Virus record (IMG/VR): IMGVR_UViG_3300037493_005394
Source: an uncultured virus (IMG/VR IMGVR_UViG_3300037493_005394)
Lineage: Duplodnaviria > Heunggongvirae > Uroviricota > Caudoviricetes
Direction: 5' to 3' (one strand)
Length of the DNA: 64,000 bases
In this document: positions 1 through 64,000 of the stretch, in pieces
Layout: the number at the start of each line of letters is the position of its first letter
Position numbering within the stretch: position 1 is the first letter of the stretch
Made by a program: the position numbers and the translations under genes
The notes under the pieces: generated by a model
Told to the model about the DNA's origin: nothing
What the model saw: the letters and a program-made list of their open reading frames with translations, nothing else
Database searches by the model: none

Positions 1-2
1 CT

Positions 3-893
3 TGGGAGGTTATGGGGTCGTGCGACGGCAGCACCTACGGGATGGATGGGGTGGACCGTTGGACGGACTACAACAAGATTATCGCTAGCACGACGGCGGC
101 GCACTCCTGGATCATCCTCCGGCAGCCCGCGATGGGGCTCGCGCCGGGGTACTACCAGCTCCTCATCGACATGAAGGTGACCACGGCGTTGTACGCGAAC
201 CTTGTGGCAAGCTTTAGTGCGGGGTTCGCGGGCGGCACGACGATCGTGCGGCCGACAGCCAGTGATGAGGTGACGTGGCTGAACGTCTCGCATACGTCGA
301 CCAATCAATTCTTGCCCTACACGGTGGGGGTGAATTGCGTGAAGAGCACGGATGGCGAGGTGACGCGGGTGTTCTTCTCGCAAGGCGGGGGCATTGAGGT
401 GGGGCGGTGGCCGCCACTGGCGTTGATCTTCATGGAGAAGGTCAAGAATCCCGTGAGTTGGTGGCCCAATCCGTGTCTGTTTTCGGTAGCCACGGGGTAT
501 GGCCAGGCGATGTGGGCGTGGTTTACGGGCGAGTCTGGCGGGGATCCCCTCCGAACGCGCATAGGGGCCACGCCGATCACGGCGCGGTTCACGGCCGAGG
601 GGACGGGAGTGCCTGGGTTGGGGCCAGGTGGTTTTTATTATCCGTGGATCATCAACAAGGCGGCCATGCAGCGGCCGGATTTTAACGGGGAGTGGGTGCT
701 CTCTCCGCCGGGGATCATTAGTTGCTCGACGGTGGTGCGCGGGCGCCTCGGGGAGTTCTTCGACCTGTGGCTGGCGCCCCAGAGCATGCCGCTGGGCGAG
801 TACATCGCCTCGACGGGCGGGGGCGAGCGCCAGTTCATCAACCTCTACAACACGGTCGTCCCGTGGGATGGCACGCACTTGATGCTGCCGTAG
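3..893 (+). CDS. virion-associated protein, paralog family A copy 1 (5'-truncated by window edge)
   Basis: Frame is open from the window edge (WEVMGSCDG). Shares GSCD..DGxDRW, SWIxL, QxLI and PTASDEV motifs with the next three large ORFs. Confidence 0.7.
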   Translation, partial: WEVMGSCDGSTYGMDGVDRWTDYNKIIASTTAAHSWIILRQPAMGLAPGYYQLLIDMKVTTALYANLVASFSAGFAGGTTIVRPTASDEVTWLNVSHTSTNQFLPYTVGVNCVKSTDGEVTRVFFSQGGGIEVGRWPPLALIFMEKVKNPVSWWPNPCLFSVATGYGQAMWAWFTGESGGDPLRTRIGATPITARFTAEGTGVPGLGPGGFYYPWIINKAAMQRPDFNGEWVLSPPGIISCSTVVRGRLGEFFDLWLAPQSMPLGEYIASTGGGERQFINLYNTVVPWDGTHLMLP

Positions 894-901
894 GAGGGTC
901 G

Positions 902-1129
902 ATGGCGAACGTCAACGCGTATGAGGTCAACCCCGTGAGCAGTGGGGCGATGGTGGCGATTGCGAGCTATGCGGTGGACCCGGCGGTGGGCGGGGCGCAG
1001 GTGGGCATGGAGGGCTACGCGGTGGATCCGGCCCAGGGATCGCTCGGATCGACGTGTCCGGCGTGGTACGCGCAGATCATCCGGGCGGTGCCCTATTTGA
1101 CGCGGCGATGGCCGCGCCGGGAGGTGTGA
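902..1129 (+). CDS. small protein with 3x Y(E/A)V(N/D)P repeats and QIIRAVP motif
   Basis: AGGAGG RBS before ATG 902; QIxRAVP shared with 4311..4577. Confidence 0.6.
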   Translation: MANVNAYEVNPVSSGAMVAIASYAVDPAVGGAQVGMEGYAVDPAQGSLGSTCPAWYAQIIRAVPYLTRRWPRREV

Positions 1130-1132
1130 GCC

Positions 1133-2191
1133 ATGACGGCGCCGACGCGCGAGTTTACGTGGATCACGACGACGTGCAGTGCCCCAGCAAGTCCCTTTGG
1201 AGCACCCATTAAACGGCCTCGGTATAACGAGTATGAGTATTGGAATGGCAACCCGGCTTCACAGTGGACGCGGTGGTTGATCTGGTCGTGGAAACAGGTC
1301 TTGATTGCGCATGGTTGGTCGGTCGCGGGTAGTTGTGGCTATGATGGGGCAACATTCACGGCAGCGATGGACGGAGTGGATCGGTGGACGAGTGCTGATG
1401 CCGTGACAGGCAAATGGGGGTCGCTAACGGGGGCATTTTCGTGGATCGTGCTGCGCAACACGGCGATGTCGTCCGAGGGGGGCGGGTATCAGATCCTCAT
1501 CTCGCCAGAGATGTACGATGCGAACTACAATTATCCCATTTACATCTGCGAGTCTTATGGTGGGGCTTATACGGGTGGGGGGGTGAACGCCCGGCCAACG
1601 GCCTCGGATGAGGTGGTGCTGTTGGTCTCGTCTGGGACGACAGGCAACACTGAGTTGAGTACGGTGTCTAATGAGCCGCGCGGGGTGACGGTCTTTTCTT
1701 CGAGTGATGGGCTGCGCACGCGGAGCATCTTCTCCAGTGCGAAGGGGACGGTCATCCTCATGGTGGTGTTCGAGCGGGCACAGGGGGCGGCGGCGTGGTG
1801 GGACAAGCCTGTGATCAGTGGGGTGTGTCAGCCCACGTATGCCGCTTTGAATACGCCGTCAGCGGCGAACGTGCGGATGTTTGTCCATGTGGGAGATACG
1901 ATCGGCGTGCCAGCTTATTTGAGTGCGGATGGACTTGGGACGGCGGGGGTACTGGGGACGCAGGTGCTCCTTGGGGGGGCGGATCCCAATGGCAATTGGT
2001 TGTGCAGTCCCGTGGGGGTCATTGGGTCGTGCGCCCGTTCCGTGGGGTACATGGGCCGTCTGGCGGACGCCTACTGGGTGCATCAGAATATGGCGAATGG
2101 CGACTACTATCCGAACGACGCCTCGCGGCAGTGGGTGATCATCGGGGACCTCATGCACGCGGCTGGCGGTGGGGTCGTCGTGCTTGACTAG
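1133..2191 (+). CDS. virion-associated protein, paralog family A copy 2
   Basis: GGAGG RBS; near-identical blocks to 2206..3285 (DRWTSADAVTG, YQILISPEMYDAN, GRLADAYWVH). Confidence 0.75.
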   Translation: MTAPTREFTWITTTCSAPASPFGAPIKRPRYNEYEYWNGNPASQWTRWLIWSWKQVLIAHGWSVAGSCGYDGATFTAAMDGVDRWTSADAVTGKWGSLTGAFSWIVLRNTAMSSEGGGYQILISPEMYDANYNYPIYICESYGGAYTGGGVNARPTASDEVVLLVSSGTTGNTELSTVSNEPRGVTVFSSSDGLRTRSIFSSAKGTVILMVVFERAQGAAAWWDKPVISGVCQPTYAALNTPSAANVRMFVHVGDTIGVPAYLSADGLGTAGVLGTQVLLGGADPNGNWLCSPVGVIGSCARSVGYMGRLADAYWVHQNMANGDYYPNDASRQWVIIGDLMHAAGGGVVVLD

Positions 2192-2205
2192 GAGGGCGTG
2201 GTAAG

Positions 2206-3285
2206 ATGGCAGCTCCAACGCGAGCGAAGACGTGGACGAAGATCACATATAGCCTACCAGCGGGGTTGATCGGAGCGCCCACGGCAGTTCTTCGGCAAAA
2301 TGGGTATGAACTGTTGAACTCTGGCTCGCAACGGACGCGACAGTTGATGTGGGGCTGGAAAGAGGCCCTCGTGGCGAGTGGGTGGACCGTGGTGGGAAGT
2401 TGCGGCTACAACGGTTCGTTCTGGGTGGCGGGCATGGATGGGATCGATCGGTGGACCAGTGCCGATGCCGTGACGGGGCGGACCGGGGATTTTGTGCCTC
2501 CCTATGATGGGACATATTCGTGGATTGTATTGAGGAATCTGGCGATGTCGTCCGTGGGTGGTGGGTATCAGATCCTCATCTCCCCGGAGATGTACGATGC
2601 GAATAATAATTGGCCGATCTACGTTCGCGAGTCCTATGGCGGGTTCTATACGGGAGGGAGCACGGAGGCCAAGCCGACGGCGTCGGATGAGGTGCCCTTA
2701 TTAGATTCGTATCCTAGTGACGATGGTGGGGTTGTTAATAGGGTGCTGACGGTCTCGGGTAACTACACGCGCGGAGTGACGGTGCTCACTTCGACGGATG
2801 GACAGTGCACACGTAATCTATTTTCTAGCGCAGCGGGGACGGTGTTGCTTGTCGTGTCGTTCGAGCGGGTCCAGGATGCGCGGACGTGGTGGGACAAACC
2901 CGTCATCGCGGGGGTCTCCCGGCCGACGTATCTTGATTTGAACACGGCGCAATTTGGATCGAATGTTAAGATGATGCTGCGGGCGGGCAGCACGCTCGGC
3001 ATTCCGGCGTATTTCAGCGCGGATGGGTTCGGGACGGCGGGGGTGGCGGGCAAGCAGACCTTCCTGGCGGGGCCGGATCCGAATGGAAATTGGATGTGCA
3101 GTCCAGTGGGTCTCATTGGCACGGCAGGGGGTACCATGGGCTACGTGGGGCGGCTAGCGGATGCCTATTGGGTTCATGAGAACATGGCGAATGGCGATTA
3201 CTATCCCGATGACGGGACCATGAAGTGGGTCGTGTTTGGGGACCTCATGCACGCAAGCGATGGCACGGCTGTGGTGCTTGATTAG
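2206..3285 (+). CDS. virion-associated protein, paralog family A copy 3
   Basis: AGGAGG RBS; closest paralog of copy 2. Confidence 0.75.
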   Translation: MAAPTRAKTWTKITYSLPAGLIGAPTAVLRQNGYELLNSGSQRTRQLMWGWKEALVASGWTVVGSCGYNGSFWVAGMDGIDRWTSADAVTGRTGDFVPPYDGTYSWIVLRNLAMSSVGGGYQILISPEMYDANNNWPIYVRESYGGFYTGGSTEAKPTASDEVPLLDSYPSDDGGVVNRVLTVSGNYTRGVTVLTSTDGQCTRNLFSSAAGTVLLVVSFERVQDARTWWDKPVIAGVSRPTYLDLNTAQFGSNVKMMLRAGSTLGIPAYFSADGFGTAGVAGKQTFLAGPDPNGNWMCSPVGLIGTAGGTMGYVGRLADAYWVHENMANGDYYPDDGTMKWVVFGDLMHASDGTAVVLD

Positions 3286-3294
3286 GAGGATACG

Positions 3295-4275
3295 ATGGCG
3301 TTGACGCGGGCCAAGACGTGGGTGGCACAGCGACTCTATCACCAGAGTGCGGCATACGACATCCTGACGTTGAACAAGTGGATCTGGTGGGACCTCAAGG
3401 AGACCCTCCAGTACGGGAACAATGGCATCAAGGCGGGGCCAAACGCGTGGGCGGTACGAGGGTCGAGCGACGGCGCGACGGCCAGTGTGAGCGACGGGTT
3501 GGACCGCTGGCTGGACTACTCGAAGATCATCTTTGCGACAAGTGGGGTGCGTTCGTGGATCGTGCTCCAGCAGGCGAACGTCGGGGTGGCGCCGGGGTAC
3601 ATGCAGCTCCTCATCGACTGCTCGATCGCGTCGGCGCAGGGCCAGTCCATGAACATCTCGATCTCGCCCGCCGCCGGATTCACGGGCGGCAATACGACGG
3701 CCGCGCCGACGGCGACCGATGCCGTATCGTTGCTGGCGGGAGCGATCCTGCCGACGGGGTTGCCGACGACGGCCAGTGGGGGATGTCTGCGGGTCATGGC
3801 GTCGGATGGGCAGAGTACGCGGGCCTTCCTCTGTCATGGCGGGGTGGTGCAGGCGATGCTGTGGCTCGAGAAGGCGCGGAATCCCGAGACGTATTGGACT
3901 AACCCCTACGTGGGATTCATCAAGGCGCCGACGATCGCGAACCTCGTGCAGACGGTGGCGACGGGACCCAAGACGACGCTGGCGGGGTCGACGACGACGC
4001 TGCGGCTTAGTGGGGAGACCGTGGCTGGGGGGCTCGCAACAGAGACTTTGCTGAATCGGCCAGATGGTGGCGGTGCGTGGGATTTCCTGCCGACGGGGTT
4101 TGTTTCAGAGAACACGGCGTCACGGGGCAAGCCGGGCGAGCCCTGGGACATGTACCTGGCGCCCAGTGTGCTGCCGGATGGGGCCTATGCGCGCGGGACG
4201 GGCAACCCCTGGGACTGGATCGTCATGGGCGATGTGCTGATCGGCTGGGATGGCAGTCCACCGGCGATCCCGTGA
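3295..4275 (+). CDS. virion-associated protein, paralog family A copy 4
   Basis: AGGAGG RBS; TRAKTW N-terminus as in copy 3; DRWxDYxKII and APGYxQLLID as in copy 1. Confidence 0.75.
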   Translation: MALTRAKTWVAQRLYHQSAAYDILTLNKWIWWDLKETLQYGNNGIKAGPNAWAVRGSSDGATASVSDGLDRWLDYSKIIFATSGVRSWIVLQQANVGVAPGYMQLLIDCSIASAQGQSMNISISPAAGFTGGNTTAAPTATDAVSLLAGAILPTGLPTTASGGCLRVMASDGQSTRAFLCHGGVVQAMLWLEKARNPETYWTNPYVGFIKAPTIANLVQTVATGPKTTLAGSTTTLRLSGETVAGGLATETLLNRPDGGGAWDFLPTGFVSENTASRGKPGEPWDMYLAPSVLPDGAYARGTGNPWDWIVMGDVLIGWDGSPPAIP

Positions 4276-4277
4276 GG

Positions 4278-4297
4278 CTGCGCATGCGCGTACGCAG
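4278..4297. repeat. dispersed palindrome GCGYAYGCGCRTRCGC, first copy (others at 22772, 29165, 33126, 36787, 41380, 42669, 52887, 58134, 58520)
   Basis: CTGCGCATGCGCGTACGCAG; all ten copies fit the 16-bp consensus exactly. Confidence 0.85.
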
Positions 4298-4310
4298 GGC
4301 GAGGTGAGCG

Positions 4311-4577
4311 ATGGCGAGTTACAAAGGCAATGTTTTTGGAGGGATCGCGCAGGACGTACCAGGGACGATCTCCTTGGTGACGGATGCGGAACTCCCACAG
4401 CCCGTGACGGGGACGCACGATGTAGTGGTGGATTCGGCGGGGGTGGATCGGACGATCAGTGGATGGGCCTTGTACGTGTCTGGCGGGGTCGTGCAGGCGG
4501 GCGAGAGCATCACCTGCCCGCCGGATAGTGGGCCAGCCAACCGCGAGGTGCCCCAAATCGTGCGCGCGGTGCCGTGA
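4311..4577 (+). CDS. small hypothetical protein ending QIVRAVP
   Basis: GAGGT RBS; motif shared with 902..1129. Confidence 0.6.
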   Translation: MASYKGNVFGGIAQDVPGTISLVTDAELPQPVTGTHDVVVDSAGVDRTISGWALYVSGGVVQAGESITCPPDSGPANREVPQIVRAVP

Positions 4578-4638
4578 TCGGGTAGTGTGGGGGGGCAGCC
4601 AATTTTGAGTGGATGACACTCAAGGGAGATGGTGGCGG

Positions 4639-7428
4639 ATGCCGGCGAAGACCCCGCGATTCAAGGTCCCCTACCCGAACGAGAACGCCCAGGGGTGGTG
4701 GCACCAGTTTAGCGACTTTGCCGTGGCCATCGACGCGTTGATTTTCGAGCAGCTGGAGGCCGCGGCGTGGGTCTTCCAAGATCTCCCAGAGGCGACGATC
4801 TTGCCCCATGGCGGCGGCTTCCGCCTGGTGTTGACGGGGGATGCGCGGCTCGTGAGCCGCACCCTGCAGACCACCATGGTGATCAGCCACGCGACGCCCC
4901 TGACCCTCCAGCCGGACTGGCTGGTGGTGGCGCGCGTGCCCGCAGGATCCACGACGGAGACCACCGTCCTCCTGGAGCTGTGGCAGAACGGCGTCCCCAT
5001 CGACCCCGACTACCGCGTGCTGGGCTACGTCAACGGCGACTACAGCATCACGTGGTGGAACGCCGCGCAGCTCGCCCCTGGGATCGCGAAGAAGCTCTTT
5101 GCGCATGACGGCGGCGGGGGGGGCGGCGGTGGCACGATCCCCGGCGGCTACGGCGTGGTCTACGTCGATGCGGTGTACGGCAGCGACACGAGCGGGGATG
5201 GCACGCCGGCGAAGCCCTACAAGACCCTGGCGGCGGCGGCGAACGCGCAGCCCGTGGCGGCGACGGCGGAGGCCTTCCGGGTGCCCCTGATCTTCGTGCT
5301 CGCGCCGGGCACCTACACCGGGGAGGTAACGCTGCCGCGGCGCCAGGCGGTGATCCTGCGGGGCGCCGCTTATGTGATTGATGGCAATCTTGAGTGGGGG
5401 ATCAGCCCAACGCAGTACGCGAGCCTGGGCCTCGACCTGGTGACGGATCAGCCCACGGTGGGGATCTACGGCGACGCGGGGGTGCTTTGTGGTGCGCAGG
5501 CGGGCATGGCGGTGACGGCGCGGTTACTGGGCCAGTTGCGCGCCTACAACCTGAACGTCGGGGCGGGGGCGACGATGCCCGCCCAGAAGCGCCTCGTGCT
5601 GGCGGGGATCGAGTGGCGGGACGGGCGCATCACGAACCAGGCGTCGGGGTCCGTGACGGCCGGCGATGCCTGCGGGACGATGGCCCTGGCGGTCGAGCGG
5701 TGCCGATTCGTCGACACGCACGGCACGAGCCCCTACCCCTGCATCTTCGGCGAGGCGGAGCCCGCGGCGGCGGCGTGGAGCCCCAACGCGGTCGACCTCG
5801 TGGCGAGCTGGAGCGACTTCAGCGGGTGGCGCCTGCTGGGCAACGTGCGCCTGCGGGCCCTCGACCACTGCCAGCTCGGCGTGGTGAGCCATGCCTTGCA
5901 GCCGAGTGGGGCGGCCTACGCGCGCGGCTGGATCGATGGCCCCACGCCGGGGCTCGCGCACACGGCCGCCAATGGGGGCACCTTCCAGGTGGGCTACGCG
6001 GGAACCGACCCGACGATGGACGAGCCCGCGGCCGTGTGGTGCGACAGCTACTCGTGGCGCGCGCTGACCAGCGGGGGCGTGCCGCAGTTCGACAACTTTG
6101 ATGCGGGGGCCACACCGGGGGGCCGGGGCTACGCCTTCACGGAGCGCGCGCTCGGCACGCACGTGGATAGCGCGGGGTTCAGTGGGAACCTGAGCGCCGC
6201 GGACGACACGGTGCAGCATGCCCTGGCGACGCTCGACGCGCTGAGCCCGAGCGGGGCGCCGATCCCCACGGGGTTCGGCAACGTCCACGTAGACGTGCAC
6301 AACGGCAGTGACACGACGGGCACCGGGACGGTCCAGAAGCCCTACCAGACGTTGACGCACGCGGTGGGGACGGTGGCGGCGCCGGTGTCGTTCGCCGAGT
6401 TCGACACGCCGGTGCAGTTCGTGCTCGCGCCGGGGACCTACGCCGGTCCCGTGACGTTGCCCAGGCGGCGGACCATCGCGGTGGTGGGTGACCGGTGGCT
6501 CATCAGTGGGTTGGTCCAGTGGTACTACCGCCCCGAGGACTGGTACGGGCAGAGTTTGACGACGTACCCCCTGGCCTGCGTGCTCGCGACGGGGACGGCC
6601 CGCCAGGCGGGGCTCCTCGCGGGGTTAGAGTACAAGAACGCGAACCCGGCGACGCTGGGGGACGTGGTGGGTACGTTGATCGCCGAGGGGGTGCGCCTCG
6701 ATGGTAGCGTGCTCGCGGCGGCTAGCGGGGGGCTCACGGCGGGCCGCCGGACGGGACCGCTCAAGGTGGTGGCCAATGGGTGCGTAGGCAGCGGGGGCGT
6801 GCTCGGCGGCGAGCGCGAGGCCACGGTGCTGACGGCCGAGAACATGCTGTGGCTCACGGTGCGTGGGTGCGAGTTCGCCCAGGACGTGCGGGGATGCGTG
6901 CAGCTCCAGGCGGTGCGCGGGACGGTCCTCAGCGGGGCGATCCGGTGGGACGTGCACCCGCGCGGGACGCCGGGCGGCTACGCGGGCAAGTTGGGTGGCC
7001 CCACGGGGGACGGCCAGGGGCTCAGCGATTGCGAGTTGAGTGCGCTGGGCAGCTACAAGTTCGGGTGGGACGGCGCGACCGGGGTGGCCCCGGCGCAGGT
7101 GGCGTTCGATGCGCCCAGTGCGCGGCCCCTCCTGCAAGCGAGTGCGACCTTCGACAACCTCACGGCGCCGGGCTACACGTTCACGGACAAGGCGGTCTAC
7201 GTGGGGGTGACGGCGGGGACCTTCTCGCGCAACCTCACGGCGGCGGACACCACGGTGCAGCGCGCGCTGGCGACGCTCGATCAGTTGGTCATCGCGCCGG
7301 GGACGCTCACGGGGGCGGTGAATCCGAACGGCACGGTGACGGGGGTGCAGGGACAGTTGTACTACCAGAGCACCAACGGGATGTTCTGGCTGAACACGAG
7401 TGGCGGGACGGTGTGGGTGGTCGAATAG
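4639..7428 (+). CDS. tail fibre/spike-like protein with internal duplication
   Basis: Two copies each of VxVDxxxGSDxxGxGTxxKPYxTL, FVLAPGTY and FSxNLxAADxTVQxALATLD; poly-Gly linker. Start may be 4609. Confidence 0.65.
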   Translation: MPAKTPRFKVPYPNENAQGWWHQFSDFAVAIDALIFEQLEAAAWVFQDLPEATILPHGGGFRLVLTGDARLVSRTLQTTMVISHATPLTLQPDWLVVARVPAGSTTETTVLLELWQNGVPIDPDYRVLGYVNGDYSITWWNAAQLAPGIAKKLFAHDGGGGGGGGTIPGGYGVVYVDAVYGSDTSGDGTPAKPYKTLAAAANAQPVAATAEAFRVPLIFVLAPGTYTGEVTLPRRQAVILRGAAYVIDGNLEWGISPTQYASLGLDLVTDQPTVGIYGDAGVLCGAQAGMAVTARLLGQLRAYNLNVGAGATMPAQKRLVLAGIEWRDGRITNQASGSVTAGDACGTMALAVERCRFVDTHGTSPYPCIFGEAEPAAAAWSPNAVDLVASWSDFSGWRLLGNVRLRALDHCQLGVVSHALQPSGAAYARGWIDGPTPGLAHTAANGGTFQVGYAGTDPTMDEPAAVWCDSYSWRALTSGGVPQFDNFDAGATPGGRGYAFTERALGTHVDSAGFSGNLSAADDTVQHALATLDALSPSGAPIPTGFGNVHVDVHNGSDTTGTGTVQKPYQTLTHAVGTVAAPVSFAEFDTPVQFVLAPGTYAGPVTLPRRRTIAVVGDRWLISGLVQWYYRPEDWYGQSLTTYPLACVLATGTARQAGLLAGLEYKNANPATLGDVVGTLIAEGVRLDGSVLAAASGGLTAGRRTGPLKVVANGCVGSGGVLGGEREATVLTAENMLWLTVRGCEFAQDVRGCVQLQAVRGTVLSGAIRWDVHPRGTPGGYAGKLGGPTGDGQGLSDCELSALGSYKFGWDGATGVAPAQVAFDAPSARPLLQASATFDNLTAPGYTFTDKAVYVGVTAGTFSRNLTAADTTVQRALATLDQLVIAPGTLTGAVNPNGTVTGVQGQLYYQSTNGMFWLNTSGGTVWVVE

Positions 7429-7488
7429 GTCGGCGACCCCAACGAAGGCGACCGGGAAACCCGGCGCACTGACACAAGGAGATCACAG

Positions 7489-8691
7489 ATGGCAGGGTTT
7501 ACCAGTCCGTACAGACAGCACGCATTCATCGGCGATCACGCGACCAGTGGCGCGGCGACCACGTTCTTCGAGACCACCCTCGGGTGGGGCACGCTCGGCG
7601 CGACGGTCGGCCTCGGCGTCATGTTCTTCAACACGGCGACGGCGCGGGTAATGGTGTGGAACGGCACGGCGTGGGCGGACATCACGTCCAGCACGCCGAC
7701 CTTGGCCTCCGTGTTGGCGGCGGGCAACAGCGCGGGGTCCTACACCATCGACATGAACACCCACAAGATCACCGGGCTGCTGTCGCCCGATGATGCGACC
7801 GACGCCGCGAACAAAAGTTACGTGGACAGCGTGGCCTCGGGGCTCGCGTGGAAGCAGCCCGTGAAGGTGATCAACCTCGTGAGCGATGCGGACACCACGC
7901 ATGTGGTGCCGACGGGCGTCAAGGGTGAGGTGCACATCGCTAACAACTGGGAGGAGACTCCGACCCTGTACACCGACGGCCACATGTACGAGTACAGCGG
8001 CACGGTGTGGACGGATCTCGGGGCCATCGCCAGTGGGACCCGCGCGGTCATCACGGGCCTCAGCGGCACGGCGGCGGGGTCCTTCACGGGCCACGGCAAG
8101 AAGTTCGCGCAGTACAGCGGGACGGCCTGGAGCTTCGTGGCGGCGGTCGATGCCGACGCCGTGATCGTCAGCGCGGATGGCAGCCTCTACGAGAACTGGG
8201 GCTACGTGTACAGCGGCTCCGTGTGGGTCCAGTTCACGGGTGCCGGACAGATCAACGCGGGCGCAGGCCTCACGAAGGACGGCAACACCCTGAACGTCGG
8301 CGCGGCGGATACCGGCGGGATCACGGTGGGCAACAACGACATCGGCGTCAACTACGACAACAGCACGATCGGCGTGAGCGGCACCGGGCCGGGCTCCCTC
8401 ATCGTCAAGAACGGCGGGATCACCGCCACGCAGCTCAATAGTAGCGTGGCCGGGAACGGCATCACAGGCGGCGCTGGCACGGCGCTCAGCGTCGTTGCGG
8501 CGGCCGTAGCGACCAAGGGCGGCCTCGTTGTCGACAGCGACGGCGTGCGCTCCATGCAGTTCTACGCGGGCAACCCGAACACCAACGTCGCGGGCGTCAA
8601 GGGCGAGTTCGTCCTCGACACCAGCAACGACATCCTCTACGTCTGCAAGACGGCGGGGATCGCGGCGGCGGCGGTGTGGTTCGTGGTCTGA
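7489..8691 (+). CDS. tail fibre protein
   Basis: AGGAG RBS; DAANKSYVDSVASGL and WVQFTGAGQINAGAGL are typical phage fibre segments. Confidence 0.7.
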   Translation: MAGFTSPYRQHAFIGDHATSGAATTFFETTLGWGTLGATVGLGVMFFNTATARVMVWNGTAWADITSSTPTLASVLAAGNSAGSYTIDMNTHKITGLLSPDDATDAANKSYVDSVASGLAWKQPVKVINLVSDADTTHVVPTGVKGEVHIANNWEETPTLYTDGHMYEYSGTVWTDLGAIASGTRAVITGLSGTAAGSFTGHGKKFAQYSGTAWSFVAAVDADAVIVSADGSLYENWGYVYSGSVWVQFTGAGQINAGAGLTKDGNTLNVGAADTGGITVGNNDIGVNYDNSTIGVSGTGPGSLIVKNGGITATQLNSSVAGNGITGGAGTALSVVAAAVATKGGLVVDSDGVRSMQFYAGNPNTNVAGVKGEFVLDTSNDILYVCKTAGIAAAAVWFVV

Positions 8692-8835
8692 GATCGGAAC
8701 GGATGCGGAGGTGTCCCGCGTGGGCTTGGGGTCAGGAATTGGACCCTCCCTCTCTAGGCGCACGCGGGGCACCTCGGCTCTTTTAGGCTCGATGTAGAGA
8801 GCTGCCTGACTGCGCGGCGCTGAGAGGTGCGATCG

Positions 8836-10230
8836 ATGGGCCTGACGAATCCTTACCGGCAGAAGCATTATCAGGGGGAGTACGCGACGGAGACCGGGAC
8901 GGGGTCGGTGCTGGCGTGGATCCGTGCGAACAAGTGGGACAGTACGGGCGACGGGACGGGCGATCCCCAGGAGGGGATGTGCTTCTACGATACGGCGGTC
9001 GATCGGGTTAAGGTCTTCACGAATGCGGTCTGGAAGGGGTTCGCCTACACGACGGACGCGGCGGGGGCGGGCGGCAGCGACCATCAGATCCAGTTCAACG
9101 ATGGCGGGACGGTGAACGGGGCGGCGACGCTGTATTGGGACCATGGCACCAGTCGCGTGGGCCTCGGGACGAGCACGCCGACGGTCGACTTCGATGTGGT
9201 GACGGAGAGCGCGGGGGCGCGCGGGATCAAGCAGCGGAACTACAGCGCGACGGCGGACGCCCCGGCGGTCCTGGCGCTCCATCGGGCGCGGGGCACGGCG
9301 GCCTCGCCAGCGGACATCAACACGGGGGACACTTTAGGGCTCATCTCGATCTCAGGGCGTAGTGCGGGGGCGGACTACGTGGGGGCGCAGATCGGGGTGG
9401 TGGCGGACGGCACGACGGCGAAGAAGACGCACGTCACGATCAGCACGCTGAACGGGACGACCTTCGCGGAGTGCGTACGGTTCACGGGCGATGGGGTGGT
9501 CGTGGTGGGCAAGGTGGGGGGTGCCACGGGCCAGATCGATCTGGCGGGGACGACGTCGGGCGTGGTCTCGCTGAAGGTGGCGGATGCGGCGGGAACCTGG
9601 ACCATGCGGTTGCCCCTGGACGATGGGGCGCCGGGGCAGTTCCTCAAGACCGATGGCAGCGGCGGGTGCGATTGGGACGACTTGCCCTCCTCCTATATCG
9701 CGCAGGCGTTTACGGCGGAGACGACCGTCGTGGTCGCCCACAATTTGGGGGCCTATCCCATCGTGCAGGTGATCGACGGCGATAAAGAGGTCTTGATCCC
9801 ACAGGCGATCGTCCACACCTCGGTCGACTCCCTGACGGTGACGTTCTCGGTGGCCACGTCAGGCACGATCCTGGTGACGCTCGGGGCGGTGGATCAGACG
9901 ATCTCGAAGTCGTTCATGATCTCCAGTCCCACGGCGGATGCGCACAGCCCGCTCTGGCGCGTGCCGGTCTCGATCACGATCACGCACATCCATGTGCTCT
10001 GCATCGGCGGGACCAACATCGTGGGGCAGTTGTGGGAGTACGACGCCAACGGCGCGAACGGGGCGACGGTAGATGGCGACATCACGGCGCCCGCCGGGAC
10101 CAACACGGATGACGACGGGGCGATCAGCAACCCGGGCATCACGGCGGGCAACTATCTGGGGTGGAAGACGACGAGCGTGTCGGGGACGCCCACGCGGGTG
10201 ATCGTCACGTTTGAGTATGTGGAAGGGTGA
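8836..10230 (+). CDS. tail fibre protein
   Basis: QIQFNDGG, RVGLGTSTP, GQFLKTDGSG and HNLGAYPIVQV fibre motifs; N-terminus shared with 7489..8691. Confidence 0.7.
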   Translation: MGLTNPYRQKHYQGEYATETGTGSVLAWIRANKWDSTGDGTGDPQEGMCFYDTAVDRVKVFTNAVWKGFAYTTDAAGAGGSDHQIQFNDGGTVNGAATLYWDHGTSRVGLGTSTPTVDFDVVTESAGARGIKQRNYSATADAPAVLALHRARGTAASPADINTGDTLGLISISGRSAGADYVGAQIGVVADGTTAKKTHVTISTLNGTTFAECVRFTGDGVVVVGKVGGATGQIDLAGTTSGVVSLKVADAAGTWTMRLPLDDGAPGQFLKTDGSGGCDWDDLPSSYIAQAFTAETTVVVAHNLGAYPIVQVIDGDKEVLIPQAIVHTSVDSLTVTFSVATSGTILVTLGAVDQTISKSFMISSPTADAHSPLWRVPVSITITHIHVLCIGGTNIVGQLWEYDANGANGATVDGDITAPAGTNTDDDGAISNPGITAGNYLGWKTTSVSGTPTRVIVTFEYVEG

Positions 10231-10290
10231 GTGGTTTTATGACAATTGAATTTATAGTGTTGGAACAAATGGTAATCCCGGAGGATTGAG

Positions 10291-13200
10291 ATGGGCGTCA
10301 TTGCAACGGGTGGCACTGTTTCATATTCAGGCCCCTATAAGATACACACCTTCACCACGGTCGGCAGTGCGGTCCCCTTAGAAGTCACGAGGGGAGGCCG
10401 CGTTGAATATCTCGTGGTAGCTGGCGGGGGTGGCGGTGGTAGTTCGCATGGGGGTGGTGGCGGGGGTGGCGGTGGGCTTAGAGTTGGATCGCTAACGGTT
10501 ACGACGGGCACCAAGACCGTGACGGTGGGAGATGGGGGCGCTGGTGGCGTTCACGCTGCTATAGGGAGCGCTGGCAGCAATAGCGTTTTTGATTCCATTA
10601 CTGCTAATGGCGGGGGCGGTGGCGGTTGTGGCGGGCATGGCACTGGATTGCAAGTACCCACGGCTGGAGGATCTGGGGGTGGGGCCGGTGGGGAGAACGG
10701 GGGGTCGTCTGTTGCGGGCGGGGATGCCGATTATCTATCGCCACGACAGGGGTATGATGGGGGCGGCAGTTCAGGATCTGCCTCATGTTATTATGGCGGT
10801 GGCGGCGGCGGGGCGGGTGCTGTAGGTGGGACGGGAACGGGGTCTGTGCCGGGTGTAGGAGGGGCTGGAGCCGCATCGTCTATCTCTGGTACGGAAGTCT
10901 ATTATGCCGGGGGCGGTGGGGCGGGGTCAACGTGGGATGGATCCGGGGAGTCGGCGGCGGGGGGGGCCGGGGGCGGCGGTGCTGGTGGGACCTTAGCGGG
11001 ACACAACGGAACGAGTGGGACAGATGGTCTCGGTGGTGGCGGCGGCGGCGGCGGCAAGGGGACGGATGTCGATGGCAACACCAACGGTGGCGATGGGGGA
11101 TCCGGTATTGTCATCGTGCGGTATCTCTATACCACAGATGTCAAAGCGACTGGTGGAGCCGTCTCATACGTTGATGGGGACAAGATCCATACGTTCACTG
11201 CAGGTGGCACGTTTACGGTCACGTCTGGAGGCAATGTTGAGTGTCTTGTTGTGGCTGGCGGCGGCGGTGGCGGCAAGCAAGGTGTTGGTGGTGGTTCTGG
11301 TGGTGGTGGGGCAGGGGGACTTCTTTATGATTTTGATTTGGTTGTCACAGAACAATCGTACTCTGTGACGGTTGGAAATGGGGGGACCGGGGCGACCTCA
11401 AACAATACACAGGGAGGGGCTGGCGGTAATTCGGTCTTTAGTTCTCTGACGGCGATAGGGGGTGGTGGGGGTGGCGGCGGTCCCTATCAGTCAGGTCCAG
11501 GAGGGAATGGTGGATCGGGTGGCGGGGCATGCCAGGGTAGCTCTAGTACCTATAGAGGGCTTGGGACGGCTGGTCAGGGCAATGATGGTGGTTACAGCAC
11601 GACCAATCACAACTCTGCGGCTGGTGGTGGTGGCGCCTCTGCGGTTGGTAGCAATACAACACAAGATTCTGGTGGAAATGGTGGTGCTGGCACAGCCTAT
11701 TCAATTTCTGGGACATCCATAGTTTATGCTGGTGGCGGCGGCGGTGGCGGGTATAACAATGCTGGTGGCACGGGGGGCTGTGGTGGCACGGGGGGGCATG
11801 GGTCTACGTATGCTTCTGACAATGGCACGGCGGGCACGACAAATCGAGGTGAAGGGGGCGGTGGTGTTGCTAACACATACAATGGCAAAGATGGTGGCTT
11901 AGGCATCGTCATCGTCAGGTATATTGCAAGTCTTGCGGTCACGACCAATGCGCCCACCTCAATCCAGGGGACGACCGCGACCTTCAATGGGATCATCGAG
12001 GCATTGACGAGTGGGACCACGGCGGATGTGCGGGGCTTCTGCTATAAGGTCTCGTCGGAAGGGGACCCCACGTTATCGGACAGCCATGTCGAGGACTCGG
12101 CGGGCGGGTATGGCACGGGGGCGTACACCAAGGGCGTGACCGGCTTATCGTTGGGGACGACGTACAAGGTCCGCGCATATGTGACAGATGCGAGTGAGAC
12201 CGTGTATGGGGACACGGTGACGTTTGGTACTTTGGGGACGGTGGAGACCGATCCGTGCGGGGCGGTGAATTGGAGTGGCGTGTTGGCGCGGGTGGACCTC
12301 GTGAACGCGGGGGCGTCGAGCGTGTTTGAGTGTGGGCTCTGCTACAAGGTGGGGACATCGGGCGATCCCACCTTGGCTGACAATGTGGTCCTGGTAGGGG
12401 GCGATCCGCCGGGGGGAACGATCACTTATGTCGATTCCTCTGGCCTAAACCCTAGATCCTCCCCGCCGTATGCGGGTGGCTATACCATCCATAAGTTCCT
12501 GTTGGCAGATAGTGGAACGATGTTCGCGCCAGCGGTGGCGGGTAACGTCGAGGTGCTGGTAGTCGCAGGCGGCGGCAGCGGGCAGAACCGCCATGGCGGC
12601 GGCGGCGGCGCGGGCGGGGTGGTCTATAACGCCACGTTGGCCGTCAATGCGCAGCCCTATGTGGTCACCGTGGGGGCTGGCGGGTTGGGCAGTAGTGTTA
12701 ATGGTACGCATGGGCTCACGGGCGGGGATTCCTCGTTGGGCAGTGCCGTTGTGGCCAAGGGGGGTGGCGGTGGTGGCGGTGGCGGCGATGGCTATAGCGG
12801 CGGATCGGGCGGCGGCGGTGGCTATGGGTCGACTGGAGCAGGCTCGGCCATTGCGGGCACGGGTGGGACCTCCCATGGCTATGGCGGCGGGACAGGATAT
12901 GCCTCCTCGCCCTATAACGGCGGCGGGGGCGGCGGCGCGGGGGCTGTCGGTGGTAATTCGGGCGGGGTCGCGGGCAATGGCGGCAACGGCATCTCGACCT
13001 ATTCCGCCCTGTTGATTGCGGCCGATGCGGGCGTCGACATCAGTGGGACGCATTGGATCGCGGGCGGCGGTGGCGGTGGCATGTATTACATAGGCGGAGG
13101 GGTGGGGGCTGGAGGTAACGGCGGTGGTGGGGCTGGATCGTATAATGATCAGACGGCGGTCTCAGGTACGGCGGGATCGGGGGGCGGCGGTGGTGGATCC

Positions 13201-13941
13201 GGAGGGGGAGGAGCCGGTATTGGCGGCGTCTCGGGCGCTGGCGGGTCCGGAGTAGTGATCATCAAGCATCTATCCGGGACGGTCGCGACAGGGGAGTACA
13301 GTGTCCCCATCACGGGGTTGACCAAGAATACCTCGTATCGCCTTCGCGCGTATGCCAAGAACAGCGATGGCACCTTCTACGGCGCGACGATCACGCAGGC
13401 GACGCCGGTGCGCACGGCGAAGGGGGTCTCGCGGATCGTCGAACTTGACCTCATGGAGTACATGACGGACGTCCTGGCGCAGGCGGCCTACGTGTCGAAC
13501 TCGACGGCCAACCTCCAGGTCTATGCCGAGGCGACGATCAAGACGGAGGGGGGCTATGCGCTCAAGGCGGTGGCGGCCATCACGGGGGCGCTCAACAAGA
13601 CGCTCACGCGGACGCTGACGGGCACCGAGTATGCGATTAGTATCCCCCACTGCGACACGGTGTCGTTCGACATCCGGGCCGCACGGACGGGGAGCCACAT
13701 CAAGATCGGCCTGCATGACGCGGGGGGCACCACGACGGAGATCACGCCCAATATCGCGGTGGCGGACACCTGGCAGACGGTGACGTGGGATCTGTCGGCC
13801 GTGGCGAATACCAACAAGGATGCCATCGACAGCATCATCATCACGGTGGTGAACGCCGATGCGGCCAACACCTTCTACCTCGATAACTTCAAGGTCGTTG
13901 GTAGCAGTGCGGCGGAGAACGTCTTCGGCTGGGTGCTGTAG
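10291..13941 (+). CDS. glycine-rich adhesin-like virion protein (3 Gly-rich modules, FN3-like segments, C-terminal carbohydrate-binding-like domain)
   Basis: Three modules running IH(T/K)F..VExLVVAGGG..G(I/V)VI(V/I); FN3-like GLxxxTxYxxRAY segments. Confidence 0.7.
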   Translation: MGVIATGGTVSYSGPYKIHTFTTVGSAVPLEVTRGGRVEYLVVAGGGGGGSSHGGGGGGGGGLRVGSLTVTTGTKTVTVGDGGAGGVHAAIGSAGSNSVFDSITANGGGGGGCGGHGTGLQVPTAGGSGGGAGGENGGSSVAGGDADYLSPRQGYDGGGSSGSASCYYGGGGGGAGAVGGTGTGSVPGVGGAGAASSISGTEVYYAGGGGAGSTWDGSGESAAGGAGGGGAGGTLAGHNGTSGTDGLGGGGGGGGKGTDVDGNTNGGDGGSGIVIVRYLYTTDVKATGGAVSYVDGDKIHTFTAGGTFTVTSGGNVECLVVAGGGGGGKQGVGGGSGGGGAGGLLYDFDLVVTEQSYSVTVGNGGTGATSNNTQGGAGGNSVFSSLTAIGGGGGGGGPYQSGPGGNGGSGGGACQGSSSTYRGLGTAGQGNDGGYSTTNHNSAAGGGGASAVGSNTTQDSGGNGGAGTAYSISGTSIVYAGGGGGGGYNNAGGTGGCGGTGGHGSTYASDNGTAGTTNRGEGGGGVANTYNGKDGGLGIVIVRYIASLAVTTNAPTSIQGTTATFNGIIEALTSGTTADVRGFCYKVSSEGDPTLSDSHVEDSAGGYGTGAYTKGVTGLSLGTTYKVRAYVTDASETVYGDTVTFGTLGTVETDPCGAVNWSGVLARVDLVNAGASSVFECGLCYKVGTSGDPTLADNVVLVGGDPPGGTITYVDSSGLNPRSSPPYAGGYTIHKFLLADSGTMFAPAVAGNVEVLVVAGGGSGQNRHGGGGGAGGVVYNATLAVNAQPYVVTVGAGGLGSSVNGTHGLTGGDSSLGSAVVAKGGGGGGGGGDGYSGGSGGGGGYGSTGAGSAIAGTGGTSHGYGGGTGYASSPYNGGGGGGAGAVGGNSGGVAGNGGNGISTYSALLIAADAGVDISGTHWIAGGGGGGMYYIGGGVGAGGNGGGGAGSYNDQTAVSGTAGSGGGGGGSGGGGAGIGGVSGAGGSGVVIIKHLSGTVATGEYSVPITGLTKNTSYRLRAYAKNSDGTFYGATITQATPVRTAKGVSRIVELDLMEYMTDVLAQAAYVSNSTANLQVYAEATIKTEGGYALKAVAAITGALNKTLTRTLTGTEYAISIPHCDTVSFDIRAARTGSHIKIGLHDAGGTTTEITPNIAVADTWQTVTWDLSAVANTNKDAIDSIIITVVNADAANTFYLDNFKVVGSSAAENVFGWVL

Positions 13942-14025
13942 GGGCATGGCTGGGATGGCCCAAGAGAGCAGGATAGGGATGCGGATCGCAACCGACACGG
14001 GTCGCCACACCTCGGAGGTGTTCTT

Positions 14026-17000
14026 GTGAAGATGCACACGCCCACGATCGTGGGCTCGACGATGTACGGCAGCGATACCGAGATCCAGCGGGATGCGGCG
14101 GGGGTCGTCGCCTTGGGGGACACGACGGCGGCGGCGGTCAAGGCGTCGACGTGGGTCGAGTTGACGGAGATCACGAAACCGGCCGATCCCGTCGCCACGA
14201 AGTTGCGCCTGTACGTGAAGGCCGTGAGCAGCGCGACGGAGATCTTCACGCTGGATAGCGCGGGGGTGGAGAGCAACCTCACGGCCCGCCTCGTGACCAA
14301 CGGGGACACGCACGACCACATCGGGGGGGACGGATCGGCCATCGCCGAGGGGGCGCTGACGCTCAGCAACGTGACGACGGCAGATGTGACGACGGGCATG
14401 CACGGGTTCGTGCCCCGCGCGCCGAACGACGTGACCAAGTTCTTCCGGGGCGACGCCACGTGGGACTACACGCCCGCGACGGTGTGGGCGGCGCTCAATG
14501 GGGAGCCCACGGGGTTCCCGAACCGCACGGATTCGACGGTGAGTTTCAACACGACGTCGCGCGAGTTCTCGATCGCCCCGGCCGTGACGAGTTTCGACTT
14601 CTACTCGAAGGGCACCAAGTTCACGAAGAGCGTGGCCCAGACGGTGACGCTCGACGACACCACGGGGCTGTGGTCCATCTACTTCGACGCCAGCGGGGTG
14701 CTCCAGAAGACCTCGGGGACGTGGAACCTCGATGGGGGGATCGTGCCCGTCCAGACGGTGTACTGGAACAGCGCGTTGACGGATGGGCGGCTGGGGGAGG
14801 AGCGTCACGGGCTCGTGATGGACTGGGCGACGCACGGCTACTTCCACGAGTGCCTGGGGTCGCGGTACGTGAACGGGTTCGGGGGCACCTTCGGCAACAC
14901 GACCTTCACGATCACCGAGGGCGTGTACCGCGACGAGGACATCCGGGCCGTCATCGGGGAGCAGACGCAGTGCCGCATCCTCCGGCGGTCGAGTGGAAAC
15001 TGGGTCTGGACGGCCAAGGGGACGGACTACTACACCATCCAGAATACGAACCTCTGTTACGACAACGCGGGGACGCTGACCGAGATGGGGTCGAACGCGT
15101 ATGTGGCCTATTGGTTCTTCGTAGGGAACGATCCGACGTGCCCGATCTACGTGATCATGGGGCAGCGGACGGACATCACGCTGGCCGACGCGCGGACGAA
15201 CAACACCTACGACCAGCTCTCGCTAACGAACCTGCCCTTCGCGGAGATGAAGGTGCTCTTCCGCGTGATCCTGCGGAACGACGCGACGCCGTATGAGGAG
15301 GCGCAGGACCTACGCAGCCTGGCGGTCGTCTCGTCGGGGACCTACGTGGCGACGGATCACCAGAGCCTCACGAACCGGCAGTTGCTCGGGGCGCACCCCG
15401 CGAGTGCGATCACCGTGGTCACGTCGGGGTTCACGGGCAAGCTCAGCGTGACGGATGTGGACGTGCAGACGGCCTTGGGGACGTTGGACGCGCACACGCA
15501 TGCGCCGCCCGCTGGGGACACGCAGATCATCTACAACGACACGGGGGCCTGGGCGGTCGCGACGATCTACCAACTCAAGGCGTCTGGCTACACGGGCATC
15601 GGCCAGGCCGCGCCGGGCGAACGCCTGCACCTCAAGGATGGCTCCGGGAACGGGGCGATCGTGATCGGGGCGCATCAGAACGCGACGGCCCTCGCGGGGA
15701 CCGTGGAGTGGGACGGCACGAACGTGCGGTGGTACACGGGGTCGGTTTGGAAGAACGTCGGCGTCGACGTGACGGACCCCATGACCTACAAGGGGGCGCT
15801 CAACTGCTCGGCCAATCCTAACTATCCAGCGGCGGACGCGGGGGACACCTACCGCGTCAGTGTGGCGGGCAAGATCGGCGGGGCAAGTGGGCCGAACGTC
15901 GAGGCGGGCGACATGATGGTCTGCACGACGGACAGCACGCCCACGGGGGACCACGCGACGGTCGGGGCCTACTGGGACATCATCCAGATGAACCTGGATG
16001 GGGCCGTGGTGGGGCCGGGGAGCAGCACGGACCACGCCCTCGTGCGGTGGAATAGCACGACGGGGACCAGCGCGTTGGATTCGACGGTGATCGTGGGGGA
16101 CGACGGGGCGGTCAGCCTGCGGGGCACGGCGCAGCAGCTCACGAGCTACAACAACACGATCCTGAGCCTCGCGGGGGCGGGCACGGGCTACGCGCGCATC
16201 GGGCTCAGCGGGACGACCTCGCACAGCTTCAATGCGGATGCGGACCTGCTCGTGGCGGGCAAGCTGGAGGTGGACGGCGCGGCGTACCTGGACGGGAACC
16301 TCGATGTGGCGGGCACCACGACGCTCGCGACGGCCCTGGGCGGGCTCCTCAAGGCGACGGCGGGGGTGGTGAGCGCGGCGACAGCGGGGACCGACTACCA
16401 GGCCGCCACGACGTTCCAGTACTCGCTCACGGGGACCACGACGGTCAACCTCGTCAACGATAGTGCGACGCCGGGCAACACGAAGCTCTATGGGACGAAC
16501 GCCTCGGGCACCAAGGGGTGGTACGACCAGCCCGCGAGCAGCAGTGGGGGGGGCGCGAGTTCCTGGACGGCGGTGACGCCGTTCACGCGGACGGCGGACA
16601 GCACGTTCACGGTGACGGACAACGCGACGAACCAGGGGATCTTCGTGGCGGGACGGCCCCTGCGGTATCGCGCGACGGCGAGCACGTGGCGCTACGGGAT
16701 CGTGACGGGGTACAGCACGGGCACGGTGACGATCGCCGGGGCGCCGATGACGGCGAATGATGATGATGAGTTGAACTATGGGTCATATTCCAATGTCGTT
16801 CTGCGCGAGTTCCGTCTGGATGGCTACTTCGCGCCCGTCGCCAGTACCCAACTGCTCGCCGACATCATGGGGCAGTGGGCGCGCTGGGAGCATGGCACGG
16901 CGTATCTCGTGCGCGTGGTGCACCGTGTTGAGAGTATCGACACGGGGGCCTCGCAGCCTCGGCTTAACGCGGTGGTGAACGGCAACAAGGTGGGCACCGC

Positions 17001-17178
17001 CAACAGTAACAATGGGTGGGACATGAGCGGTAGCGCGTGGGTCTCCTCGGCCGTGGACATCAGTACGGTGAACTACGTGGTGTCGAACGCGCAAACCCTG
17101 GAGTTATCCACGGACGCCAACGGGACCAACGACGATGCGATGACGGCAAGCGTGCAACTCGCGTTCGTGCTGGAATAG
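14026..17178 (+). CDS. long tail fibre protein
   Basis: HTH, TQIIYND, TGIGQAAP, DHALVRWN and ATAGTDY fibre motifs; LSxxDxxVQxALxTLD shared with 4639..7428. Confidence 0.65.
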   Translation: MKMHTPTIVGSTMYGSDTEIQRDAAGVVALGDTTAAAVKASTWVELTEITKPADPVATKLRLYVKAVSSATEIFTLDSAGVESNLTARLVTNGDTHDHIGGDGSAIAEGALTLSNVTTADVTTGMHGFVPRAPNDVTKFFRGDATWDYTPATVWAALNGEPTGFPNRTDSTVSFNTTSREFSIAPAVTSFDFYSKGTKFTKSVAQTVTLDDTTGLWSIYFDASGVLQKTSGTWNLDGGIVPVQTVYWNSALTDGRLGEERHGLVMDWATHGYFHECLGSRYVNGFGGTFGNTTFTITEGVYRDEDIRAVIGEQTQCRILRRSSGNWVWTAKGTDYYTIQNTNLCYDNAGTLTEMGSNAYVAYWFFVGNDPTCPIYVIMGQRTDITLADARTNNTYDQLSLTNLPFAEMKVLFRVILRNDATPYEEAQDLRSLAVVSSGTYVATDHQSLTNRQLLGAHPASAITVVTSGFTGKLSVTDVDVQTALGTLDAHTHAPPAGDTQIIYNDTGAWAVATIYQLKASGYTGIGQAAPGERLHLKDGSGNGAIVIGAHQNATALAGTVEWDGTNVRWYTGSVWKNVGVDVTDPMTYKGALNCSANPNYPAADAGDTYRVSVAGKIGGASGPNVEAGDMMVCTTDSTPTGDHATVGAYWDIIQMNLDGAVVGPGSSTDHALVRWNSTTGTSALDSTVIVGDDGAVSLRGTAQQLTSYNNTILSLAGAGTGYARIGLSGTTSHSFNADADLLVAGKLEVDGAAYLDGNLDVAGTTTLATALGGLLKATAGVVSAATAGTDYQAATTFQYSLTGTTTVNLVNDSATPGNTKLYGTNASGTKGWYDQPASSSGGGASSWTAVTPFTRTADSTFTVTDNATNQGIFVAGRPLRYRATASTWRYGIVTGYSTGTVTIAGAPMTANDDDELNYGSYSNVVLREFRLDGYFAPVASTQLLADIMGQWARWEHGTAYLVRVVHRVESIDTGASQPRLNAVVNGNKVGTANSNNGWDMSGSAWVSSAVDISTVNYVVSNAQTLELSTDANGTNDDAMTASVQLAFVLE

Positions 17179-17189
17179 AGGAGGGATCA

Positions 17190-20100
17190 ATGCCCGGTGG
17201 TGCAAAGCGGTGGAATCGCGAGGTGCCCAATGGCCTTCCGGCGGTCGCGTCCCTCAACTTCACGCGGGGTAACCGTCGAGGCAGTAATGCGTACTACAGT
17301 TTCACGGCGACCAACATCAAGCAGGATGTGGAAACGGATATAGGTTTCGAGGGTATGGTACCGCCCGATGGAGGTGGGGTTCTGCTCAACGGGACTTCCT
17401 CGAAGGTGGACGAGGCTTCGGGCAACAGCTACCAGATGGTCTTCGGGACGAACGACTACACGATCGATGCGTGGATCAATCCAGTGGTCACGACGGGGTA
17501 CCAGCGTTTTTTCTCGTTGGGGACCGCTTTTTATTTATCTACGGGCTCCTACGACAAGGCTTTCAATCTCACAGTTGGCACGCTGATCGCGACGCTCAGT
17601 ACGACAAACTACCCGATGAAGACCAACCGCTGGCACCACGTGGCGGTGACGCGCAGCGGGGATGTGCACCGCCTTTTCCTGAATGGGGTGCAGGTGGCGA
17701 CGCAGACCGTTTCTGGGTCATCGGGTTCCCCCACAGGCGTGGCCATCGGACACGACTCCACGAACTACTACCAGGGGCAGGTAGGTGGGGTGCGGGTCAT
17801 CAACGGGAAAGCCCTGTGGACGGCCAACTTTAATCCGCCACGGCGCAAGGTGAAGCCACCGATCCCAGCGGGGTGCGCGGTCTATTACAATTGGGATCTC
17901 AACGATGCGGGGGCGGCGTTCTACTACATGGCGCCCACCAACAGCATGACTACGTCGGGGACATCAGAGCCAACGTGTCGGTATTGGCAGTTCACGGGTA
18001 GTGACTACACGGGGGTAGCCGATCCCATCCTGCACTTAACATCCGGGGGGTATATCACGACCAATGCGGAGACGGCCCACAACCTGGGCAGTGGGGATTT
18101 CACCATCGACTTCTGGCAGTATTCCGTCTCAACGCTGACCATCAGCAAGTGGGGAGCAGCAGGATCGCGATGCTGGAACCTCACGTTGGCGCCTAACAGC
18201 CAAGCTTCAGCTTGTATGTTCTACTACACGACTGACGGTACGAATTCCCAGAACATGCAACGGGCGGGCGTGGACGTGTCCCCAGCGCGGTGGGTGCACA
18301 TGGCTATCGTCCGTACAGGGAACGTCTTGCGCATGTTCCAGGATGGGGTTCAACTGGGGGCAGATCATGCCTTTAGTAGCACCATCTGGGGGGTGTCACA
18401 GGCGGTCCAGATAGGGGATGGGGCTAGTGCCTCGTACGTCTCGCACCTGCGCACGACGGTGGGGCAGGCGTTGTGGACGGGCACCTCCTTCACGCCGCCC
18501 ACGCGGACGGAGTATCCTGTCACCTCGTACACGAAGATGTTGATGAAGTTCGATCAGGATTTCGGGATCGGCGCTAATCTGACGTTCCCGCATGACAATG
18601 TGTCGAAATCGCTCACGGTCACGGGGGGGACGGCGGTCAAGAATCGGCACAATGGCCCCTTCACCTCTTATACCTTGCGGGGGGCCACGGTTTTTACCAT
18701 CGAGGCGTGGATCCGGTGCACGGGCGTCAGTACCTATGCCACGATCGCGGCCGTATGGGATGACACACAGGGGAACTCGTGGTGGTGGTACCTGGACAGT
18801 TCCTACTACATGGTGTTCAAGGCGGCGGGTAGTACCTTCACAAGTACGCGCCAGTTGAGTTCAAGTCGGTGGTATCACGTCGCGGTGATCCGGGATGGGA
18901 GCAACTGGGCCATTACGATCGATGGGATTCCAGAGACCTTCACGGGTAGTCCCACGATCCCGCACTCGCACTCCCCGTTGGTGATTGGATGGATGGCTGC
19001 CTTGACCTATCCCTTCATTGGGTACATCGCCAAGATGCGTATCACGCTGGGCACCGTCCGTGCTTCAACGACCTTTGGCGTGCCCACCCGTGTGCTGCAC
19101 AAGAACGCCAATGTGATCTATTCGGATGATGGGGCGCAGTTTTCGGCCATTGCCAACCCAGGGCCGTCACTGCTCGGCTTTTACGCGGCCTCGGATTCGG
19201 CCTTTGCGGACGTGGGCATGGGCAACTTTACGATCGACGCCTGGATTAAGCATGAGCGGTCGAGCACAGGGACGCGGGGCACGTTCATTTGTCGGCGAAA
19301 TTTAGATTATACCTTTTACGTGGACATGTCGGGGCGTCTGACCTTTGCGACGGGCGGCACGACGACGCCTCGGCTCATTTCGGAGACAAACGCCGTCCCC
19401 TCGCATCGGTGGTGCCATGTAGCCGTCGTGCGCACGGGCACGGGGGCGGGACAGACGAAACTGTATATTGACGGGATCGAACCTGCTTATACGTCCACGG
19501 AGGCGATCAATGTCAATTACAACAACGGGGGGGCAGCTTATGAGGTTGGAGGGCCACGGGCGGCCATAGGATCCTTCACGGGATTCTATGGGAAGGTCCT
19601 CAACTTCAGGTTTAGCAATGCCGCCGTGTGGACGACGACCTTTACGCCGCCCAAGTTCCTGCGGGATTATGTCTTGGTGGGTAGTACCAAAGCCTTCCTC
19701 CCAGGAATCAAGGTGTCTTTGTATGCGGCTAATCTGGCCCCCGTTTCCCCAGGGTATTACCCCTACGTGTGGAACGTCGATGGTGGCATTGGCACGATAG
19801 AGATGGGGTTTACCAACGAGGGAGCCCCTCTGTTGTATAGTGGAAATGCACAGGCGTTCTACAACCGTGCACCAGCCCTTCGTAGTCCCACCGGCGACAC
19901 CACGCGGTATCAGCGGTTGTACCGTGCGGTGCGGGGGGCGTGGACGGCGTTGACGACTGGTCTCACGGGCCAGGGCATGTGGATCAGCCAGTATGCGTGG
20001 GGTTTAAACGCAGGTTCTATCAAGACGATCAGCGTGATGGAGCCTTCTGCCGCATCTATCCCCTCGATCGATCCCACCCCCTTCTATTTCGATATGGGGG

Positions 20101-21842
20101 AGTTCACGATTCAGTTCTGGATCAGAACGTCATCCAGCACGTATCCCAAGCACCTCCTGAATATTGGCACGGATGATAGTACCTATCGGTTCCGCCTCTC
20201 GCTGACGGCGGCCAACCAGTTAACATGGAACGCGAAGAATAGTGGGACGACGGAGCATAATATTGTGGCGTCAAAGGCGGGGACGAACTTGAACGATGGT
20301 GCGTGGCATCACATCGCCATTGTGCGCGCCAGTACCACGACGACCGTGTATATCGACGGCACCAATGCGGGCAGCGAGACCTCAAGCACGCCCTACCGGA
20401 CCAGTGGAACCTCTTTGTATTACGGCAATCTTAACACGAACAACGCTGACCAGTGGGTCGGCTACTTGAGTGATCTGGAGATCGTCAAGGGTCGTGCCTT
20501 GTGGACGGCCAACTTCACGCCGTCCACGAGCAAGCGTGACTATTGTCATGGGGACGCCGTGATAGCGTTGACGCCCGTGCCGTCTGCGCTTGTGGGCGGT
20601 ACCCGCACGGCGGCTGTAAAGGATGTCGGCCCCCTCAAGCTTTCTGGTTTAACCTCGTTAACGGCGGCAGCGTCGGCGATCGATATGGCATCGCCCGTGC
20701 GCAGCGTGAGTTTCGGCACAAGTGACTTCACCATCGACCTCTGGCAGCGCTGGTGTGATTCCTGGCCGTCGTCGGCGACCGACCTGTTCAACTACTGTAA
20801 TTCGTTGGGTTGGGGAATGAGTAACCCCAATGGATCCATCCGTATTTATGTGGATGCGTCGGCAAGTTATTGCTTTTCCGTGTATGACGGGACGACGCGC
20901 TACACGAAAACGGGGGGCGGTTATGTGTCCCTGCGGACGTGGCATCACGTAGCTTTAGTCCGGTCAGGGACCACGATCAGTCTTTTCGTCAACGGGACGC
21001 TGGCCTTAAGTCAGACGGTGGCCGCGAACTACGCCATCCTCGACACAGGACAGTATTGTTATTGCGCATACAACTACGCCTCAGGTTCGATTCCCCCGAA
21101 TCAGCCGTCTTACATGGAAAACATCCGTCTGTTCGTGGGCAAGGCCCTGTGGACGAGTACGTTCGCGCCCCCCCGGAATTTGATCACCTACCGCCGTCAG
21201 TACAACGATTACTGTGCGTTCTGGTTTCGCGGTTCCCGTCGGGTGACCACCGAGGGACAGGCTCGGTGGGAGTTCGATAGCCCCGTGGGGATGGTGGGGA
21301 CGGCCCTGGGGAATAACGAGTGGGGCACGCAGTCCAATTTCATTATGCCGGTCTCGCCAAGAGATGGGGCTTTTACGATTGAGTTCTGGGTCTACTTTGA
21401 GTCACGTCCCGTCTCCGGTGAGCGCTGTGTCCTCAGTGGATCGGATTTTGGCAACACAAAGGGGTTTGAGATCCGGCAGAGTTCGACAGGCGTCGTGACG
21501 TTTTATTGGTATTACGATGACAACAATGAGTCATCAATGACTAATACTACGCCTGTCATCCTGAATAACGAGTGGCACCACATCGTCTTTCAACGCTCTT
21601 CTTACAATATTGTGACGATCTATGTAGATGGGACTGTCACGGCTAGGACCAGTGTGGGGGCGGGGACGATCATGAACAATCCCGGCGCGTCCATTCAGTT
21701 GTTCAATGGGAGCACGGCGATTTCGATGGCGGGGTGCATCAGCAATTTCCAGTTTCACGTAGGCGTGGCCAAGTACAACAACACGGGGTTTGTGCCGGAC
21801 CATAACGAACCCCGGCTGCCGGAGAAGATCCAGCGGTTCTGA
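17190..21842 (+). CDS. multi-LamG (concanavalin A-like) receptor-binding protein, 7 repeats
   Basis: GAGGAGG RBS before ATG 17190; seven (F/Y)TIxxW...WxH(V/M/I)xxxR...(N/D)G units. Confidence 0.8.
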   Translation: MPGGAKRWNREVPNGLPAVASLNFTRGNRRGSNAYYSFTATNIKQDVETDIGFEGMVPPDGGGVLLNGTSSKVDEASGNSYQMVFGTNDYTIDAWINPVVTTGYQRFFSLGTAFYLSTGSYDKAFNLTVGTLIATLSTTNYPMKTNRWHHVAVTRSGDVHRLFLNGVQVATQTVSGSSGSPTGVAIGHDSTNYYQGQVGGVRVINGKALWTANFNPPRRKVKPPIPAGCAVYYNWDLNDAGAAFYYMAPTNSMTTSGTSEPTCRYWQFTGSDYTGVADPILHLTSGGYITTNAETAHNLGSGDFTIDFWQYSVSTLTISKWGAAGSRCWNLTLAPNSQASACMFYYTTDGTNSQNMQRAGVDVSPARWVHMAIVRTGNVLRMFQDGVQLGADHAFSSTIWGVSQAVQIGDGASASYVSHLRTTVGQALWTGTSFTPPTRTEYPVTSYTKMLMKFDQDFGIGANLTFPHDNVSKSLTVTGGTAVKNRHNGPFTSYTLRGATVFTIEAWIRCTGVSTYATIAAVWDDTQGNSWWWYLDSSYYMVFKAAGSTFTSTRQLSSSRWYHVAVIRDGSNWAITIDGIPETFTGSPTIPHSHSPLVIGWMAALTYPFIGYIAKMRITLGTVRASTTFGVPTRVLHKNANVIYSDDGAQFSAIANPGPSLLGFYAASDSAFADVGMGNFTIDAWIKHERSSTGTRGTFICRRNLDYTFYVDMSGRLTFATGGTTTPRLISETNAVPSHRWCHVAVVRTGTGAGQTKLYIDGIEPAYTSTEAINVNYNNGGAAYEVGGPRAAIGSFTGFYGKVLNFRFSNAAVWTTTFTPPKFLRDYVLVGSTKAFLPGIKVSLYAANLAPVSPGYYPYVWNVDGGIGTIEMGFTNEGAPLLYSGNAQAFYNRAPALRSPTGDTTRYQRLYRAVRGAWTALTTGLTGQGMWISQYAWGLNAGSIKTISVMEPSAASIPSIDPTPFYFDMGEFTIQFWIRTSSSTYPKHLLNIGTDDSTYRFRLSLTAANQLTWNAKNSGTTEHNIVASKAGTNLNDGAWHHIAIVRASTTTTVYIDGTNAGSETSSTPYRTSGTSLYYGNLNTNNADQWVGYLSDLEIVKGRALWTANFTPSTSKRDYCHGDAVIALTPVPSALVGGTRTAAVKDVGPLKLSGLTSLTAAASAIDMASPVRSVSFGTSDFTIDLWQRWCDSWPSSATDLFNYCNSLGWGMSNPNGSIRIYVDASASYCFSVYDGTTRYTKTGGGYVSLRTWHHVALVRSGTTISLFVNGTLALSQTVAANYAILDTGQYCYCAYNYASGSIPPNQPSYMENIRLFVGKALWTSTFAPPRNLITYRRQYNDYCAFWFRGSRRVTTEGQARWEFDSPVGMVGTALGNNEWGTQSNFIMPVSPRDGAFTIEFWVYFESRPVSGERCVLSGSDFGNTKGFEIRQSSTGVVTFYWYYDDNNESSMTNTTPVILNNEWHHIVFQRSSYNIVTIYVDGTVTARTSVGAGTIMNNPGASIQLFNGSTAISMAGCISNFQFHVGVAKYNNTGFVPDHNEPRLPEKIQRF

Positions 21843-21904
21843 GGGGAGACAACGTCTTGCGCTGGCGGCGGGCTCGGCCAGTTTAACTCCATGGGAGGTG
21901 AGCG

Positions 21905-22159
21905 ATGGCCTTTACAACGGATCAGAAGGCGTGGGCGAACGAGATGCTGCGGCAGTACTACTTGGGTATGGGCGGGGGTGGCGTGACGACGGAGCAGGTC
22001 GAGGCGCTCGTGTTCGGGGCGACGGAGCCGGACCGCATCGCGGTGGCGGTGGCCTATGCGACGGGGACGGTAAAGCCCCGTCTGGAGGCGCAGCTCATGG
22101 CGCTCGATGCGCAGGCCATGGTGGTCGAGGCGGAGATCGCGAAGATCCCCGTGGCGTGA
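21905..22159 (+). CDS. small hypothetical protein (tail module)
   Basis: GGAGGT RBS; plausible helical protein. Confidence 0.6.
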   Translation: MAFTTDQKAWANEMLRQYYLGMGGGGVTTEQVEALVFGATEPDRIAVAVAYATGTVKPRLEAQLMALDAQAMVVEAEIAKIPVA

Positions 22160-22271
22160 CGTGCATGGGTGCGCGGAAGGTTGGCGGGGGGCGATCGGCT
22201 GTGGTAGCGTGGCTTGAGTAAGAACCACTCAAGGATGGACGGTTGAACGTGGCCAATGAAGGAGCAGGGCG

Positions 22272-22769
22272 ATGCAGTTGTTGAACGAGTTGATGTTGGT
22301 GTGCGACGCGACGTTGCGGCGGCACAGTGCGGTCAAGGTGACGAACGTGGCGTGGGCCATCGCGCGGAATCGGGCGAAGCTCGACAAGCCGATCGAGGAT
22401 CTCAAGAAGCAGATCGAGCCCACGGAGGCCATGAAGGCGTTCAGCACGGCGCGGAACAAGCTGATCGAGGCGCACGCGGAGAAGACGGCGGCGGGGGAGC
22501 CCAAGCGGACGCCGATCATGGATCAGCCAGGGGCCTTCCGGTATCAGATCGCGCATCCCGACGCCCTGGAGATCGCCCAGGCGGCCCTCCGTCAGGAGCA
22601 CCCCCAGGCGGAGATCGACGAGCAGGCGTTGACGACGAAGGAGGAGGAGCTGCTCCGGCTCACCACCGACTTCGAGCCCTACAAGATCAAGCGGACCGAG
22701 ATCCCCGACGGCATCCTCGATGCCGAGGCGATGTTGGTGTTTTTCAAGTGTGGGATCCTAGAGGACTGA
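22272..22769 (+). CDS. helical phage protein, possible fibre chaperone
   Basis: AAGGAG RBS; located after the fibre genes. Function inferred from position only. Confidence 0.55.
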   Translation: MQLLNELMLVCDATLRRHSAVKVTNVAWAIARNRAKLDKPIEDLKKQIEPTEAMKAFSTARNKLIEAHAEKTAAGEPKRTPIMDQPGAFRYQIAHPDALEIAQAALRQEHPQAEIDEQALTTKEEELLRLTTDFEPYKIKRTEIPDGILDAEAMLVFFKCGILED

Positions 22770-22810
22770 CCCTGCGTACGCGCGTACGCAGCGAGCGAGG
22801 TAGGTAAGCC

Positions 22811-24526
22811 ATGGCGGTAGTACAGACGGTCGTGATCCCCGAGGCGCAGATGAAGGTGCGGTGGCGCGAGACCTATGTCTCCGAGGGGATCAACAAGGCG
22901 CTTGCTGTGCTGGACCCTGGCATCTACCGGGGGGGCTACGTCATGGCGCAGGGCACCCCGAACAAGACGGTCAAGATCACGCCCAACGGGGAGCAGGATA
23001 GCTTCTACCTGTGGGTGGAGAAGACCGGCGGGGCGGCCCTCGCGGTGCGCTACGCGACGGACGTTACGGTGGACCTCAGTGGAGAGTTCACGGGGGGTGG
23101 CGGCACGATGCCGAGCACCAAGACGTACTACGTGTATATGACCGGCACCTATGCGACGGGGGCCCCCACGAGCGGGGCCTTCTACGTGGACACCACGGCG
23201 CCCAGCACGAGCGGGAACGCCGTGCGCTTGGCCAAGATCACGATCCCCAGTGGGGCGACGACGATCTTGGACAGCTATATCAATCTCAGCACCTCGGCGA
23301 CGCCTGCGAGCTGCTACCGCATGACGGCGTCCTTGGACCGCGTGGTGGTGAAGCGCGTGGAGCTGGAGTTCGCGGCCCCCTCGGGGACGCCACCCGTGTT
23401 TCAAATCCTCGGCAAGGTGTACTTCCCTGGCGGTGGGGCGTCATGGATGGTGCGGTCGAGTTATGTCAAGCTAGCCTCGACACAAGCGTCTCTGTTGCAT
23501 CAGAATCCCTACATCGGGGATGACCGTGGGCGCATCACGGTAGAAAACTTCTATGCGGACAGCGGGGCGACGGTGTGGGCGACGGCGGACAGTGAGGGGT
23601 TCATGACGAACCCGTGGGTGAAGTTGGATTTGACGCAGACCAGCGACACCTCGCCTCCGGCCGGCGCCGCCTGGTACTGGACGCGGGCGACGGTGCGGGA
23701 CCTCGTGACGAGCGATCATTTCCTCGAGGAGTTCGATGTGTTCCCGCATGCCGCGGAGATCATCACGCGGGACGTGGCGGGCACCCCCACGAGCCTGGTC
23801 GCCAAGAACGTCTCGACGGCGATCGAGGCGTTGGTGGACGCGGTGAACGACCGCATCCCCAAGGTCGTGACCGAGGCCTTCGATTTGTTCAGCGATGCGG
23901 CGTTCATGCGGGGCAACTTCGAGCCGGGCACGGGGGGGAACGATACGTGTTGCCTGCTCTGGCAGGGAGGCGGGTCTGCGGCCGTCAAGTCACGCATTTA
24001 CTTTGGGGCGGCCGGGGCGCTCATGATCACGACCAATGCGCGGTGGAATCAGGGCACGAGCAAGTGGGTGCCTGATAGTGCGGCGGTGGACGCGAAGCGG
24101 CTGCTGCTGGACACCGACAAGGGCTTTTGGATGTGCCACAAGAGCTGCTTGACGGTGGGGTTCGCGACGGGGTGGGCGATCGATGGGTGGGACACCACGA
24201 TCAAGTGGTTGGAATATTTAGGATGGTTTGATCTGTCGCCAACGGTCGATGGCGGCAACATGGTCGAGGCGGTGCCGCTGGGGTTTGGGTGGTGGAACAA
24301 GACGGGGACGAACACGGATAACATTTTGTTTTCTGCCGTGCATCGGACGTTTCAGGGGGCCGTAGATACGATCACGTATGCGGTGAGCGCCCAGTCGCGG
24401 ATCGCCTGTATGCCAGGAACCGTAGATGTTACGAGTGTGGGGGCCTTGGCAAATATCGAAACGGATGTTGTGCCCAATACACAGACTGCGTATTGGCATG
24501 GTATTGCCTTTGTCACCTATCTGTAA
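22811..24526 (+). CDS. baseplate- or fibre-associated virion protein
   Basis: GIYRGG and VRLAKITIPSGATTI segments resemble baseplate-attachment domains. Confidence 0.55.
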   Translation: MAVVQTVVIPEAQMKVRWRETYVSEGINKALAVLDPGIYRGGYVMAQGTPNKTVKITPNGEQDSFYLWVEKTGGAALAVRYATDVTVDLSGEFTGGGGTMPSTKTYYVYMTGTYATGAPTSGAFYVDTTAPSTSGNAVRLAKITIPSGATTILDSYINLSTSATPASCYRMTASLDRVVVKRVELEFAAPSGTPPVFQILGKVYFPGGGASWMVRSSYVKLASTQASLLHQNPYIGDDRGRITVENFYADSGATVWATADSEGFMTNPWVKLDLTQTSDTSPPAGAAWYWTRATVRDLVTSDHFLEEFDVFPHAAEIITRDVAGTPTSLVAKNVSTAIEALVDAVNDRIPKVVTEAFDLFSDAAFMRGNFEPGTGGNDTCCLLWQGGGSAAVKSRIYFGAAGALMITTNARWNQGTSKWVPDSAAVDAKRLLLDTDKGFWMCHKSCLTVGFATGWAIDGWDTTIKWLEYLGWFDLSPTVDGGNMVEAVPLGFGWWNKTGTNTDNILFSAVHRTFQGAVDTITYAVSAQSRIACMPGTVDVTSVGALANIETDVVPNTQTAYWHGIAFVTYL

Positions 24527-24531
24527 CGTGG

Positions 24532-25799
24532 AGGGCGAGCAGCTTCCGATAAAGTTGGAAAAGGTCAGAGAAAACTGGAAAGGATGAACACGTTTGAACC
24601 GCACGCACAAAATCGCACTTGATCCAACGGTATGCCAGGAGGCGTATTTCAGGCGGTGCTGTGGGGTGGCGAGGTTCACGTTTAACTGGGCGTTGGCCGA
24701 GTGGAAAAAGCAGTACGCGGCAGGGGAAAAGCCGAGCGGACCAGCGCTCAAGAAGCAGTTTAACGCCATTCGGCATGTGGATTTTCCGTGGTCCGGCGAG
24801 GTGCTCCGCGATGCGACGGCGCAGCCGTTCGTGAATGTGCAGCGGGCCTATCAGAACTTTTTTGAGAAGCGGGGGAAGTATCCGAAGTTTAAGAAAAAGG
24901 GCATTCACGATTCTTTCTACGTCGCGAATGACAAGTTAAATATAGATGGAAATCGCATTCAAATCCCGCGTATTGGCTGGGTGCGGATGCATGAGGCGTT
25001 GCGGTTTGTGGGCAAGATTTTATCAGCGGTCGTATCAAGGACATCTCACAAGTGGTTTGTGTCTATCGCGGTGGATATTCCGAGGACCCTGACGGCGAGC
25101 GAGAACCAAGCCGTAGTTGGGGTAGACCTTGGAATCAAGTCGCTGGCAACACTTTCCACAGGTGAGAAGTTCGAGGCACCAAAGCCGCTGAAACAGTCGT
25201 TGGCGAAGTTACAGCGATTGAGTCGACAGTTGTCTCGCAAGCAGAAGGGGTCGAATCGTCGGTGGAAAGCCAAGCAGAAGGTGGCCCGGCTGCATTACCG
25301 GATTTCATGTGTGCGGAATGACGCTTTGCATAAGTTGACGACAGGTCTGGTAGGGCGGTTTGGTACTATCGTCATCGAAGACCTGAACGTGAAGGGGATG
25401 AGGCAGAACCGGCGTCTATCGCGGGCTATCTCAGACGTTGGATTTGGTGAGTTTAGACGTCAGCTCGAATACAAGATGGCTACGAGTGGTGGGCGGTTGG
25501 TAGTGGCTGACCGCTGGTATCCGTCATCGAAGACGTGTTCAGACTGTGGGTTTAGGCTCGACATTTTGTCATTAGGCACCCGAGAATGGGATTGTCCGGC
25601 ATGTGGCGTTTCACATGATCGAGACATCAATGCCGCGATAAATCTCAAGAATCTAGGAGCGGCTAGCTCCAAAGTAACGCCCGTGGAGAAGCAGGCGCTG
25701 GCACGCAGACCGAGGCGTGTGAAACCGGCTTCAGTGAAGCGGGAACTAACTACCTTGGGAAACGGAAGTTTTTCTAAGAATTAGAAAGCAGGGCGAGCA
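24532..25799 (+). mobile_element. transposase-less IS607-type tnpB element 1, flanked by direct repeat AGGGCGAGCA
   Basis: Repeat at 24532-24541 and 25790-25799; lower GC than flanks; AAAxxTGGAAAG-like repeats at left end; right end ...GAAAGCAG. Confidence 0.75.
24594..25784 (+). CDS. tnpB: RNA-guided endonuclease TnpB
   Basis: RuvC-I VGVDLG, RuvC-II VIEDL, Zn finger CSDC/CPAC, RuvC-III HDRDINAA; catalytic residues intact. Confidence 0.95.
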   Translation: MNRTHKIALDPTVCQEAYFRRCCGVARFTFNWALAEWKKQYAAGEKPSGPALKKQFNAIRHVDFPWSGEVLRDATAQPFVNVQRAYQNFFEKRGKYPKFKKKGIHDSFYVANDKLNIDGNRIQIPRIGWVRMHEALRFVGKILSAVVSRTSHKWFVSIAVDIPRTLTASENQAVVGVDLGIKSLATLSTGEKFEAPKPLKQSLAKLQRLSRQLSRKQKGSNRRWKAKQKVARLHYRISCVRNDALHKLTTGLVGRFGTIVIEDLNVKGMRQNRRLSRAISDVGFGEFRRQLEYKMATSGGRLVVADRWYPSSKTCSDCGFRLDILSLGTREWDCPACGVSHDRDINAAINLKNLGAASSKVTPVEKQALARRPRRVKPASVKRELTTLGNGSFSKN

Positions 25800-25811
25800 T
25801 GTCGATAAAAT
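25653..25811 (+). ncRNA. predicted omegaRNA of tnpB element 1 (guide ~25792-25811)
   Basis: Stem GGAGC/GCTCC covaries with element 2; conserved GTGGAGA, GTGAAAC and GAAGCRGGAA blocks. Boundaries approximate. Confidence 0.65.
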
Positions 25812-26194
25812 GGTTGTTGCCAGAAGGTGTTGAGATCGTGTGCCTGTGCGGGGCCCCGACGGTGTATGCCGCGGGGCAGATGACGGTCTACAACGGGATG
25901 ATTGCGACGCCTGGGTGCCCGAGCTGCCAGACGCGGCGGGCGGACCTTTTCGTGCGGGGGGGGGAGCCCGTGGGGTATCCCGAGGCGACCTTGGTGCGGA
26001 TGCGGGCGGCGAAGGCGGTGTTCACGTGGCTGGTCGCGGCGGAGCGCTTCGCGGAGGGCGTGACGGCCGAGCAGATCCCGGCCGACCTGATGGTGGGGGC
26101 GATGGCGTGGCCCACGGGGGCGCCTGTGGAGGTGCCGTTGGCAGAAGCCTTCGCCAAGGCGCACGCGGCGTGGCTGCGGGCGCACCCCCAGTGA
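25799..26194 (+). CDS. hypothetical protein with Cys pairs
   Basis: CLC and CPSC; its original GGAGG RBS now lies on the far side of the tnpB insertion. Confidence 0.6.
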   Translation: MSIKWLLPEGVEIVCLCGAPTVYAAGQMTVYNGMIATPGCPSCQTRRADLFVRGGEPVGYPEATLVRMRAAKAVFTWLVAAERFAEGVTAEQIPADLMVGAMAWPTGAPVEVPLAEAFAKAHAAWLRAHPQ

Positions 26195-26202
26195 GGTAGG
26201 CG

Positions 26203-28641
26203 TTGCCGACCTTTGGAAACGAGCCCTTCGGCAGTGGGCGCTTCGGCCAGGGGAGCTGGGCGCGGCGCGTGTTGTGGGGCAATGTGCCGCAGCTCTGGCA
26301 GGCGGAGGACGCGGGCCAGGGGGACGTCCTGCAGCGCCTGCTGGGGGTGTGGGCGGACGAGCTGGAGGAGGTGCGCGACCAGATCGCGGCGCTGCCCGCG
26401 CAGCGGGATCCCTTCCAGGTGCGGGGGCGGCTCGGGACCGAGGAGTGGCTGTACTTTGAGAGCGCGACGTGGGTGGTGGACGCGACGCATGGCCCCGTGG
26501 TGGTGCTGCGGGAGCCCGCGCTGGCGAGCGCCTTCCCTTACGGGGATGAGATCTTCGGGGTGGCGTGGGCCCCTTACGCGGCGATCAGCCGGGTGGCGCC
26601 GCAGTGGGGGGTGGAGTGGGGGGGCGCGCGCTACCGCGTGGTGAACGTGCGGGCGCGCCTCTTCGACGCGGCGGCCCCCGCGCAATCCGAGGCGAACGAG
26701 GTTTGGCTGGCGGGGGTTCCCATGGGACTGTGGCCGGCCACGCAGTACGGCGTGGCGGTAGGCATGGGGGATGGCACGCAGACGCCGGCGGTGGCCCTGC
26801 CGGGGGCCCCCTGGCGCCTGCGTCCCATGGATGTGACGGGGGCCCTGACGAGCGCCGCAGCGGGGATCGTGCTGTGGTACAGCAGCCCGTGGTGGGCGGC
26901 CCGCATGGCACTGGTCGATGTGCCGCACGATCCCTATGATGGCATGGGGACGCTGTGCTTCGTGGACCCCGGCACGGGGGAGGCGGATCTCGCGGAGGTG
27001 CGGGGCACGGTGGATTATGAACGCGCGATCGTGAGCCCGGATTGGACGGGGACCGTGGACCTGCCGTTGGGGGGGACGCCGATCACGGCGGACTGGCGAG
27101 TGGCGGGCTACTACGTGGCGGCGCGGCCCGCGAGCCTGTTGGACGTGCTGGCCAGGGACTTCGGGTTCGAGAACGATGCGAACGACCCGGAGAGCGTGCA
27201 GCGCGCGACGATCGCGCACAGCCACAAGTATTTTGGGCTCAAGGCGACGGGGGAGAGCTATCGGATCCGCGGGGCGGTGAGCGGCTTTGCGGTGACGGCG
27301 CGGCCCCTGCACCTGTTGGGCGACGCGGGCTTCGTGGGGCTCCTGCCGGCGCCAGCGGTGCACCACGTGGGGGACCAGTGGTACACGACGATCGCGCCGC
27401 GGGCCGTGCGGTTCGACGACATCAACGCCGACGTGCGGTACTACGATTGGCGGGACGCCGTGGAGACCGACCGCTGGAAGACGCTGATCGACGACTGCTT
27501 CCTGTACGAGGACTTCTCCCCGGCGGGGCTCTCCGTGGGGCTTGCCTTCGCGCTGGACGTGGCGCAGGGCTATGGGCACCCGGACCGGGATCCCGCGCGC
27601 GTGGTGGCGGTGCGGGACCTCACGGCCGCGGAGGCCGCGGGCTACAACCTGATGGGGGGGCACGTGGTCACGGTGTCGATCCTCCAAGCGGCCTACGGGG
27701 ACTTTCGCGGGGGGCGCAAGGGGGTTTTTGGGCTCTCGGGGTACGACCGGGCGGGCGGCGTGCCGCCGGCGCTGGGGGATGCCGTGTGGTGGATCGACGC
27801 GGAGGCGGGGACGGTCGTGGACCCCGTGGACCCCCTGCGGTGGCACTGGGACGTGGTGGTGGGGCAGGATCCTACGGCGCCGACGCCAGCGGTGGGGATG
27901 GACGTGGCGGTGCGCTACTGGCCGGAGCTGCTGGCGGACTGCGGGTACTGCCGGAGCAACCGCATCCGCGTGGAGATCGTGCCGCAGGGCGGGCCCTGGG
28001 GGGCGGACACCTACTTTGGGTTTGGGCTCTCCTTGGATGCGGCGGTGCGGCGGCTCATCGCGAAGATCGCGGCGACGCTGGTGCCGATCCACGTGCGGGT
28101 GAGCGAGTACGTGTTGATTTACGCGACGGCGATCGGGATGGGGGCGCGGGGCGTCGCGGTGAGCACGTTGCAGGAGACCCTCGTGACGGTGCTGCCGTTC
28201 ACGGAGACCTTTGATGCGCCGGGCTGGCCCGCGGATGTGTGGCCGCTGGATGGGCACGTGCTGCCGGTAACGGGAGCCCTCGTGCTGACGAGCCAGCACG
28301 TGTTGTTGGCGGTCCAGGCGGGGGCCACGGTGGCGCACGTCTTCGACGTGGCGGACCTCGCGGGGGCCGCGGAGGTGCGCCTCACGGTGGAGCAGCGGGG
28401 CGATTTGAACGAGATCGGCGAGGGGCAGTCGATCTGGCTGGACGTGGACGGGGACATCCCGTGGGAGCTCGTGACGGTGCGCACGGGCTTCGATGACCTG
28501 ACGTGGCGCGTGGCGCCGGGCGGGGCGGCGGTCGATGTGACTTCCTTGATCGTGGGGGCGGGGGCGGTTACGCTCCAGGCGTCGGCGACGGCGGCGGTGG
28601 CGAACGGCGAGGTGCGCTTCACGTTCACGATCACGCGCTAG
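26203..28641 (+). CDS. baseplate wedge-like protein (P2 gpI-like segment)
   Basis: LLDVLARDFG..QRATI..YFGLKAT and LVPIHVR are typical of tail-I/baseplate wedge proteins. Confidence 0.6.
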   Translation: MPTFGNEPFGSGRFGQGSWARRVLWGNVPQLWQAEDAGQGDVLQRLLGVWADELEEVRDQIAALPAQRDPFQVRGRLGTEEWLYFESATWVVDATHGPVVVLREPALASAFPYGDEIFGVAWAPYAAISRVAPQWGVEWGGARYRVVNVRARLFDAAAPAQSEANEVWLAGVPMGLWPATQYGVAVGMGDGTQTPAVALPGAPWRLRPMDVTGALTSAAAGIVLWYSSPWWAARMALVDVPHDPYDGMGTLCFVDPGTGEADLAEVRGTVDYERAIVSPDWTGTVDLPLGGTPITADWRVAGYYVAARPASLLDVLARDFGFENDANDPESVQRATIAHSHKYFGLKATGESYRIRGAVSGFAVTARPLHLLGDAGFVGLLPAPAVHHVGDQWYTTIAPRAVRFDDINADVRYYDWRDAVETDRWKTLIDDCFLYEDFSPAGLSVGLAFALDVAQGYGHPDRDPARVVAVRDLTAAEAAGYNLMGGHVVTVSILQAAYGDFRGGRKGVFGLSGYDRAGGVPPALGDAVWWIDAEAGTVVDPVDPLRWHWDVVVGQDPTAPTPAVGMDVAVRYWPELLADCGYCRSNRIRVEIVPQGGPWGADTYFGFGLSLDAAVRRLIAKIAATLVPIHVRVSEYVLIYATAIGMGARGVAVSTLQETLVTVLPFTETFDAPGWPADVWPLDGHVLPVTGALVLTSQHVLLAVQAGATVAHVFDVADLAGAAEVRLTVEQRGDLNEIGEGQSIWLDVDGDIPWELVTVRTGFDDLTWRVAPGGAAVDVTSLIVGAGAVTLQASATAAVANGEVRFTFTITR

Positions 28642-28653
28642 ACAGGAGACGGC

Positions 28654-29157
28654 ATGGCATCGGCAGGCGTATTTACGGACCTCTACCGGGAGCGGTACGC
28701 GGCGGTGGCGCGGGACGGCGCGCCGCTCGACGCCCTGAAGCTCAGCTATGTGAAGTGGGGGGGCGCGAACCTGCCCTCGGGGTCGGCGATGCCCGCGCCG
28801 GTGGCGAGCTACGGCGACATCCAGGCGGCGGGGGGCGCGGCATGTCCCGTGCCGCCGGGCTGGCCCACGCCGGCGGGGAGCGAGGGGACGGCCCCGATCG
28901 GGACGCGCGTGGGGCAGAACTGGTACTACTGCAAGCCCCTGGCGCCGGGGACCGTGAGCGTGGTGGACAACGTGCTCACGGTGGTCTGCGCGCTGGATGC
29001 GGCCGAGGCGAACGACGATGGGACGGGGGGCGAGCCCTCGCTGTTCGAGCTGGCGGCCTTCGATGCGGGGGGCAACATGATGTTTTATGTGACCTTTGAT
29101 GAGGTGATCAAGACCTCGGAGAAGTCGCTACAGCGCAACGTGACGGTGACCCTGTAA
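28654..29157 (+). CDS. tail collar/baseplate fibre-attachment-like protein
   Basis: C-terminal ELAAFDAGGNMMFYVTFDEVIKT resembles tail-collar domains. Confidence 0.55.
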   Translation: MASAGVFTDLYRERYAAVARDGAPLDALKLSYVKWGGANLPSGSAMPAPVASYGDIQAAGGAACPVPPGWPTPAGSEGTAPIGTRVGQNWYYCKPLAPGTVSVVDNVLTVVCALDAAEANDDGTGGEPSLFELAAFDAGGNMMFYVTFDEVIKTSEKSLQRNVTVTL

Positions 29158-29222
29158 GCGAGCGCTGCGCATGCGCATGCGCAGGCATAGCGCGGCTGCG
29201 GGCCGCACGAGGAGAACAAGCG

Positions 29223-30128
29223 ATGTCGATGCGAGCGTTGATGGAGAACCTGCAGGGGCAGGTGGGGGCCGCGGTGGTCAGCGTGCGTGAGGGCGCGGAG
29301 GCCGAGGGCGAGACGATAGACGCGGGGTTCGCGGGCGACGGCGAGAGCCTGGAGCCGGAGGCGCCCAACGCGATGGCGGAGGAAGATCTGTTTGCGGGCT
29401 GGGAGGAGGGCGTGGCCCTCGTCGCGGTCAGCGACACGATCGCGTATACGGAGGATGGCGAGGCCGTCGAGGTGCCGGCGGACACCACGGCCGAGGTCGT
29501 GGGGGTGGCGCTGGACGAGGACCCGCCGGGCGCCGTGATCATCCTCGACGACGAGACGATGCTGGCGATCGACGCGGAGGGTGCCGTGGGCTGGGCCCTC
29601 GCGGAGGGCGACGAGGGCGCGGACCTGGAGGACGAGGGGGCGCAGGACCTGGAGCCCGAGGAGCCCAGCGGTAGCGCGGCGGATGAGGAGCCCGAGATGG
29701 AGGGGACGGACCCCCTGCTGGCGTCGCTCCGGGCGATCCTCGATGAGGGGCGCAAGGGCAAGAAGAAGGCGGCCAAGGGCAAGGGCTGTGAGGGCCCGGA
29801 TGGCGCGGGCGGTAAGGGCGGAAAGGCCAAGGGCGGCAAGGGCAAGGCGGTTGACGAGGCCGTGGAGCCTGGTCCGGCTGGGAGCAACGTGGCGCTGGCC
29901 TACGTCTATGCGTTGTTGCTCGACGACGCGATGAGCCAGATCGAGCAGGGCGCCGAGGGCGGGGACGAGGACTATGCGCGGCTGGCTGCAGCGACGGGCT
30001 TTTCGGCGTGGTCGCAGAAGTTCCGTGCGCGGGCCAAGCCGATCCTGCGTGGGCTTGGGTACGCTCCTTCGCAGCTCCAGACGATCGCGGGCAAGGTGCA
30101 GGGCAAGGCGATGGCGTTCGTCGACTGA
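29223..30128 (+). CDS. acidic protein with MRALME leader; possible prohead core/scaffold or internal head protein
   Basis: AGGAG RBS; very D/E-rich with a K/G-rich patch; internal LxE-G sites. Confidence 0.55.
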   Translation: MSMRALMENLQGQVGAAVVSVREGAEAEGETIDAGFAGDGESLEPEAPNAMAEEDLFAGWEEGVALVAVSDTIAYTEDGEAVEVPADTTAEVVGVALDEDPPGAVIILDDETMLAIDAEGAVGWALAEGDEGADLEDEGAQDLEPEEPSGSAADEEPEMEGTDPLLASLRAILDEGRKGKKKAAKGKGCEGPDGAGGKGGKAKGGKGKAVDEAVEPGPAGSNVALAYVYALLLDDAMSQIEQGAEGGDEDYARLAAATGFSAWSQKFRARAKPILRGLGYAPSQLQTIAGKVQGKAMAFVD

Positions 30129-30154
30129 GCGCGGGGCGCCGCGGGAGGTGAGGC

Positions 30155-30913
30155 ATGGCCCTCGGGGTCTTCGGCGGCATCGCCAGCATCATCATGGACG
30201 GGCCCACCGGCGAGAAGCCGGCGTGGATGAGCATGTGCGGGATCGACGCGCTGGCGGCGGACGCGGGGAAGCCCGCGCTCCCGCAGCGCGCCTTCCAGTA
30301 CTGGCCCGAGAGCATCTCCGACACGATCGAGATCGGCTGGAACTTCAGCGAGATCCCTGGGGCCTCGCATGCGCTCGCGACGTGGGGCAGCAATGGGGGG
30401 CGCACCATTTTGTTTGAGGTCACCATGAGCCGGCTCATGAAGCCGGAGGGCGACCGCACGGTGATGGAGAAGCTCTTTGACCCCTTTGGGATGACGAAGG
30501 GGGCGGACGCCCCGGGGTGGAACGCGGATGTCGCGGGGGGCATCCGCTACCTGCGGGCGTACTGTTATCCCCTCTACATGCAGGGGGAGACGCACGTGGA
30601 GGCGTACCCCCCGCCGATCGCGATCCTGCACGCGCCGGGGCTCAACTGGAACGAGAAGGGCGGGGACGCGATCTTCGCGGTGATGACGGGCTGCGACGTG
30701 ACGTACAGCCTGTGCTTCCCGAACGGGGTGCCGCGGCTCGCCACGGTGGCCCTGACGTTCCGGCAGGTGGTGCAGCAGCCCCTGAAGGGCGTGACCTACG
30801 TGGGGCGGCAGAAGGACGCGGTGGGGAGCGGGGCGGCGCCGTACAAGTTTGACGACAAGACGTGGAACGGGGCGGGGCACGGTGTGGGCAAGCTCGACCA
30901 GACGGGGATGTAA
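30155..30913 (+). CDS. contractile-tail tube-like/tube-initiator protein
   Basis: FQYWPESISD..W..IPG..GGRTILFE..PPP..DVTY..F..GVPRLATVALTF pattern of CIS-tube-like proteins. Confidence 0.65.
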   Translation: MALGVFGGIASIIMDGPTGEKPAWMSMCGIDALAADAGKPALPQRAFQYWPESISDTIEIGWNFSEIPGASHALATWGSNGGRTILFEVTMSRLMKPEGDRTVMEKLFDPFGMTKGADAPGWNADVAGGIRYLRAYCYPLYMQGETHVEAYPPPIAILHAPGLNWNEKGGDAIFAVMTGCDVTYSLCFPNGVPRLATVALTFRQVVQQPLKGVTYVGRQKDAVGSGAAPYKFDDKTWNGAGHGVGKLDQTGM

Positions 30914-31275
30914 AAAAGGGCCGCTGGTGTGATGCGGTCTAGCAGCTCAGGCGTAAAACACTCGTTAGCTTTACGGGTTGCCTGGGCGCGGTGTTGGCTG
31001 TCATCGTGCAGCGGGCGCCAAAGGGATGAGTGGATATGCATCACTGTAAGGATTTTTTGTTGAAAACCCTGTGTCACAGGCCGTTTGATGCAGAGCGCAC
31101 ATTTGTATGCAGTTTAAGGCCAAGTGTAGACTCAAAAGGGCGATGCAGGCCCTTGCTTGATGGGTTTATGCACAGAGATGGAACAGATTTGGCAAAACAA
31201 AGGGGGCAAAGGCACGTTTTATTCATTGGTAGCATGCTTATGCGTTACAGCGTGCCCTCGCGGGAGGGATGAACC

Positions 31276-31557
31276 GTGGTGATGCGGGCACAGGCACGGG
31301 GCCCCGCAGGCGGGGTGGCGCGGCGGGAGATCGCGGGGGCCGAGGACGGCAAGCTCGACCCGCGGCCGGACGCCGATCTCCAGCACGACGACCTCGTGAT
31401 GCTGCTCGTGACGCGGGACACCTATGAGCGTGCGCGGGCCCTGGGGCGGGCCTATGGGCACCCCCCGGCGGAGCTGTTTGCGTTCGCGCTCCAGGCGCTG
31501 CAGGAGAAGGCGGCGGCGGCGGGGCTCGGGCTGCCGGGGGGTGGGGATCTCGGTTGA
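31276..31557 (+). CDS. putative ribbon-helix-helix DNA-binding protein
   Basis: Strand VMLLVT, helix RDTYERARALGRAYG, helix PAELFAFALQAL (CopG-like pattern). Confidence 0.4.
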   Translation: MVMRAQARGPAGGVARREIAGAEDGKLDPRPDADLQHDDLVMLLVTRDTYERARALGRAYGHPPAELFAFALQALQEKAAAAGLGLPGGGDLG

Positions 31558-31599
31558 TTGAGCTTGCGTTTGGGAGGCGATTGCGCTAGGGCTCCGTGT

Positions 31600-31750
31600 A
31601 CGGTTGTTCTGTTTCTCGAGCCGTTCTCGTTGGTAGCGGGAATGGCGCCCGAGTTGGGGTCGCCCTGCTCGGCCGTTCGAGGATGTACGTTGTCCTGGTC
31701 CAAGGCCGACTCGAGCCGTTCTCGTTCACAGCGGGAACGGCTTAACTTTT
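31600..31750 (+). ncRNA. candidate structured ncRNA with twin hairpins
   Basis: 32-nt repeat at 31615-31646 and 31710-31741, each folding into a 12-bp stem; ends in TTAACTTTT. Confidence 0.45.
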
Positions 31751-31800
31751 GGGGGGGGAGCAGGCGCTTTTCACGCGATACATCCGCATAGGGGACGAGC

Positions 31801-31829
31801 TTGCGGGGCGGCCCGTGCGGCGGTAGGCT
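31801..31829 (+). promoter_or_regulatory. sigma70-like promoter
   Basis: TTGCGG-N17-TAGGCT, 6 nt before ATG 31836 (leaderless-type). A similar TTGGCA-N17-TAGAGT lies at 32271-32299. Confidence 0.4.
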
Positions 31830-31835
31830 GGGGCC

Positions 31836-32150
31836 ATGAAACAGCTCATCGAGAGGATAGAGGCGCTGGCGGAGGCCGAGGCGAACGCGCTGATGCGCGC
31901 GGCGCTGGGGCTGCTGCTGGACGGCAAGCGGGGCGGGGACCCCGCGGTGGCGGCGGACGCCTGGGCGGCGGTGCGCAATGCGGCGGCGCTGTTGGCGAAG
32001 CTCGCGGCGGCCGAGAGTCTGGGGCGGGACGCGGCGGCGACGCGGCGGCACGTGGCGCTGTGCGTGGCGGCCCTCACGGAGGCCCTGCGGGCGACGGGGG
32101 CGGCCGAGGGGCCCGCGTCGCAGCCCCCGGCGGGGCCGGCGTGGGCATGA
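31836..32150 (+). CDS. leader-motif protein (MKQLIERIE)
   Basis: Shared N-terminal leader. Confidence 0.6.
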   Translation: MKQLIERIEALAEAEANALMRAALGLLLDGKRGGDPAVAADAWAAVRNAAALLAKLAAAESLGRDAAATRRHVALCVAALTEALRATGAAEGPASQPPAGPAWA

Positions 32151-32245
32151 GCCCGGAGGCGTGCAACGCGGCCCTGACCGTGATCGTGGGGCTGGCGATC
32201 GTGGGGCTCGTTTTGGCGCTGATCGCGTGGTTCGCGGCGCGGTAA
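32147..32245 (+). CDS. small single-pass membrane peptide
   Basis: ATGA overlap with upstream gene; hydrophobic stretch LTVIVGLAIVGLVLALIAWF. Confidence 0.45.
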   Translation: MSPEACNAALTVIVGLAIVGLVLALIAWFAAR

Positions 32246-32344
32246 AACGCACGGGGGGCGCGCGGGTTTCTTGGCAGGCGTGGGGGGGTTCGGTAGAGTC
32301 GATCAGCGAGCAGACGAGAGGGGCGCGCTTGCCGGAGGGTAGAC

Positions 32345-33124
32345 GTGGCCGCGATGCGACAACTGCTGGAAGCGATCGAGCGGGGGACCCGGTACAATGC
32401 GGGCGTGGAGAGCGCGTGGAACGCCGAGCTGGGCTGGGCCCTCGACGACGTGCGGGTCTTCTGCACGGAGGGCACGCGGTATCCGCGCGACCTTGTAGAT
32501 GTGTTGGTGGTGGACCTCTCGGGGCTGGGGCACGTGGGGCGCATCAGTGTGCCCGCGGTGCCGCGGGGGGCGGGCCTGAGCGCGCCTCGGGGGCGCCAGG
32601 GGACGAAGGCGCAGTGGGCGGCATACGAGGCGCAGAAGGTCGAGGCGGGGCGCGAGGGGGTCATGGTCGAGGCGGCGGTGGAGGGCTTTCGGGCGGCGCT
32701 GCGGGCGGCGCAGGGCGAGGCGGGGTGGGCGCGCGTGTGGGGGCGGATCCAGGGGGCTGCGGCGGCAGCGAACCGTGCGTTGCGGGGGCCCGCGCAGTTC
32801 GTGATCGATGGGGCGGCCACGCTGCGGACGCCCTTTGAGGAGGGCCAGCGGCGGCCCGTGGGGCTGGCACATAACAGCGAGGAGCTGCAGGGGAAGGACT
32901 TTGTGCTGTCCTACAGCTGGCCAGCCGTGAGCCTGCGCACGTGGGAGGGCCAGGCAGTGGCGATCCGCACGGGGGCCGCGGGCAAGTACGCGGTGGGGAC
33001 GATGTTCGCGCGCTGGGTGGATGCCCACGCGGCGGCGCTGCCGGGGATGACCCTCGAGGCCCTGCGGGCGGGCCTGCGGGCGGCGCGCGTGCCGGTGGAT
33101 TTCGCGCTGCCGGGCGAGAGATGA
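32345..33124 (+). CDS. leader-motif protein (MRQLLEAIE)
   Basis: GGAGG RBS; shared leader. Confidence 0.65.
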   Translation: MAAMRQLLEAIERGTRYNAGVESAWNAELGWALDDVRVFCTEGTRYPRDLVDVLVVDLSGLGHVGRISVPAVPRGAGLSAPRGRQGTKAQWAAYEAQKVEAGREGVMVEAAVEGFRAALRAAQGEAGWARVWGRIQGAAAAANRALRGPAQFVIDGAATLRTPFEEGQRRPVGLAHNSEELQGKDFVLSYSWPAVSLRTWEGQAVAIRTGAAGKYAVGTMFARWVDAHAAALPGMTLEALRAGLRAARVPVDFALPGER

Positions 33125-33169
33125 ACCGCGCATGCGCATGCGCGACAACCAAGGGATGAGGGACGAACG

Positions 33170-34816
33170 ATGCGGTTGAGCGAGCGATTGGGAGCGTTGA
33201 TGGAGCGCCAGACGGGCCCCGCGGCGATGGCGATGGCGGGCGAGGACACCCCGGTGCGGCCGGGGGCCTTCAAGGTGAGCAGCAAGATCCTTAAGATGTG
33301 GGAGAAGGACGCGCCGGCGGCGTGGAAGGACGATCAGGGGAAGTTGGATCTCTCCAACATGATCTTTGACAACCAGCGCGCGCTCCTGAAGGCGATCCCG
33401 CGCGAGGACCTCCCCGCGTTGGTGGGGGCGGACAATATCCCGGACGCGCAGGACGTGCTGGCGAACCGGCCGCGCGAGGCCTTCAAGCAGATGCTGCGCA
33501 ACGTCGCCAAGGTGGCCCCGAAGGCGGCGCGGTTGATGCGGGCGCAGCCCGAGAACATGCCGATCTACTGGTACCTGCTCATGGTGCGGCTCAGCGGGCG
33601 TGAGATGGCGGATCTCATCCTGCAGCGGTACTTCAGCACGGCGCAGGCCTTCGCGCCGGCGGCGAAGAAGTTTGAGGCGGTGGAGGACGACGAGGAGGAC
33701 GGTGGGGACGAGGACGAGGACATGGGCGACGAGGGTGTGTGCCCGGTGACGGGCGAGCCGCGGGCCTGCGAGGCGCGGGACGAGAGCGACGGGGCGGCCT
33801 GTGAGGCTTGTGAGGGGCCGGAGGACGACGACGCGGAGATGGACGCCGCGGAGGCCAGCGAGGCCGTGGGGCACTGGGTCGCGGCGCTGGTTGAGGCGGC
33901 GGCCAAGAAGAAGAAGGCGTCGAAGCAGCAGCAGCTCAGCGCGCAGTACCTCAACCCGAAGACGGGGGCCTTCAAGGGGCGCAAGGGGGAGAAGTTCGGG
34001 AACTGCGTGAAGTACATGAAGGCCAAGGGGGGCGTGAGCGACCCCAAGGCCCTGTGTGGAACCATCGCGCGCAAGAAGGCGGGGGCCATGGGCGAGGCGG
34101 CAGGGGACCGCGCGCCCAGCGAGCGGACGCTGGAGGGGGCGGCCAAGGCGGCCTTCCGCCGGGCGGGGATGGCCCCGTGGGCGGAAGGTACGAGCAAGGA
34201 GTGGCTGGTCTTTGTGAACAAGGACCACGGGCCGGCGGCGGACTCCCAGGCCTTCGTGACGCTCTGGAAGGGGCGCAAGGGCTGGCAGCTGATCAGTGGG
34301 GTCCCGCAGGCCGCGGAGGCCGTGCTGCTGGCGAGCCCGAGCGCGACGACGAGCGGGCAGTCGGCGAAGAAGAACGATGCCCTGATGGCGGCGGCGGACG
34401 GCAAGCGGGCGCTGAACCAGAACTACCTCCTGGCGGTGGCCAAAGAGGTCGAGGGGGACCGCTTCCTGGTGGTGCAGCAGCGCATGGGGCGCGTGATCGA
34501 CATCGGCCCTAAGAGGGCGACGGATATGGGCGAGGCGACCGGCTGGGCGCTCGCGGAGAGCGCGGAGGTCGACCCCCGCCAGATGATCGAGGGGGGCGAG
34601 GCCATGCTCAAGGTCGTGGAGGGGCGGATCGACGCCCTGCGCAAGGGTGTGGTGAAGGCGCAGGCCGAGCTGAAGGGCTACGCGCGCATCGGCGTGCCGG
34701 GGCGGGCGGCCTCGGCGCTGCTCAAGGCCCACCTGCTGGGCCCGGCGGAGGCCCTAGAGGACATGGCCAAGAAGGTTCGCGAGTCCATTGAGGAAGGGAT
34801 CAAGGTGTTCGGATGA
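33170..34816 (+). CDS. multi-module leader-motif protein (MRLSERLGALME), possible processed polyprotein
   Basis: Acidic and basic modules separated by ALVE-A, AMGE-A and ALAE-S. Confidence 0.65.
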   Translation: MRLSERLGALMERQTGPAAMAMAGEDTPVRPGAFKVSSKILKMWEKDAPAAWKDDQGKLDLSNMIFDNQRALLKAIPREDLPALVGADNIPDAQDVLANRPREAFKQMLRNVAKVAPKAARLMRAQPENMPIYWYLLMVRLSGREMADLILQRYFSTAQAFAPAAKKFEAVEDDEEDGGDEDEDMGDEGVCPVTGEPRACEARDESDGAACEACEGPEDDDAEMDAAEASEAVGHWVAALVEAAAKKKKASKQQQLSAQYLNPKTGAFKGRKGEKFGNCVKYMKAKGGVSDPKALCGTIARKKAGAMGEAAGDRAPSERTLEGAAKAAFRRAGMAPWAEGTSKEWLVFVNKDHGPAADSQAFVTLWKGRKGWQLISGVPQAAEAVLLASPSATTSGQSAKKNDALMAAADGKRALNQNYLLAVAKEVEGDRFLVVQQRMGRVIDIGPKRATDMGEATGWALAESAEVDPRQMIEGGEAMLKVVEGRIDALRKGVVKAQAELKGYARIGVPGRAASALLKAHLLGPAEALEDMAKKVRESIEEGIKVFG

Positions 34817-35493
34817 TGCGGCAATTACTGGAGAAGCTAGAGCAGCGCGACAATAGCACCTTCGTGTTCACGGGGGCCGGGGCGCGGCTCACCATCGGCT
34901 ACCACGGGGAGAGCTACCGGCTGGAGGAGCTGCCCGTGAAGGGGAAGCGCCAGCTGCGCGTGGCCGAGCTGGGGACGGGGTACCTCGGGGGGCAGATGGC
35001 GCGCGCCTGGGACGCGATGCTCCCGCAGAACATCCTGCATTTTGCCAAACTCGCGGACAGCGACGGCTTCGACGCGATCAAGGACAAGGTCGGGAAGGCG
35101 GTGGCCGAGGCGCAGGGCGCGGTCATCGCGAAGTGGGAGGGGGCACACCGGCCGGACTGGCTGCAGCAGCAGGGGAGCTGGCGGGAGCAGGCCGTGCCGG
35201 CGGGCCGCGTGGCCCCCGAGGGCGGGGACACGGAGATGGTCGTGGACGGCAAGGACTTCGCGCTCAAGGTGACGTGGAAGACCTTCCGCGCCTACTCGCC
35301 GAACAGCGACTTCCAGCAGGTCAGCCCCTACTACACGGGGACCGTGGAGAAGGGGCCGAGTGCCGCGGCCAAGCTGTTCAAGCTGCTGCAGGCGCAGCCC
35401 GCGGCCCTCAAGGGCGTGGCCTACAAGGACTTAGGGGCCTGGTTGGACGATCATAAAATTGCCCGTAAAGGCACGTCTTCGACGTGGAGCTAA
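34813..35493 (+). CDS. leader-motif protein (MRQLLEKLE)
   Basis: ATGA overlap; probable paralog of 35505..36362. Confidence 0.65.
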   Translation: MMRQLLEKLEQRDNSTFVFTGAGARLTIGYHGESYRLEELPVKGKRQLRVAELGTGYLGGQMARAWDAMLPQNILHFAKLADSDGFDAIKDKVGKAVAEAQGAVIAKWEGAHRPDWLQQQGSWREQAVPAGRVAPEGGDTEMVVDGKDFALKVTWKTFRAYSPNSDFQQVSPYYTGTVEKGPSAAAKLFKLLQAQPAALKGVAYKDLGAWLDDHKIARKGTSSTWS

Positions 35494-35504
35494 GGAGAAG
35501 CCTC

Positions 35505-36362
35505 ATGATGCGGCAGCTATTGGAGCGGTTGGAGACGACGACGAAGACGGGCGTGACGCTGCGCGTGTTGAGCGGGGGGAAGGACCCCAAGGGGCAGACG
35601 GTGGCGACGCCCCCGGCGCCCCCGGCGAGCCCCGCGCAGGGCATGGCGGCGGTGATCCAGGGGGCGACGCAGCAGGCGCTGCCCAAGGCGGAGGCGCCCG
35701 AGCGCTTCTATGTGGACCAGAATGCGGGGGTGCCCATGGCGCAGACGGTGGAGCGCAACGGCATGCGCCTGCACCGCTTCATGCCGAACCTGCATGTCCT
35801 GGACCTCGCCAACGCGGGCAAGCGCGGCAAGACGGTGTCCTCGTTCACCCTCAGCGGGTTCGACCCGCGCAACGACGGCTTCGCTAGCGCCAAGGCGGTG
35901 GCGATCCTAGAGGCTGGCTTGAAGGCGATTGCGAAGGCCAAGGGGTACGCGCAGGCCGTGCAGATCGCGCGCGAGACGGCGGCGCAGGTGCGGGAGGCCG
36001 AGAGTGGGAAGGCCGCGTATGCGGACCGCGTCAAGTTCACCGAGAGGTCGTCGCGCGGGGTCGATGTGGAGCCCGCGCAGGGCGCCGCGGGGGCGCAGAT
36101 CAAGGTCGAGACGCCGACCTTCACGCTGGAGGCCTCCCTGACGGACTTCTCCGTGGCGGAGAAGCCGCGGCCGGAGAAGGGGGGCGATGATACGCGCATC
36201 CTCATGCCGCCGACCTATGGGGCGAAGAAGACGGCGATCAAGGCGTTCTACGGGTGGGTGCAGGCGCACCAAGCTGACATCAAGCGCATGACGTTCCGCG
36301 CGCTGAACCAGGCGATGGGCGACGCCAAGCTGGCCTATCATGGCTTCAACTCGATGGACTGA
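35505..36362 (+). CDS. leader-motif protein (MRQLLERLE)
   Basis: AAGGAG RBS; C-terminal similarity to 34813..35493. Confidence 0.65.
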   Translation: MMRQLLERLETTTKTGVTLRVLSGGKDPKGQTVATPPAPPASPAQGMAAVIQGATQQALPKAEAPERFYVDQNAGVPMAQTVERNGMRLHRFMPNLHVLDLANAGKRGKTVSSFTLSGFDPRNDGFASAKAVAILEAGLKAIAKAKGYAQAVQIARETAAQVREAESGKAAYADRVKFTERSSRGVDVEPAQGAAGAQIKVETPTFTLEASLTDFSVAEKPRPEKGGDDTRILMPPTYGAKKTAIKAFYGWVQAHQADIKRMTFRALNQAMGDAKLAYHGFNSMD

Positions 36363-36372
36363 GGAGGGTGCG

Positions 36373-36768
36373 ATGACCCGCTTGAGCGCGCGCCTACGGG
36401 CGCTGGTCGAGGGCACGGGCGCGGTCCGCGTGGTGGTGGCGGGGGCGAAGCGCCCCGTGACGATCACGTGGGAGGGCTGGATCATGGGGCGCGATCGGCC
36501 GGGGACCGCGCGCTCCTACTGGGGGGCCTACGCGCGGGCCGAGGGTTTTGACCGCGAGGTGCTCCTAGTCAAGAAGAAGCACGATGCGAAGGTGTGGTCC
36601 CTGGCCACGAGCTATGAGCTGGGCCGCATGGGGCTGTTCTGGCCGGGGGATCAGATGAAGGATGCCGCGGTGCGGGCGGCGGACCAGCGGTTGCGGGGCG
36701 CGGCGAGCGCGGCGACGGACTGGGGGGTCGCCCTCGGCACGCTGGATGCGAAGGTGCAACGGTCCTAG
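36373..36768 (+). CDS. leader-motif protein (MTRLSARLRALVEG)
   Basis: GAGGAGG RBS. Confidence 0.65.
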   Translation: MTRLSARLRALVEGTGAVRVVVAGAKRPVTITWEGWIMGRDRPGTARSYWGAYARAEGFDREVLLVKKKHDAKVWSLATSYELGRMGLFWPGDQMKDAAVRAADQRLRGAASAATDWGVALGTLDAKVQRS

Positions 36769-36819
36769 CGCGGTGGTAAGGTCACGCTGCGTATGCGCAT
36801 ACGCAGGAGGATCACGACG

Positions 36820-37239
36820 ATGAGGGCGCTGCTGGAAAAGTATGAATACCGCGGATCGGTCGCGGTTCCTGACGCCAAGCACGTCGAGCTGGCTAATCGG
36901 CGCGAGGGAGAACGCATGGCCGAGCGCAAGCGGCGCGAGGCGGACCCCGAGGATCCGAGGAGCAAGCGGATCGCTGCGATCGAGGCGAACCAGACGGCGT
37001 GGACGAAGCTGGAGGGCGTCGATGTGTTAGCGGTGCCGGATCCCAAGAGCTTGCTGGTGGCCGTGCCGGCGTCGGGCAAGAAGGCATCGAAGATGTTTCA
37101 CGTGATGCCCCGCCATGCCCCGCGCTTTGTCGTGGTCACGCTCTACAAGGCGGAAGTCAACGGGTGGCTGGTCAAGGCGTTCGTGGACGGTAACGAGGAA
37201 AAGTTGATCAAGGCCGCCGCGGCCGATGCGAACGGCTAG
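36820..37239 (+). CDS. leader-motif protein (MRALLEKYE)
   Basis: AGGAGG RBS directly after the palindrome at 36787. Confidence 0.65.
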   Translation: MRALLEKYEYRGSVAVPDAKHVELANRREGERMAERKRREADPEDPRSKRIAAIEANQTAWTKLEGVDVLAVPDPKSLLVAVPASGKKASKMFHVMPRHAPRFVVVTLYKAEVNGWLVKAFVDGNEEKLIKAAAADANG

Positions 37240-37248
37240 GAGGTTCCG

Positions 37249-37620
37249 ATGGTGATGGCAGTCAGTACCCAGGTGAACCCGGTCGCGACCCGCCTAGCGG
37301 TGGACACGGCCCTCGGCGCGACGGCGCAGAACAACCTCTTCGGGGCGCCCTGCACGCTGTACCTCGTGGAGGCCGACAACACGGGCAACGCGGGGGCCCC
37401 CTGCTACGTGAAGTGCTACAACGCGGTGAGCGCGGCGCCGGGGACCGTGGACCCGCACCTCGTGCTGATGGTCCCCGCGGCGGTCAAGCGGTCGTTCGCG
37501 GTGCCGGAGGGCCTGGCGTTCGGGGTGGGGCTCACGTGCTGCTGCGTGACGAGCCCCGGCACGCCGGGGACCACGGCGCCGACGAGCCCGGTCCCCGTGC
37601 GGATCCTGGCGAGCGTGTGA
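37249..37620 (+). CDS. small beta-rich protein, possibly virion decoration
   Basis: AGGAGGT RBS; YVKCYN and PEGLAFGVGL; lacks the leader. Confidence 0.55.
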   Translation: MVMAVSTQVNPVATRLAVDTALGATAQNNLFGAPCTLYLVEADNTGNAGAPCYVKCYNAVSAAPGTVDPHLVLMVPAAVKRSFAVPEGLAFGVGLTCCCVTSPGTPGTTAPTSPVPVRILASV

Positions 37621-37630
37621 GGAGGCGGCC

Positions 37631-38263
37631 ATGGAGTCGATGCAAGCGTTGATCGAGCGGGCGGACGCCTTCATGCGGCACTGCGTGGCGGGCGTCACCA
37701 AGAGCGGGAAGGATAAGCAGGCCGCCTTCGCGATCTGCAAGGCGGGCGGGAACAAGGCCGGCTATTACCAGCCCGGCACGAAGAACAAGACGGCCAAGGG
37801 CAAGCGGGCGATCCGGGCGCATGGACGCGACGCGGCGGCCAAGAGTAAAGACGCGGCCTACGAGCGGGCCATCAAGAGCGAGGGCACCATGACGAGCATG
37901 CGAGCGTTGATCGAGCGGTTGGAGGAGGGGGCCAAGGGCGGGCCGGGGCCGGCAGACATCGAGCAGGTGGGCGAGATCAAGATCAAGACGCGCCCGGCCC
38001 CCAGAGGGCGTGGGCTGGCGGATAGCTGGCAGGTGACGGCCATCCTGGCGGTGGACGGCGTCGAGTACGAGATGCGCTCCATGTGGTATGACGGGGCGTA
38101 CGCCAAGGCCGATGGCAAGCGCCTGGTCAGCGCGATGCGCACTGCGCTGTCGCAGCTGTTGCGCACGGGGGCCAGCGCGATCGTCGCGGTCGACAAGGCG
38201 ACGGGGCACAGCGTGGGCGCGGGGGCCGATCCCAAGACGACGGCGTATGTGGTACAGCCTTGA
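37631..38263 (+). CDS. two-module leader-motif protein (MQALIER; internal MRALIERLEEG)
   Basis: Second leader in frame, with ATG at 37889. Confidence 0.65.
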   Translation: MESMQALIERADAFMRHCVAGVTKSGKDKQAAFAICKAGGNKAGYYQPGTKNKTAKGKRAIRAHGRDAAAKSKDAAYERAIKSEGTMTSMRALIERLEEGAKGGPGPADIEQVGEIKIKTRPAPRGRGLADSWQVTAILAVDGVEYEMRSMWYDGAYAKADGKRLVSAMRTALSQLLRTGASAIVAVDKATGHSVGAGADPKTTAYVVQP

Positions 38264-38601
38264 GCATGCGGGCGCTGATCGAGGCGAGCCTCGTGGCCTC
38301 GGGGCTGCTGACCGAGGGGGTCCCCGCGAACTGGGGGCAGGTCACGAGCGGGATGGTGACGGCCTGGCGCAGCCCCCAAGATGCGCACGGCATCGAGAAC
38401 GCGCGCACCGCGGCGGGCCCCAAGGCGGCGCTCGTGCAGGCGGCGGCGGGCCGGGTGGCCGAGCTGACCAAGGGGCTCGCGAGCCCCGCGACGGACCCCC
38501 GCATGCAGGCGGCGGTGGTCGCGCTGAACAAGGCGGTCGATGGGTTGCTATTCCAGGTGGGGTTCGCGCACGGCGCGGCCCACCCCGACACGGAGGAGTG
38601 A
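38260..38601 (+). CDS. leader-motif protein (MRALIEAS)
   Basis: Shared leader; ATG 38266 is an alternative start. Confidence 0.6.
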   Translation: MSMRALIEASLVASGLLTEGVPANWGQVTSGMVTAWRSPQDAHGIENARTAAGPKAALVQAAAGRVAELTKGLASPATDPRMQAAVVALNKAVDGLLFQVGFAHGAAHPDTEE

Positions 38602-38604
38602 ACG

Positions 38605-39063
38605 ATGGAGACGATGCGCGCACTGATCGAGGCGGCCGAGCGGAAGGGGGACCGCCCCTACGAGCACGGCCCCATGGCGGAGTACGACTGGAAGGCCGTG
38701 GCCAAGGCGCTTGGGGGGCGGCTCGTGCGCCCGCCAAAGGGCAAGAAGGAGCCGGCCAAGATCTTTTATAAGAACGAGCTGTACACCTTCCACGACAATG
38801 GCGGCGAGATCAACATCACGAAGGACCAGGACGTGGGGAGCAGCGTGCCGTTCTGGTCCAACGCGCACGACGGGGGATCCGTGGGCCCCAAGACGCTGGC
38901 CTACCGCCTAGCGGCGGAGATCGCGGGGCAGGCGATCGACTACAAGCGCGACCTCGATGGGAGCGCGCAGCCCACGGAGAAGCAGAAGGCCCGCGCGGCG
39001 GCGGAAAAGGACCAGGCGAAGCTCGCGCAGCAGGCCGGGATGGCCGATCCCTCGAACTGGTAG
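38605..39063 (+). CDS. leader-motif protein (MRALIEAAE)
   Basis: GGAGG RBS; shared leader. Confidence 0.65.
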   Translation: METMRALIEAAERKGDRPYEHGPMAEYDWKAVAKALGGRLVRPPKGKKEPAKIFYKNELYTFHDNGGEINITKDQDVGSSVPFWSNAHDGGSVGPKTLAYRLAAEIAGQAIDYKRDLDGSAQPTEKQKARAAAEKDQAKLAQQAGMADPSNW

Positions 39064-39064
39064 C

Positions 39065-40225
39065 ATGCGGCGCCTGAGCGCACGTCTGGCGGTCCTCGTC
39101 GAGGGGCGGGCCCTGCCTTCGGCGATGGCCCCGTGGGTCCGCGAGGTCCTCGGGGTGCTGGGCGGCGCCCTGTCGATGCCCCCGATCGCGGTGGTGGACC
39201 GCCTGGGCGAGCGCTGGCTGGGGACGTGCGTGTACCGGCCGGGCGAGGCCAGCACGCGGATCCAGGTACAGGCGCGCATCCTCGGGGACGAGGCCACGCT
39301 GCGGCGGGTGCTCGCGCATGAGTTGTGCCACCACGCGGCGTTCCTGACGGCGTGGGGGGCGGCGCAGGCCGTGGGGCAGGACGCGCGGACCTTCGCGCGC
39401 CTGCTGCGGATGGACGGGGAACATGGGGCGGGGTTCCTGGCGCAGGCGGCGCGGCTGAACGCGCGCTACGGGGCGGGCTACGTGACGCCGCACACGGACG
39501 AGGCGATGCAGGTGCAGGATGCCGCGCGTGAGGTGCAGGTGTTGCTGTGGGACCGCGGGGGCGGCAAGGATCTCCTGTATGCGGTGGCCGTGGGGTGGCT
39601 CGGGCCCAAGCAGCAGCGGTACTTGGCGTACAAGGCGCAGGCCTATGATGCGGTGCAGTACCGCGTGGCGCGCACGCGGGACGCGCGGGTGCTGGACGGC
39701 CCCAAGGTGGGGGCGGGGTTCGCGCCGGCGCGGGGGCCCCTGGGCGACGCGCTACGGGGGCTATGGGCGACGGCGATGCCCCTGGCGGCCCCACCGGCCC
39801 TGGCCGAGGGGAAGACGCCGCATGGGGGCGCCGCGATCAAGGTGCAGCGGCCCCGGGCGGCGGACCCCTACACGCGGCACGCCGTGGTGGCGATCGTGGG
39901 GGGCCTGCGGAAGAAGACGCCGCCGCGGCGCTCGGATGCCCCCACGGCGCACGCCATTGCGCGCGGGGTCGCGGCCCTGCACCATGGGCCCAAGCTGCCG
40001 TACTTCAAGCGGCGGAAGCCGCACGCGCAGACCCCGCGCGGGCGCAAGTACATCCAGAAGCACCAGCGGGATCGGAACCACGCCGCGAAGGATGCGAAGT
40101 ACTACAAGCTCGTGGGGAAGCGGCGGGCGGAGTTCGAGGGGCCTTGGACGTTGAAGGGCGAGGCCGTGTCGCTGAGCCAGCGGCTGCGGGCGCTCGTGGA
40201 GGGTATTTTTAGGGCGGGGGGCTAG
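39065..40225 (+). CDS. SprT-like zinc metalloprotease with leader motif and basic C-terminal module
   Basis: VLAHELCH (HExxH) plus downstream EHGAGF..LN, the SprT-type HGxxF motif. Confidence 0.7.
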   Translation: MRRLSARLAVLVEGRALPSAMAPWVREVLGVLGGALSMPPIAVVDRLGERWLGTCVYRPGEASTRIQVQARILGDEATLRRVLAHELCHHAAFLTAWGAAQAVGQDARTFARLLRMDGEHGAGFLAQAARLNARYGAGYVTPHTDEAMQVQDAAREVQVLLWDRGGGKDLLYAVAVGWLGPKQQRYLAYKAQAYDAVQYRVARTRDARVLDGPKVGAGFAPARGPLGDALRGLWATAMPLAAPPALAEGKTPHGGAAIKVQRPRAADPYTRHAVVAIVGGLRKKTPPRRSDAPTAHAIARGVAALHHGPKLPYFKRRKPHAQTPRGRKYIQKHQRDRNHAAKDAKYYKLVGKRRAEFEGPWTLKGEAVSLSQRLRALVEGIFRAGG

Positions 40226-40288
40226 CGCACGGGGGCGTGATCGCGTAAGGTGTTCTTGTACCTTCTTTTTGCCCCGCAAGGGGCCCCC

Positions 40289-40325
40289 GAGCCGACCCTG
40301 ACCAAGCAGGGCCGGCTCTTTTTTT
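40289..40325 (+). terminator. rho-independent terminator closing the leader-motif cluster
   Basis: Stem GAGCCGaCCCTG/CAGGGcCGGCTC followed by a 7-T run. Confidence 0.8.
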
Positions 40326-40413
40326 GATCTGCTTGTCCCACGCGCATGGTAGACTCGGGGCCTGCCGTGCGGCTTGGTCCCTGCCGGCAGCTCACACAAA
40401 AAGCAGGTAATCC

Positions 40414-40860
40414 ATGTCCAACGAGGAGATCGTGAAGGCGTTTGCGTTCGAGGGTCGCGCGGTGCGCGTCGAGCTGATCGAGGGGGAGCCCTGGTGGGTG
40501 GCCAAGGATGTGGCCGAGGCGCTTGGCTATATGTGGAACGGATCAGCGCGTATTGAACATGTTCCTAAGAAGTGGAGGGGGGTCACATCCGTTGTGACCC
40601 TTCGTGGGGATGCACAGGATATGGCTGTGCTATCCGAGCAGGGGTTGTATTGGTTTCTTGCGCGATCGGACAAACCGGCGGCACTGCCTTTTCAGGAGTG
40701 GATTGCGGGGGAGGTGCTGCCGAACATTCGCAAGACGTGGCAGTACAGCGTGGTGCCCAGCAAGGCGTTGATCCCTGACTTTGAGGACCCGCTCGCGGCG
40801 GCCGAGGGGTGGATCGAGCAGGTGGAGCGAGCCGAGGTTGCTAAGGGGGTGGCGATATGA
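40414..40860 (+). CDS. Bro-N domain protein
   Basis: EPWWVAKDVAEALGY, LSEQGLYWFLARSDKP, FQEWIAGEVLP. Confidence 0.9.
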   Translation: MSNEEIVKAFAFEGRAVRVELIEGEPWWVAKDVAEALGYMWNGSARIEHVPKKWRGVTSVVTLRGDAQDMAVLSEQGLYWFLARSDKPAALPFQEWIAGEVLPNIRKTWQYSVVPSKALIPDFEDPLAAAEGWIEQVERAEVAKGVAI

Positions 40861-41376
40861 GCGATGCAAAAATAGTGAGAACCCTTGAGCCGATAAATTT
40901 TCATGGACAATCCTTGGTGGTTGTGAATCGCGATGATGAACCTTATGTGGTGATGAAACCCATTGTAGAAGGCATGCGGTTGGACTGGCGCAGTCAGCGT
41001 GCAAAGTTTACTGAAGATGTCAACAGGTGGGGGGGGGTGATGATCCCCCTCCCTTCGCAAGGTGGCGAACAGACTACTCTTTGCCTGCCTTTGCGTAAGC
41101 TGGGGGCGTGGTTGATGACCTTGCAGACTTCACGGATGGATGCGGGGGTAGCAGAGCGGGTCCTGGGGCAAGGGGTTGGTCTATTTGGTCGAGCACTTTT
41201 ACCAGCAGGCGCAGGCCAAGGGGCAGGGGCGGCAGGCCCCTGCGATGCAGGCCCTGCCCCTGTTACAGGCGCCCATCACGCGGCCGATCCAGCAGTTGGC
41301 CCTGGACCTGTGTATGGTCGACGAGGATGAGGACCTCGCGGTGGATGACCCCGATCGGCCGACCATCGAGGCTTGA
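40857..41376 (+). pseudogene. internally deleted, frameshifted P22-antirepressor-N/KilAC gene
   Basis: Paralog of 45779..46669 up to ERVL (~41165); the KilAC-like end GKGLVYLVEHF then appears in another frame. Confidence 0.6.
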
Positions 41377-41403
41377 GCCCTGCGTACGCGCATACGCAGC
41401 GCC

Positions 41404-41432
41404 TTGATAGGCTCCCTGCGGCGGCCTACAAT
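41404..41432 (+). promoter_or_regulatory. sigma70-like promoter next to palindrome 41380-41399
   Basis: TTGATA-N17-TACAAT. Confidence 0.6.
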
Positions 41433-41465
41433 CGCTTTGAGACGATCCAGCAGAGGAGGTTCGCG

Positions 41466-42038
41466 ATGGGCGAGGAGCAGGGACGGCCCCGGCGGCCGGA
41501 GGGGACGCGGGCGGGCACAACGACGGAGCTGGCGGGGCAGATGGGGACGCCCGCGCTGGGGATGCCCCTGGAGCGGGGCGCCGCGGGGCGCCAGGTGCTG
41601 GATCGGGCCGCGGTGGAGGGGCTCCTGCGCGTGGTGGGGGCCGATGGGCACGGGATCTATGCGGTGGACGCGCTGGTCGCGGGGGGGCTCCCCCCGGCGC
41701 TGGTGATGGGGCTCGCGCGCTGGCACCGGCCCCTGGGGGAGACGGGGGGCGGGGTGCGCGGGGCCGAGGGCCAGGAGGTGGGGGCGGTGTGGGGGGTGCA
41801 TGGGCTCGCGCTGCTGTTGGCGGTGGCCCAGGGGCTGGGGGTGGAGCATGGGGATCTCTCGCCCTCCTGGCGCCAGGCGGCCTATGGGGTGGCGACGGCG
41901 CTGGCCGCGTGGGTGGTGCGGCGCGGGGGGATCCCCGTGGCGCTGGGGACGCCCCCGGTGCCGACGGTGGCGCCGCCGCCGCTGCCCCTAGAGGCCATCA
42001 CGGCGGGGGAGGGGGCGAGGGGGCGAGGGCGCCCATGA
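41466..42038 (+). CDS. hypothetical protein
   Basis: GAGGAGGT RBS before ATG 41466. Confidence 0.55.
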   Translation: MGEEQGRPRRPEGTRAGTTTELAGQMGTPALGMPLERGAAGRQVLDRAAVEGLLRVVGADGHGIYAVDALVAGGLPPALVMGLARWHRPLGETGGGVRGAEGQEVGAVWGVHGLALLLAVAQGLGVEHGDLSPSWRQAAYGVATALAAWVVRRGGIPVALGTPPVPTVAPPPLPLEAITAGEGARGRGRP

Positions 42039-42418
42039 CGCCGCCGCGGGCACCCTCGTGGGTAGGGGTGGAGGCGCGGGTCACGGAGCTTGCGGGGACC
42101 GTGCGGGCCCTCATGGCGGGGCTCGCGCGGGTCGAGCATGAGGTCGCGGCGCTGGGCCAGGCCCTCGTGGCGGCGGAGGTCCAGCGAGGGGCCCTGGAGC
42201 GGGCGCGGCTCAGCATGGTGGCGGCGCTCAAGCAGCACCGGGAGCGCGTGGATGCCCTGCAGGGGCAGGTGGAGGCGCTGGCCGCGGCGGGGGCCGGGGT
42301 GGCGCGCGCGGTGGCCGAGGTGCAGGCGCGCACCAGTGTGCCCCCGGAGGAGGCCGAGGGGGGCGTGGCCGCGATCCTGCGTGCTTTTGTCCACGAGGAT
42401 GAGTGGAAAAAGCGGTGA
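42035..42418 (+). CDS. coiled-coil hypothetical protein
   Basis: ATGA overlap; heptad pattern. Confidence 0.55.
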   Translation: MTPPRAPSWVGVEARVTELAGTVRALMAGLARVEHEVAALGQALVAAEVQRGALERARLSMVAALKQHRERVDALQGQVEALAAAGAGVARAVAEVQARTSVPPEEAEGGVAAILRAFVHEDEWKKR

Positions 42419-42419
42419 T

Positions 42420-43030
42420 TGCCTTGTGTAATCGTGGAGTTTGGTATCAATCCTTCAAGTAAAGTCACGAGGTTGCGTACGCAGTGGGCGCTCGCGTTTG
42501 GCGATAGCTGTGAGATTACGTGGTGGTTACACGCAATAGTTAAAGTAGATTCTCTAACCTGCGTACGCAGTGGCAAAGCGGCAAGGTGGGATGCGGCACG
42601 TGCCCTTGCGAGATTTCACAAGCGATGTCGAGCCGTTTGATGTGCATAGTTAAGGTGAATCCTAGAATCCGCGTACGCGCGTACGCAACCTCAAGAATCT
42701 ACGTGAACCCCGTGGATTCTCCTTTGTCTCGCGCGTGACGACGGGCGTTCGATCGGGGGCGTCTTCGCGCCTTGGAGAGCGCGTGGATCTCCGGATCCGG
42801 ATCCCTTGCGGGTCTTAGCTCAACTCCCTACGGGAGTTTCGCCCTGCGCGCAGGGCCGCGCGATCTCTCTCAAGATCTAAGACGAAGACAAAGAACAAGA
42901 CGAAGAACAAGACGTAAAGGTACAGGGGTCCTCTGCCTTTGGCTCGGGGCTCGGGGAAGGCCAGATCGATCTAGAACAGACCACATCGCGCAGGATCGAA
43001 GCGGATGAAGCCGCGCGCGTGTCTCGCGCG
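42420..43030. other. non-coding, origin-like or regulatory tract
   Basis: Lower GC, three palindrome-family sites, GATC cluster, AAGAACAAGACG tandem repeat. Confidence 0.4.
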
Positions 43031-43587
43031 ATAACCTGGGGGAGGGCTGTGGTAGGATGGGGCGGGGCAGGCCGGAGAGGAGGCATGGATGTTTTTGGGT
43101 GATGGCTGGGAGGGCTGGGGCGTGGTGCGGCGCATGGCGGCGGACCTCCTGGGGCTGCGCGTGGAGGTGACGCGGGGGGCGCTGGACGGGGAGGAGGGCT
43201 GGTGGGTGAGCATGCATCGGCGGGCGGGGGCCAGGGCGGCGGCGATGGTGTGGGTGCCGCAACGGGGGCGTGTGCGGTTTGTGGCGCGGGGCGCGGGGGG
43301 GGAACGCGCGGGGGAAAGCGAGGAGAGTTGACAAATATGGTGGGGGTGTGGTAGCGCGATTAGGTGCAAACGTGGACACAGCAACGGGGTGGGGGCGCGG
43401 CGTGCGGCGCGGCCTGCTGCCCCCTAAAAACTCACGCAGGCCCCTCCCAGATGCAGCGAAAAAAATGGTTCAGTGTGAAGAATAGCTGGGGGTGGCAGGG
43501 AACCACACCATGTGAGGGGGTGCCGGCCGTGAACCCGGCCCCTGGCGGGGGGCGGCGGGCCGCGCGGCATGGCGCAGGGAAGGTGAC

Positions 43588-43911
43588 ATGGGCTATTTGA
43601 CGGAGGGCGGCCCGCGGTGGACGCGGATAGGCCTGCGGAGCGGGGCCTGCGGGGCCTGCGGGGCGCCCCCGGACGTCCTGTTGGAGGGGCAGCATCGCTG
43701 CTGGCCCTGCCTCGCGGAGGGCCTCGCGCGGGACCTCGCGGCGCTGCGGGTGGAGCGCGGGCGCCTGCTGGGGCTCGTGGAGGCCCACGAGGGGGTGCTG
43801 CGGGCGCTTGATGAGGCGGTGGCGCAGGTGCAGGCGCAGCGGCGGAGCGCGGCCCCGACCGCCCCGGTGGGCCCCGAGGGGGTCCCCGCGTGGCTCGTGC
43901 GGCGGCGGTGA
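43588..43911 (+). CDS. hypothetical protein, Zn ribbon plus coiled coil
   Basis: CGAC and CWPC pairs followed by heptads. Confidence 0.5.
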   Translation: MGYLTEGGPRWTRIGLRSGACGACGAPPDVLLEGQHRCWPCLAEGLARDLAALRVERGRLLGLVEAHEGVLRALDEAVAQVQAQRRSAAPTAPVGPEGVPAWLVRRR

Positions 43912-43914
43912 GTG

Positions 43915-43962
43915 GGACGTCTGGATGTCTGGATGTCTGGACGTCTGGCCCTTTAGACGTCT
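43915..43962. repeat. in-register tandem 8-bp boxes RGAYGTCT (Met-box-like operator array)
   Basis: GGACGTCT GGATGTCT GGATGTCT GGACGTCT, an 8-nt gap, then AGACGTCT. Confidence 0.75.
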
Positions 43963-44027
43963 GGCCGTGGCAAGGGTTGGACGGTTGAACGGCTGACAGT
44001 TGCGGGCGAGGGCCCAGGAGCGGAGCG

Positions 44028-44888
44028 ATGAGCGAGCAGCAAGCGGTGGTGCAGGTGTTTGATTTTGAGCAACGCGCGGTGCGCGTCGAGCTGATCGAGG
44101 GCGAGCCCTGGTGGGTGGCGCGAGATGTCGCGTTGGCCCTGGGGTATCCTGAATCGACAGCAGACAACGCCAAGCGCATGACGGACCACATCCCGGAGGA
44201 GTGGAAGGGGCGGTATCCAATACCGACCCCTGGCGGAGCGCAGGAAATCCTTTGCCTTTCCGAGCAGGGCCTCTATTTCTTCCTGGCCCGCAGCGACAAG
44301 CCCGCGGCCCTGCCCTTCCAGAAGTGGATTGCGGGGGAGGTGCTCCCCAGCATCCGCAAGACGGGGCAATATGCGGTGGCTGCGCTCCCCAAGACGCCGG
44401 GCGAGATGTTCCTGGAGTCAGCGCAGCGGTTCCTAGACAACGAGCGCCGCATGATGGCCCTGGAGACGGAGCAGCGGGTCCTGGCGCAGCAGGTGGGCTC
44501 GCTCATGCAGTCCCGCGCGGAGGGCGAGGCGCTGCTGCGGGCGCTCCCCGCGCCGACCGTGGAGGCCCGCGAGGTGCCGGTGCGGGCGCGCATCAACCAG
44601 GCTGTGCAGGCCTACATCCACGCGCATGGGCTGCGGGACCAGGCCGCGGGGGAGGTCTGGCGCCGGCTCTACCGCGAGTTCCTGGCGGCTTATGACGTTG
44701 ACCTGGTTCAGCGCGCCAAGAACCGTTGTGTGCAGGGGCGCAAGGTCGGCGCGTTGGACATCGCCGAGGAGTTGGATACGGGCAAGCGGCCTGGCACGAT
44801 GGCGGAGTTGTACGCGGTGGCTGTGCGGATCTTGGGCCACCCCACGCGGGCGCTGGGGCTGGTTGCCCCTGACGCGCTGGAGGGCTGA
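44028..44888 (+). CDS. Bro-N domain antirepressor-like protein
   Basis: Bro-N motifs, coiled coil and a distinct C-terminal domain. Confidence 0.9.
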   Translation: MSEQQAVVQVFDFEQRAVRVELIEGEPWWVARDVALALGYPESTADNAKRMTDHIPEEWKGRYPIPTPGGAQEILCLSEQGLYFFLARSDKPAALPFQKWIAGEVLPSIRKTGQYAVAALPKTPGEMFLESAQRFLDNERRMMALETEQRVLAQQVGSLMQSRAEGEALLRALPAPTVEAREVPVRARINQAVQAYIHAHGLRDQAAGEVWRRLYREFLAAYDVDLVQRAKNRCVQGRKVGALDIAEELDTGKRPGTMAELYAVAVRILGHPTRALGLVAPDALEG

Positions 44889-44891
44889 GCG

Positions 44892-45293
44892 ATGGCAAAG
44901 AAGCAAGCGGTAGGCGAGGGCAAGGTTATGGCCGAGGCGGTTCCGGCGGGGATCTCGAAGGCTGAGAGCGAGGCCCGGTGGCGGGAGAAGGTACGCGGGT
45001 GCGAGCGGCCAACCATCGGGCATCTGTCCGAGTGGGAGGTGCTCGTGTGGGAGGTGGAGGACTATGCCTGCACCTGCAATTTGTCGGCGCTCCGCCTCTG
45101 GGACGTCCTCTGGGAGGAGGTCGCCGAGGTCGAGGGGCTGGACGTGCCGGGGCTCGCGCGGCGCCTGGATATGACGACGCGGGAGCTGACGGAGCGCTTG
45201 ACGAGCGTGCGGGAGATGAGCTTTGAGCGAAGCGTGCGGGAGGCCCTGCGCGATTTGGATTGCGATGCGCTGCGACGTGTGTGGGAGGCATAA
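44892..45293 (+). CDS. hypothetical protein, possible HTH
   Basis: GGAGG RBS; VPGLARRLDMTTREL. Confidence 0.5.
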   Translation: MAKKQAVGEGKVMAEAVPAGISKAESEARWREKVRGCERPTIGHLSEWEVLVWEVEDYACTCNLSALRLWDVLWEEVAEVEGLDVPGLARRLDMTTRELTERLTSVREMSFERSVREALRDLDCDALRRVWEA

Positions 45294-45299
45294 CTAGCG

Positions 45300-45782
45300 A
45301 TGAGCGAGCAGCAAGCGATCGTGAAGGCGTTCGAGTTTGAAACGCAGGCCGTCCGCGTAGAGCTATTTGACGGGGAGCCCTGGTGGGTGGCCAAGGATGT
45401 GGCGGTGGCTTTGGGGTATGCCGAGACAAGCGTGGCTAACAACATGTCCAATCTCGTGGCGAAGGTGCCAGCGGAATGGCGGGGCAATAAACCATTTCTT
45501 ACCCCTGGTGGCACCCAGGAAATCCTCTGTCTTTCTGAGCAGGGCCTCTATTCCTTCCTGGCCCGCAGCAACATGGAGGCGGCTGTCCCGTTCCAGAAGT
45601 GGATCGCGGGAGAAGTATTACCAAGCATTCGTAAGACGGGGAAATACAGCGTGGTGCCCGTCGATCCGACGGCGCTGGGTTTGCCGGATTTCAACGATCC
45701 CTTTGCGGCTGCCGAGGCATGGGCTAAGGAGGGCCGGGGACGCGTGGCGGCGGAGGAGCAGGCCAAAGGGGTGGCAGCATGA
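45300..45782 (+). CDS. Bro-N domain protein
   Basis: Paralog of 40414..40860. Confidence 0.9.
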   Translation: MSEQQAIVKAFEFETQAVRVELFDGEPWWVAKDVAVALGYAETSVANNMSNLVAKVPAEWRGNKPFLTPGGTQEILCLSEQGLYSFLARSNMEAAVPFQKWIAGEVLPSIRKTGKYSVVPVDPTALGLPDFNDPFAAAEAWAKEGRGRVAAEEQAKGVAA

Positions 45783-46669
45783 ACGATACGAAGATAGTGC
45801 GCACACTCGCCCCGGTGGACTTCCACGGGCAGTCTTTGACGGTGATCGATCGCGAGGGGAAGCCCTACGTGGCGATGCGGCCCGTGGTTGAGGGGATCGG
45901 CTTGGATTGGCGTAGTCAGCACGTTAAGTTGTCGGATGACCTCGGGCGATGGGGGATGGTGATGATCACCACACTTCAGAGTGCCGATGGAAAAGAGCGG
46001 GAGATGGCCTGTATTCCACTCAAGAAGCTGACGGGCTGGCTGATGACGTTGCAGCCCTCGCGTATGGATAATGAAGTTTCTGCGCGAGTGTTGCTTTATC
46101 AGAATGAGTGCGACGATGCTCTGTGGGACTACTGGACGCAAGGTGTGGCGGAAAATCCGCGGGTAGCTATATCTAATGACCCTACGGCATTGGGGTTGCC
46201 TGATTTCCGAGATCCCAGGAAAGCGGCCTTGGGCTGGATCGAACAGTACGACCGTGCGGAGGCGGAGGCCGCTGCGCGCAAACTCCTCGCGGCGAAGATC
46301 GAGTCGGATGCCCCCAAGGTGGAGTTCGCGGAACGCCTGGAGGTGGCCCAGGAGGCGATCCTCGTGGGCGATATGGCGAAGTTGATCACGGCACAGACGG
46401 GGTACAAGATCGGCCAGAATGGGCTCTTCGACTGGCTACGGTCCCATCGGTACGTTATGAAGACGCCGGGGCGGCACCTATTGCCCACGCAGTACGCGGT
46501 GGAGAGCGGCTGGCTGGTCATCAAGGAGGGGACGCGGGTCGCCCCCAGTGGGAACGTGCATCTGACACAGACCACGCGGGTCACGGCGCGGGGCCAGGCG
46601 CACTTCCTGGGGATCTTCGCGCGGCTCAAGGAGCAGGCGATGGAGATTGGGATGGCGCGCCTCAACTAG
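45779..46669 (+). CDS. phage antirepressor (P22 AR N-terminal plus KilAC/ANT C-terminal)
   Basis: PYVAMRPVVEGIGLDW, YQNECDDALWDYW, APKVEF, IGQNGLFDWLR, TRVTARGQ. Confidence 0.9.
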   Translation: MNDTKIVRTLAPVDFHGQSLTVIDREGKPYVAMRPVVEGIGLDWRSQHVKLSDDLGRWGMVMITTLQSADGKEREMACIPLKKLTGWLMTLQPSRMDNEVSARVLLYQNECDDALWDYWTQGVAENPRVAISNDPTALGLPDFRDPRKAALGWIEQYDRAEAEAAARKLLAAKIESDAPKVEFAERLEVAQEAILVGDMAKLITAQTGYKIGQNGLFDWLRSHRYVMKTPGRHLLPTQYAVESGWLVIKEGTRVAPSGNVHLTQTTRVTARGQAHFLGIFARLKEQAMEIGMARLN

Positions 46670-46724
46670 GCGCAGGCCTTGATGGTTGTGTTGCTGAGGC
46701 CCCAGTGGGCTGAGGGGTGCAGGG

Positions 46725-47429
46725 ATGTTGACCCATGAGTTGAAGATCTGGCGCGCCTATTTTGTGGAGATCGCCCGCGGGGAGAAGACGCTGGAGATCC
46801 GGTTCGGCGACGACCGCCAGTACGCGGCGGAGGACACGATCGTGTTCCGCGAGTGGGAGCATGGGGCAGCGGTCTATACGGGACGCTGGCTCACGGCGCG
46901 GATCGCGGCGTGTCAGCGGACGGAACAGGCGCGGTTCGTGGGGTTTGGTCAGCCGGTGTGGGCGCTGGCGTTGACCGAGGTGGGCGACATTCAGGAGGGG
47001 GTGCCGTCTTGCATGGTGCCCTCGCGGATCGACCTCTACCTGGCCCCCGAGGGGACGACGACGTTTGATGCCTGGGAGGCGTGGCCGACGCGCATTCCCA
47101 TGAGGGCGGTCCACATCGAAGAGGAGACGGCGACGGCACGGACGCCGATCGCGGGGAGTGCGTGGAATCGGTCGATCACGCTGTGCCGCATTCCACGGGG
47201 GGACATGGACGCGGCGATGCTCGCGTGGGTGAAGATGAGCGAGTACGCGGTCTATAAGGGGCGGATGTGCGTCCTGCGGTTGCAGCGGGGCGCGGTCGAG
47301 GGACCCCAGGAGGTGCGCATCATTCCGTTGTTCAATGCCTGTGTCGTGCGGGCCAAACACGGGGACGCCGTGGACTTGTTCAGCGAGGTGGACATCGTCG
47401 GTGTCGTGCCCGATGAGGTGACCGAATGA
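46725..47429 (+). CDS. ASCH/DUF3850-like domain protein
   Basis: THELKIW..YF..I..GEKTLEIR..DR.Y...D...FREW. Confidence 0.75.
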   Translation: MLTHELKIWRAYFVEIARGEKTLEIRFGDDRQYAAEDTIVFREWEHGAAVYTGRWLTARIAACQRTEQARFVGFGQPVWALALTEVGDIQEGVPSCMVPSRIDLYLAPEGTTTFDAWEAWPTRIPMRAVHIEEETATARTPIAGSAWNRSITLCRIPRGDMDAAMLAWVKMSEYAVYKGRMCVLRLQRGAVEGPQEVRIIPLFNACVVRAKHGDAVDLFSEVDIVGVVPDEVTE

Positions 47430-48130
47430 GAGCGCCGTTTATCGTGTTCGAGGGTGCGGATGGCGCGGGGACCACGACGCAGACCGCGCTGCTGGTCGCT
47501 CGGCTGCATGGAATGGGGATCGCGGCGCAGGCGACGGCGGAGCCCTCGCACGGGCCGATCGGTCACACTTTGCGGGAGTACCTGCGGGGCGGGGTGCACC
47601 TCAGTTGGCGGGGGCTCGCCCACCTCTTCGCGGCGGATCGCTGTTGGCACGTGGAGCACGTGATTCGCCCCCTGCTGCGGAAGGGCGTGGTCGTGGTCTG
47701 CGATCGGTTCTTCCATTCGACGGTGGTCTACCAGGGACTCTCCGAGGAGGGGCACCGGGAGCGGATGCAGGGCCTGGCGTGCGAGGTGCTGGTCGGGGTG
47801 CCGCGCGGGTACGGGGCGCCCGAGGTCCCGTGGTGGGTGGCGCCGGACATGACGTTCATCCTGGATGGTCCCGCCGAGGTGTTCTGGCAACGGGTGCAGG
47901 CGCGTGGGTTTTTGCCGGATCGGTTCGAGGAGCAGACGTTCCACCAGAAGGTCGTCGCGGCCTACCACAGCTTCGTGTGGGACGTGGCGCTGGATACGGG
48001 GGTGATCAAGCGGGTTGACGGGACGGTGGCCGCCGAGGCGGTCGAGGCGGCGGTCTGGGCGGACCTCGAGGGGGACATCCTCCCGGAGACGTGGGATCGG
48101 TGTGCCCGGCATCAGGAGGTCGTATTGTGA
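47426..48130 (+). CDS. tmk: thymidylate kinase
   Basis: FEGADGAGTTTQ P-loop, LFAADR, CDRFFHS, PD, DRFE. Confidence 0.9.
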   Translation: MRAPFIVFEGADGAGTTTQTALLVARLHGMGIAAQATAEPSHGPIGHTLREYLRGGVHLSWRGLAHLFAADRCWHVEHVIRPLLRKGVVVVCDRFFHSTVVYQGLSEEGHRERMQGLACEVLVGVPRGYGAPEVPWWVAPDMTFILDGPAEVFWQRVQARGFLPDRFEEQTFHQKVVAAYHSFVWDVALDTGVIKRVDGTVAAEAVEAAVWADLEGDILPETWDRCARHQEVVL

Positions 48131-50009
48131 GTCCGACGCGGTATCGGTTGAGCTTCCAGACGGAGGATGTCTCCAGCGGGTGGATCCAGGCGGTGGCGCA
48201 GGAGTGCGTGGTGCGCATCCAGCGGGAGGTGCCCCGTTATGGGTATGCACGGGGTGGCGTGACGACGGACCATCTGCCCCTCGAGATGGTGGCCGATCAC
48301 GTGGCGCGGCACGGGATGCAGGCGGCCGAGTTGGTGTTCGGCGGGATCATCCGGCGGGAGGAGGCGTTCCTCGATTGGGTGAATCGTCATTTCCGGGCGC
48401 CGCCAGCATGCGGCGCGTTGGTGGTCGCCCAGTTCAACGACCCTGAGGCCTTGGGGGGCTGGGAGGGGTGGCGGGGCTGGGCGCGCTATGACCATGCGGT
48501 GGCGATGACCAAGGCGACGGTGACGGGCTTGGAGATCGAGGAGTGCCCCGAGATGCGCGTCCATGTGATGCGGCTTACGGTGTCCGCCCTCGATCTGCAC
48601 CGCTCGGCGTACCCCTCGCCGATCGTGCCGCCGCCGGACCTGCTGCCAGGGACCATTTGGTATCCGTACAGCCCATTGCAGATCTCGTCGGCGTGGCCGA
48701 CGGAGGAGGCCCTTTGACCTATGATGAGGCGATCGCGTGGATGCGGGTGCATGGGCGGGCCATCGAGGATCAAGCCCTGGCGGGGGATCCGGGGGCGCGG
48801 CCGGTGTCGTACCGCTTCACGGAGCTGTTGATGGATCCCCACAGTGTGACGGCACAGCAGCGGTTGATCGCCGCGATCTTGACCTATCAGGCTGCCAAGG
48901 GGATGGGGGAGGGGCCGGTAGCGGTTCCCGCTGCGATCTTCACGGTGACGCCCTTGCCCACGGCGGCGGGGGTGGGACAGCGGGCGATCGATGCCATCAC
49001 CAGCGAGGAGGACCAGCGGGCGCTGGCCTTGTGCGGCGTGGGGGATCCGTCGCAGGGGGGCCGCGATGCATGAGGCGATCAAGGGGCGTGTGGAGGCGGC
49101 CCTGCGGTGGGAGTGCCCGGACTGCGGGGGCGCCCTGGCGTGGGCCCCCGCGATGCAGTGGCATCCCTGCTATGCCCCGGAGCACCGGGCGCGGTTCTGC
49201 GGGGGACAGGGGTGTTTTTTCGTGGCGGATCTCTGGGAGCGCGTGGGGGAACCCCCGCGGACGGCGTATGCGGAGTGGTACATTGAGCGCCATGGCACCA
49301 CGGGCGAGATGGCGTTCTGCATTGGGACGCGCCCCGCGGACCGCGTGGCGCCCACGGAGGCCTAGTCATGACAATTGCGGATGACATGCAGAAGGCGGTG
49401 GACGCGGCGGCGGAGACCGTGGTGGGGGCGGGCCCCGCGAGCCAGGCCCCGGCGGCGCGGACGAAGCGCGCGTGGCTCCTCCTCGTGGGCAAGGCGCTGC
49501 TGCTGCTCGCGGCCCTGGTGCCGGGCAACCTCGCGTTCATGAGCGGGGCGGACGCCAAGGCGGACGTGGCGGATGCGAAGGCCGAGACGGCGTATGCGGT
49601 GCTCCGGGAGCGCGTGACCTACGTGGATGGGCAGCTTGCCGAGTTGCGATCGGACCTCGCGGACGTGCGCGACCTCCTCAAGCTCGTGGTGGCGCAGCGG
49701 GAGGCCCGTGCGGCGGCGGCGAGTCCTGCCCTGACGGCCCCGCCGATCGACCGGCCGGGGTATGTGGGGGGGCGCCCCGCGGCGACGAGCACGGCGCCCC
49801 TGCCGGGATCCCTCGGGGAGGATCCCGAGGTCGAGGCGCTGAGCGATGCGGCGAACATCGCGGATCTCGCGCGGATCATGGACACGGCGGGGACAGAGCC
49901 GTGGGGGCTCAAGACGCGGGCGGTTGAGGCGCCGCCCGCGCCCCTGCCCTCGTTGGACCAGGCGGTTCAAGTGCGGGCGCAGGCGAAGGCCCTGGAGAGG
50001 CAACATTGA
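48127..50009 (+). other. four closely spaced hypothetical ORFs (48127..48717, 48714..49073, 49066..49365, 49368..50009)
   Basis: Overlapping or adjacent stop/start junctions; the last ORF has a TM segment and coiled coil. Confidence 0.5.
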
Positions 50010-50030
50010 CGCGGCGGGCGTCTTGGCGCG

Positions 50031-50189
50031 TTACAGGTGGAGATGTTTCAAGTTGCCGGTGAGGAACAGGATCAACAGAATCAGCAGGATGACGCCAACG
50101 GGGGACCAGCCGACGGTACTGTTGTTCCAGGCGCCGCCAAAGAAGGCGAGGACGAGCAGGATGATCAGGATGATGACGAGTGTTGACAT
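50031..50189 (-). CDS. small two-TM membrane protein, DUF3309-like
   Basis: GGAGG RBS on the minus strand; MSTLVIILIILLVLAFFGG..GWSPVGVILLILLILFLTG. Confidence 0.7.
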   Translation of the reverse strand: MSTLVIILIILLVLAFFGGAWNNSTVGWSPVGVILLILLILFLTGNLKHLHL

Positions 50190-50270
50190 GGCTGGCCCTC
50201 CCTGGGTGTTGTGGGGAGTGTATGGCATGCGGGGGGCGTATAGCTACGATCTCAAGGGGATGAACGACCG

Positions 50271-50723
50271 ATGAGTCGGCCGAAGAAGGCGAAGCGGGGG
50301 CCCACGGCGGCGGAGCGGGTGGCGGCGCAGGCGCGGGGGGTCTCCCTGGAGGCGCCGGTCTCCCCCCTGGTGCGGGGGACGCGGTACCTCGCGGTGGCGG
50401 GGGATCAACCCTTGGTTGTGGTCCAGGCGGCGCATCGGGCGGTGGCCGAGGCGGTGGTGGCGCGGATGCGGGCGCCGGCGCACGCGGCGGGGCATCCCGC
50501 GTGCGTGGTGATGCCGGTCAGCAAGGCGTCGGCGGCCCTCCGATCGGCGATGGCGGCGGCGTTGTGTTACGCGTGGCACCCCGCGGCGTGCCCCGCGTGT
50601 CTGCGGGTGTGGCGCAGCCCCGCGTGGGCGCTCGATACGTGCCCCACGTGCCTCGGCTTGACGGGCGTTGAGGGCTTCTGTGGGGGTGAGGATGCCGACG
50701 AGGGCGCGCGGAGGGTGCCATGA
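50271..50723 (+). CDS. hypothetical protein with Zn ribbon
   Basis: CPAC and CPTC; ATGA overlap with the MTase. Confidence 0.55.
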   Translation: MSRPKKAKRGPTAAERVAAQARGVSLEAPVSPLVRGTRYLAVAGDQPLVVVQAAHRAVAEAVVARMRAPAHAAGHPACVVMPVSKASAALRSAMAAALCYAWHPAACPACLRVWRSPAWALDTCPTCLGLTGVEGFCGGEDADEGARRVP

Positions 50724-52672
50724 CGCGGCGCGGGCAGGACACGCAGCTGCCCCTGCTCGGGGTGGGGGCCCCCGTGCGCCTGATCCACGGGGACAGCCTC
50801 GCGGTGCTGCCCCTGTTGGCGGCGGACAGCGTGGATGCGATCGTGACGGACCCGCCGTATGAATTATCGAACAGCGGCAAGGCAAGTGCCAGTCGGGTCG
50901 CGCTTGAACTCATGTTCCCAAAGAATGCGAAGGTCAATACCGATGGATCGAGCGAGGATCATCTTCCGTTCCTCGTATCGAAGATTATTGGCTTGCGTCG
51001 TGGTGGGTTTATCCCACAACCAGCGGCCACCGTGCCAGTACGTTCCGTGACACTCCACGACGATGCGGCGGGAGGGGATGTAAATGTCGAACACTGCGTA
51101 GAACGATCCATTTGGGAGTCGAACGGCGAGGGATGGAATGATGGTGAAGCCGAAGCGAATGAACACCTTGGCGACTTCGCGCTCGAATTGACTGACTCCA
51201 TGGCCATGTTGAATGCGCTGAATAGCTTGGGCTGCGGCTTTTTTGCGGGCGGAATCGGGATAGGGTTTGGGATTGATCCGACGAGTCTCCCAAGCCTTTG
51301 CTGCGGCGGCCTGTCGATCAACGACAGCGACGAAATTGTACGGTTTCGACACCGTGCGTTGACGGACACGATAAGCGCACTCTCTGGAACAGCAAGTATT
51401 CCCGTGGTGCGCTTTGATTTGGGACGGGTAACGGGTGAAAAGCTTGCCGCAGACGGGGCACTCGTGTTCTGTGCGTCTTTGCTTTTCGGTGGCGCGAAGT
51501 TGGTACGAACAAGCCCGAGAGCAGGTGGTCTGCCGTCCATGCTTGAGTCGCGTAGGATCTGCATCGTAGATGCGTTCACAAATCGGGCATTGTCGTTTAG
51601 CATCCTCTTCCATCCACAGAATATAGCACAAAATGGATTTATGGGAAAAGAGTGGGACGGATCAAGGGTTGCCTATGACGCGTCACTCTGGGCTAATTGT
51701 CTGCGGGTGCTCAAGCCGGGGGGGCACCTGATCGCGTTCGGCGGGGATCGCACGCATCATCGGCTCATGGTCGCGGTGGAGGATGCGGGGTTCGAGATCA
51801 GGACGTGCTTGTACTGGTGTTTTGGGTCTGGATTTCCGAAATCGTTAGATATTTCAAAGGCACTGGACAGAATGGAAGGCGCGGAGCGCGAAGTTGTTGG
51901 CATATCTTCTGTTACTGAATCTCGTCATTCAGAGTTTGCAGAGGTGAGAAATGATAGTCCGAGTGGGGTATATGGAGACAAGTCTATCAATTACATAACT
52001 GCTCCATCGACAGAGGCGGCCAGGCAGTGGGATGGTTGGGGGACCGCGTTGAAACCGGCGATAGAGATCGCGGTATTGGTGCGCAAGCCCCTGAGCGAGG
52101 GCACGGTGGCTAAAAATGTGCTGCGACACGGGACGGGGGGCCTAAATATCGACGCCTGCCGCGTGCCCACGGCGTCCGCGGATGCGGCGGCGCGGCCCCT
52201 GGACACGATGAAGGGCCGCTGGCCGGCTAATGTGGTGCACGATGGGAGCGAGGAGGTCGAGGCGGCCTTTGCGGCTTACGGGGCGCGCGGGCAGTGCGCG
52301 CCGGTTAAGGGGACGGAGCCGAGTGCGCCTAGCAAGCATGTGTATGGCACGTACAAAAGGACGGTAGCGACACAGTTTCAAGGGCGGGTGGACAGCGCGG
52401 CCCGGTTTTTTTACACGGCCAAGGCGAGTGGGGAGGACCGCGAGTTTGGAAATAATCACGTAACGGTCAAGCCCCTGGCGCTCATGCGCTGGTTGGTCCG
52501 GCTCGTGACGCGCCCTGGCGGCGTAGTGCTCGATCCTTTTATGGGCAGCGGCTCGACGGGGCGCGCGTGCCAGGCTGAGGGGTTTAGGTTTATTGGGATC
52601 GAGCGCGAGGCGGACTATGTGGCGATCGCGCAGCGGCGCCTGCTCGCGCAGGAGGTCGAGGTTTTGTCATGA
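50720..52672 (+). CDS. N6-adenine/N4-cytosine DNA methyltransferase (beta-type order) interrupted by a 256-codon in-frame insertion
   Basis: Motif IV VTDPPY, RVLKPGG, HVTVKP, motif I VLDPFMGSGSTG; DPPYEL|GFMGKEWD is split by 50867..51634. Confidence 0.9.
   Translation: MTRRGQDTQLPLLGVGAPVRLIHGDSLAVLPLLAADSVDAIVTDPPYELSNSGKASASRVALELMFPKNAKVNTDGSSEDHLPFLVSKIIGLRRGGFIPQPAATVPVRSVTLHDDAAGGDVNVEHCVERSIWESNGEGWNDGEAEANEHLGDFALELTDSMAMLNALNSLGCGFFAGGIGIGFGIDPTSLPSLCCGGLSINDSDEIVRFRHRALTDTISALSGTASIPVVRFDLGRVTGEKLAADGALVFCASLLFGGAKLVRTSPRAGGLPSMLESRRICIVDAFTNRALSFSILFHPQNIAQNGFMGKEWDGSRVAYDASLWANCLRVLKPGGHLIAFGGDRTHHRLMVAVEDAGFEIRTCLYWCFGSGFPKSLDISKALDRMEGAEREVVGISSVTESRHSEFAEVRNDSPSGVYGDKSINYITAPSTEAARQWDGWGTALKPAIEIAVLVRKPLSEGTVAKNVLRHGTGGLNIDACRVPTASADAAARPLDTMKGRWPANVVHDGSEEVEAAFAAYGARGQCAPVKGTEPSAPSKHVYGTYKRTVATQFQGRVDSAARFFYTAKASGEDREFGNNHVTVKPLALMRWLVRLVTRPGGVVLDPFMGSGSTGRACQAEGFRFIGIEREADYVAIAQRRLLAQEVEVLS
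50864..51613 (-). CDS. putative homing endonuclease (2 Zn fingers plus Vsr/DUF559-like nuclease) antisense within the MTase insertion
   Basis: CPIC..CSRAC and CPVC..CSREC; FDIYIPSRRIVVECHGTYWHG and LRILWEHEF. Alternative TTG start at 51631. Confidence 0.85.
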   Translation of the reverse strand: MEEDAKRQCPICERIYDADPTRLKHGRQTTCSRACSYQLRATEKQRRTEHECPVCGKLFTRYPSQIKAHHGNTCCSRECAYRVRQRTVSKPYNFVAVVDRQAAAAKAWETRRINPKPYPDSARKKAAAQAIQRIQHGHGVSQFEREVAKVFIRFGFTIIPSLAVRLPNGSFYAVFDIYIPSRRIVVECHGTYWHGGRWLWDKPTTTQANNLRYEERKMILARSIGIDLRILWEHEFKRDPTGTCLAAVR

Positions 52673-52884
52673 CGGAGGTGCGCGAGGCGCGGGTCTACCG
52701 CCTCTCCCGGCAGGAGGCCGTGGAGCTGCTGACGGATGGCCTCAAGGCGCGTGGCATAGCGGTGCCCCCCTATGACTGGGCGCGGCTGGACCTCGACACG
52801 CCCAACAATACGATTCAACTCACGATCGTGGCGGTGCCGCCGGGGACCGTGGTAACGTCGACCCCGGCGATCAGGCTCAACTGA
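52669..52884 (+). CDS. small hypothetical protein
   Basis: ATGA overlap with the MTase stop. Confidence 0.55.
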   Translation: MTEVREARVYRLSRQEAVELLTDGLKARGIAVPPYDWARLDLDTPNNTIQLTIVAVPPGTVVTSTPAIRLN

Positions 52885-52908
52885 CGCTGCGTATGCGCGT
52901 ACGCAAGG

Positions 52909-54181
52909 AGCGAGGGACTCTGGTGTTTAATCAATGCTTGAATGTGAGTCATGATTCACATTTTGCCCATGTCAGGTCAAAGTCGTGAACCGCACGCATA
53001 AAATCGCGTTGGATCCCACATCTAGCCAGGTCGGCTATTTTCGGCGGGCCTGTGGCGTGGCGCGGTTTACGTACAACTGGGGGCTAGCCGAGTGGCAGCG
53101 CCAATATGCCGAGGGGCAGAAACCCAGCGGGGCAGCGCTCAAGAAGCAGTTCAACGCCCTGCGCCATGTGGATTTTCCGTGGTCTGGCGAGGTGCTGCGC
53201 GACGCGACGGCCCAGCCGTTTGCAAACCTGCAGCGGGCCTATCAGAACTTCTTCGCGAAGCGGGGCAAGCATCCTACCTTTAAAAAGAAGGGCCGCCATG
53301 ACAGCTTTTACATTGCGAACGACAAGTTTTCGGTAGAGGGCGAGAAGATCCGTATCCCCCATGTTGGGTGGGTGCAGATGCGTGAAGCCTTGCGGTTTGA
53401 AGGCCGGATTCAATCGGCGGTAGTGTCCCGAACAGCGCATCGGTGGTTTGTGGCGATAGCGGTCGAGGTGCCCGATCAACTCATCACGCGCGAGAACCAA
53501 GCGGTGGTGGGGGTGGATCTGGGGATTAAGGCGCTGGCGACGCTTTCCACGGGTGAGTCGATTTTGGCACCAAAACCGTTGAAGGCCTCATTGGAAAAGC
53601 TGCGCCGGTTAAGTCGGAGCGTGGCGCGCAAACAGAAGGGATCGGCGAACCGGGCCAAGGCTGTAAGGCGCTTGGTGCGGGTTCATTACCGGATTGCCTG
53701 TGTGCGCAACGATGCCTTGCACAAGCTCACAACGGGGCTTGTGGAGCGGTTTGGAACCGTGGTGATCGAGGATTTGAACGTCAAAGGGATGGTGAAAAAC
53801 CACTGCCTGGCCAGGGCGATTTCCGACCTTGGGTTTGGGGAGTTCCGGCGACAACTGGAGTACAAAGCCCCCGCAAAAGGCGTGAGGATCGTGGTGGCGG
53901 ATCGGTGGTTTCCGTCCTCGAAGACGTGTGCAGACTGTGGATTTGTGGTGGATATTCTGCCGCTGTCGGTTCGAGAATGGGCGTGTCCCGAATGTGGGGT
54001 AGTCCATGACCGGGACGTGAATGCGGCGATCAATCTGGAAAAGCTAGGGCGGGCTACGCCCGAAGAAACGCCTGTGGAGAAGAAGGCTCTGGCGCGGCCG
54101 AAATGGCGCGTGAAACCGGCCTCGCGGAAGCAGGAACCAACCGGTGCGCACCTTTGCGCACCAGAAAGATAGCAGCGAGGG
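52909..54181 (+). mobile_element. transposase-less IS607-type tnpB element 2, flanked by direct repeat AGCGAGGG
   Basis: Repeat at 52909-52916 and 54174-54181; inverted repeat at 52941-52962; right end ...GATAGCAG. Confidence 0.75.
52985..54172 (+). CDS. tnpB: RNA-guided endonuclease TnpB, paralog of 24594..25784
   Basis: VGVDLG, VIEDL, CADC/CPEC and HDRDVNAA all intact. Confidence 0.95.
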   Translation: MNRTHKIALDPTSSQVGYFRRACGVARFTYNWGLAEWQRQYAEGQKPSGAALKKQFNALRHVDFPWSGEVLRDATAQPFANLQRAYQNFFAKRGKHPTFKKKGRHDSFYIANDKFSVEGEKIRIPHVGWVQMREALRFEGRIQSAVVSRTAHRWFVAIAVEVPDQLITRENQAVVGVDLGIKALATLSTGESILAPKPLKASLEKLRRLSRSVARKQKGSANRAKAVRRLVRVHYRIACVRNDALHKLTTGLVERFGTVVIEDLNVKGMVKNHCLARAISDLGFGEFRRQLEYKAPAKGVRIVVADRWFPSSKTCADCGFVVDILPLSVREWACPECGVVHDRDVNAAINLEKLGRATPEETPVEKKALARPKWRVKPASRKQEPTGAHLCAPER

Positions 54182-54195
54182 CCATGAAGGACGAT
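54044..54195 (+). ncRNA. predicted omegaRNA of tnpB element 2 (guide ~54176-54195)
   Basis: GGGCG/CGCCC stem, GTGAAAC, GAAGCAGGAA and GGTGCGCA/TGCGCACC hairpin. Confidence 0.65.
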
Positions 54196-54546
54196 GATCA
54201 GTACATCTCTAAGCGGTGGATCTTGGTCATGGTGGGCATTTTCTTTGGGGCGGGGATCGGCATTGGCATGCTGGTGATGGCGCTGGTGGGGGCGCTGACG
54301 GGGTGCGACCTCGTGAAGAAGGATACGGATGGGTGCGCGCCCGAGGCCCTGCGGTGTGCGGGGCCGCGCCTGGAGGTCTGCGACGCGGACCGCAACTGGG
54401 GCCTCGTCGCGGACTGCGCGACCGTGACGCCGGGCCTGTGGGTGTGCTGCCCCGCGCAGGAGACCTGCGTGCCGGCCGCGGCGTGCGGCGGGGATGCGGG
54501 CGACCATTTTGCTGATGCCGGCAAGATGGTCGACGCGGGCCCATGA
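54184..54546 (+). CDS. Cys-rich putative lipoprotein
   Basis: Hydrophobic segment, LTGC lipobox, eight further Cys, DAG-repeat tail. Confidence 0.65.
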   Translation: MKDDDQYISKRWILVMVGIFFGAGIGIGMLVMALVGALTGCDLVKKDTDGCAPEALRCAGPRLEVCDADRNWGLVADCATVTPGLWVCCPAQETCVPAAACGGDAGDHFADAGKMVDAGP

Positions 54547-54663
54547 AGAAGGATGAGCGCGAGTACCAGGCCAACTTCGAGCGACGCCTGCGGGCACGGG
54601 TGACGGGCGAGGTGGAGGAGTGGCGGATGGAATCTCTCTGGACGGGGGAAGTAAGGAGTCATT

Positions 54664-55314
54664 GTGACGATGAGCCCAACGACTAAGCACCATGCGCTGA
54701 CCCCGGCCCTGGTGATCGATCTTTACGGGTACATGAGCGAGGTCTACCACAGCCGGGTGGTACCCAAGGGCGGATCGCACGCGATGAAGGCGGCGGGATG
54801 GGCGCTCGACCTCATGGGGGTCCAGGATGCGTCGACCTTCATGACGCGGTACACGACGACGATCGGGCACACCATCTACGTGCCGTATGTCGTGGGGGAG
54901 ACGCAGGATCCCGCGGTGTTGGCCAAGCAGATCGCGACGTGCGTCCATGAGCACCAGCACGTGGAGCAGTACGACGTGGGGGGCTGGCGCTGGCAGTGGG
55001 CGTACCTGACCGACCCCACGGCGCGGGCGCGCTACGAGGCGGAGGCCTATGCGACGAACCTAGAGATGGCCTATTGGTACGATGGGGGGCGCCTCGACCC
55101 GGTGGCCCTTGCGGCCAAGCTCAAGGCCTATGGGTGCGGGACCGCGGACATCGCGGTGGCGGCGCGGATGCTGGCGGCCTCCGCGAGCATTGCGTGGCGC
55201 GGGGGGATCGCGCACACCCCGAGCCGGCGCGCCATTGCGTGGCTGGAGACCCATGCCCCCACGGTGCGCCTCAGCGCTGCGGCCTGGGAGCCCATCGGTT
55301 ACAACCCTCTCTGA
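54664..55314 (+). CDS. putative zincin-type metallopeptidase
   Basis: AAGGAG RBS; CVHEHQHVEQ (HExxH) plus YEAEAY. Confidence 0.65.
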   Translation: MTMSPTTKHHALTPALVIDLYGYMSEVYHSRVVPKGGSHAMKAAGWALDLMGVQDASTFMTRYTTTIGHTIYVPYVVGETQDPAVLAKQIATCVHEHQHVEQYDVGGWRWQWAYLTDPTARARYEAEAYATNLEMAYWYDGGRLDPVALAAKLKAYGCGTADIAVAARMLAASASIAWRGGIAHTPSRRAIAWLETHAPTVRLSAAAWEPIGYNPL

Positions 55315-55345
55315 GGCCCCCCCCCACACCCCCGTCGATCTGTTG

Positions 55346-55374
55346 TTGACAAACCCGGTTGGCGGCGTTACGTT
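55346..55374 (+). promoter_or_regulatory. sigma70-like promoter, TTGACAAACC family
   Basis: TTGACA-N17-TACGTT; relatives at 57837-57865 and 62791-62819. Confidence 0.65.
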
Positions 55375-55427
55375 TTCAATGGGCATGGTCCCATCAACAA
55401 ACCGGCGCCTGGCGCCAGGAGGCCTCA

Positions 55428-57836
55428 ATGGAAGCCAACACGATCATCACCCTCGCTGCCCTCGCCGCTCTCCCCGCCGACGCCCTGCGCGCCCTCGCCC
55501 AGCAACTGCACGCGGCCGTGCGCGCCCTCGCGGGCGTCTGCGACGGTGCAAAATCTAAGGACGATCGGGGGTTCAGCGCCAGCGACACGGCCTATGGCAA
55601 GGCCATCGCGGCGGTAGCCCCCGAGGCCTGGACGGCCGAGGACGTAGCGGCCGTGGCGGCCCTCTGCCGTACCTATAAGGGGCAGCTCGCGGGGTTCGGC
55701 CTCGACGTGGAGGCGTTACCCCGCGTCGACGTCGATCGGCGGGCCAATTACGAGCACTTTAGAGCACGTGTGGCGGCGGCAGCGCGCAAGGCCGTGCAGG
55801 CGGCCTATGTCGCCAGCGCGGGGACCGCAGCAGATCGTACGCGGGCGGCGGATCTCGCGTGCCTCGCGTGGGTGGAGGGGCAGGAGCTGGTCTTCCAGAC
55901 GCCGTATGACGTGGCTTTCGTCGCGGCGGTCAAGGCGTGCGAGGGGCGCCGCTGGGACGGCATGTACTGGCGCGTGGCCATGCGGCCCAATGCGGGGGCC
56001 CTCCTTGCCCTCCTCGACACGTTCGAGGTCGCCTGCCCGGCGGAGGCCCGCGCCCTGCTCCAGGCTCATGCGGCGGATGCGGCGGCCCCCAAGGCCGAGG
56101 CCCCCAAGGCCGACCACGTGACCCTCGTGGACGGTCAGATTATCCTGCGCACCCCCTACAGCCCCGAGGCCACCGCGGCGATCAAGGCCCTGCAGGGCCG
56201 CCGCTGGGACGGCGAGCGCAAGGTGTGGGTCGTCACGGCGACGGCGGAGAACTGCACGGCGGTCCAGGCCCTCGCGGGCCGCTTCAACTGGCGCGTGGCG
56301 GCGGCGGTGGCCACGTTCGGGCAGGCGATGGTGGCCCAGGCCCTAGCCAACGTCGAGGCGAGCCGCGCGGCCGACGCCGAGGTGACCCTGAGCGGGTTGG
56401 CTGCTGGCGTCACCCCCTACCCCTTCCAGCGCGCCGGCATCGCCTACGCCGTGGCCAACCGTAACGTCCTAATCGCTGATGATGTTGGCTTAGGAAAATC
56501 TCCACAGTCCATGATCACGGTCGAGCAGCTCGGCGCCTACCCCTGCCTCGTGGTCGCCCCGAAGGCGGTCAAGCGCCAGTGGCGCAAGGAGATCATCAAG
56601 TTCCTCACCGGCCGCACCTCCAGCGAGGTCAACGGCAAGATCGACCTCAGCGGCGACTTCGTGATCGTGAATTACGCCCAGCTCAGCAAGCTGACCGTCG
56701 CCGTCCATGTGCCGGGTAAGGGTGGCGCGATGCGCACGGTGTACGAGCCCACTCCCGAGGTCGTGGCGCGTGGCTTCCGATCGATCATTGTCGACGAGTG
56801 TCAAGCATGCAAGGACGGGCAGTCGCTTCAGAGTAAGCGCGTTAAGGGCCTTGCGGGCCTTCCCGGCCTTCAGTGCCGCTTGCTCCTCACCGCGACCCCG
56901 ATCATGAACCGCCCCGTGGAGCTGGTGCATCAACTCGACGTGCTCGGGCGCCTCGGCGAGTTCGGCGGCTTCTGGGCGTTCGTGAAGCAGTATTGCAAGG
57001 CCACGCAGGGCCGCTACGGGTGGGACCTCAGCGGCGCCAGCAACCTCGGCGAGCTGAACCGCCGTCTGCGCGCGACCTGCATGGTGCGCCGCGAGAAGGC
57101 GGACGTTGTGAAAGAGTTGCCGGCCCTCCAGCGGACCGTGGTGCCCTGTGAGATCCGGGACAAGGCCGCCTTCGCGGACGCCATGTGCGACGCCATCGCG
57201 TGGCTCCGCGAGGCCAAGGGCTCGCTATCGGAGCGCGCGTTCCACGCCGAGGCCCTGGTGAAGATCAACGCCCTCCGCCAGATGGCCGCCGAGTTTAAGC
57301 TTGCCAGCGCGGTCGACTGGATCGAGGCGTGGCTTGACGGCGCCGAGGGGCAGAAGCTCGTGGTGTTCGCGCACCACCGGGACATCCAGGCCAAGCTCGC
57401 GGCGGCCCTCGCCCCCTACGGGGCCGTGGCCCTCAGCGGGGAGAGCACGGACCGCGAGCGCGCGGACGCCGTGGACCGCTTCTGGAAGGATCCTGCGTGC
57501 CGCGTGATCGTGTGCAGCCTCAAGGCCGCCGGCGTGGGCCTGAACCTCCAGTGTGCGGGGACCGTGGCCTTCGTGGAGTTCGGGTGGCACGCCGCGGACA
57601 TGAACCAGGCCGAGGGGCGTGTGCACCGCATCGGCAGCGAGGCCGAGTCGATCAACTCTTACTGGCTCGCTGGTGAGGACACGTTCGACACTGACATGAT
57701 CGAGCTGATCGAGAGCAAGCGCGCGGTGGCTGACGCCGCGGTGATCGGGGCGGGGGGCGCGGAGGCCGTGCAGGACGTGGTGGCGTGGTTCGCGGGGCTC
57801 GCCACGCGGTTTATGGTGGCCCAGGGCCGCGAGTAG
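55428..57836 (+). CDS. SNF2-family helicase with two HARP-like domains (SMARCAL1-like)
   Basis: AGGAGG RBS; two TPY..AxxK..GRRWDG repeats, DDVGLGKS, DECQ, TATP, QAEGRVHRIG. Confidence 0.9.
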   Translation: MEANTIITLAALAALPADALRALAQQLHAAVRALAGVCDGAKSKDDRGFSASDTAYGKAIAAVAPEAWTAEDVAAVAALCRTYKGQLAGFGLDVEALPRVDVDRRANYEHFRARVAAAARKAVQAAYVASAGTAADRTRAADLACLAWVEGQELVFQTPYDVAFVAAVKACEGRRWDGMYWRVAMRPNAGALLALLDTFEVACPAEARALLQAHAADAAAPKAEAPKADHVTLVDGQIILRTPYSPEATAAIKALQGRRWDGERKVWVVTATAENCTAVQALAGRFNWRVAAAVATFGQAMVAQALANVEASRAADAEVTLSGLAAGVTPYPFQRAGIAYAVANRNVLIADDVGLGKSPQSMITVEQLGAYPCLVVAPKAVKRQWRKEIIKFLTGRTSSEVNGKIDLSGDFVIVNYAQLSKLTVAVHVPGKGGAMRTVYEPTPEVVARGFRSIIVDECQACKDGQSLQSKRVKGLAGLPGLQCRLLLTATPIMNRPVELVHQLDVLGRLGEFGGFWAFVKQYCKATQGRYGWDLSGASNLGELNRRLRATCMVRREKADVVKELPALQRTVVPCEIRDKAAFADAMCDAIAWLREAKGSLSERAFHAEALVKINALRQMAAEFKLASAVDWIEAWLDGAEGQKLVVFAHHRDIQAKLAAALAPYGAVALSGESTDRERADAVDRFWKDPACRVIVCSLKAAGVGLNLQCAGTVAFVEFGWHAADMNQAEGRVHRIGSEAESINSYWLAGEDTFDTDMIELIESKRAVADAAVIGAGGAEAVQDVVAWFAGLATRFMVAQGRE

Positions 57837-57902
57837 TTGACAAACCGGGCGGGGCGTGCTAACGCCTTTGCAGGCCCTAGGGGCCAGGGGGGGAGGATCA
57901 TC

Positions 57903-58560
57903 ATGGATGCGCAGGGCACACGGATGCTAGAGCATGAGGGTAAGTTCGTGGGGCGCCGCGCCTGCGTGCTGCGGGGCGGCCCCATGTGGGCGGGTCTCCT
58001 CGCGGCGGAGCACGGGGACAAGCCGGCGGCGCTAGTGGCCGAGGTCGAGGTGGGGCGGGATCGGATCGCGCGGGCCGTCGTGGCGGCGGCGCTGCGGGGG
58101 CGGGCATGACGCCCTGGGAGTGGATGCGTTCGCCCGCGCATGCGCATGCGCAGGAAGAGGTCTTGTTGGAGGCGCATGCCTTCCTTGACTATATGCGGGT
58201 GCACTGGGCTGAGGTGGCGCCGTGCTCCTGCCACCAGATCGAGGGGCACGCCCCGGACTGCGCCTACGAGCGCACGACGGAGTGCCTGCGTGTGGCTTTT
58301 TTTGCGGCGCGCGCGGATGCCTGATGGACCGCGTGCTGAGCTGGAAGGATGCCCTCGCGGTCTACAAGGCCGTGCGGGGGTACGCGGGGGCCCTGACCCC
58401 CGAGGAGCGGCGGACCATGGTGGAGGCCCAGGGGGCCCTCTTGGGGCGCTGCTGCGGGCAGACGAACCCCATGAGCCGGGCGCAGCTCGACGCCGTGCTG
58501 GCCATCGGCGCCAAGGCGCTGGCGTACGCGCATGCGCACGGGATCGGGATCCCGCGCTGA
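57903..58560 (+). other. three small coupled ORFs (57903..58109, 58106..58324, 58324..58560)
   Basis: ATGA/TGATG overlaps downstream of the promoter at 57837. Confidence 0.5.
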
Positions 58561-58612
58561 ACGGTGGCAGGTTGCGCGCGGGGCTCCCCGCGCAGAGGCT
58601 GGAGGTTGAACG

Positions 58613-59260
58613 ATGCAGTGGCAGGCCAACATCCCCGAGGGGCAGGCCGGGGCGTGGCGCGTGGAGCGCTACGCGGTGTCGCCGGACGACGCGCGGTTCG
58701 ACATGCTGATGTCGGCCGTCAAGGGGTATCGGCGTGGGGTCTCCCCGGGCACCTACACGCGCCTCGTGCGCGGGGACACCCTCGTAATGAGCGACACGCC
58801 GGATGAGCGGCGCGACCATCACGAGGCCGTGCGCCGGGCCACGGGGGAGTGCCTCGTGTTCGGGCTCGGCCTCGGGCTCGTGGTCGAGGCCATGCTGGCG
58901 CGGCCCGAGGTGACGGGCGTCACGGTCGTGGAGCTGGCCCCCGAGGTGATCGCCCTCGTGGCGCCGACGCTGCAGGAGCGCTGGGGCCCTCGCCTGGCGA
59001 TCGTGGAGGGGGACGCTCTCACCTACCGCCTCCCGCGGGCTGCGGGGCGCGGCCCCCACTACGGGGTGGTGTGGGCCGACATCTGGGACCACATCTGTGC
59101 GGAGAACCTGCCAGACATGGCCGCGCTGCGGCGCTACTGGCGCCCGCGGGCGGTCTGGGCGGACTGCTGGGCGCGGGGCCCGTGCCAGCGCGCGGCCCGC
59201 GCTGAGGTGCGTGATCAGCGGCGGTACAGCTCCATCTGGGGCAGGGGGGCGACATGCTAA
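58613..59260 (+). CDS. class I SAM-dependent methyltransferase, spermidine-synthase-like fold
   Basis: LVFGLGLGL, VTVVELAPEVI, VEGDA, WADIWD. Confidence 0.75.
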   Translation: MQWQANIPEGQAGAWRVERYAVSPDDARFDMLMSAVKGYRRGVSPGTYTRLVRGDTLVMSDTPDERRDHHEAVRRATGECLVFGLGLGLVVEAMLARPEVTGVTVVELAPEVIALVAPTLQERWGPRLAIVEGDALTYRLPRAAGRGPHYGVVWADIWDHICAENLPDMAALRRYWRPRAVWADCWARGPCQRAARAEVRDQRRYSSIWGRGATC

Positions 59261-62200
59261 TCACGTGGAGCGGATTGTGGGCGTGCTATCGCGCGCGGGT
59301 GCTCGGGACTCTGGCGATCCTCGCGCTGTGCGCGGTGCCCCTGGTCTTCCAGCCGGCGCCCGTGCGGGCCTCCGAGGGGCCGCCGGCCGAGCTGCGGGAC
59401 GTGGTGAGCGCGCTGAAGGACATCAACGGGGCGCTGCGGGACGTGGCCGAGGGGCTGCGGGCCGTGGAGCGCGCCCTCAAGGAGAGCAAGCGATGAGCGA
59501 CAGGGAGCAGGATGCGGTGGCCTCGGTGGGGCAGGACGAGGCCCCTCCAGAGGAGGGCGTGCAGGCGCTGGCAGATCTTACGCGGCAGCTGAACGAGCTG
59601 GTGCAGGCCATGGTCGAGCAGGAGCAGGTCGGGGTCCTGGAGCTGCGCGCGGGCGAGGTGGAGGCCTGGACCCGCACGGTGCTGGCGTTGATCTTGGAGG
59701 TCATGCCCGCGATCATCCGCTGGGAGGGGCTGGCGGACATCGTGTTGGCGGTTCACGCGGATCGCAAGGGGGGCCGATGAAGGTGTGCGCGGGGTGCCGG
59801 GTGGAGTTGCGGTGCCAGAAGAACGGCGTCGTGGTGCGCATGCGCAGCACGGGCTACTGCCTGCGGGGGGACGTCTTCGAGTGCCCGGCGTGCGGGGCGC
59901 GCACGATTATCACGGCTAGCGCGGGCTACACCGAGGAGGTCACCCTAGTGGGGGAGATCTACTACGACTTGCAGGAGCGCGGGACATGACGCGGGCCATC
60001 TGCGCTTACCTCGACCCTGGCGGCGTCCTCTACTGCGTGGACTGCCTGCACCAGCATGGGCGGCTGGAGGAGGCCCAAGCGGGGCGCGGATCGGCCCCGT
60101 GGGTCCGCGTGTACAGCGATGGGCGGCCCCCTCGCGAGGATCCCTGCGCGGGCTGTGGCCTCCTCGTCGGCGAGGTGGGGCTATGATGGATGAAGAAAAG
60201 CGGTTGGCGTGGGTGCGGGGATTGCGCAAGGGCGATTCCGTCTTGGTTTGTTCTTTAGGGTCGATGAAACACTGGATGGGTAGGGTGATGGGGCTCGGCC
60301 CCAAGGCGTTCATGGTGGCATTGGTCTTTGAGGATGGAAAGCCTAATGAGAGGTGTCGCCGGTACAGTCGGGAAACCGGATGTGCGATGGGGAAAGGTCC
60401 GGCTCAATTGGTAGAGCCGACGCCAGATCGGGTTGCCTTGGCTGGGTATCTTAAAGGAAGTCGGGGGTATTGATGGATGAAGAAAAGCGGGTGGCGTGGG
60501 TCAGGGGGTTACGCAAGACTCACAAGGTGATGCTCTATAGGAGCCATGATGGGATCGGATGATTTCCGAACGCTGAACGAGTCCAAGACGGGGGCTGACG
60601 CTGCGCAGGCGCACGAGTGTCGGATGTTCCGGGCGCGGGCGCTCCTAGTGTGGATGGAGCACGAGAACCAGATGGCGGCCCGTGAAGTGGCCCTTGAGGG
60701 TTGGCTGAGCGACCATACGGCGGCGCTCGCCGCCCTAGACGCCGAGCTGCAGGCGCTGCTGAAGGAGGACGCATGACGGCGCTTTATCCGACCGATTCGT
60801 TGCCGCCGTTGCCCGACATGTCAGACCACGTTCCGCCGGTCCCGAAGAAGCCGCTCGTCGACTGGGGGTTCGCCTGCGGGCGGCACTACCTCACGGTCGC
60901 GGGGTACATCGTTGCGATGGAGGGGGATCCCATCCGGGACGCGGACGTGTTCGCCCTGCAGAGCGAGGCGGCGCGGAAGTTGGGCTGGAAGGGCTGGGAC
61001 GGGGAGGCGATTAAGGCGGTCTGCGCGGTGGCCAACAAGGCGCAACCATGACGCAATTTAATCGGTTTTTGGTGGTTGTCACGTTTGTTGCCGCGGGCTG
61101 TGTGTGCGGAATAGGCTGGAGATGCGCGCAAACGCAGACCGCTAGCGTTGAGAATGTGTCGTCAGAATCGATCAAGGATCTAAAGATACGACTCTATAAA
61201 ATGACGCGGGACGCCACGCAGTTTCATAGGGAGCTGGAGGCGTGCCAGCGGGCGAAGGGTGTCGAGTGGCGAGAGCGTATGGAGGCAGTCTGTGCGGAGT
61301 ACAAGTTCGAGGTGATGCCATGAAAAAAGCTAGGACCCACATTAGCATGCTTGGATGTGCGCCAGTGCTACAGATCGAGCAACCACTGGCCGACGGCACC
61401 ACCGGGTGGCGCAAGGTTTACTGCCCACTGTCATCTAGTTCCGACGGTGACCCCTGCGGGGAATGGTGCGTGTGGTTTGATGTGGACGTGCGTGACTGTG
61501 ATGCAAGCGCAGGGCTGGCAGAGCGAAAACTGGTCACTTGCAAAGGGACGCCCATCGCAGAACTGGTGGATGGAATGGATCCGGTGACGCCATGATGGGG
61601 CCAGGGTTCGCGGCGCATGTGGGAGCAGCCGCCGTTCAGCGGGTAGCGATAGTCACGCTCGCAATCGTGGGGATCAGCGGGGGTATGGGGGTCGCGTTGT
61701 TGGGGTACGCAAGGTTCGACGAGAGGGCCACCACGGCGGAGACTGAGAAAGCCATGTTGCAAAAACGCCTCGACGCGGTGCAAAAACGCCTCGACGCGGT
61801 GCAAAAACGCCTCGACGCGGTGCAAAAACGCCTCGCGGAGGTGGAGGGATTGCTGGATGGGTGCCAGCAGGACCTGGTGGACCAGGGGATCACGGCGAAC
61901 GCGCGGCTGCTGGATTGCCAGAAGGCGACGACGGAGAACATCCGGCGCCACTGCGGGTCGTTGTGCGCCAAGTGTTACGTGCTCGTGCGGGACGTCGAGG
62001 AGGACCTCACGGGGATCCTCGACAAGCGGTGGCGGGTCAGTGCTGAGGTGCTGCCATGATGGAGGATTCGCTCCCCGTTGAATACTGCGACTGCGCGGCG
62101 TGCAAGATGCTCCTTGCCATGGATGCGTTAGCGGACCGTGTCTTGGCGTTAAGGCGGGCGTGTGGTGTCGTTGATAGGTTTGTAAAGCGCCCGTGGCCCC

Positions 62201-62816
62201 GCCAGCATAAGGGGTGCTGTCGTTCCTCGGAAAGGTTGGAGTGGATGTACCGCATGACCCAACCGATTCGAGGGCGTATCCCGGAGGAGGGCGAACATGG
62301 GCAGGCGCAAGCTACGGCCGCGCAGGCGGTGCAGTGTTACCCCAACGACCACGACGACGATGACGACGTGTAAGCGGTGCGGGGCGCTCTTCTCCTCGGG
62401 GTTGGTCGTGTGCTCCGTGCCGTTGGGGGGCACGTCGCCGACGCAGACGGACAACGAGTGGGGGAGCCGGATCCAGATGCGGCCGGGGGAGTGCCCCCGG
62501 TGCGGGCACATCACCGCGAGGAGGCAGCATGTTCAATAAGAAGCAGTGGCACATCTGGCGGGCGACCTGCGGGGGGCGCGCGGTGGACGTCGTGGCGTGC
62601 GGGGGCCAGCAGGCGCGCAAGGTCGCCGCGGCCCTCTGGATGGTGCGCTACGCCGAGGTCGGGGCGGCGTGCGTCTCGCGGGGGCTGTCCTGTGCGGAGG
62701 GGCACGGGCCACGCCTCGCCCCGGAGGGCCTGGTCGAGCGCTTTGCGCGGGAGGCCCCGCCGCCCCTGTACCGGCCCCGCCTGGTGCGCGTTGACAAACC
62801 GCGTGCGATGCGCTAA
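59254..62816 (+). other. run of small, mostly coupled hypothetical ORFs (59254, 59493, 59777, 59986, 60183, 60546, 60773, 61048, 61320, 61592, 62529 and others)
   Basis: Chains of ATGA overlaps; several CxxC Zn-ribbon and TM plus coiled-coil proteins. Frame choice at 62056-62539 is uncertain. Confidence 0.5.
61758..61835 (+). repeat. 21-bp tandem repeat, 3.7 copies, encoding heptad QKRLDAV
   Basis: TGCAAAAACGCCTCGACGCGG x3 plus a 15-nt partial copy. Confidence 0.95.
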
Positions 62817-62883
62817 CTTTCTCGGTGGAGCCATAGGCTCTACTGACAACCCAGGCGCCTGGCGCCGGAAAGGGCTCTGAGCC

Positions 62884-63129
62884 ATGAACAACATCTCTAA
62901 GCACTACTACCAAGCGGGCGCCTGTAACAGCAGCACGTTAACCTCCCCTCCTGATCGCTGTTGCGGGGCGTGCGAGGCCCTGGCGTGGCGGCCCACGCTG
63001 GCGGGGGCCGTGTACTACTGCGGCTTGAACAAGGAAGAGTTGGTGGTCGAGGATGGGGGGGATGACGAGGTGCGCCCCTCGTTCGCGCGTAGCATGATGT
63101 GCTTGATGAGGGGTTGGAAGGAAAACTAG
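62884..63129 (+). CDS. small Cys-rich protein whose C-terminus is altered by the downstream insertion
   Basis: Follows promoter 62791; the reconstructed empty allele would end GWKEGEAAL*. Confidence 0.55.
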   Translation: MNNISKHYYQAGACNSSTLTSPPDRCCGACEALAWRPTLAGAVYYCGLNKEELVVEDGGDDEVRPSFARSMMCLMRGWKEN

Positions 63130-63311
63130 GATTAACAAGATCACGCAAGCGAAGCACTTACCGCCAGTTCGGCGGGACGTAAAGCCTGTGGAGAGGACTG
63201 CGCTGGCGGGCGTTCAACGACGCGCGTGAAACGGACCTTGGTGAAGCAGGAAGCAAGCGCTGGACTGTCGTTAGACAGTTTGGGTTAGTCTTGCAGAACG
63301 GTTGGAAGGAA
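63112..63311 (+). mobile_element. omegaRNA-only IS607-type mini-element flanked by direct repeat GGTTGGAAGGAA
   Basis: Repeat at 63112-63123 and 63300-63311; scaffold blocks CCGCC/GGCGG, GCCTGTGGAGA, GTGAAAC, GAAGCAGGAA; ends AGAACGG; no tnpB ORF. Confidence 0.75.
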
Positions 63312-63325
63312 GGAGAGGCGGCATT

Positions 63326-63883
63326 ATGAAGGGCGACGTGGGCATCGAGGAAGTGATCGTGCAGCACGTGCTGCAGTGGATCCCGGTGGAGGGGGGGGCC
63401 GAGGCGATGCGGGAGCAGCACGCGCGGGGGCTCCTCACGGCGGAGGCGCGCGATGGGCTCCTGCGCACCTGGGCGTTCGCGCTGATGGAGCGGCGCTTCG
63501 AGCGCTACCACAAGCTGGGGCCGCGGGACGTGCGTCACGGGATCACGGGGACGGGAACCTGCCGGGGGTATGAACCCGACGCCATGCTCGTGGACTACCA
63601 CGTGGAGCAGGCGGCTGAGGGTCGGGGCTTCTCGGTCGAGGGCTTCGCGGCGCTGAAGGTCGCGGAGGCCGTGGTGGCCGAGTGGGAGTTGGTGTGCGGG
63701 CTCACGCTACCGGGGCTCGCGCTGCTGGTGGAGCCCATCGTCCACGTGGCGCAGTGCAGCGGGTGCGGCAAGGATGCGGGGCGCGAGGCGATCCGCGCGA
63801 CGTTGCAACTCCCTGGTGGCCGGCGCCTCACGCGCGAGTACCTGGCCACGCTGGCCAAGGCGCGGGCGGCGGGGATCGCATGA
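63326..63883 (+). CDS. hypothetical protein
   Basis: AAGGAG RBS before ATG 63326; ATGA overlap with a next ORF that runs off the window. Confidence 0.55.
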   Translation: MKGDVGIEEVIVQHVLQWIPVEGGAEAMREQHARGLLTAEARDGLLRTWAFALMERRFERYHKLGPRDVRHGITGTGTCRGYEPDAMLVDYHVEQAAEGRGFSVEGFAALKVAEAVVAEWELVCGLTLPGLALLVEPIVHVAQCSGCGKDAGREAIRATLQLPGGRRLTREYLATLAKARAAGIA

Positions 63884-64000
63884 CAACGGCGCGTATTTTG
63901 GCGTTGGCCGTGGTGGCCGTTGTGGGGGTGGTCTTTATGGCGTTCGGGGGCGCGTTGTTTGTGGGGCAGGACAATGGGCGAGCGGGCAATGCGCTGTTGT

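What the first reader, a model, noticed from the sequence alone, without database searches (positions are those of the whole stretch)
24532..63311. Three transposase-less IS607-type TnpB/omegaRNA elements, each duplicating its own guide seed at the left junction
Seen: element 1 reads GGAG|GGCGAGCA ... AGCAG|GGCGAGCATG. Element 2 reads GGAG|CGAGGG ... AGCAG|CGAGGGCCATG. Element 3 reads GGGG|TTGGAAGGAA ... AACGG|TTGGAAGGAAGG. Removing each element plus one repeat restores a clean allele: RBS plus ATG for elements 1 and 2, and an ATGA gene overlap for element 3. No tnpA is in the window. Known: IS200/605 and IS607 normally make no target duplication, and the TnpB guide is the DNA flanking the right end. 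Inference: the TAM of both TnpBs is the Shine-Dalgarno-like GGAG, so they target translation-initiation regions of empty alleles in competing phages, like RNA-guided homing endonucleases. The retained TAM plus 6-10 nt seed might allow binding without cutting upstream of tnpB (autoregulation), or may record a non-canonical insertion route.
Basis: partly seen in the sequence, partly recalled or inferred. Interest (0 to 1): 0.75.

Follow-up and report, generated by a model that had tools for sequence, protein, structure and literature searches.

The report
Phage TnpB elements with duplicated guide seed
Three small RNA-guided-nuclease (TnpB) mobile elements in an uncultured phage each carry, at their left edge, a short copy of the DNA their own guide RNA reads at the right edge, which the known way these elements move does not produce.

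Summary
The elements sit at 24532-25799 (tnpB plus omegaRNA), 52909-54181 (tnpB plus omegaRNA) and 63112-63311 (omegaRNA only). Each is flanked by a perfect direct repeat of 10, 8 or 12 bp. Each repeat is the crossover dinucleotide plus the first 8, 6 or 10 bases of the guide, placed straight after a GGAG or GAGGGG motif.

A related 168-kb phage contig has no TnpB. It shows empty alleles at the first two sites and a single copy of the repeat at the third. A contig from another sediment run also bridges site 2 without the element.

The Shine-Dalgarno-like TAM is not new: AGGAG and GAGGG are published for this TnpB clade. The repeat is the unusual part. It is absent from 9 of 9 relatives with defined ends and shows no excess in a 94-locus scan. 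It recurs imperfectly (11 of 13) in one of five related phage-borne copies. A second copy, L012, keeps an E1-like left end at an unrelated target, which argues against a simple target duplication.

My best reading is that these are transposase-less homing elements, and that the repeat is a footprint of non-canonical, break-repair-linked insertion. The left copy is too short to be cut but long enough to be bound. The mechanism is unproven.

The parts
24529..24533 (+). E1 TAM-like motif TGGAG. It was the former Shine-Dalgarno site of the downstream gene.
   Evidence: Sequence. The same cgtGGAG is present in the empty allele of G001. Published TAM is AGGAG.
24534..24541 (+). E1 left copy of guide bases 1-8 (GGCGAGCA). 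With the preceding AG it forms the 10-bp direct repeat at 24532-24541.
   Evidence: Positions 1-8 match the guide, then 5 of the next 12 match.
24542..24593 (+). E1 left non-coding arm. It starts at the terminus GCTTCC shared with L012 and L345. It carries the tail of a short reading frame (...EQLPIKLEKVRENWKG*) whose stop lies 6 nt before the tnpB start.
   Evidence: A stop (TGA, TAG, TAA, TAA) sits at the same place in E1, L012, L004 and L005.
24594..25784 (+). E1 tnpB, 396 aa, TTG start.
   Evidence: Pfam HTH_OrfB_IS605, OrfB_IS605 and Cas12f1-like TNB. D178, E262, D344 and four Cys are invariant in the 5-protein alignment. Best solved relative is TnpB 8bf8/8exa, E = 5e-65.
25680..25791 (+). 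E1 omegaRNA scaffold, overlapping the 3' end of tnpB and ending ...AGAAAGCAG.
   Evidence: Full-length RAGATH-18 match at 25.4 bits, below Rfam's gathering score of 44.9. It fits the family consensus fold, in which 20 of 23 pairs show compensatory changes across 29 sequences.
25792..25811 (+). E1 guide template and native target (GGCGAGCATGTCGATAAAAT). It includes the ATG of the downstream gene at 25799. The right repeat copy is 25790-25799.
   Evidence: The right-end boundary is fixed by 7 relatives that share ...GCAG and then diverge.
52906..52910 (+). E2 TAM-like motif AGGAG.
   Evidence: AAGGAG is also present in the empty alleles of G001 and of the run X3 contig.
52911..52916 (+). E2 left copy of guide bases 1-6 (CGAGGG). 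With AG it forms the 8-bp repeat at 52909-52916.
52917..52984 (+). E2 left arm, containing the palindrome AATGTGAgtcatgaTTCACATT. It is unrelated to the E1 left arm.
52985..54172 (+). E2 tnpB, 395 aa, GTG start, 72% identical to E1 TnpB.
   Evidence: Pfam and alignment. In the RNA library X5, contigs cover 52319-53022 and 53034-53924, the latter with 0 differences. This shows presence in the library, not proof of transcription.
54071..54175 (+). E2 omegaRNA scaffold ending ...AGAAAGATAGCAG.
   Evidence: RAGATH-18 match at 19.7 bits, sub-threshold. Consensus fold.
54176..54195 (+). E2 guide template and native target (CGAGGGCCATGAAGGACGAT). The downstream ATG is at 54184. The right repeat copy is 54174-54181.
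   Evidence: The 35 nt after the TAM are only 19 of 35 identical to the X3 empty allele, while the flanks are 98.8% and 97.6% identical (my count).
63108..63113 (+). E3 TAM-like motif GAGGGG, whose last GG is the core dinucleotide.
   Evidence: GAGGG is the second published TAM.
63114..63123 (+). E3 left copy of guide bases 1-10 (TTGGAAGGAA). With GG it forms the 12-bp repeat at 63112-63123. It lies inside the 3' end of gene 62884-63129.
   Evidence: G001 has one copy, GGCTGGAAGGAA, at the homologous place.
63124..63301 (+). E3 body: a solo omegaRNA unit with no tnpB, ending ...GCAGAACGG (GG-core type).
   Evidence: RAGATH-18 match at 63185-63252 (24.5 bits, E = 0.028) and Transposase-2 match at 63243-63306 (19 bits), both sub-threshold. 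It aligns with the right ends of L084, L159 and L160 and fits the consensus fold.
63302..63321 (+). E3 guide template and native target (TTGGAAGGAAGGAGAGGCGG). The right repeat copy is 63300-63311. The downstream ATG at 63326 forms ATGA with the restored upstream stop.

Best explanation
**What they are (well supported).** These are three non-autonomous members of the IS607-associated TnpB/omegaRNA lineage, sitting in a large, high-GC, uncultured phage found in sediment metagenomes. E1 and E2 encode apparently intact RNA-guided nucleases. E3 is only the guide-RNA unit. Each lies directly 3' of a Shine-Dalgarno-like TAM (GGAG or GAGGGG). As a result, the guide transcribed across the right end spells the translation-start or gene-junction sequence of the uninterrupted allele. 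The expected activity is homing: the nuclease cuts empty alleles in co-infecting relatives, and repair copies the element in.

**The repeat (inferred).** The short direct repeat is a duplication of the TAM-proximal part of the target, made at insertion. The route is not the canonical serine-recombinase crossover, which shares only 2 bp.

The most likely route is aberrant repair of a TnpB-cut allele:
1. TnpB cuts about 16-22 nt from the TAM.
2. The left DNA end therefore keeps the TAM plus a stub of the target.
3. The right junction is rebuilt from the donor by homology.
4. The left stub, trimmed to 6-11 nt, is joined to the element's left terminus by end joining.

Only products whose left copy is shorter than about 12 nt survive, because a longer copy next to a TAM would be cut by the element's own nuclease. 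What remains is a TAM plus seed. TnpB can probably bind this but not cleave it, and it lies upstream of tnpB. Any regulatory use of that site is conjecture.
For: **Identity**
- Pfam domains, invariant RuvC and zinc-finger residues, and sub-threshold but full-length RAGATH-18 matches in all 3 units.
- A family fold with compensatory changes in 20 of 23 pairs.
- Relatives L067 and L078 carry a MerR-HTH plus resolvase TnpA upstream.

**Foreign origin**
- GC content of the elements is 0.53, 0.58 and 0.55, against 0.66 for the window.

**Homing logic**
- TAMs match published AGGAG and GAGGG.
- G001 (168.5 kb, 83% complete) has no TnpB. It has empty alleles at sites 1 and 2 and a single copy of the repeat at site 3.
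- An X3 contig bridges 52912 to 54211 without E2.
- All four empty alleles differ from the guides within the first bases. At E2, a 35-nt patch matching the guide region is 54% identical, while the flanks are about 98% identical. This is expected either from target escape or from co-conversion.

**The repeat is real and unusual**
- Chance frequencies are 7e-4 to 1.2e-2 each.
- The repeat is absent in 2 of 2 complete AG-core IS607, 5 of 5 tnpA-less copies in one Malikia MAG, and 2 of 2 mycobacteriophage TnpB-only insertions.
- There is no excess in 94 scored loci.

**The left copy is target-derived**
- The E3 12-mer is native at that place in G001.
- In L005 the two copies differ at 2 of 13 positions, both at third-codon positions of the interrupted reading frame: GYII is encoded by TAC ATA on the left and TAT ATC on the right. 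This is as expected if one copy came from the recipient and the other from a donor allele.

**Length limit**
- The copies are 6, 8, 10 and 11 nt. Binding without cleavage beyond about 8 nt, and about 12-16 bp needed for cutting, are stated in bioRxiv 10.64898/2026.01.09.698545.
Against: - No repair intermediate or new insertion has been observed. The route is inferred from four junction pairs only.
- The left termini of E1, L005, L012 and L345 fall within about 5 nt of one another (CAG/GCTTCC). Random abortive repair would not give that. It calls for a defined left end, which my model does not explain without extra assumptions.
- L012 (83% TnpB identity) has an E1-like segment (GGTGAAGCA) after GGAG although its right flank differs. 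Only AGCAGC is shared, and that is offset by 1 nt. This fits an element-borne left end better. L012 is a 1.7-kb metagenome contig and may be chimeric.
- L004 (86% identity), L307 and L345 show no clear repeat, and L004 and L345 lack a GGAG next to the left end. So only 1 of 5 related phage-borne copies repeats the pattern.
- For E1 and E2 the empty alleles differ in the spacer, so they cannot show which copy is native.
- No relative with an empty L005 site was found: 0 of 4 loci.
Confidence: 0.45

Rival explanations
1. The bases after the TAM belong to the element: a fixed left end. Insertion sites are chosen because they resemble it. One route is short-homology recombination between the right-end/left-end junction of an excised circle and a look-alike target. 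Another is a TnpB RNP whose guide was transcribed across that circle junction, so that the left-end bases become the guide.
For: - E1 and L012 share GG(C/T)GA(A)GCAGCTTCCGA at the left junction at unrelated sites. Their inferred circle junctions differ only by a 3-nt indel.
- Left termini of four copies coincide within about 5 nt.
- In E1 a further CGATAAA lies 2 nt out of register in both copies.
Against: - L005 belongs to the same lineage and has a homologous left arm, yet it carries GGTACATAATT instead. That sequence matches its own flank at 9 of 11 positions and keeps the interrupted frame.
- E2 and E3 each have different, perfectly matching bases.
- Canonical relatives show no target mimicry: 9 of 9.
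- L012's own flank does not match its left end, so the model fails on the very copy that suggested it.
- The extended E1 similarity is not significant without a position constraint (p = 0.21).
Confidence: 0.2
2. Whatever made it, the TAM plus seed at the left junction is kept because TnpB-omegaRNA binds it without cutting. This would control read-through transcription into tnpB, or protect or mark the filled allele.
For: - Copy lengths of 6-10 nt sit in the published range for binding without cleavage.
- All three window repeats are perfect, although the elements differ (E1 and E2 are 72% identical in protein).
- No sigma-70-like promoter was found in either left arm on the + strand, so tnpB probably depends on read-through or coupling.
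- A stop codon 6 nt before the tnpB start is conserved in 4 of 4 E1-lineage copies.
Against: - There are no expression or binding data.
- E3 has the repeat but no tnpB to regulate.
- L012, L004 and L307 keep intact tnpB without it.
- Recent insertion would also leave the repeats perfect.
Confidence: 0.2
3. These are true target-site duplications made by an unidentified trans-acting transposase with staggered cuts, which has captured tnpB-omegaRNA cassettes. Some Fanzor elements sit in TIR/TSD transposons in this way.
For: - The repeats are direct, abut the element and are target-derived.
- TnpB homologues are known inside TSD-making transposons (bioRxiv 10.1101/2023.08.09.552727 passages; PMC13565253 passages).
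Against: - Lengths vary (6, 8, 10, 11 nt), unlike a fixed stagger.
- I saw no terminal inverted repeats when reading the ends.
- The right junction is exactly the canonical right end with its core.
- The left copy always starts exactly at the TAM.
Confidence: 0.07
4. The repeats are chance similarity between G-rich ribosome-binding regions and the element ends.
For: The sequences are short and purine- and G-rich. The window is 66% GC.
Against: - Per-site frequencies are 2.2e-3, 1.2e-2 and 6.9e-4 under a conservative in-window null.
- All three are in exact register with the TAM and the right end.
- The E3 repeat is not a ribosome-binding site.
Confidence: 0.01

Closest known systems
IS607-family TnpB guided by RAGATH-18-derived RNA (PMC11061315, 'Discovery and structural mechanism of DNA endonucleases guided by RAGATH-18-derived RNAs'; passages read)
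   Same: TnpB of about 390 aa. The guide-RNA scaffold has the RAGATH-18 core. The TAM is 5'-AGGAG or 5'-GAGGG, and the guide is taken from DNA flanking the right end.
   Different: - The scaffold here overlaps the tnpB 3' end, and its Rfam score is below threshold.
- No tnpA is present.
- The host is a phage.
- There is a 6-10-nt copy of the guide start behind the TAM at the left junction.
Clostridial IS607 IStron, TnpA(S) plus TnpB (bioRxiv 10.1101/2023.11.20.567912, 'Antagonistic conflict between transposon-encoded introns and guide RNAs'; passages read)
   Same: - The same core dinucleotide sits at both junctions.
- The TAM (TGGG) and the right-end-internal look-alike (TCGG) differ at position -3. 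Here the pairs are GGAG against GCAG, and GGGG against ACGG.
- The nuclease cleaves the scarless donor joint.
   Different: - There is no serine recombinase and no intron here.
- E1 and E2 use an AG core instead of GG.
- The junctions share 8-12 bp rather than 2 bp.
TnpB 8bf8/8exa, the closest solved natural structure by sequence (I recall it as the ISDra2 enzyme; the call gives only the molecule name)
   Same: Domain order and catalytic residues are shared. E = 5e-65 over residues 2-359.
   Different: That element is recalled to be of the IS200/IS605 type, with a Y1 transposase and an AT-rich TAM.
Free-standing homing endonuclease genes of phages (intronless homing; PMC13565253 section 3.2 passages)
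   Same: The elements sit between conserved phage genes. Empty alleles exist in relatives. There is a local patch of divergence at the target, consistent with co-conversion or marker exclusion.
   Different: Target recognition is by RNA guide plus TAM rather than by protein. These elements also carry a partial copy of their own target.
5'-truncated retroelement copies with variable target duplications (an analogy from general knowledge, recalled)
   Same: The right (3') end is constant. One copy, E3, is reduced to its 3' part. The flanking duplications vary in length.
   Different: No reverse transcriptase was seen among the proteins scanned. The left termini of the E1 lineage are nearly constant.

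Membership tests
TnpB (OMEGA) RNA-guided nuclease | OrfB_IS605 (RuvC) domain plus zinc-ribbon TNB domain plus N-terminal HTH | tested here: met
   E1 and E2 each hit PF12323, PF01385 and PF07282 above the curated cut-offs.
TnpB (OMEGA) RNA-guided nuclease | Catalytic D-E-D triad and CxxC...CxxC | tested here: met
   D178, E262, D344, C315, C318, C334 and C337 are invariant in the 5-protein alignment. The motifs GVDLGIK, IEDLN and HDRDINAA align to a solved TnpB-type nuclease.
TnpB (OMEGA) RNA-guided nuclease | RNA-guided, TAM-dependent DNA cleavage | not testable with these tools
   Needs biochemistry or an interference assay.
IS607 family | Serine-recombinase TnpA (MerR-type HTH plus resolvase domain) | tested here: not met
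   Absent from the window (tblastn best E = 0.65). It is present upstream of tnpB in relatives L067 and L078. The window copies are at most non-autonomous derivatives.
IS607 family | Identical core dinucleotide at both junctions | tested here: met
   AG/AG in E1 and E2, and GG/GG in E3.
IS607 family | No target-site duplication | tested here: not met
   Direct repeats of 10, 8 and 12 bp. Canonical relatives share only the core.
IS607 family | G-rich TAM or target (AGGAG or GAGGG for the RAGATH-18 clade) | tested here: inconclusive
   The sequence next to the left junction fits: TGGAG, AGGAG, GAGGGG. The TAM of these enzymes was not measured.
RAGATH-18 RNA (Rfam RF03064) | Score at or above the gathering threshold of 44.9 bits | tested here: not met
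   Scores are 25.4, 19.7 and 24.5 bits, each covering model positions 1-71. There were no hits at the gathering threshold.
RAGATH-18 RNA (Rfam RF03064) | Conserved fold supported by covariation, located at the tnpB 3' end | tested here: met
   29 family sequences including the three window units: 23 predicted pairs, 20 with compensatory changes.
Homing genetic element | Filled and empty alleles of the same site in related genomes | tested here: met
   G001 is empty at sites 1 and 2 and lacks the element at site 3. An X3 contig is empty at site 2.
Homing genetic element | Conversion of empty alleles to filled alleles after cleavage | not testable with these tools
   Needs co-infection or plasmid assays.

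The most novel reading that the evidence does not exclude
TnpB/omegaRNA units in phages can spread without any transposase. The nuclease cuts a matching allele. The right junction is rebuilt by homology. The left junction is made by joining the TAM-proximal stub of the cut target to a fixed left terminus. This leaves a TAM plus seed that the element's own RNP then occupies without cutting. That bound RNP could throttle read-through into tnpB. It could also act as the roadblock that defines the left terminus the next time the element is copied. E3 would be the minimal product of this route: a guide-RNA unit copied alone into its own target.
Probability: 0.2. Interest if true: 0.85.

Novelty: new variant of a known kind. 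Interest (0 to 1): 0.6.

Why it matters
TnpB elements far outnumber their transposases, and how transposase-less copies reach new alleles is an open question. A reproducible junction footprint would give that question a sequence signature that can be searched for in phage metagenomes and tested at the bench. The footprint is: TAM, then a sub-cleavage-length copy of the guide start, then the element.

It would also be a natural case of an RNA-guided nuclease carrying a bind-only copy of its own target. That is the kind of step expected on the way from nuclease to RNA-guided regulator.

The Shine-Dalgarno-like TAM has a practical consequence in phages. These elements land between ribosome-binding site and start codon, or in stop/start overlaps. 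In doing so they replace GGAG with GCAG in front of the downstream gene.

Tried and rejected
- **Rfam at gathering threshold:** 0 hits in the whole window.
- **'phages' collection:** no DNA or protein match for the E1 flank.
- **Own genome and earlier findings:** no whole genome is held.
- **Right-end 15-16-mers in viral contigs:** the listed loci (80 shown of at least 120, 5, and 61) were almost all chance hits. After I filtered for the RNA core, 1 remained, L307. L345, on the same contig, was found by eye.
- **Degenerate right-end pattern:** it returned only the 3 loci already known.
- **Is the repeat general? No.**
My regular expression found a right end in 92 of these, and I added E1 and E2.
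  - The longest exact core-plus-guide prefix upstream of tnpB was distributed like cross-locus controls. Only E1 and L154 reached 8.
  - L154's copy lies 392 nt upstream behind TTTAA and was not followed up.
  - In a gapped local-alignment scan of 92 loci, 7 exceeded all 25 controls, against about 3.5 expected. The top hit, L160, lies about 390 nt outside the left end and is not a junction repeat.
- **Extended duplication beyond the perfect repeats:** not significant. The CGATAAA in E1 counts only if near-register position is required.
- **E3's flank resembling L084's flank (GAGAGGCGGC):** the neighbouring genes are unrelated. Left unexplained.
- **Left arm of E1 as a tnpA 3' remnant:** comparison with about 60 TnpA C-termini was unconvincing.
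- **Empty allele for L005:** none found; the 4 loci were 2 self-hits and 2 at 28% identity.
- **Other TnpBs in the phage contigs G003-G005:** 6 loci examined, with right ends undefined and no junction repeat recognised.
- **Reads:** contigs cannot show RNA ends or levels. The joints 53134 to 53877, 52910 to 58134 and 63349 to 63037 were not interpreted.

Full report
**Setting.** The window is 66% GC and codes mostly on the + strand. PHROGs and Pfam find the following:
- a tail protein, a virion structural protein and head-decoration matches;
- four anti-repressor (Ant-type) paralogues;
- a thymidylate kinase, an SNF2-type helicase and a DNA methylase.

Most other proteins have no family. There is no match in the collection of deposited phages. 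A 168.5-kb IMG/VR contig (G001, estimated 83% complete) encodes relatives of the flanking genes at 75-96% identity. Coded public runs from sediment metagenomes hold the E2 region, five of them with at least half of its sampled words. So this is a large uncultured phage, and no whole genome is held for it.

**The three elements.** ORFs 24594-25784 (396 aa) and 52985-54172 (395 aa) carry the three TnpB Pfam domains above threshold. They are 72% identical to each other. They keep the RuvC D-E-D residues and both CxxC pairs. The closest solved natural protein is TnpB 8bf8/8exa (E = 5e-65).

The last ~110 bases of E1 and E2 (from 25680 and from 54071 to the right end), and a 178-bp gene-less unit at 63124-63301, contain the conserved blocks CCYGTGGAGA ... 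GTGAAAC ... GAAGCNGGAA. Each gives a full-length RAGATH-18 match of 19.7-25.4 bits. This is below Rfam's gathering score of 44.9, and nothing passes at the gathering threshold. I aligned 29 family members, including the three window units. The consensus fold has 23 pairs, and 20 of them show compensatory changes. I therefore accept them as omegaRNA scaffolds of the RAGATH-18 type, while noting that the curated threshold is not met.

The element GC content (0.53, 0.58, 0.55) is well below that of the phage.

**Ends.** The right ends are fixed by comparison.
- E1, E2, L004, L005, L012, L067, L078, L307 and L345 all end ...AGAAAG(ATA)GCAG and diverge immediately after.
- E3 ends ...GCAGAACGG, like 84 of the 94 scored family loci.
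- L067 and L078 are complete IS607 elements. A MerR-HTH plus resolvase TnpA lies upstream of tnpB, and their left ends begin right after CGGAG and TGGAG.

This agrees with measured TAMs for this clade: AGGAG in 18 of 22 strains and GAGGG in 4 of 22 (PMC11061315, passages; repeated in the review PMC13565253). Published work on a clostridial IS607 describes a TAM of TGGG against a right-end-internal TCGG (bioRxiv 10.1101/2023.11.20.567912, passages). The same kind of contrast appears here: the TAM reads GGAG where the right end reads GCAG, and GGGG where it reads ACGG.

**The repeats.** Exact coordinates are in the parts list. Each repeat begins at the core dinucleotide, so the left junction reads TAM, then guide bases 1-8 (E1), 1-6 (E2) or 1-10 (E3), then unrelated element sequence. 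In-window chance frequencies are 2.2e-3, 1.2e-2 and 6.9e-4. Similarity does not continue beyond the perfect repeats.

**Empty alleles.**
- G001 has no TnpB.
- At site 1 it reads TAG agcgtGGAG gtgtgtgc ATGTCGATC....
- At site 2 it reads AAGGAG ctatgggg ATGCAG....
- In run X3, a 1537-base contig joins 52912 to 54211 with 33 other letters. That gives AAGGAG CGTTGTGG ATGCAGAGC....

In all of these, the distance from GGAG to ATG is 8 nt. The window alleles restored by removing the element plus one repeat give 7 nt (E1) and 8 nt (E2).

At site 3, G001 has one GGCTGGAAGGAA in the homologous codons, followed by about 200 extra bases with a small reading frame. So the repeat sequence is native there, but the exact restored allele (an ATGA overlap) was not observed.

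None of these empty alleles matches the corresponding guide through the first bases. At E2, the X3 allele is 98.8% and 97.6% identical in the flanks but only 19 of 35 in the patch that the guide reads (my count). That fits either escape of surviving empty alleles or co-conversion of a donor flank. Both are expected of a homing nuclease.

**How unusual is the repeat?** IS607 is described as making no target duplication.

| Set of relatives | Result |
|---|---|
| 2 complete AG-core elements | only the core shared |
| 5 tnpA-less copies in one Malikia MAG (left end GGG|TTNC ATTCAG...) | only the core shared |
| 2 mycobacteriophage TnpB-only insertions, a different subfamily (Lizziana, Job42) | no shared bases |
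| 94 scored loci, exact-prefix scan | matched cross-locus controls, apart from E1 and one unexamined case (L154) |
| 92 loci, gapped scan | weak excess, 7 against about 3.5 |

The best hit of the gapped scan is not at a junction.

**Close phage-borne relatives give a mixed picture.**
- **L005** (the same element as L006 and L011; 80% TnpB identity). The left junction is ctctGGGG|GGTACATAATTG|CTCC and the right is aaGCAG|GGTATATCATTG|AGG. This is a 13-nt repeat (GGGTA..ATTG) with two differences. Both fall at third-codon positions of the reading frame that runs into the element (GYII in both copies).
- **L012** (83%). GGAG is followed by GGTGAAGCA-GCTTCC, which resembles E1's GGCGAGCA-GCTTCC. 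Its right flank is GAGCAGCCATG. Only AGCAGC is shared, one base out of register.
- **L004** (86%). There is no GGAG at the presumed left end, and at most AGCC or a 7-of-8 match.
- **L307**. It carries a ribbon-helix-helix gene before tnpB. I found no copy of its guide start in the 1915 nt upstream, but its left end is undefined.
- **L345**. This is a solo omegaRNA on the same contig. It keeps the left terminus CAGCTTCC fused to the RNA region, with no GGAG and no repeat.

The left termini of E1, L005, L012 and L345 fall within about 5 nt of each other. In E1, L012, L004 and L005, a stop codon (TGA, TAG, TAA, TAA) lies exactly 6 nt before the TTG start of tnpB. This suggests that translation reading in from upstream is coupled to tnpB.

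**Interpretation.**

*Shown:*
- the identity of the parts;
- the exact repeats and their register;
- the empty alleles;
- the rarity of the repeat among relatives.

*Follows from published work:*
- the TAM identity;
- a TAM with only 6-10 matching bases should be bound but not cut.

*Inferred:*
- The repeat is target sequence duplicated at insertion. The E3 site in G001 and the synonymous differences in L005 support this.
- The duplication came about by repair of a TnpB-cut allele, in which the TAM-proximal stub was kept.

A survivorship filter would explain why all copies are shorter than the length needed for cleavage. The main weakness is the near-constant left terminus, together with L012, which fit an element-borne end. 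I therefore hold the mechanism at under even odds and list the fixed-end, target-mimicry reading as the main rival. No regulatory role for the left copy has been tested.

**Literature.** Four full-text searches returned no paper describing a duplicated guide seed at an IS607 or TnpB left junction. I judged this from titles and abstract starts in the listings, and from passages in six papers. I opened no supplements, and bioRxiv supplements are closed. The supplementary figures of the IS607 and IStron studies (end sequences, integration sites) could bear on this.

Noticed in passing
window 54176-54210 against the contig of run X3: A 35-nt patch exactly where the E2 guide reads is only 19 of 35 identical to the empty allele, while the flanks are about 98% identical. 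The downstream protein starts MKDDDQYIS here, against MQSDDKHT(I/V) in X3 and G001.
   Followed up: partly
window end (64000) joined to 52986 in contigs of runs X2 and X3 (table 5): Contigs that run off the window's last base continue, after unknown letters, into an E2-like tnpB start. A further TnpB copy may lie just beyond the window in related strains.
   Followed up: no
window 24528-24587; L012, L004 and L005 upstream of tnpB: A short frame ends with a stop exactly 6 nt before the TTG start of tnpB in 4 of 4 E1-lineage copies, each time with a different stop codon. In E1 it starts at a GTG 1 nt after the stop of the upstream phage gene. In L005 the interrupted phage ORF itself runs into it. 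This looks like translational coupling of tnpB to upstream genes.
   Followed up: partly
window 25782-25801 and 54170-54186: Insertion replaces the GGAG in front of the downstream start codon with the right-end GCAG. The tnpB stop lies 14 nt (E1) and 11 nt (E2) before that ATG, so the downstream gene may now depend on re-initiation after tnpB.
   Followed up: no
window 61758-61835: A perfect 21-bp tandem repeat, 3.7 copies (TGCAAAAACGCCTCGACGCGG), inside ORF 61538-62059. A joint at 61736/61798 in X2 and X3 contigs skips 61 bases with 19 other letters between. This may reflect copy-number or sequence variation.
   Followed up: no
window 40414-46669: Four paralogous anti-repressor (Ant-type) genes lie close together: 40414-40860, 44028-44888, 45300-45782 and 45779-46669.
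   Followed up: no
L084 80-211; L307 upstream of tnpB: A small ribbon-helix-helix gene (PF01402, E = 5e-10 for L084) overlaps the tnpB start by ATGA. This is the arrangement named Arc in a 2026 preprint on IS605-family elements (10.64898/2026.09.24.754181, listing only). The L307 gene was judged by eye, not scanned.
   Followed up: partly
G005 (161-kb phage contig holding L307 and L345): One phage contig carries five TnpB homologues (57, 42, 37, 34 and 28% identity to E1; one has an in-frame TGA) plus a solo omegaRNA unit.
   Followed up: partly
E3 right flank (63302-63325) and L084 right flank: The 22 or so bases after the right end are alike in E3 and in the full-length element L084 (TTG(G)AAG...GAGAGGCGGC), although the neighbouring genes are unrelated. 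Unexplained. It could mean that the guide region travels with the element or that similar targets are chosen.
   Followed up: partly
window 52935-52956: The E2 left arm holds a perfect 7-bp inverted repeat, AATGTGA(N7)TCACATT. It could be a protein-binding site. No + strand promoter was called there.
   Followed up: no

What the first reader, a model, noticed from the sequence alone, without database searches (positions are those of the whole stretch)
50864..51634. In-frame insertion in a DNA methyltransferase that is wholly an antisense endonuclease gene: neither canonical intein nor evident intron
Seen: the family-typical DPPYEL-GFMGKEWD is split by exactly 768 bp (50867-51634). The insert is stop-free in the MTase frame but reads as non-protein-like. 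The opposite strand encodes a Zn-finger plus Vsr-like nuclease whose TAA stop is the MTase Leu codon TTA (50864-66). An extended -10 (TGcTATATT, 6 nt before ATG 51613) sits in the last ~20 bp, implying a leaderless antisense mRNA. This leaves almost no room for a ribozyme. The sense peptide starts with Ser and ends Gln-Asn, but +1 is Gly and no Hint motifs are visible. AT-richer codons continue downstream to ~52150, as expected for a co-conversion tract. Known: homing elements target conserved catalytic motifs; from memory, an analogous hidden out-of-frame HNH insert (ShiLan) was reported in actinophage methylases. Inference: a minimal homing element tolerated via an open sense frame, unusual splicing or ribosomal bypass.
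Basis: partly seen in the sequence, partly recalled or inferred. Interest (0 to 1): 0.85.

Follow-up and report, generated by a model that had tools for sequence, protein, structure and literature searches.

The report
Backwards nuclease gene inside methylase
A selfish DNA-cutting-enzyme gene lies backwards inside a phage DNA-methylase gene and has lost every codon that would put a stop into the methylase's reading frame, so the methylase can apparently be made straight through it without any splicing.

Summary
A 650-codon beta-class DNA methyltransferase ORF (50720-52672, +) carries a 768-bp in-frame insert (50867-51634) between DPPYEL and GFMGKEWD. The insert is almost wholly a minus-strand gene (ATG 51613, stop 50866-50864) for a two-zinc-ribbon, Vsr-like nuclease.

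Openness in this window alone could be chance (expected 2.9-6.6 stop-making codons). The family settles it:
- Of 68 distinct homologous nuclease genes, 60 have no TTA, CTA or TCA codon (summed expectation 335).
- The other 8 have 3-22; in none does the opposite-strand frame run on into a methylase, and they are scattered over the tree.
- 46 of 71 rows sit at this same DPPY|FMGK site.

Inserts are far more alike than their host genes (a 1153-bp block at 97% identity in otherwise unalignable loci), which is the signature of homing. No intein or intron signal was found, and RNA-library contigs cross the 5' junction unspliced.

Best reading: a self-promoted antisense homing cassette that is translated through as an extra loop. 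It is an opposite-strand, Vsr-type variant of the published ShiLan 'hidden HNH'. Nuclease activity, transcripts and methylase activity are untested.

The parts
50720..52672 (+). Host gene: beta-class N6-adenine/N4-cytosine DNA methyltransferase ORF, 650 codons, read through the insert. Its start overlaps the stop of the upstream ORF (50271-50723) and its stop overlaps the start of the next ORF (52669-52884).
   Evidence: ORF list. Pfam PF01555 E 1.3e-27. phrog_67 DNA methyltransferase E 5.5e-67 in two stretches. Profile hits to CcrM, DpnA, M.RsrI, M.MboIIA and M.PvuII. AF2 model aligns to CcrM 6pbd with Z 25.9, 236 residues, model range 14-648.
50720..50866 (+). MTase 5' exon-like part, ending in catalytic motif IV, DPPY-E-L. 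Host-like GC3 of 1.0 and 0.84.
   Evidence: D44 P45 P46 Y47 are invariant in 26 aligned MTases, 8 of them insert-bearing.
50867..51634 (.). The 768-bp insert (256 codons, no stop in the MTase frame): the homing cassette. No flanking direct or inverted repeats.
   Evidence: Uninterrupted DPPYxxFMGK in 66 of 80 related MTase loci. The sense peptide has no Pfam, PHROG or PDB match and pLDDT 24-65.
50864..51613 (-). Nuclease gene: 249 codons plus a TAA stop, which is the complement of the MTase Leu49 codon TTA. No TTA, CTA or TCA codon.
   Evidence: phrog_3339 'homing endonuclease' E 3.3e-10. dN/dS 0.10-0.41 in 14 related pairs.
51377..51589 (-). Two CxxC...CxxxC zinc-ribbon-like modules (residues 9-35 and 52-79), the presumed DNA-targeting part. 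The module is shared with HNH-type relatives.
   Evidence: Invariant C31, C35, C52, C55, C75, C79 in 35 sequences. Matches covering only the N-terminal part, at 43-49% identity, in HNH-bearing ORFs.
50867..51196 (-). Vsr-like PD-(D/E)xK nuclease domain (about residues 140-249). Invariant D176, E187, H194 and E233.
   Evidence: Pfam Vsr E 1.4e-3, below cut-off. AF2 pLDDT 84.5. Foldseek top hits 1vsr E 1.4e-4, 1cw0 E 3.7e-4, 3r3p (I-Bth0305I) E 2.4e-3.
51620..51647 (-). Predicted promoter of the nuclease gene. The -35-like TTCCCA lies in the MTase 3' exon, followed by a 16-nt spacer and TG-n-TATATT. The -10 ends 6 nt before the ATG, which implies a leaderless or nearly leaderless mRNA.
   Evidence: Consensus scan. 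The same element at the same distance in most of the 14 clade-A loci. 23 of 64 distinct upstream regions have a -10-like hexamer ending 4-9 nt before an in-frame start. Function is inferred, not shown.
51635..52672 (+). MTase 3' exon-like part, starting GFMGKEWD and holding the AdoMet motif DPFMGSGSTG.
51635..52070 (+). Low and mosaic GC3 tract in the 3' exon: a possible co-conversion tract brought in with the cassette.
   Evidence: GC3 0.40, 0.80, 0.72, 0.36, 0.36, 0.64 against 0.88-0.89 in neighbouring genes. Related pairs share flanks of about 180-300 bp on this side. Positions 51841-52013 are replaced by 45 letters in a relative, so part of the tract may be a separate variable segment.

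Best explanation
The insert is a complete, self-promoted homing-endonuclease cassette lying on the opposite strand of a phage DNA methyltransferase gene, with its codons exactly aligned to the host's codons.

The nuclease has two zinc ribbons and a Vsr-like catalytic domain. It is inferred to cut the uninterrupted DPPYEL/GFMGKEWD-coding DNA of insert-free methylase alleles in co-infecting phages. Repair from the insert-bearing copy would then copy the cassette, together with some flanking exon, into the cut allele.

The cassette neither splices nor splits its host. The nuclease gene has been purged of TTA, CTA and TCA, the three codons that read as stops on the other strand. The methylase ORF therefore runs straight through, and the enzyme would be made with a 256-residue, probably unstructured extra loop. 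The loop sits just after motif IV, at a point where insert-free relatives already carry loops of 0 to about 35 residues.

Shown here by computation: the anatomy, the selection for the open frame, which frame is the protein-coding one, and the horizontal movement of the cassette. Inferred: nuclease activity and target, promoter use, and that the fused methylase is active.
For: (1) Anatomy. as listed under parts. The nuclease stop is the host Leu codon, and the cassette fills the insert to within 21 nt.

(2) Same architecture in two phage contigs of 135 and 252 kb, where the nuclease is 55-61% identical and the MTase ORFs are open for 728 and 699 aa.

(3) Family test. 71 rows (the window plus 70 loci) had a near-full-length nuclease match.
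- 46 have both DPPY and FMGK junctions in one open antisense ORF, 7 show one junction, 9 are open but lie just upstream of an MTase, and 9 have stops.
- After three exact duplicates were dropped, 60 of 68 distinct genes have 0 TTA/CTA/TCA. The expectation is 2.4-11.8 each (sum 335), or a sum of 192 over the 39 loci with at least 150 exon codons when host-exon Leu/Ser usage is used.
- The 8 others have 3-22 such codons against 6.4-15.5 expected.
- The other two antisense frames hold 1-44 stops each.
- At less than 80% nt identity there are 51 all-zero lineages, 8 non-zero and none mixed.
- On a quick IQ-TREE the non-zero rows are scattered: 7 changes, at least 5 forced by supported branches.

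(4) Which frame codes. dN/dS is 0.10-0.41 in the nuclease frame and 0.43-1.13 in the sense frame, over 14 pairs.

(5) Mobility.
- 66 of 80 related MTase loci have the empty site.
- L106 and L108 share 777 of 783 nuclease nucleotides, yet only a 1153-bp block aligns at all. L093/L091 share a 985-bp block and L107/L115 a 1046-bp block.
- Exon pS is 0.50-0.73 where insert pS is 0.11-0.33.

(6) Host still looks functional.
- Catalytic and AdoMet motifs are invariant in 8 of 8 insert-bearing MTases aligned.
- The two exon parts fold into a CcrM-like core, Z 25.9.
- L114 and L116, both insert-bearing, differ in their exons with pN 0.002 against pS 0.029 over about 473 codons.

(7) No splicing signal.
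- No Pfam or PDB match for the sense peptide, and the +1 residue is Gly.
- No Rfam intron match at E up to 10.
- Read directly, the insert ends in T, not G; the exon ends in A, not T; and the insert starts TCGAA, not GTGYG.
- RNA-library contigs bridge 50866/50867 unspliced, and no joint skips the insert in 4 runs.

(8) Own promoter conserved.
Against: - Nothing here is experimental. No cleavage, no transcript start or strand, and no methylation has been shown.
- The insert sits directly after the catalytic DPPY motif, where a 256-residue loop could well cripple the enzyme.
- The low pLDDT of the loop rests on only 8 insert-bearing sequences.
- The contigs from RNA libraries cannot show strand and may derive from contaminating DNA.
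- In 9 related loci the cassette lies just upstream of the MTase rather than inside it, and the antisense frame is still free of stops. What selection preserves may therefore be continuity of translation (coupling, avoidance of polarity) rather than a working fusion enzyme.
- Most exon divergence between hosts may predate insertion, so the exon dN/dS values of 0.01-0.43 say little about selection after insertion. The one close pair, L114/L116, rests on about a dozen changes.
- No insert-free allele closely related to this window's own MTase was found. The nearest empty alleles are 45-59% identical in protein.
Confidence: 0.75

Rival explanations
1. Translation continuity only. The frame is kept open so that ribosomes keep travelling through the cassette, which avoids Rho-type polarity and keeps translational coupling to downstream genes. 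The fused methylase itself would be inactive or dispensable.
For: - In 9 related loci the cassette lies immediately upstream of the MTase start. The antisense ORF still has no stop and ends 96-124 nt before the DPPY codons, that is, about at the MTase start.
- In the window the MTase is coupled at both ends: ATGA-type overlaps with the ORFs 50271-50723 and 52669-52884.
- The ShiLan authors note that such methylases are not essential to the phage.
Against: - The frame is preserved into the 3' exon, and the MTase motifs stay invariant in all 8 insert-bearing proteins aligned.
- The model keeps a complete CcrM-like core.
- The close insert-bearing pair L114/L116 shows far fewer non-synonymous than synonymous exon changes.
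- The two readings are not exclusive.
Confidence: 0.15
2. The insert is removed by an unrecognised splicing route, either a non-canonical intein or a degenerate, ORF-overlapping intron, or it is skipped by long-range ribosomal bypass.
For: - In the window's clade the insert begins with Ser or Thr, and in the window it ends in Asn.
- The ShiLan authors could not fully exclude such routes for their element.
- Short stop-containing mini-inserts that would need recoding do occur at this very site in related loci.
Against: - The +1 residue is Gly in all clade-A rows.
- The last insert residue varies among N, R, V, F, S, G, T and K.
- No Hint or other family matches, and no intron family at E up to 10.
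- The boundary bases do not fit group I or group II introns.
- Removal at the RNA level, or bypass, would take away any need for an open frame, yet the frame is under strong selection.
- Unspliced junctions appear in RNA-library contigs.
Confidence: 0.05
3. The nuclease is not selfish but a working partner of the methylase: a repair or restriction-like Vsr-type enzyme co-encoded with it, as vsr overlaps dcm in E. coli (recalled).
For: - Vsr-like fold.
- Constant association with one MTase family.
Against: - Patchy presence: 66 of 80 related MTases lack it.
- Cassette-limited blocks of 93-97% identity in otherwise unalignable loci.
- Insert much less diverged than host.
- Free-standing and HNH-swapped relatives.
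- PHROG families annotated as homing or HNH endonucleases.
Confidence: 0.04
4. The open frame in a dead methylase pseudogene is chance.
For: For this window alone the expected count of stop-making codons is only 2.9-6.6.
Against: - 60 of 68 distinct genes have none of the three codons where 335 are expected in sum. There are 51 independent lineages and scattered relaxed lineages.
- The exons are intact in every embedded locus.
Confidence: 0.01

Closest known systems
ShiLan domain / 'hidden HNH' insertions in actinobacteriophage DNA methylases (Gosselin et al. 2023, PMC9957025: outline and section 3.2 read; Arsenault et al. 2025, PMC11855218: abstract, Results and Discussion read)
   Same: An insertion in a conserved region of a phage DNA methylase that adds no stop to the host frame. 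The in-frame peptide has no recognisable fold. A nuclease with zinc-finger modules is encoded in another reading of the same DNA. No intein or intron signal. Patchy distribution with horizontal transfer. Leaderless expression was proposed.
   Different: - ShiLan's nuclease is on the same strand, in the +2 frame, and is an HNH enzyme of 195 aa. Here the gene is on the opposite strand, codon-aligned, and Vsr-like.
- The papers show open frames in about ten phages but no statistical test. Here stop avoidance is quantified across 68 genes, with free-standing relatives as a control.
- Whether the insertion site is the same was not checked. ShiLan's site was not read (it is in a figure I could not see).
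- No member of this family was found in 50,697 GenBank phage records.
EDxHD / Vsr-like homing endonucleases, prototype I-Bth0305I (Taylor et al. 2011, PMC3239194: passages read)
   Same: C-terminal Vsr-like catalytic domain with the conserved Asp and His. An N-terminal DNA-binding region. Targets conserved phage genes. 3r3p is the third-best fold match.
   Different: - I-Bth0305I is encoded in a group I intron, and its relatives in inteins, on the host's strand. Its N-terminus has NUMOD/HTH motifs, not zinc ribbons.
- The window's protein keeps a His at the Vsr His64 position, where I-Bth0305I has Asn (my alignment by eye and the paper's text).
- No splicing element is present here.
T4 MobA plus the gene 60 50-nt bypass element (preprint 10.1101/2022.08.31.505936: search listing and start of abstract only; Bonocora et al. 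2011, PNAS, recalled)
   Same: A free-standing nuclease gene travels with a small untranslatable insert in the neighbouring target gene. In 8 of 9 related loci where this nuclease family sits upstream of the MTase, the DPPY|FMGK site carries a short stop-containing insert. In the six such inserts that I read out, like codons flank it (GGN in five, Asp codons in L122).
   Different: - This applies to related loci, not to the window.
- The inserts are 5-16 nt, not 50.
- Hopping is untested.
Intein- and group I intron-borne homing endonuclease genes
   Same: Target the most conserved motif of a conserved gene. Patchy distribution. Co-conversion of flanks. Little harm to the host gene.
   Different: No protein or RNA splicing apparatus. 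Harmlessness would come from being translated through, which is enforced by codon choice in the nuclease gene.

Membership tests
ShiLan-type 'hidden' endonuclease insertion (translated-through homing cassette) | The insertion adds no stop to the host methylase frame | tested here: met
   The window ORF is 650 aa. 62 of 71 rows are open.
ShiLan-type 'hidden' endonuclease insertion (translated-through homing cassette) | The nuclease is encoded by another reading of the same DNA, and the in-frame peptide has no known fold | tested here: met
   The nuclease is on the - strand. The sense peptide has 0 Pfam or PHROG families and no PDB hit at E up to 10.
ShiLan-type 'hidden' endonuclease insertion (translated-through homing cassette) | Same strand, out-of-frame, HNH nuclease | tested here: not met
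   Opposite strand, codon-aligned, Vsr-like fold. It is therefore a variant, not a member in the strict sense.
ShiLan-type 'hidden' endonuclease insertion (translated-through homing cassette) | Patchy distribution, with an insert history unlike the host's | tested here: met
   66 of 80 sites are empty. Cassette-limited identity blocks. Insert pS is well below exon pS.
EDxHD (I-Bth0305I) homing endonuclease family | Vsr-like catalytic fold | tested here: met
   Foldseek: 1vsr E 1.4e-4, 3r3p E 2.4e-3 with target TM 0.59. Pfam Vsr E 1.4e-3, below the curated cut-off.
EDxHD (I-Bth0305I) homing endonuclease family | Composite E-D-x-H-D active-site motif | tested here: inconclusive
   Invariant D176, E187, H194 and E233. 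No residue-by-residue alignment to I-Bth0305I was made.
EDxHD (I-Bth0305I) homing endonuclease family | Site-specific cleavage of the uninterrupted host gene | not testable with these tools
   Needs an in vitro cleavage assay.
Intein | Hint splicing domain; Cys/Ser/Thr at +1; terminal Asn | tested here: not met
   No Hint or any other Pfam family in the sense peptide. The +1 residue is Gly. The last residue varies across the clade.
Group I or group II intron | Ribozyme core and canonical boundary nucleotides | tested here: not met
   Rfam scan at E up to 10 gave 3 unrelated sub-threshold matches and no intron family. The exon ends in A, the insert ends in T, and the insert starts TCGAA. A very degenerate ribozyme cannot be excluded by these tools.
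Beta-class N6A/N4C DNA methyltransferase (PF01555) | Motif IV DPPY at the N-terminal side, AdoMet motif FxGxG at the C-terminal side, CcrM/RsrI-like fold | tested here: met
Transposon or IS element | Terminal inverted repeats or a target-site duplication | tested here: not met
   No repeats flank 50867-51634.

The most novel reading that the evidence does not exclude
Homing endonuclease genes have a third, splicing-free way to be harmless, alongside introns and inteins. They lie backwards and codon-aligned in the host gene and purge the three codons that would read as stops on the other strand, so the host is simply translated through them.

One zinc-ribbon targeting module has been combined with at least three nuclease domains (Vsr-like, a short DUF559-like one, HNH) and is aimed at the DPPY|FMGK site of phage methylases.

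The same family also uses a second configuration. The cassette sits just upstream of the methylase, its antisense frame still open. In 8 of 9 such loci the target site is blocked by a short insert that contains a stop, flanked by like codons in the six I read out. The methylase could then be made only by ribosomal hopping or frameshifting, a miniature parallel to T4 MobA and gene 60.
Probability: 0.3. Interest if true: 0.9.

Novelty: new variant of a known kind. Interest (0 to 1): 0.78.

Why it matters
Introns and inteins are the textbook answer to how a selfish nuclease gene can sit in an essential motif without killing its host gene. The ShiLan papers raised the possibility of a route without splicing, but left open whether the open frame was chance.

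This family gives a clean natural experiment. Embedded copies never carry the three stop-making codons. Copies that have left the host frame carry them at the expected rate, and they do so in several independent lineages. That turns 'tolerated in-frame insertion' from an anecdote into a selected trait.

It also shows a gene whose codon usage is shaped by the reading frame of the opposite strand, and it makes the question directly testable with two constructs.

In practice, gene callers annotate these loci as long adenine methyltransferases and miss the nuclease. Such cassettes are also a source of new site-specific nucleases with a known target.

Tried and rejected
- Whole-genome searches. No genome is held for this window, so copy number in the genome could not be checked.
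- Sequence search of the nuclease against PDB: nothing significant. The fold search was needed.
- GenBank phages and PLSDB plasmids, tblastn with the nuclease, and megablast of 44000-58000 against phages: no match. No annotated record could be consulted.
- Earlier notes by place and by sequence: nothing.
- Literature. Beyond the ShiLan papers, no paper on an opposite-strand or Vsr-type nuclease nested in a methylase was found in the library searched. Subscription journals are not covered.
- Sequencing runs.
  - No joint skipping the insert and no insert-free DNA form appeared in the 4 runs laid.
  - The RNA-library contigs of run X3 stop at 51587 and resume at 51655, around the predicted nuclease start. 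Contigs cannot show transcript ends or strand, so I draw nothing from this gap.
  - Runs with small shares were not used for any claim.
- dN/dS of the sense frame inside the insert (0.43-1.13). It cannot be read as neutrality, because the two frames constrain each other. I use it only for the asymmetry.
- The careful tree search did not finish in the time allowed. The quick IQ-TREE was used instead.
- Not run:
  - An RNA fold of the insert, judged uninformative because the nuclease ORF fills it.
  - Complex prediction, because no binding claim is made.
Full report
WHAT IS THERE

The window is a high-GC (66%) phage or prophage region. It holds tail, baseplate and virion-protein genes, four Ant-type anti-repressor paralogues, a helicase and two TnpB genes.

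At 50720-52672 (+) lies a 650-codon ORF. Its ends match beta-class N6-adenine/N4-cytosine DNA methyltransferases: PF01555 at E 1.3e-27 and phrog_67 at E 5.5e-67 in two stretches. By profile the nearest solved relatives are CcrM, DpnA, M.RsrI, M.MboIIA and M.PvuII.

Between DPPYEL and GFMGKEWD the ORF carries 768 bp (50867-51634) that add 256 codons and no stop. This sense peptide matches no Pfam or PHROG family and no PDB sequence at E up to 10.

On the minus strand the same DNA encodes a 249-aa protein starting at ATG 51613, the start that its homologues share.
- It has two CxxC...CxxxC zinc-ribbon modules and a C-terminal domain.
- The AlphaFold model (pLDDT 84.5) is most like E. coli Vsr (1vsr E 1.4e-4, 1cw0 E 3.7e-4) and then the catalytic domain of the homing endonuclease I-Bth0305I (3r3p, E 2.4e-3).
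- PHROGs place it with 'homing endonuclease' (phrog_3339, E 3.3e-10) and, through the zinc-ribbon part, with 'HNH endonuclease' families.
- Its TAA stop is the complement of the methylase's Leu49 codon, so the two reading frames are codon-aligned.
- Only 21 nt of the insert lie outside the nuclease ORF. They hold TG-n-TATATT ending 6 nt before the ATG. The consensus scan pairs it with a -35-like hexamer that lies in the methylase's 3' exon.

No repeats flank the insert.

IS THE OPEN FRAME MORE THAN CHANCE?

In a codon-aligned antisense overlap the sense frame is open if and only if the nuclease gene has no TTA, CTA or TCA codon. For the window alone this is not compelling. The expected count is 6.6 from the gene's own position-specific base make-up, or 2.9 from the Leu/Ser codon usage of the methylase exons.

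I therefore collected relatives of the nuclease from raw DNA, independently of any gene call:
- 3 loci from viral contigs;
- the best 80 of 350 confirmed metagenome hits;
- 34 loci from species-representative genomes.

Seventy loci plus the window had a near-full-length match, giving 71 rows. After three exact duplicates were dropped, the results were as follows.
- 60 of 68 distinct genes have none of the three codons. These genes span 30-63% protein identity to the window and 34-70% GC, and the expected counts are 2.4-11.8 per gene (sum 335).
- With host-exon codon usage the sum is 192 over the 39 loci that have at least 150 exon codons.
- The other 8 genes have 3-22 such codons against 6.4-15.5 expected, so the expectation is calibrated.
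- The two other antisense frames carry 1-44 stops each.
- Clustered at 80% nucleotide identity there are 51 all-zero lineages, 8 non-zero lineages and none mixed.
- On a quick IQ-TREE of 67 distinct proteins (the careful search did not finish) the non-zero rows are scattered among the others. The tree needs 7 changes, at least 5 of them forced by supported branches. L099, for example, has 6 such codons yet sits inside a clade of embedded copies.

So the constraint follows context, not ancestry.

WHERE THE RELATIVES SIT

- In 46 of the 71 rows one open antisense ORF shows DPPY just before the cassette and FMGK-x-WD just after it. This is the same site as in the window.
- 7 rows show one junction only, because of a contig end or decay.
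- 9 rows are open but lie just upstream of a methylase.
- 9 rows have stops, and in none does the opposite-strand frame run on into a methylase. One of them (L144) still has a degraded methylase N-terminal motif just before the cassette.

Gene callers have already predicted 12 read-through proteins of 520-830 aa that contain the sense-frame insert. JGI names them adenine-specific methyltransferases.

Among 80 related methylase loci found with the C-terminal part of the window's enzyme, 66 have the uninterrupted DPPYxxFMGK pattern. By my reading of the printed tails, 12 carry short in-frame loops of about 9-35 residues at exactly this point, and 2 are uninterrupted with a variant motif. The site is thus both a conserved DNA target and a place where the protein tolerates extra length.

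WHICH FRAME IS THE GENE, AND DOES THE CASSETTE MOVE?

- In 14 pairs of related inserts, Nei-Gojobori dN/dS is 0.10-0.41 in the nuclease frame and 0.43-1.13 in the sense frame. The two frames constrain each other, so only the asymmetry is meaningful: the nuclease is the protein under selection, and the sense peptide is essentially a passenger that must merely avoid stops.
- Inserts are far more alike than their hosts. L106 and L108 share 777 of 783 nuclease nucleotides, yet the only alignable DNA between the two loci is a 1153-bp block at 97% identity. The block comprises the cassette, about 300 bp of 3' exon and about 85 bp of 5' exon.
- L093/L091 share a 985-bp block and L107/L115 a 1046-bp block.
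- In the same pairs the exon pS is 0.50-0.73 where the insert pS is 0.11-0.33.
- This is the classical footprint of homing with co-conversion of flanks, and the flank is longer on the 3'-exon side.
- The window shows the same asymmetry in composition. The 5' exon has host-like GC3 (1.0, 0.84) right up to the junction, whereas the 3' exon has a mosaic of low GC3 (0.36-0.80) as far as about 52070.
- Part of that tract (51841-52013) is replaced by 45 other letters in a relative seen in run X12. The 'co-conversion tract' is therefore only partly supported.

IS THE HOST STILL A WORKING GENE?

- In an alignment of 26 methylases, 8 of them insert-bearing, DPPY, FM, the AdoMet glycines and some 40 other positions are invariant.
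- In the AlphaFold model of the 650-aa protein, blocks of the core reach pLDDT 90-97, while the insert has block means of 24-65. With the insert present, the model still aligns to CcrM at Z 25.9 over 236 residues spanning model positions 14-648.
- The closely related insert-bearing pair L114/L116 differs in its exons with pN 0.002 against pS 0.029 over about 473 codons. This is purifying selection after insertion, though it rests on about a dozen changes.

SPLICING ALTERNATIVES

- No Hint domain was found, and the +1 residue is Gly throughout the clade.
- The last insert residue varies among N, R, V, F, S, G, T and K.
- The Rfam scan at E up to 10 gave only three unrelated sub-threshold matches.
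- The exon ends in A, the insert ends in T, and the insert starts TCGAA. None of these fits a group I or group II boundary.
- Removal at the RNA level, or a long ribosomal hop, would remove any need for an open frame. That is the opposite of what selection shows.
- In two metatranscriptome libraries, contigs cross the 5' junction unspliced (X3, 50300-51587; X12, 50817-50902). No joint skipping the insert appears in the four runs laid. A DNA contig of run X2 spans the whole region.
- These contigs cannot show strand and may come from DNA, so this is weak support only.

EXPRESSION OF THE NUCLEASE

- In most of the 14 loci of the window's clade, a TGnTAnAnT-like element lies 6 nt before the start codon, although the sense peptide there varies.
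- In 23 of 64 distinct upstream regions, a -10-like hexamer ends 4-9 nt before an in-frame start.
- By eye, another group (for example L098, L101, L102, L105, L143, L149) has a TGGTATAAT-like element about 33 nt upstream, followed by a purine-rich stretch.

The cassette thus brings its own promoter. Leaderless initiation is inferred.

MECHANISM

Shown: the anatomy, selection for the open frame, the coding asymmetry, and horizontal movement with flanks.

Inferred:
- The nuclease recognises and cuts the uninterrupted DPPYEL/GFMGKEWD-coding DNA.
- Repair copies the cassette into the cut allele.
- The filled site is immune because the target is split.
- The methylase is translated through and remains active, with a disordered loop after motif IV.

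The main rival is that selection preserves only continuity of translation. It draws support from the 9 loci where the cassette sits just upstream of the methylase yet keeps an open antisense frame that ends about at the methylase start. It also fits the window's methylase being translationally coupled to both neighbours. The two readings are compatible.

COMPARISON WITH WHAT IS KNOWN

The nearest published case is the ShiLan domain, together with the Pacc40 insert, in actinobacteriophage methylases. Those are in-frame and stop-free, with a hidden HNH gene on the same strand in another frame, no splicing signals, evidence of transfer, and a proposal of leaderless translation.

The present element differs in strand, in frame relation, in nuclease family (Vsr-like, near the EDxHD family of I-Bth0305I) and in how far it has spread:
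- 718 representatives at E up to 1e-3, 85 at 1e-10 and 13 at 1e-30 in a library of 1.84 billion proteins;
- metagenomes, and MAGs labelled Propionivibrio, Myxococcota, Actinomycetota and Planctomycetota;
- none in 50,697 GenBank phage records or 72,556 plasmids.

My four literature searches found no description of an opposite-strand or Vsr-type version.

Earlier notes of this scan describe antisense HNH cassettes in methylases with open frames. They are unchecked leads, but the same logic with a different nuclease domain fits what I saw: the zinc-ribbon module of this family also occurs fused to HNH and to a short DUF559-like nuclease.

VERDICT

This is a new variant of a recently described kind, and it supplies statistical evidence that the open frame is selected. 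Experiments are needed for nuclease activity, transcripts and methylase function.

Noticed in passing
L104, L111, L118, L121, L122, L123, L124, L133/L135, L150 (nuclease at about 2501-3260 or as listed): Second configuration of the same nuclease family. The cassette lies antisense immediately upstream of the methylase start, and its antisense frame is still free of stops.

In 8 of these 9 distinct loci a stop codon follows the DPPY motif (directly, or after one more codon). In the seven where the FMGK motif was found again, only 13-25 nt separate the two motifs, and in five of them FMGK is in another frame. In the six such inserts I read out, like codons flank the stop-containing stretch: GGN in L104, L111, L118, L135 and L150, Asp codons in L122. 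L124 instead has a 7-residue in-frame loop.

None of 80 nuclease-free methylase loci has such a stop. This looks like target-site immunisation that would need ribosomal hopping or frameshifting, as with T4 MobA and gene 60.
   Followed up: partly
L158-L161, L168-L173, L159; L151, L153, L154, L162, L163, L167: The N-terminal two-zinc-ribbon module (43-49% identical to the window's) is also found fused to other nuclease domains.
- An HNH domain: free-standing, with 3-21 TTA/CTA/TCA codons, except L159, which has 0 and whose antisense ORF of 285 aa covers little more than its own footprint.
- A short DUF559-like nuclease of 218-221 aa: embedded antisense in methylases with 0 such codons.

This suggests nuclease-domain swapping on a common targeting module.
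   Followed up: partly
window 24594-25784 (+) and 52985-54172 (+): Two TnpB (IS605 OrfB / Cas12f-like) genes, 73% identical in protein. Both have lower GC3 (0.62 and 0.70) than their neighbours. One lies about 310 bp downstream of the methylase.
   Followed up: partly
window 51841-52013: In an RNA-library contig of run X12, a relative replaces this 171-bp low-GC3 segment of the methylase with 45 other letters. It is a variable segment inside the enzyme, separate from the cassette.
   Followed up: no
L084 (862 aa), L085 (830), L086 (809), L152 (890), L141 (at least 1120 aa); L013/L015, L043, L047, L061: Several host methylase ORFs are 150-450 residues longer than the window's. In some insert-free loci the match to the C-terminal part is split over 1.5-3.2 kb. 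Further insertions (inteins or other cassettes) elsewhere in this methylase family are likely.
   Followed up: no
window 40414-46669: Four paralogous Ant-type anti-repressor genes in a row (phrog_130/2593/524, E 1e-31 to 1e-51), upstream of the methylase operon.
   Followed up: no
clade-A loci, nuclease C-terminus and insert start: The first insert residues in the sense frame (S-N-D/S-G-K) echo the G-F-M-G-K that follows the insert. The ShiLan authors noted a similar echo for their element. Here it is the reverse reading of the conserved nuclease C-terminus ...CLAVVR.
   Followed up: no
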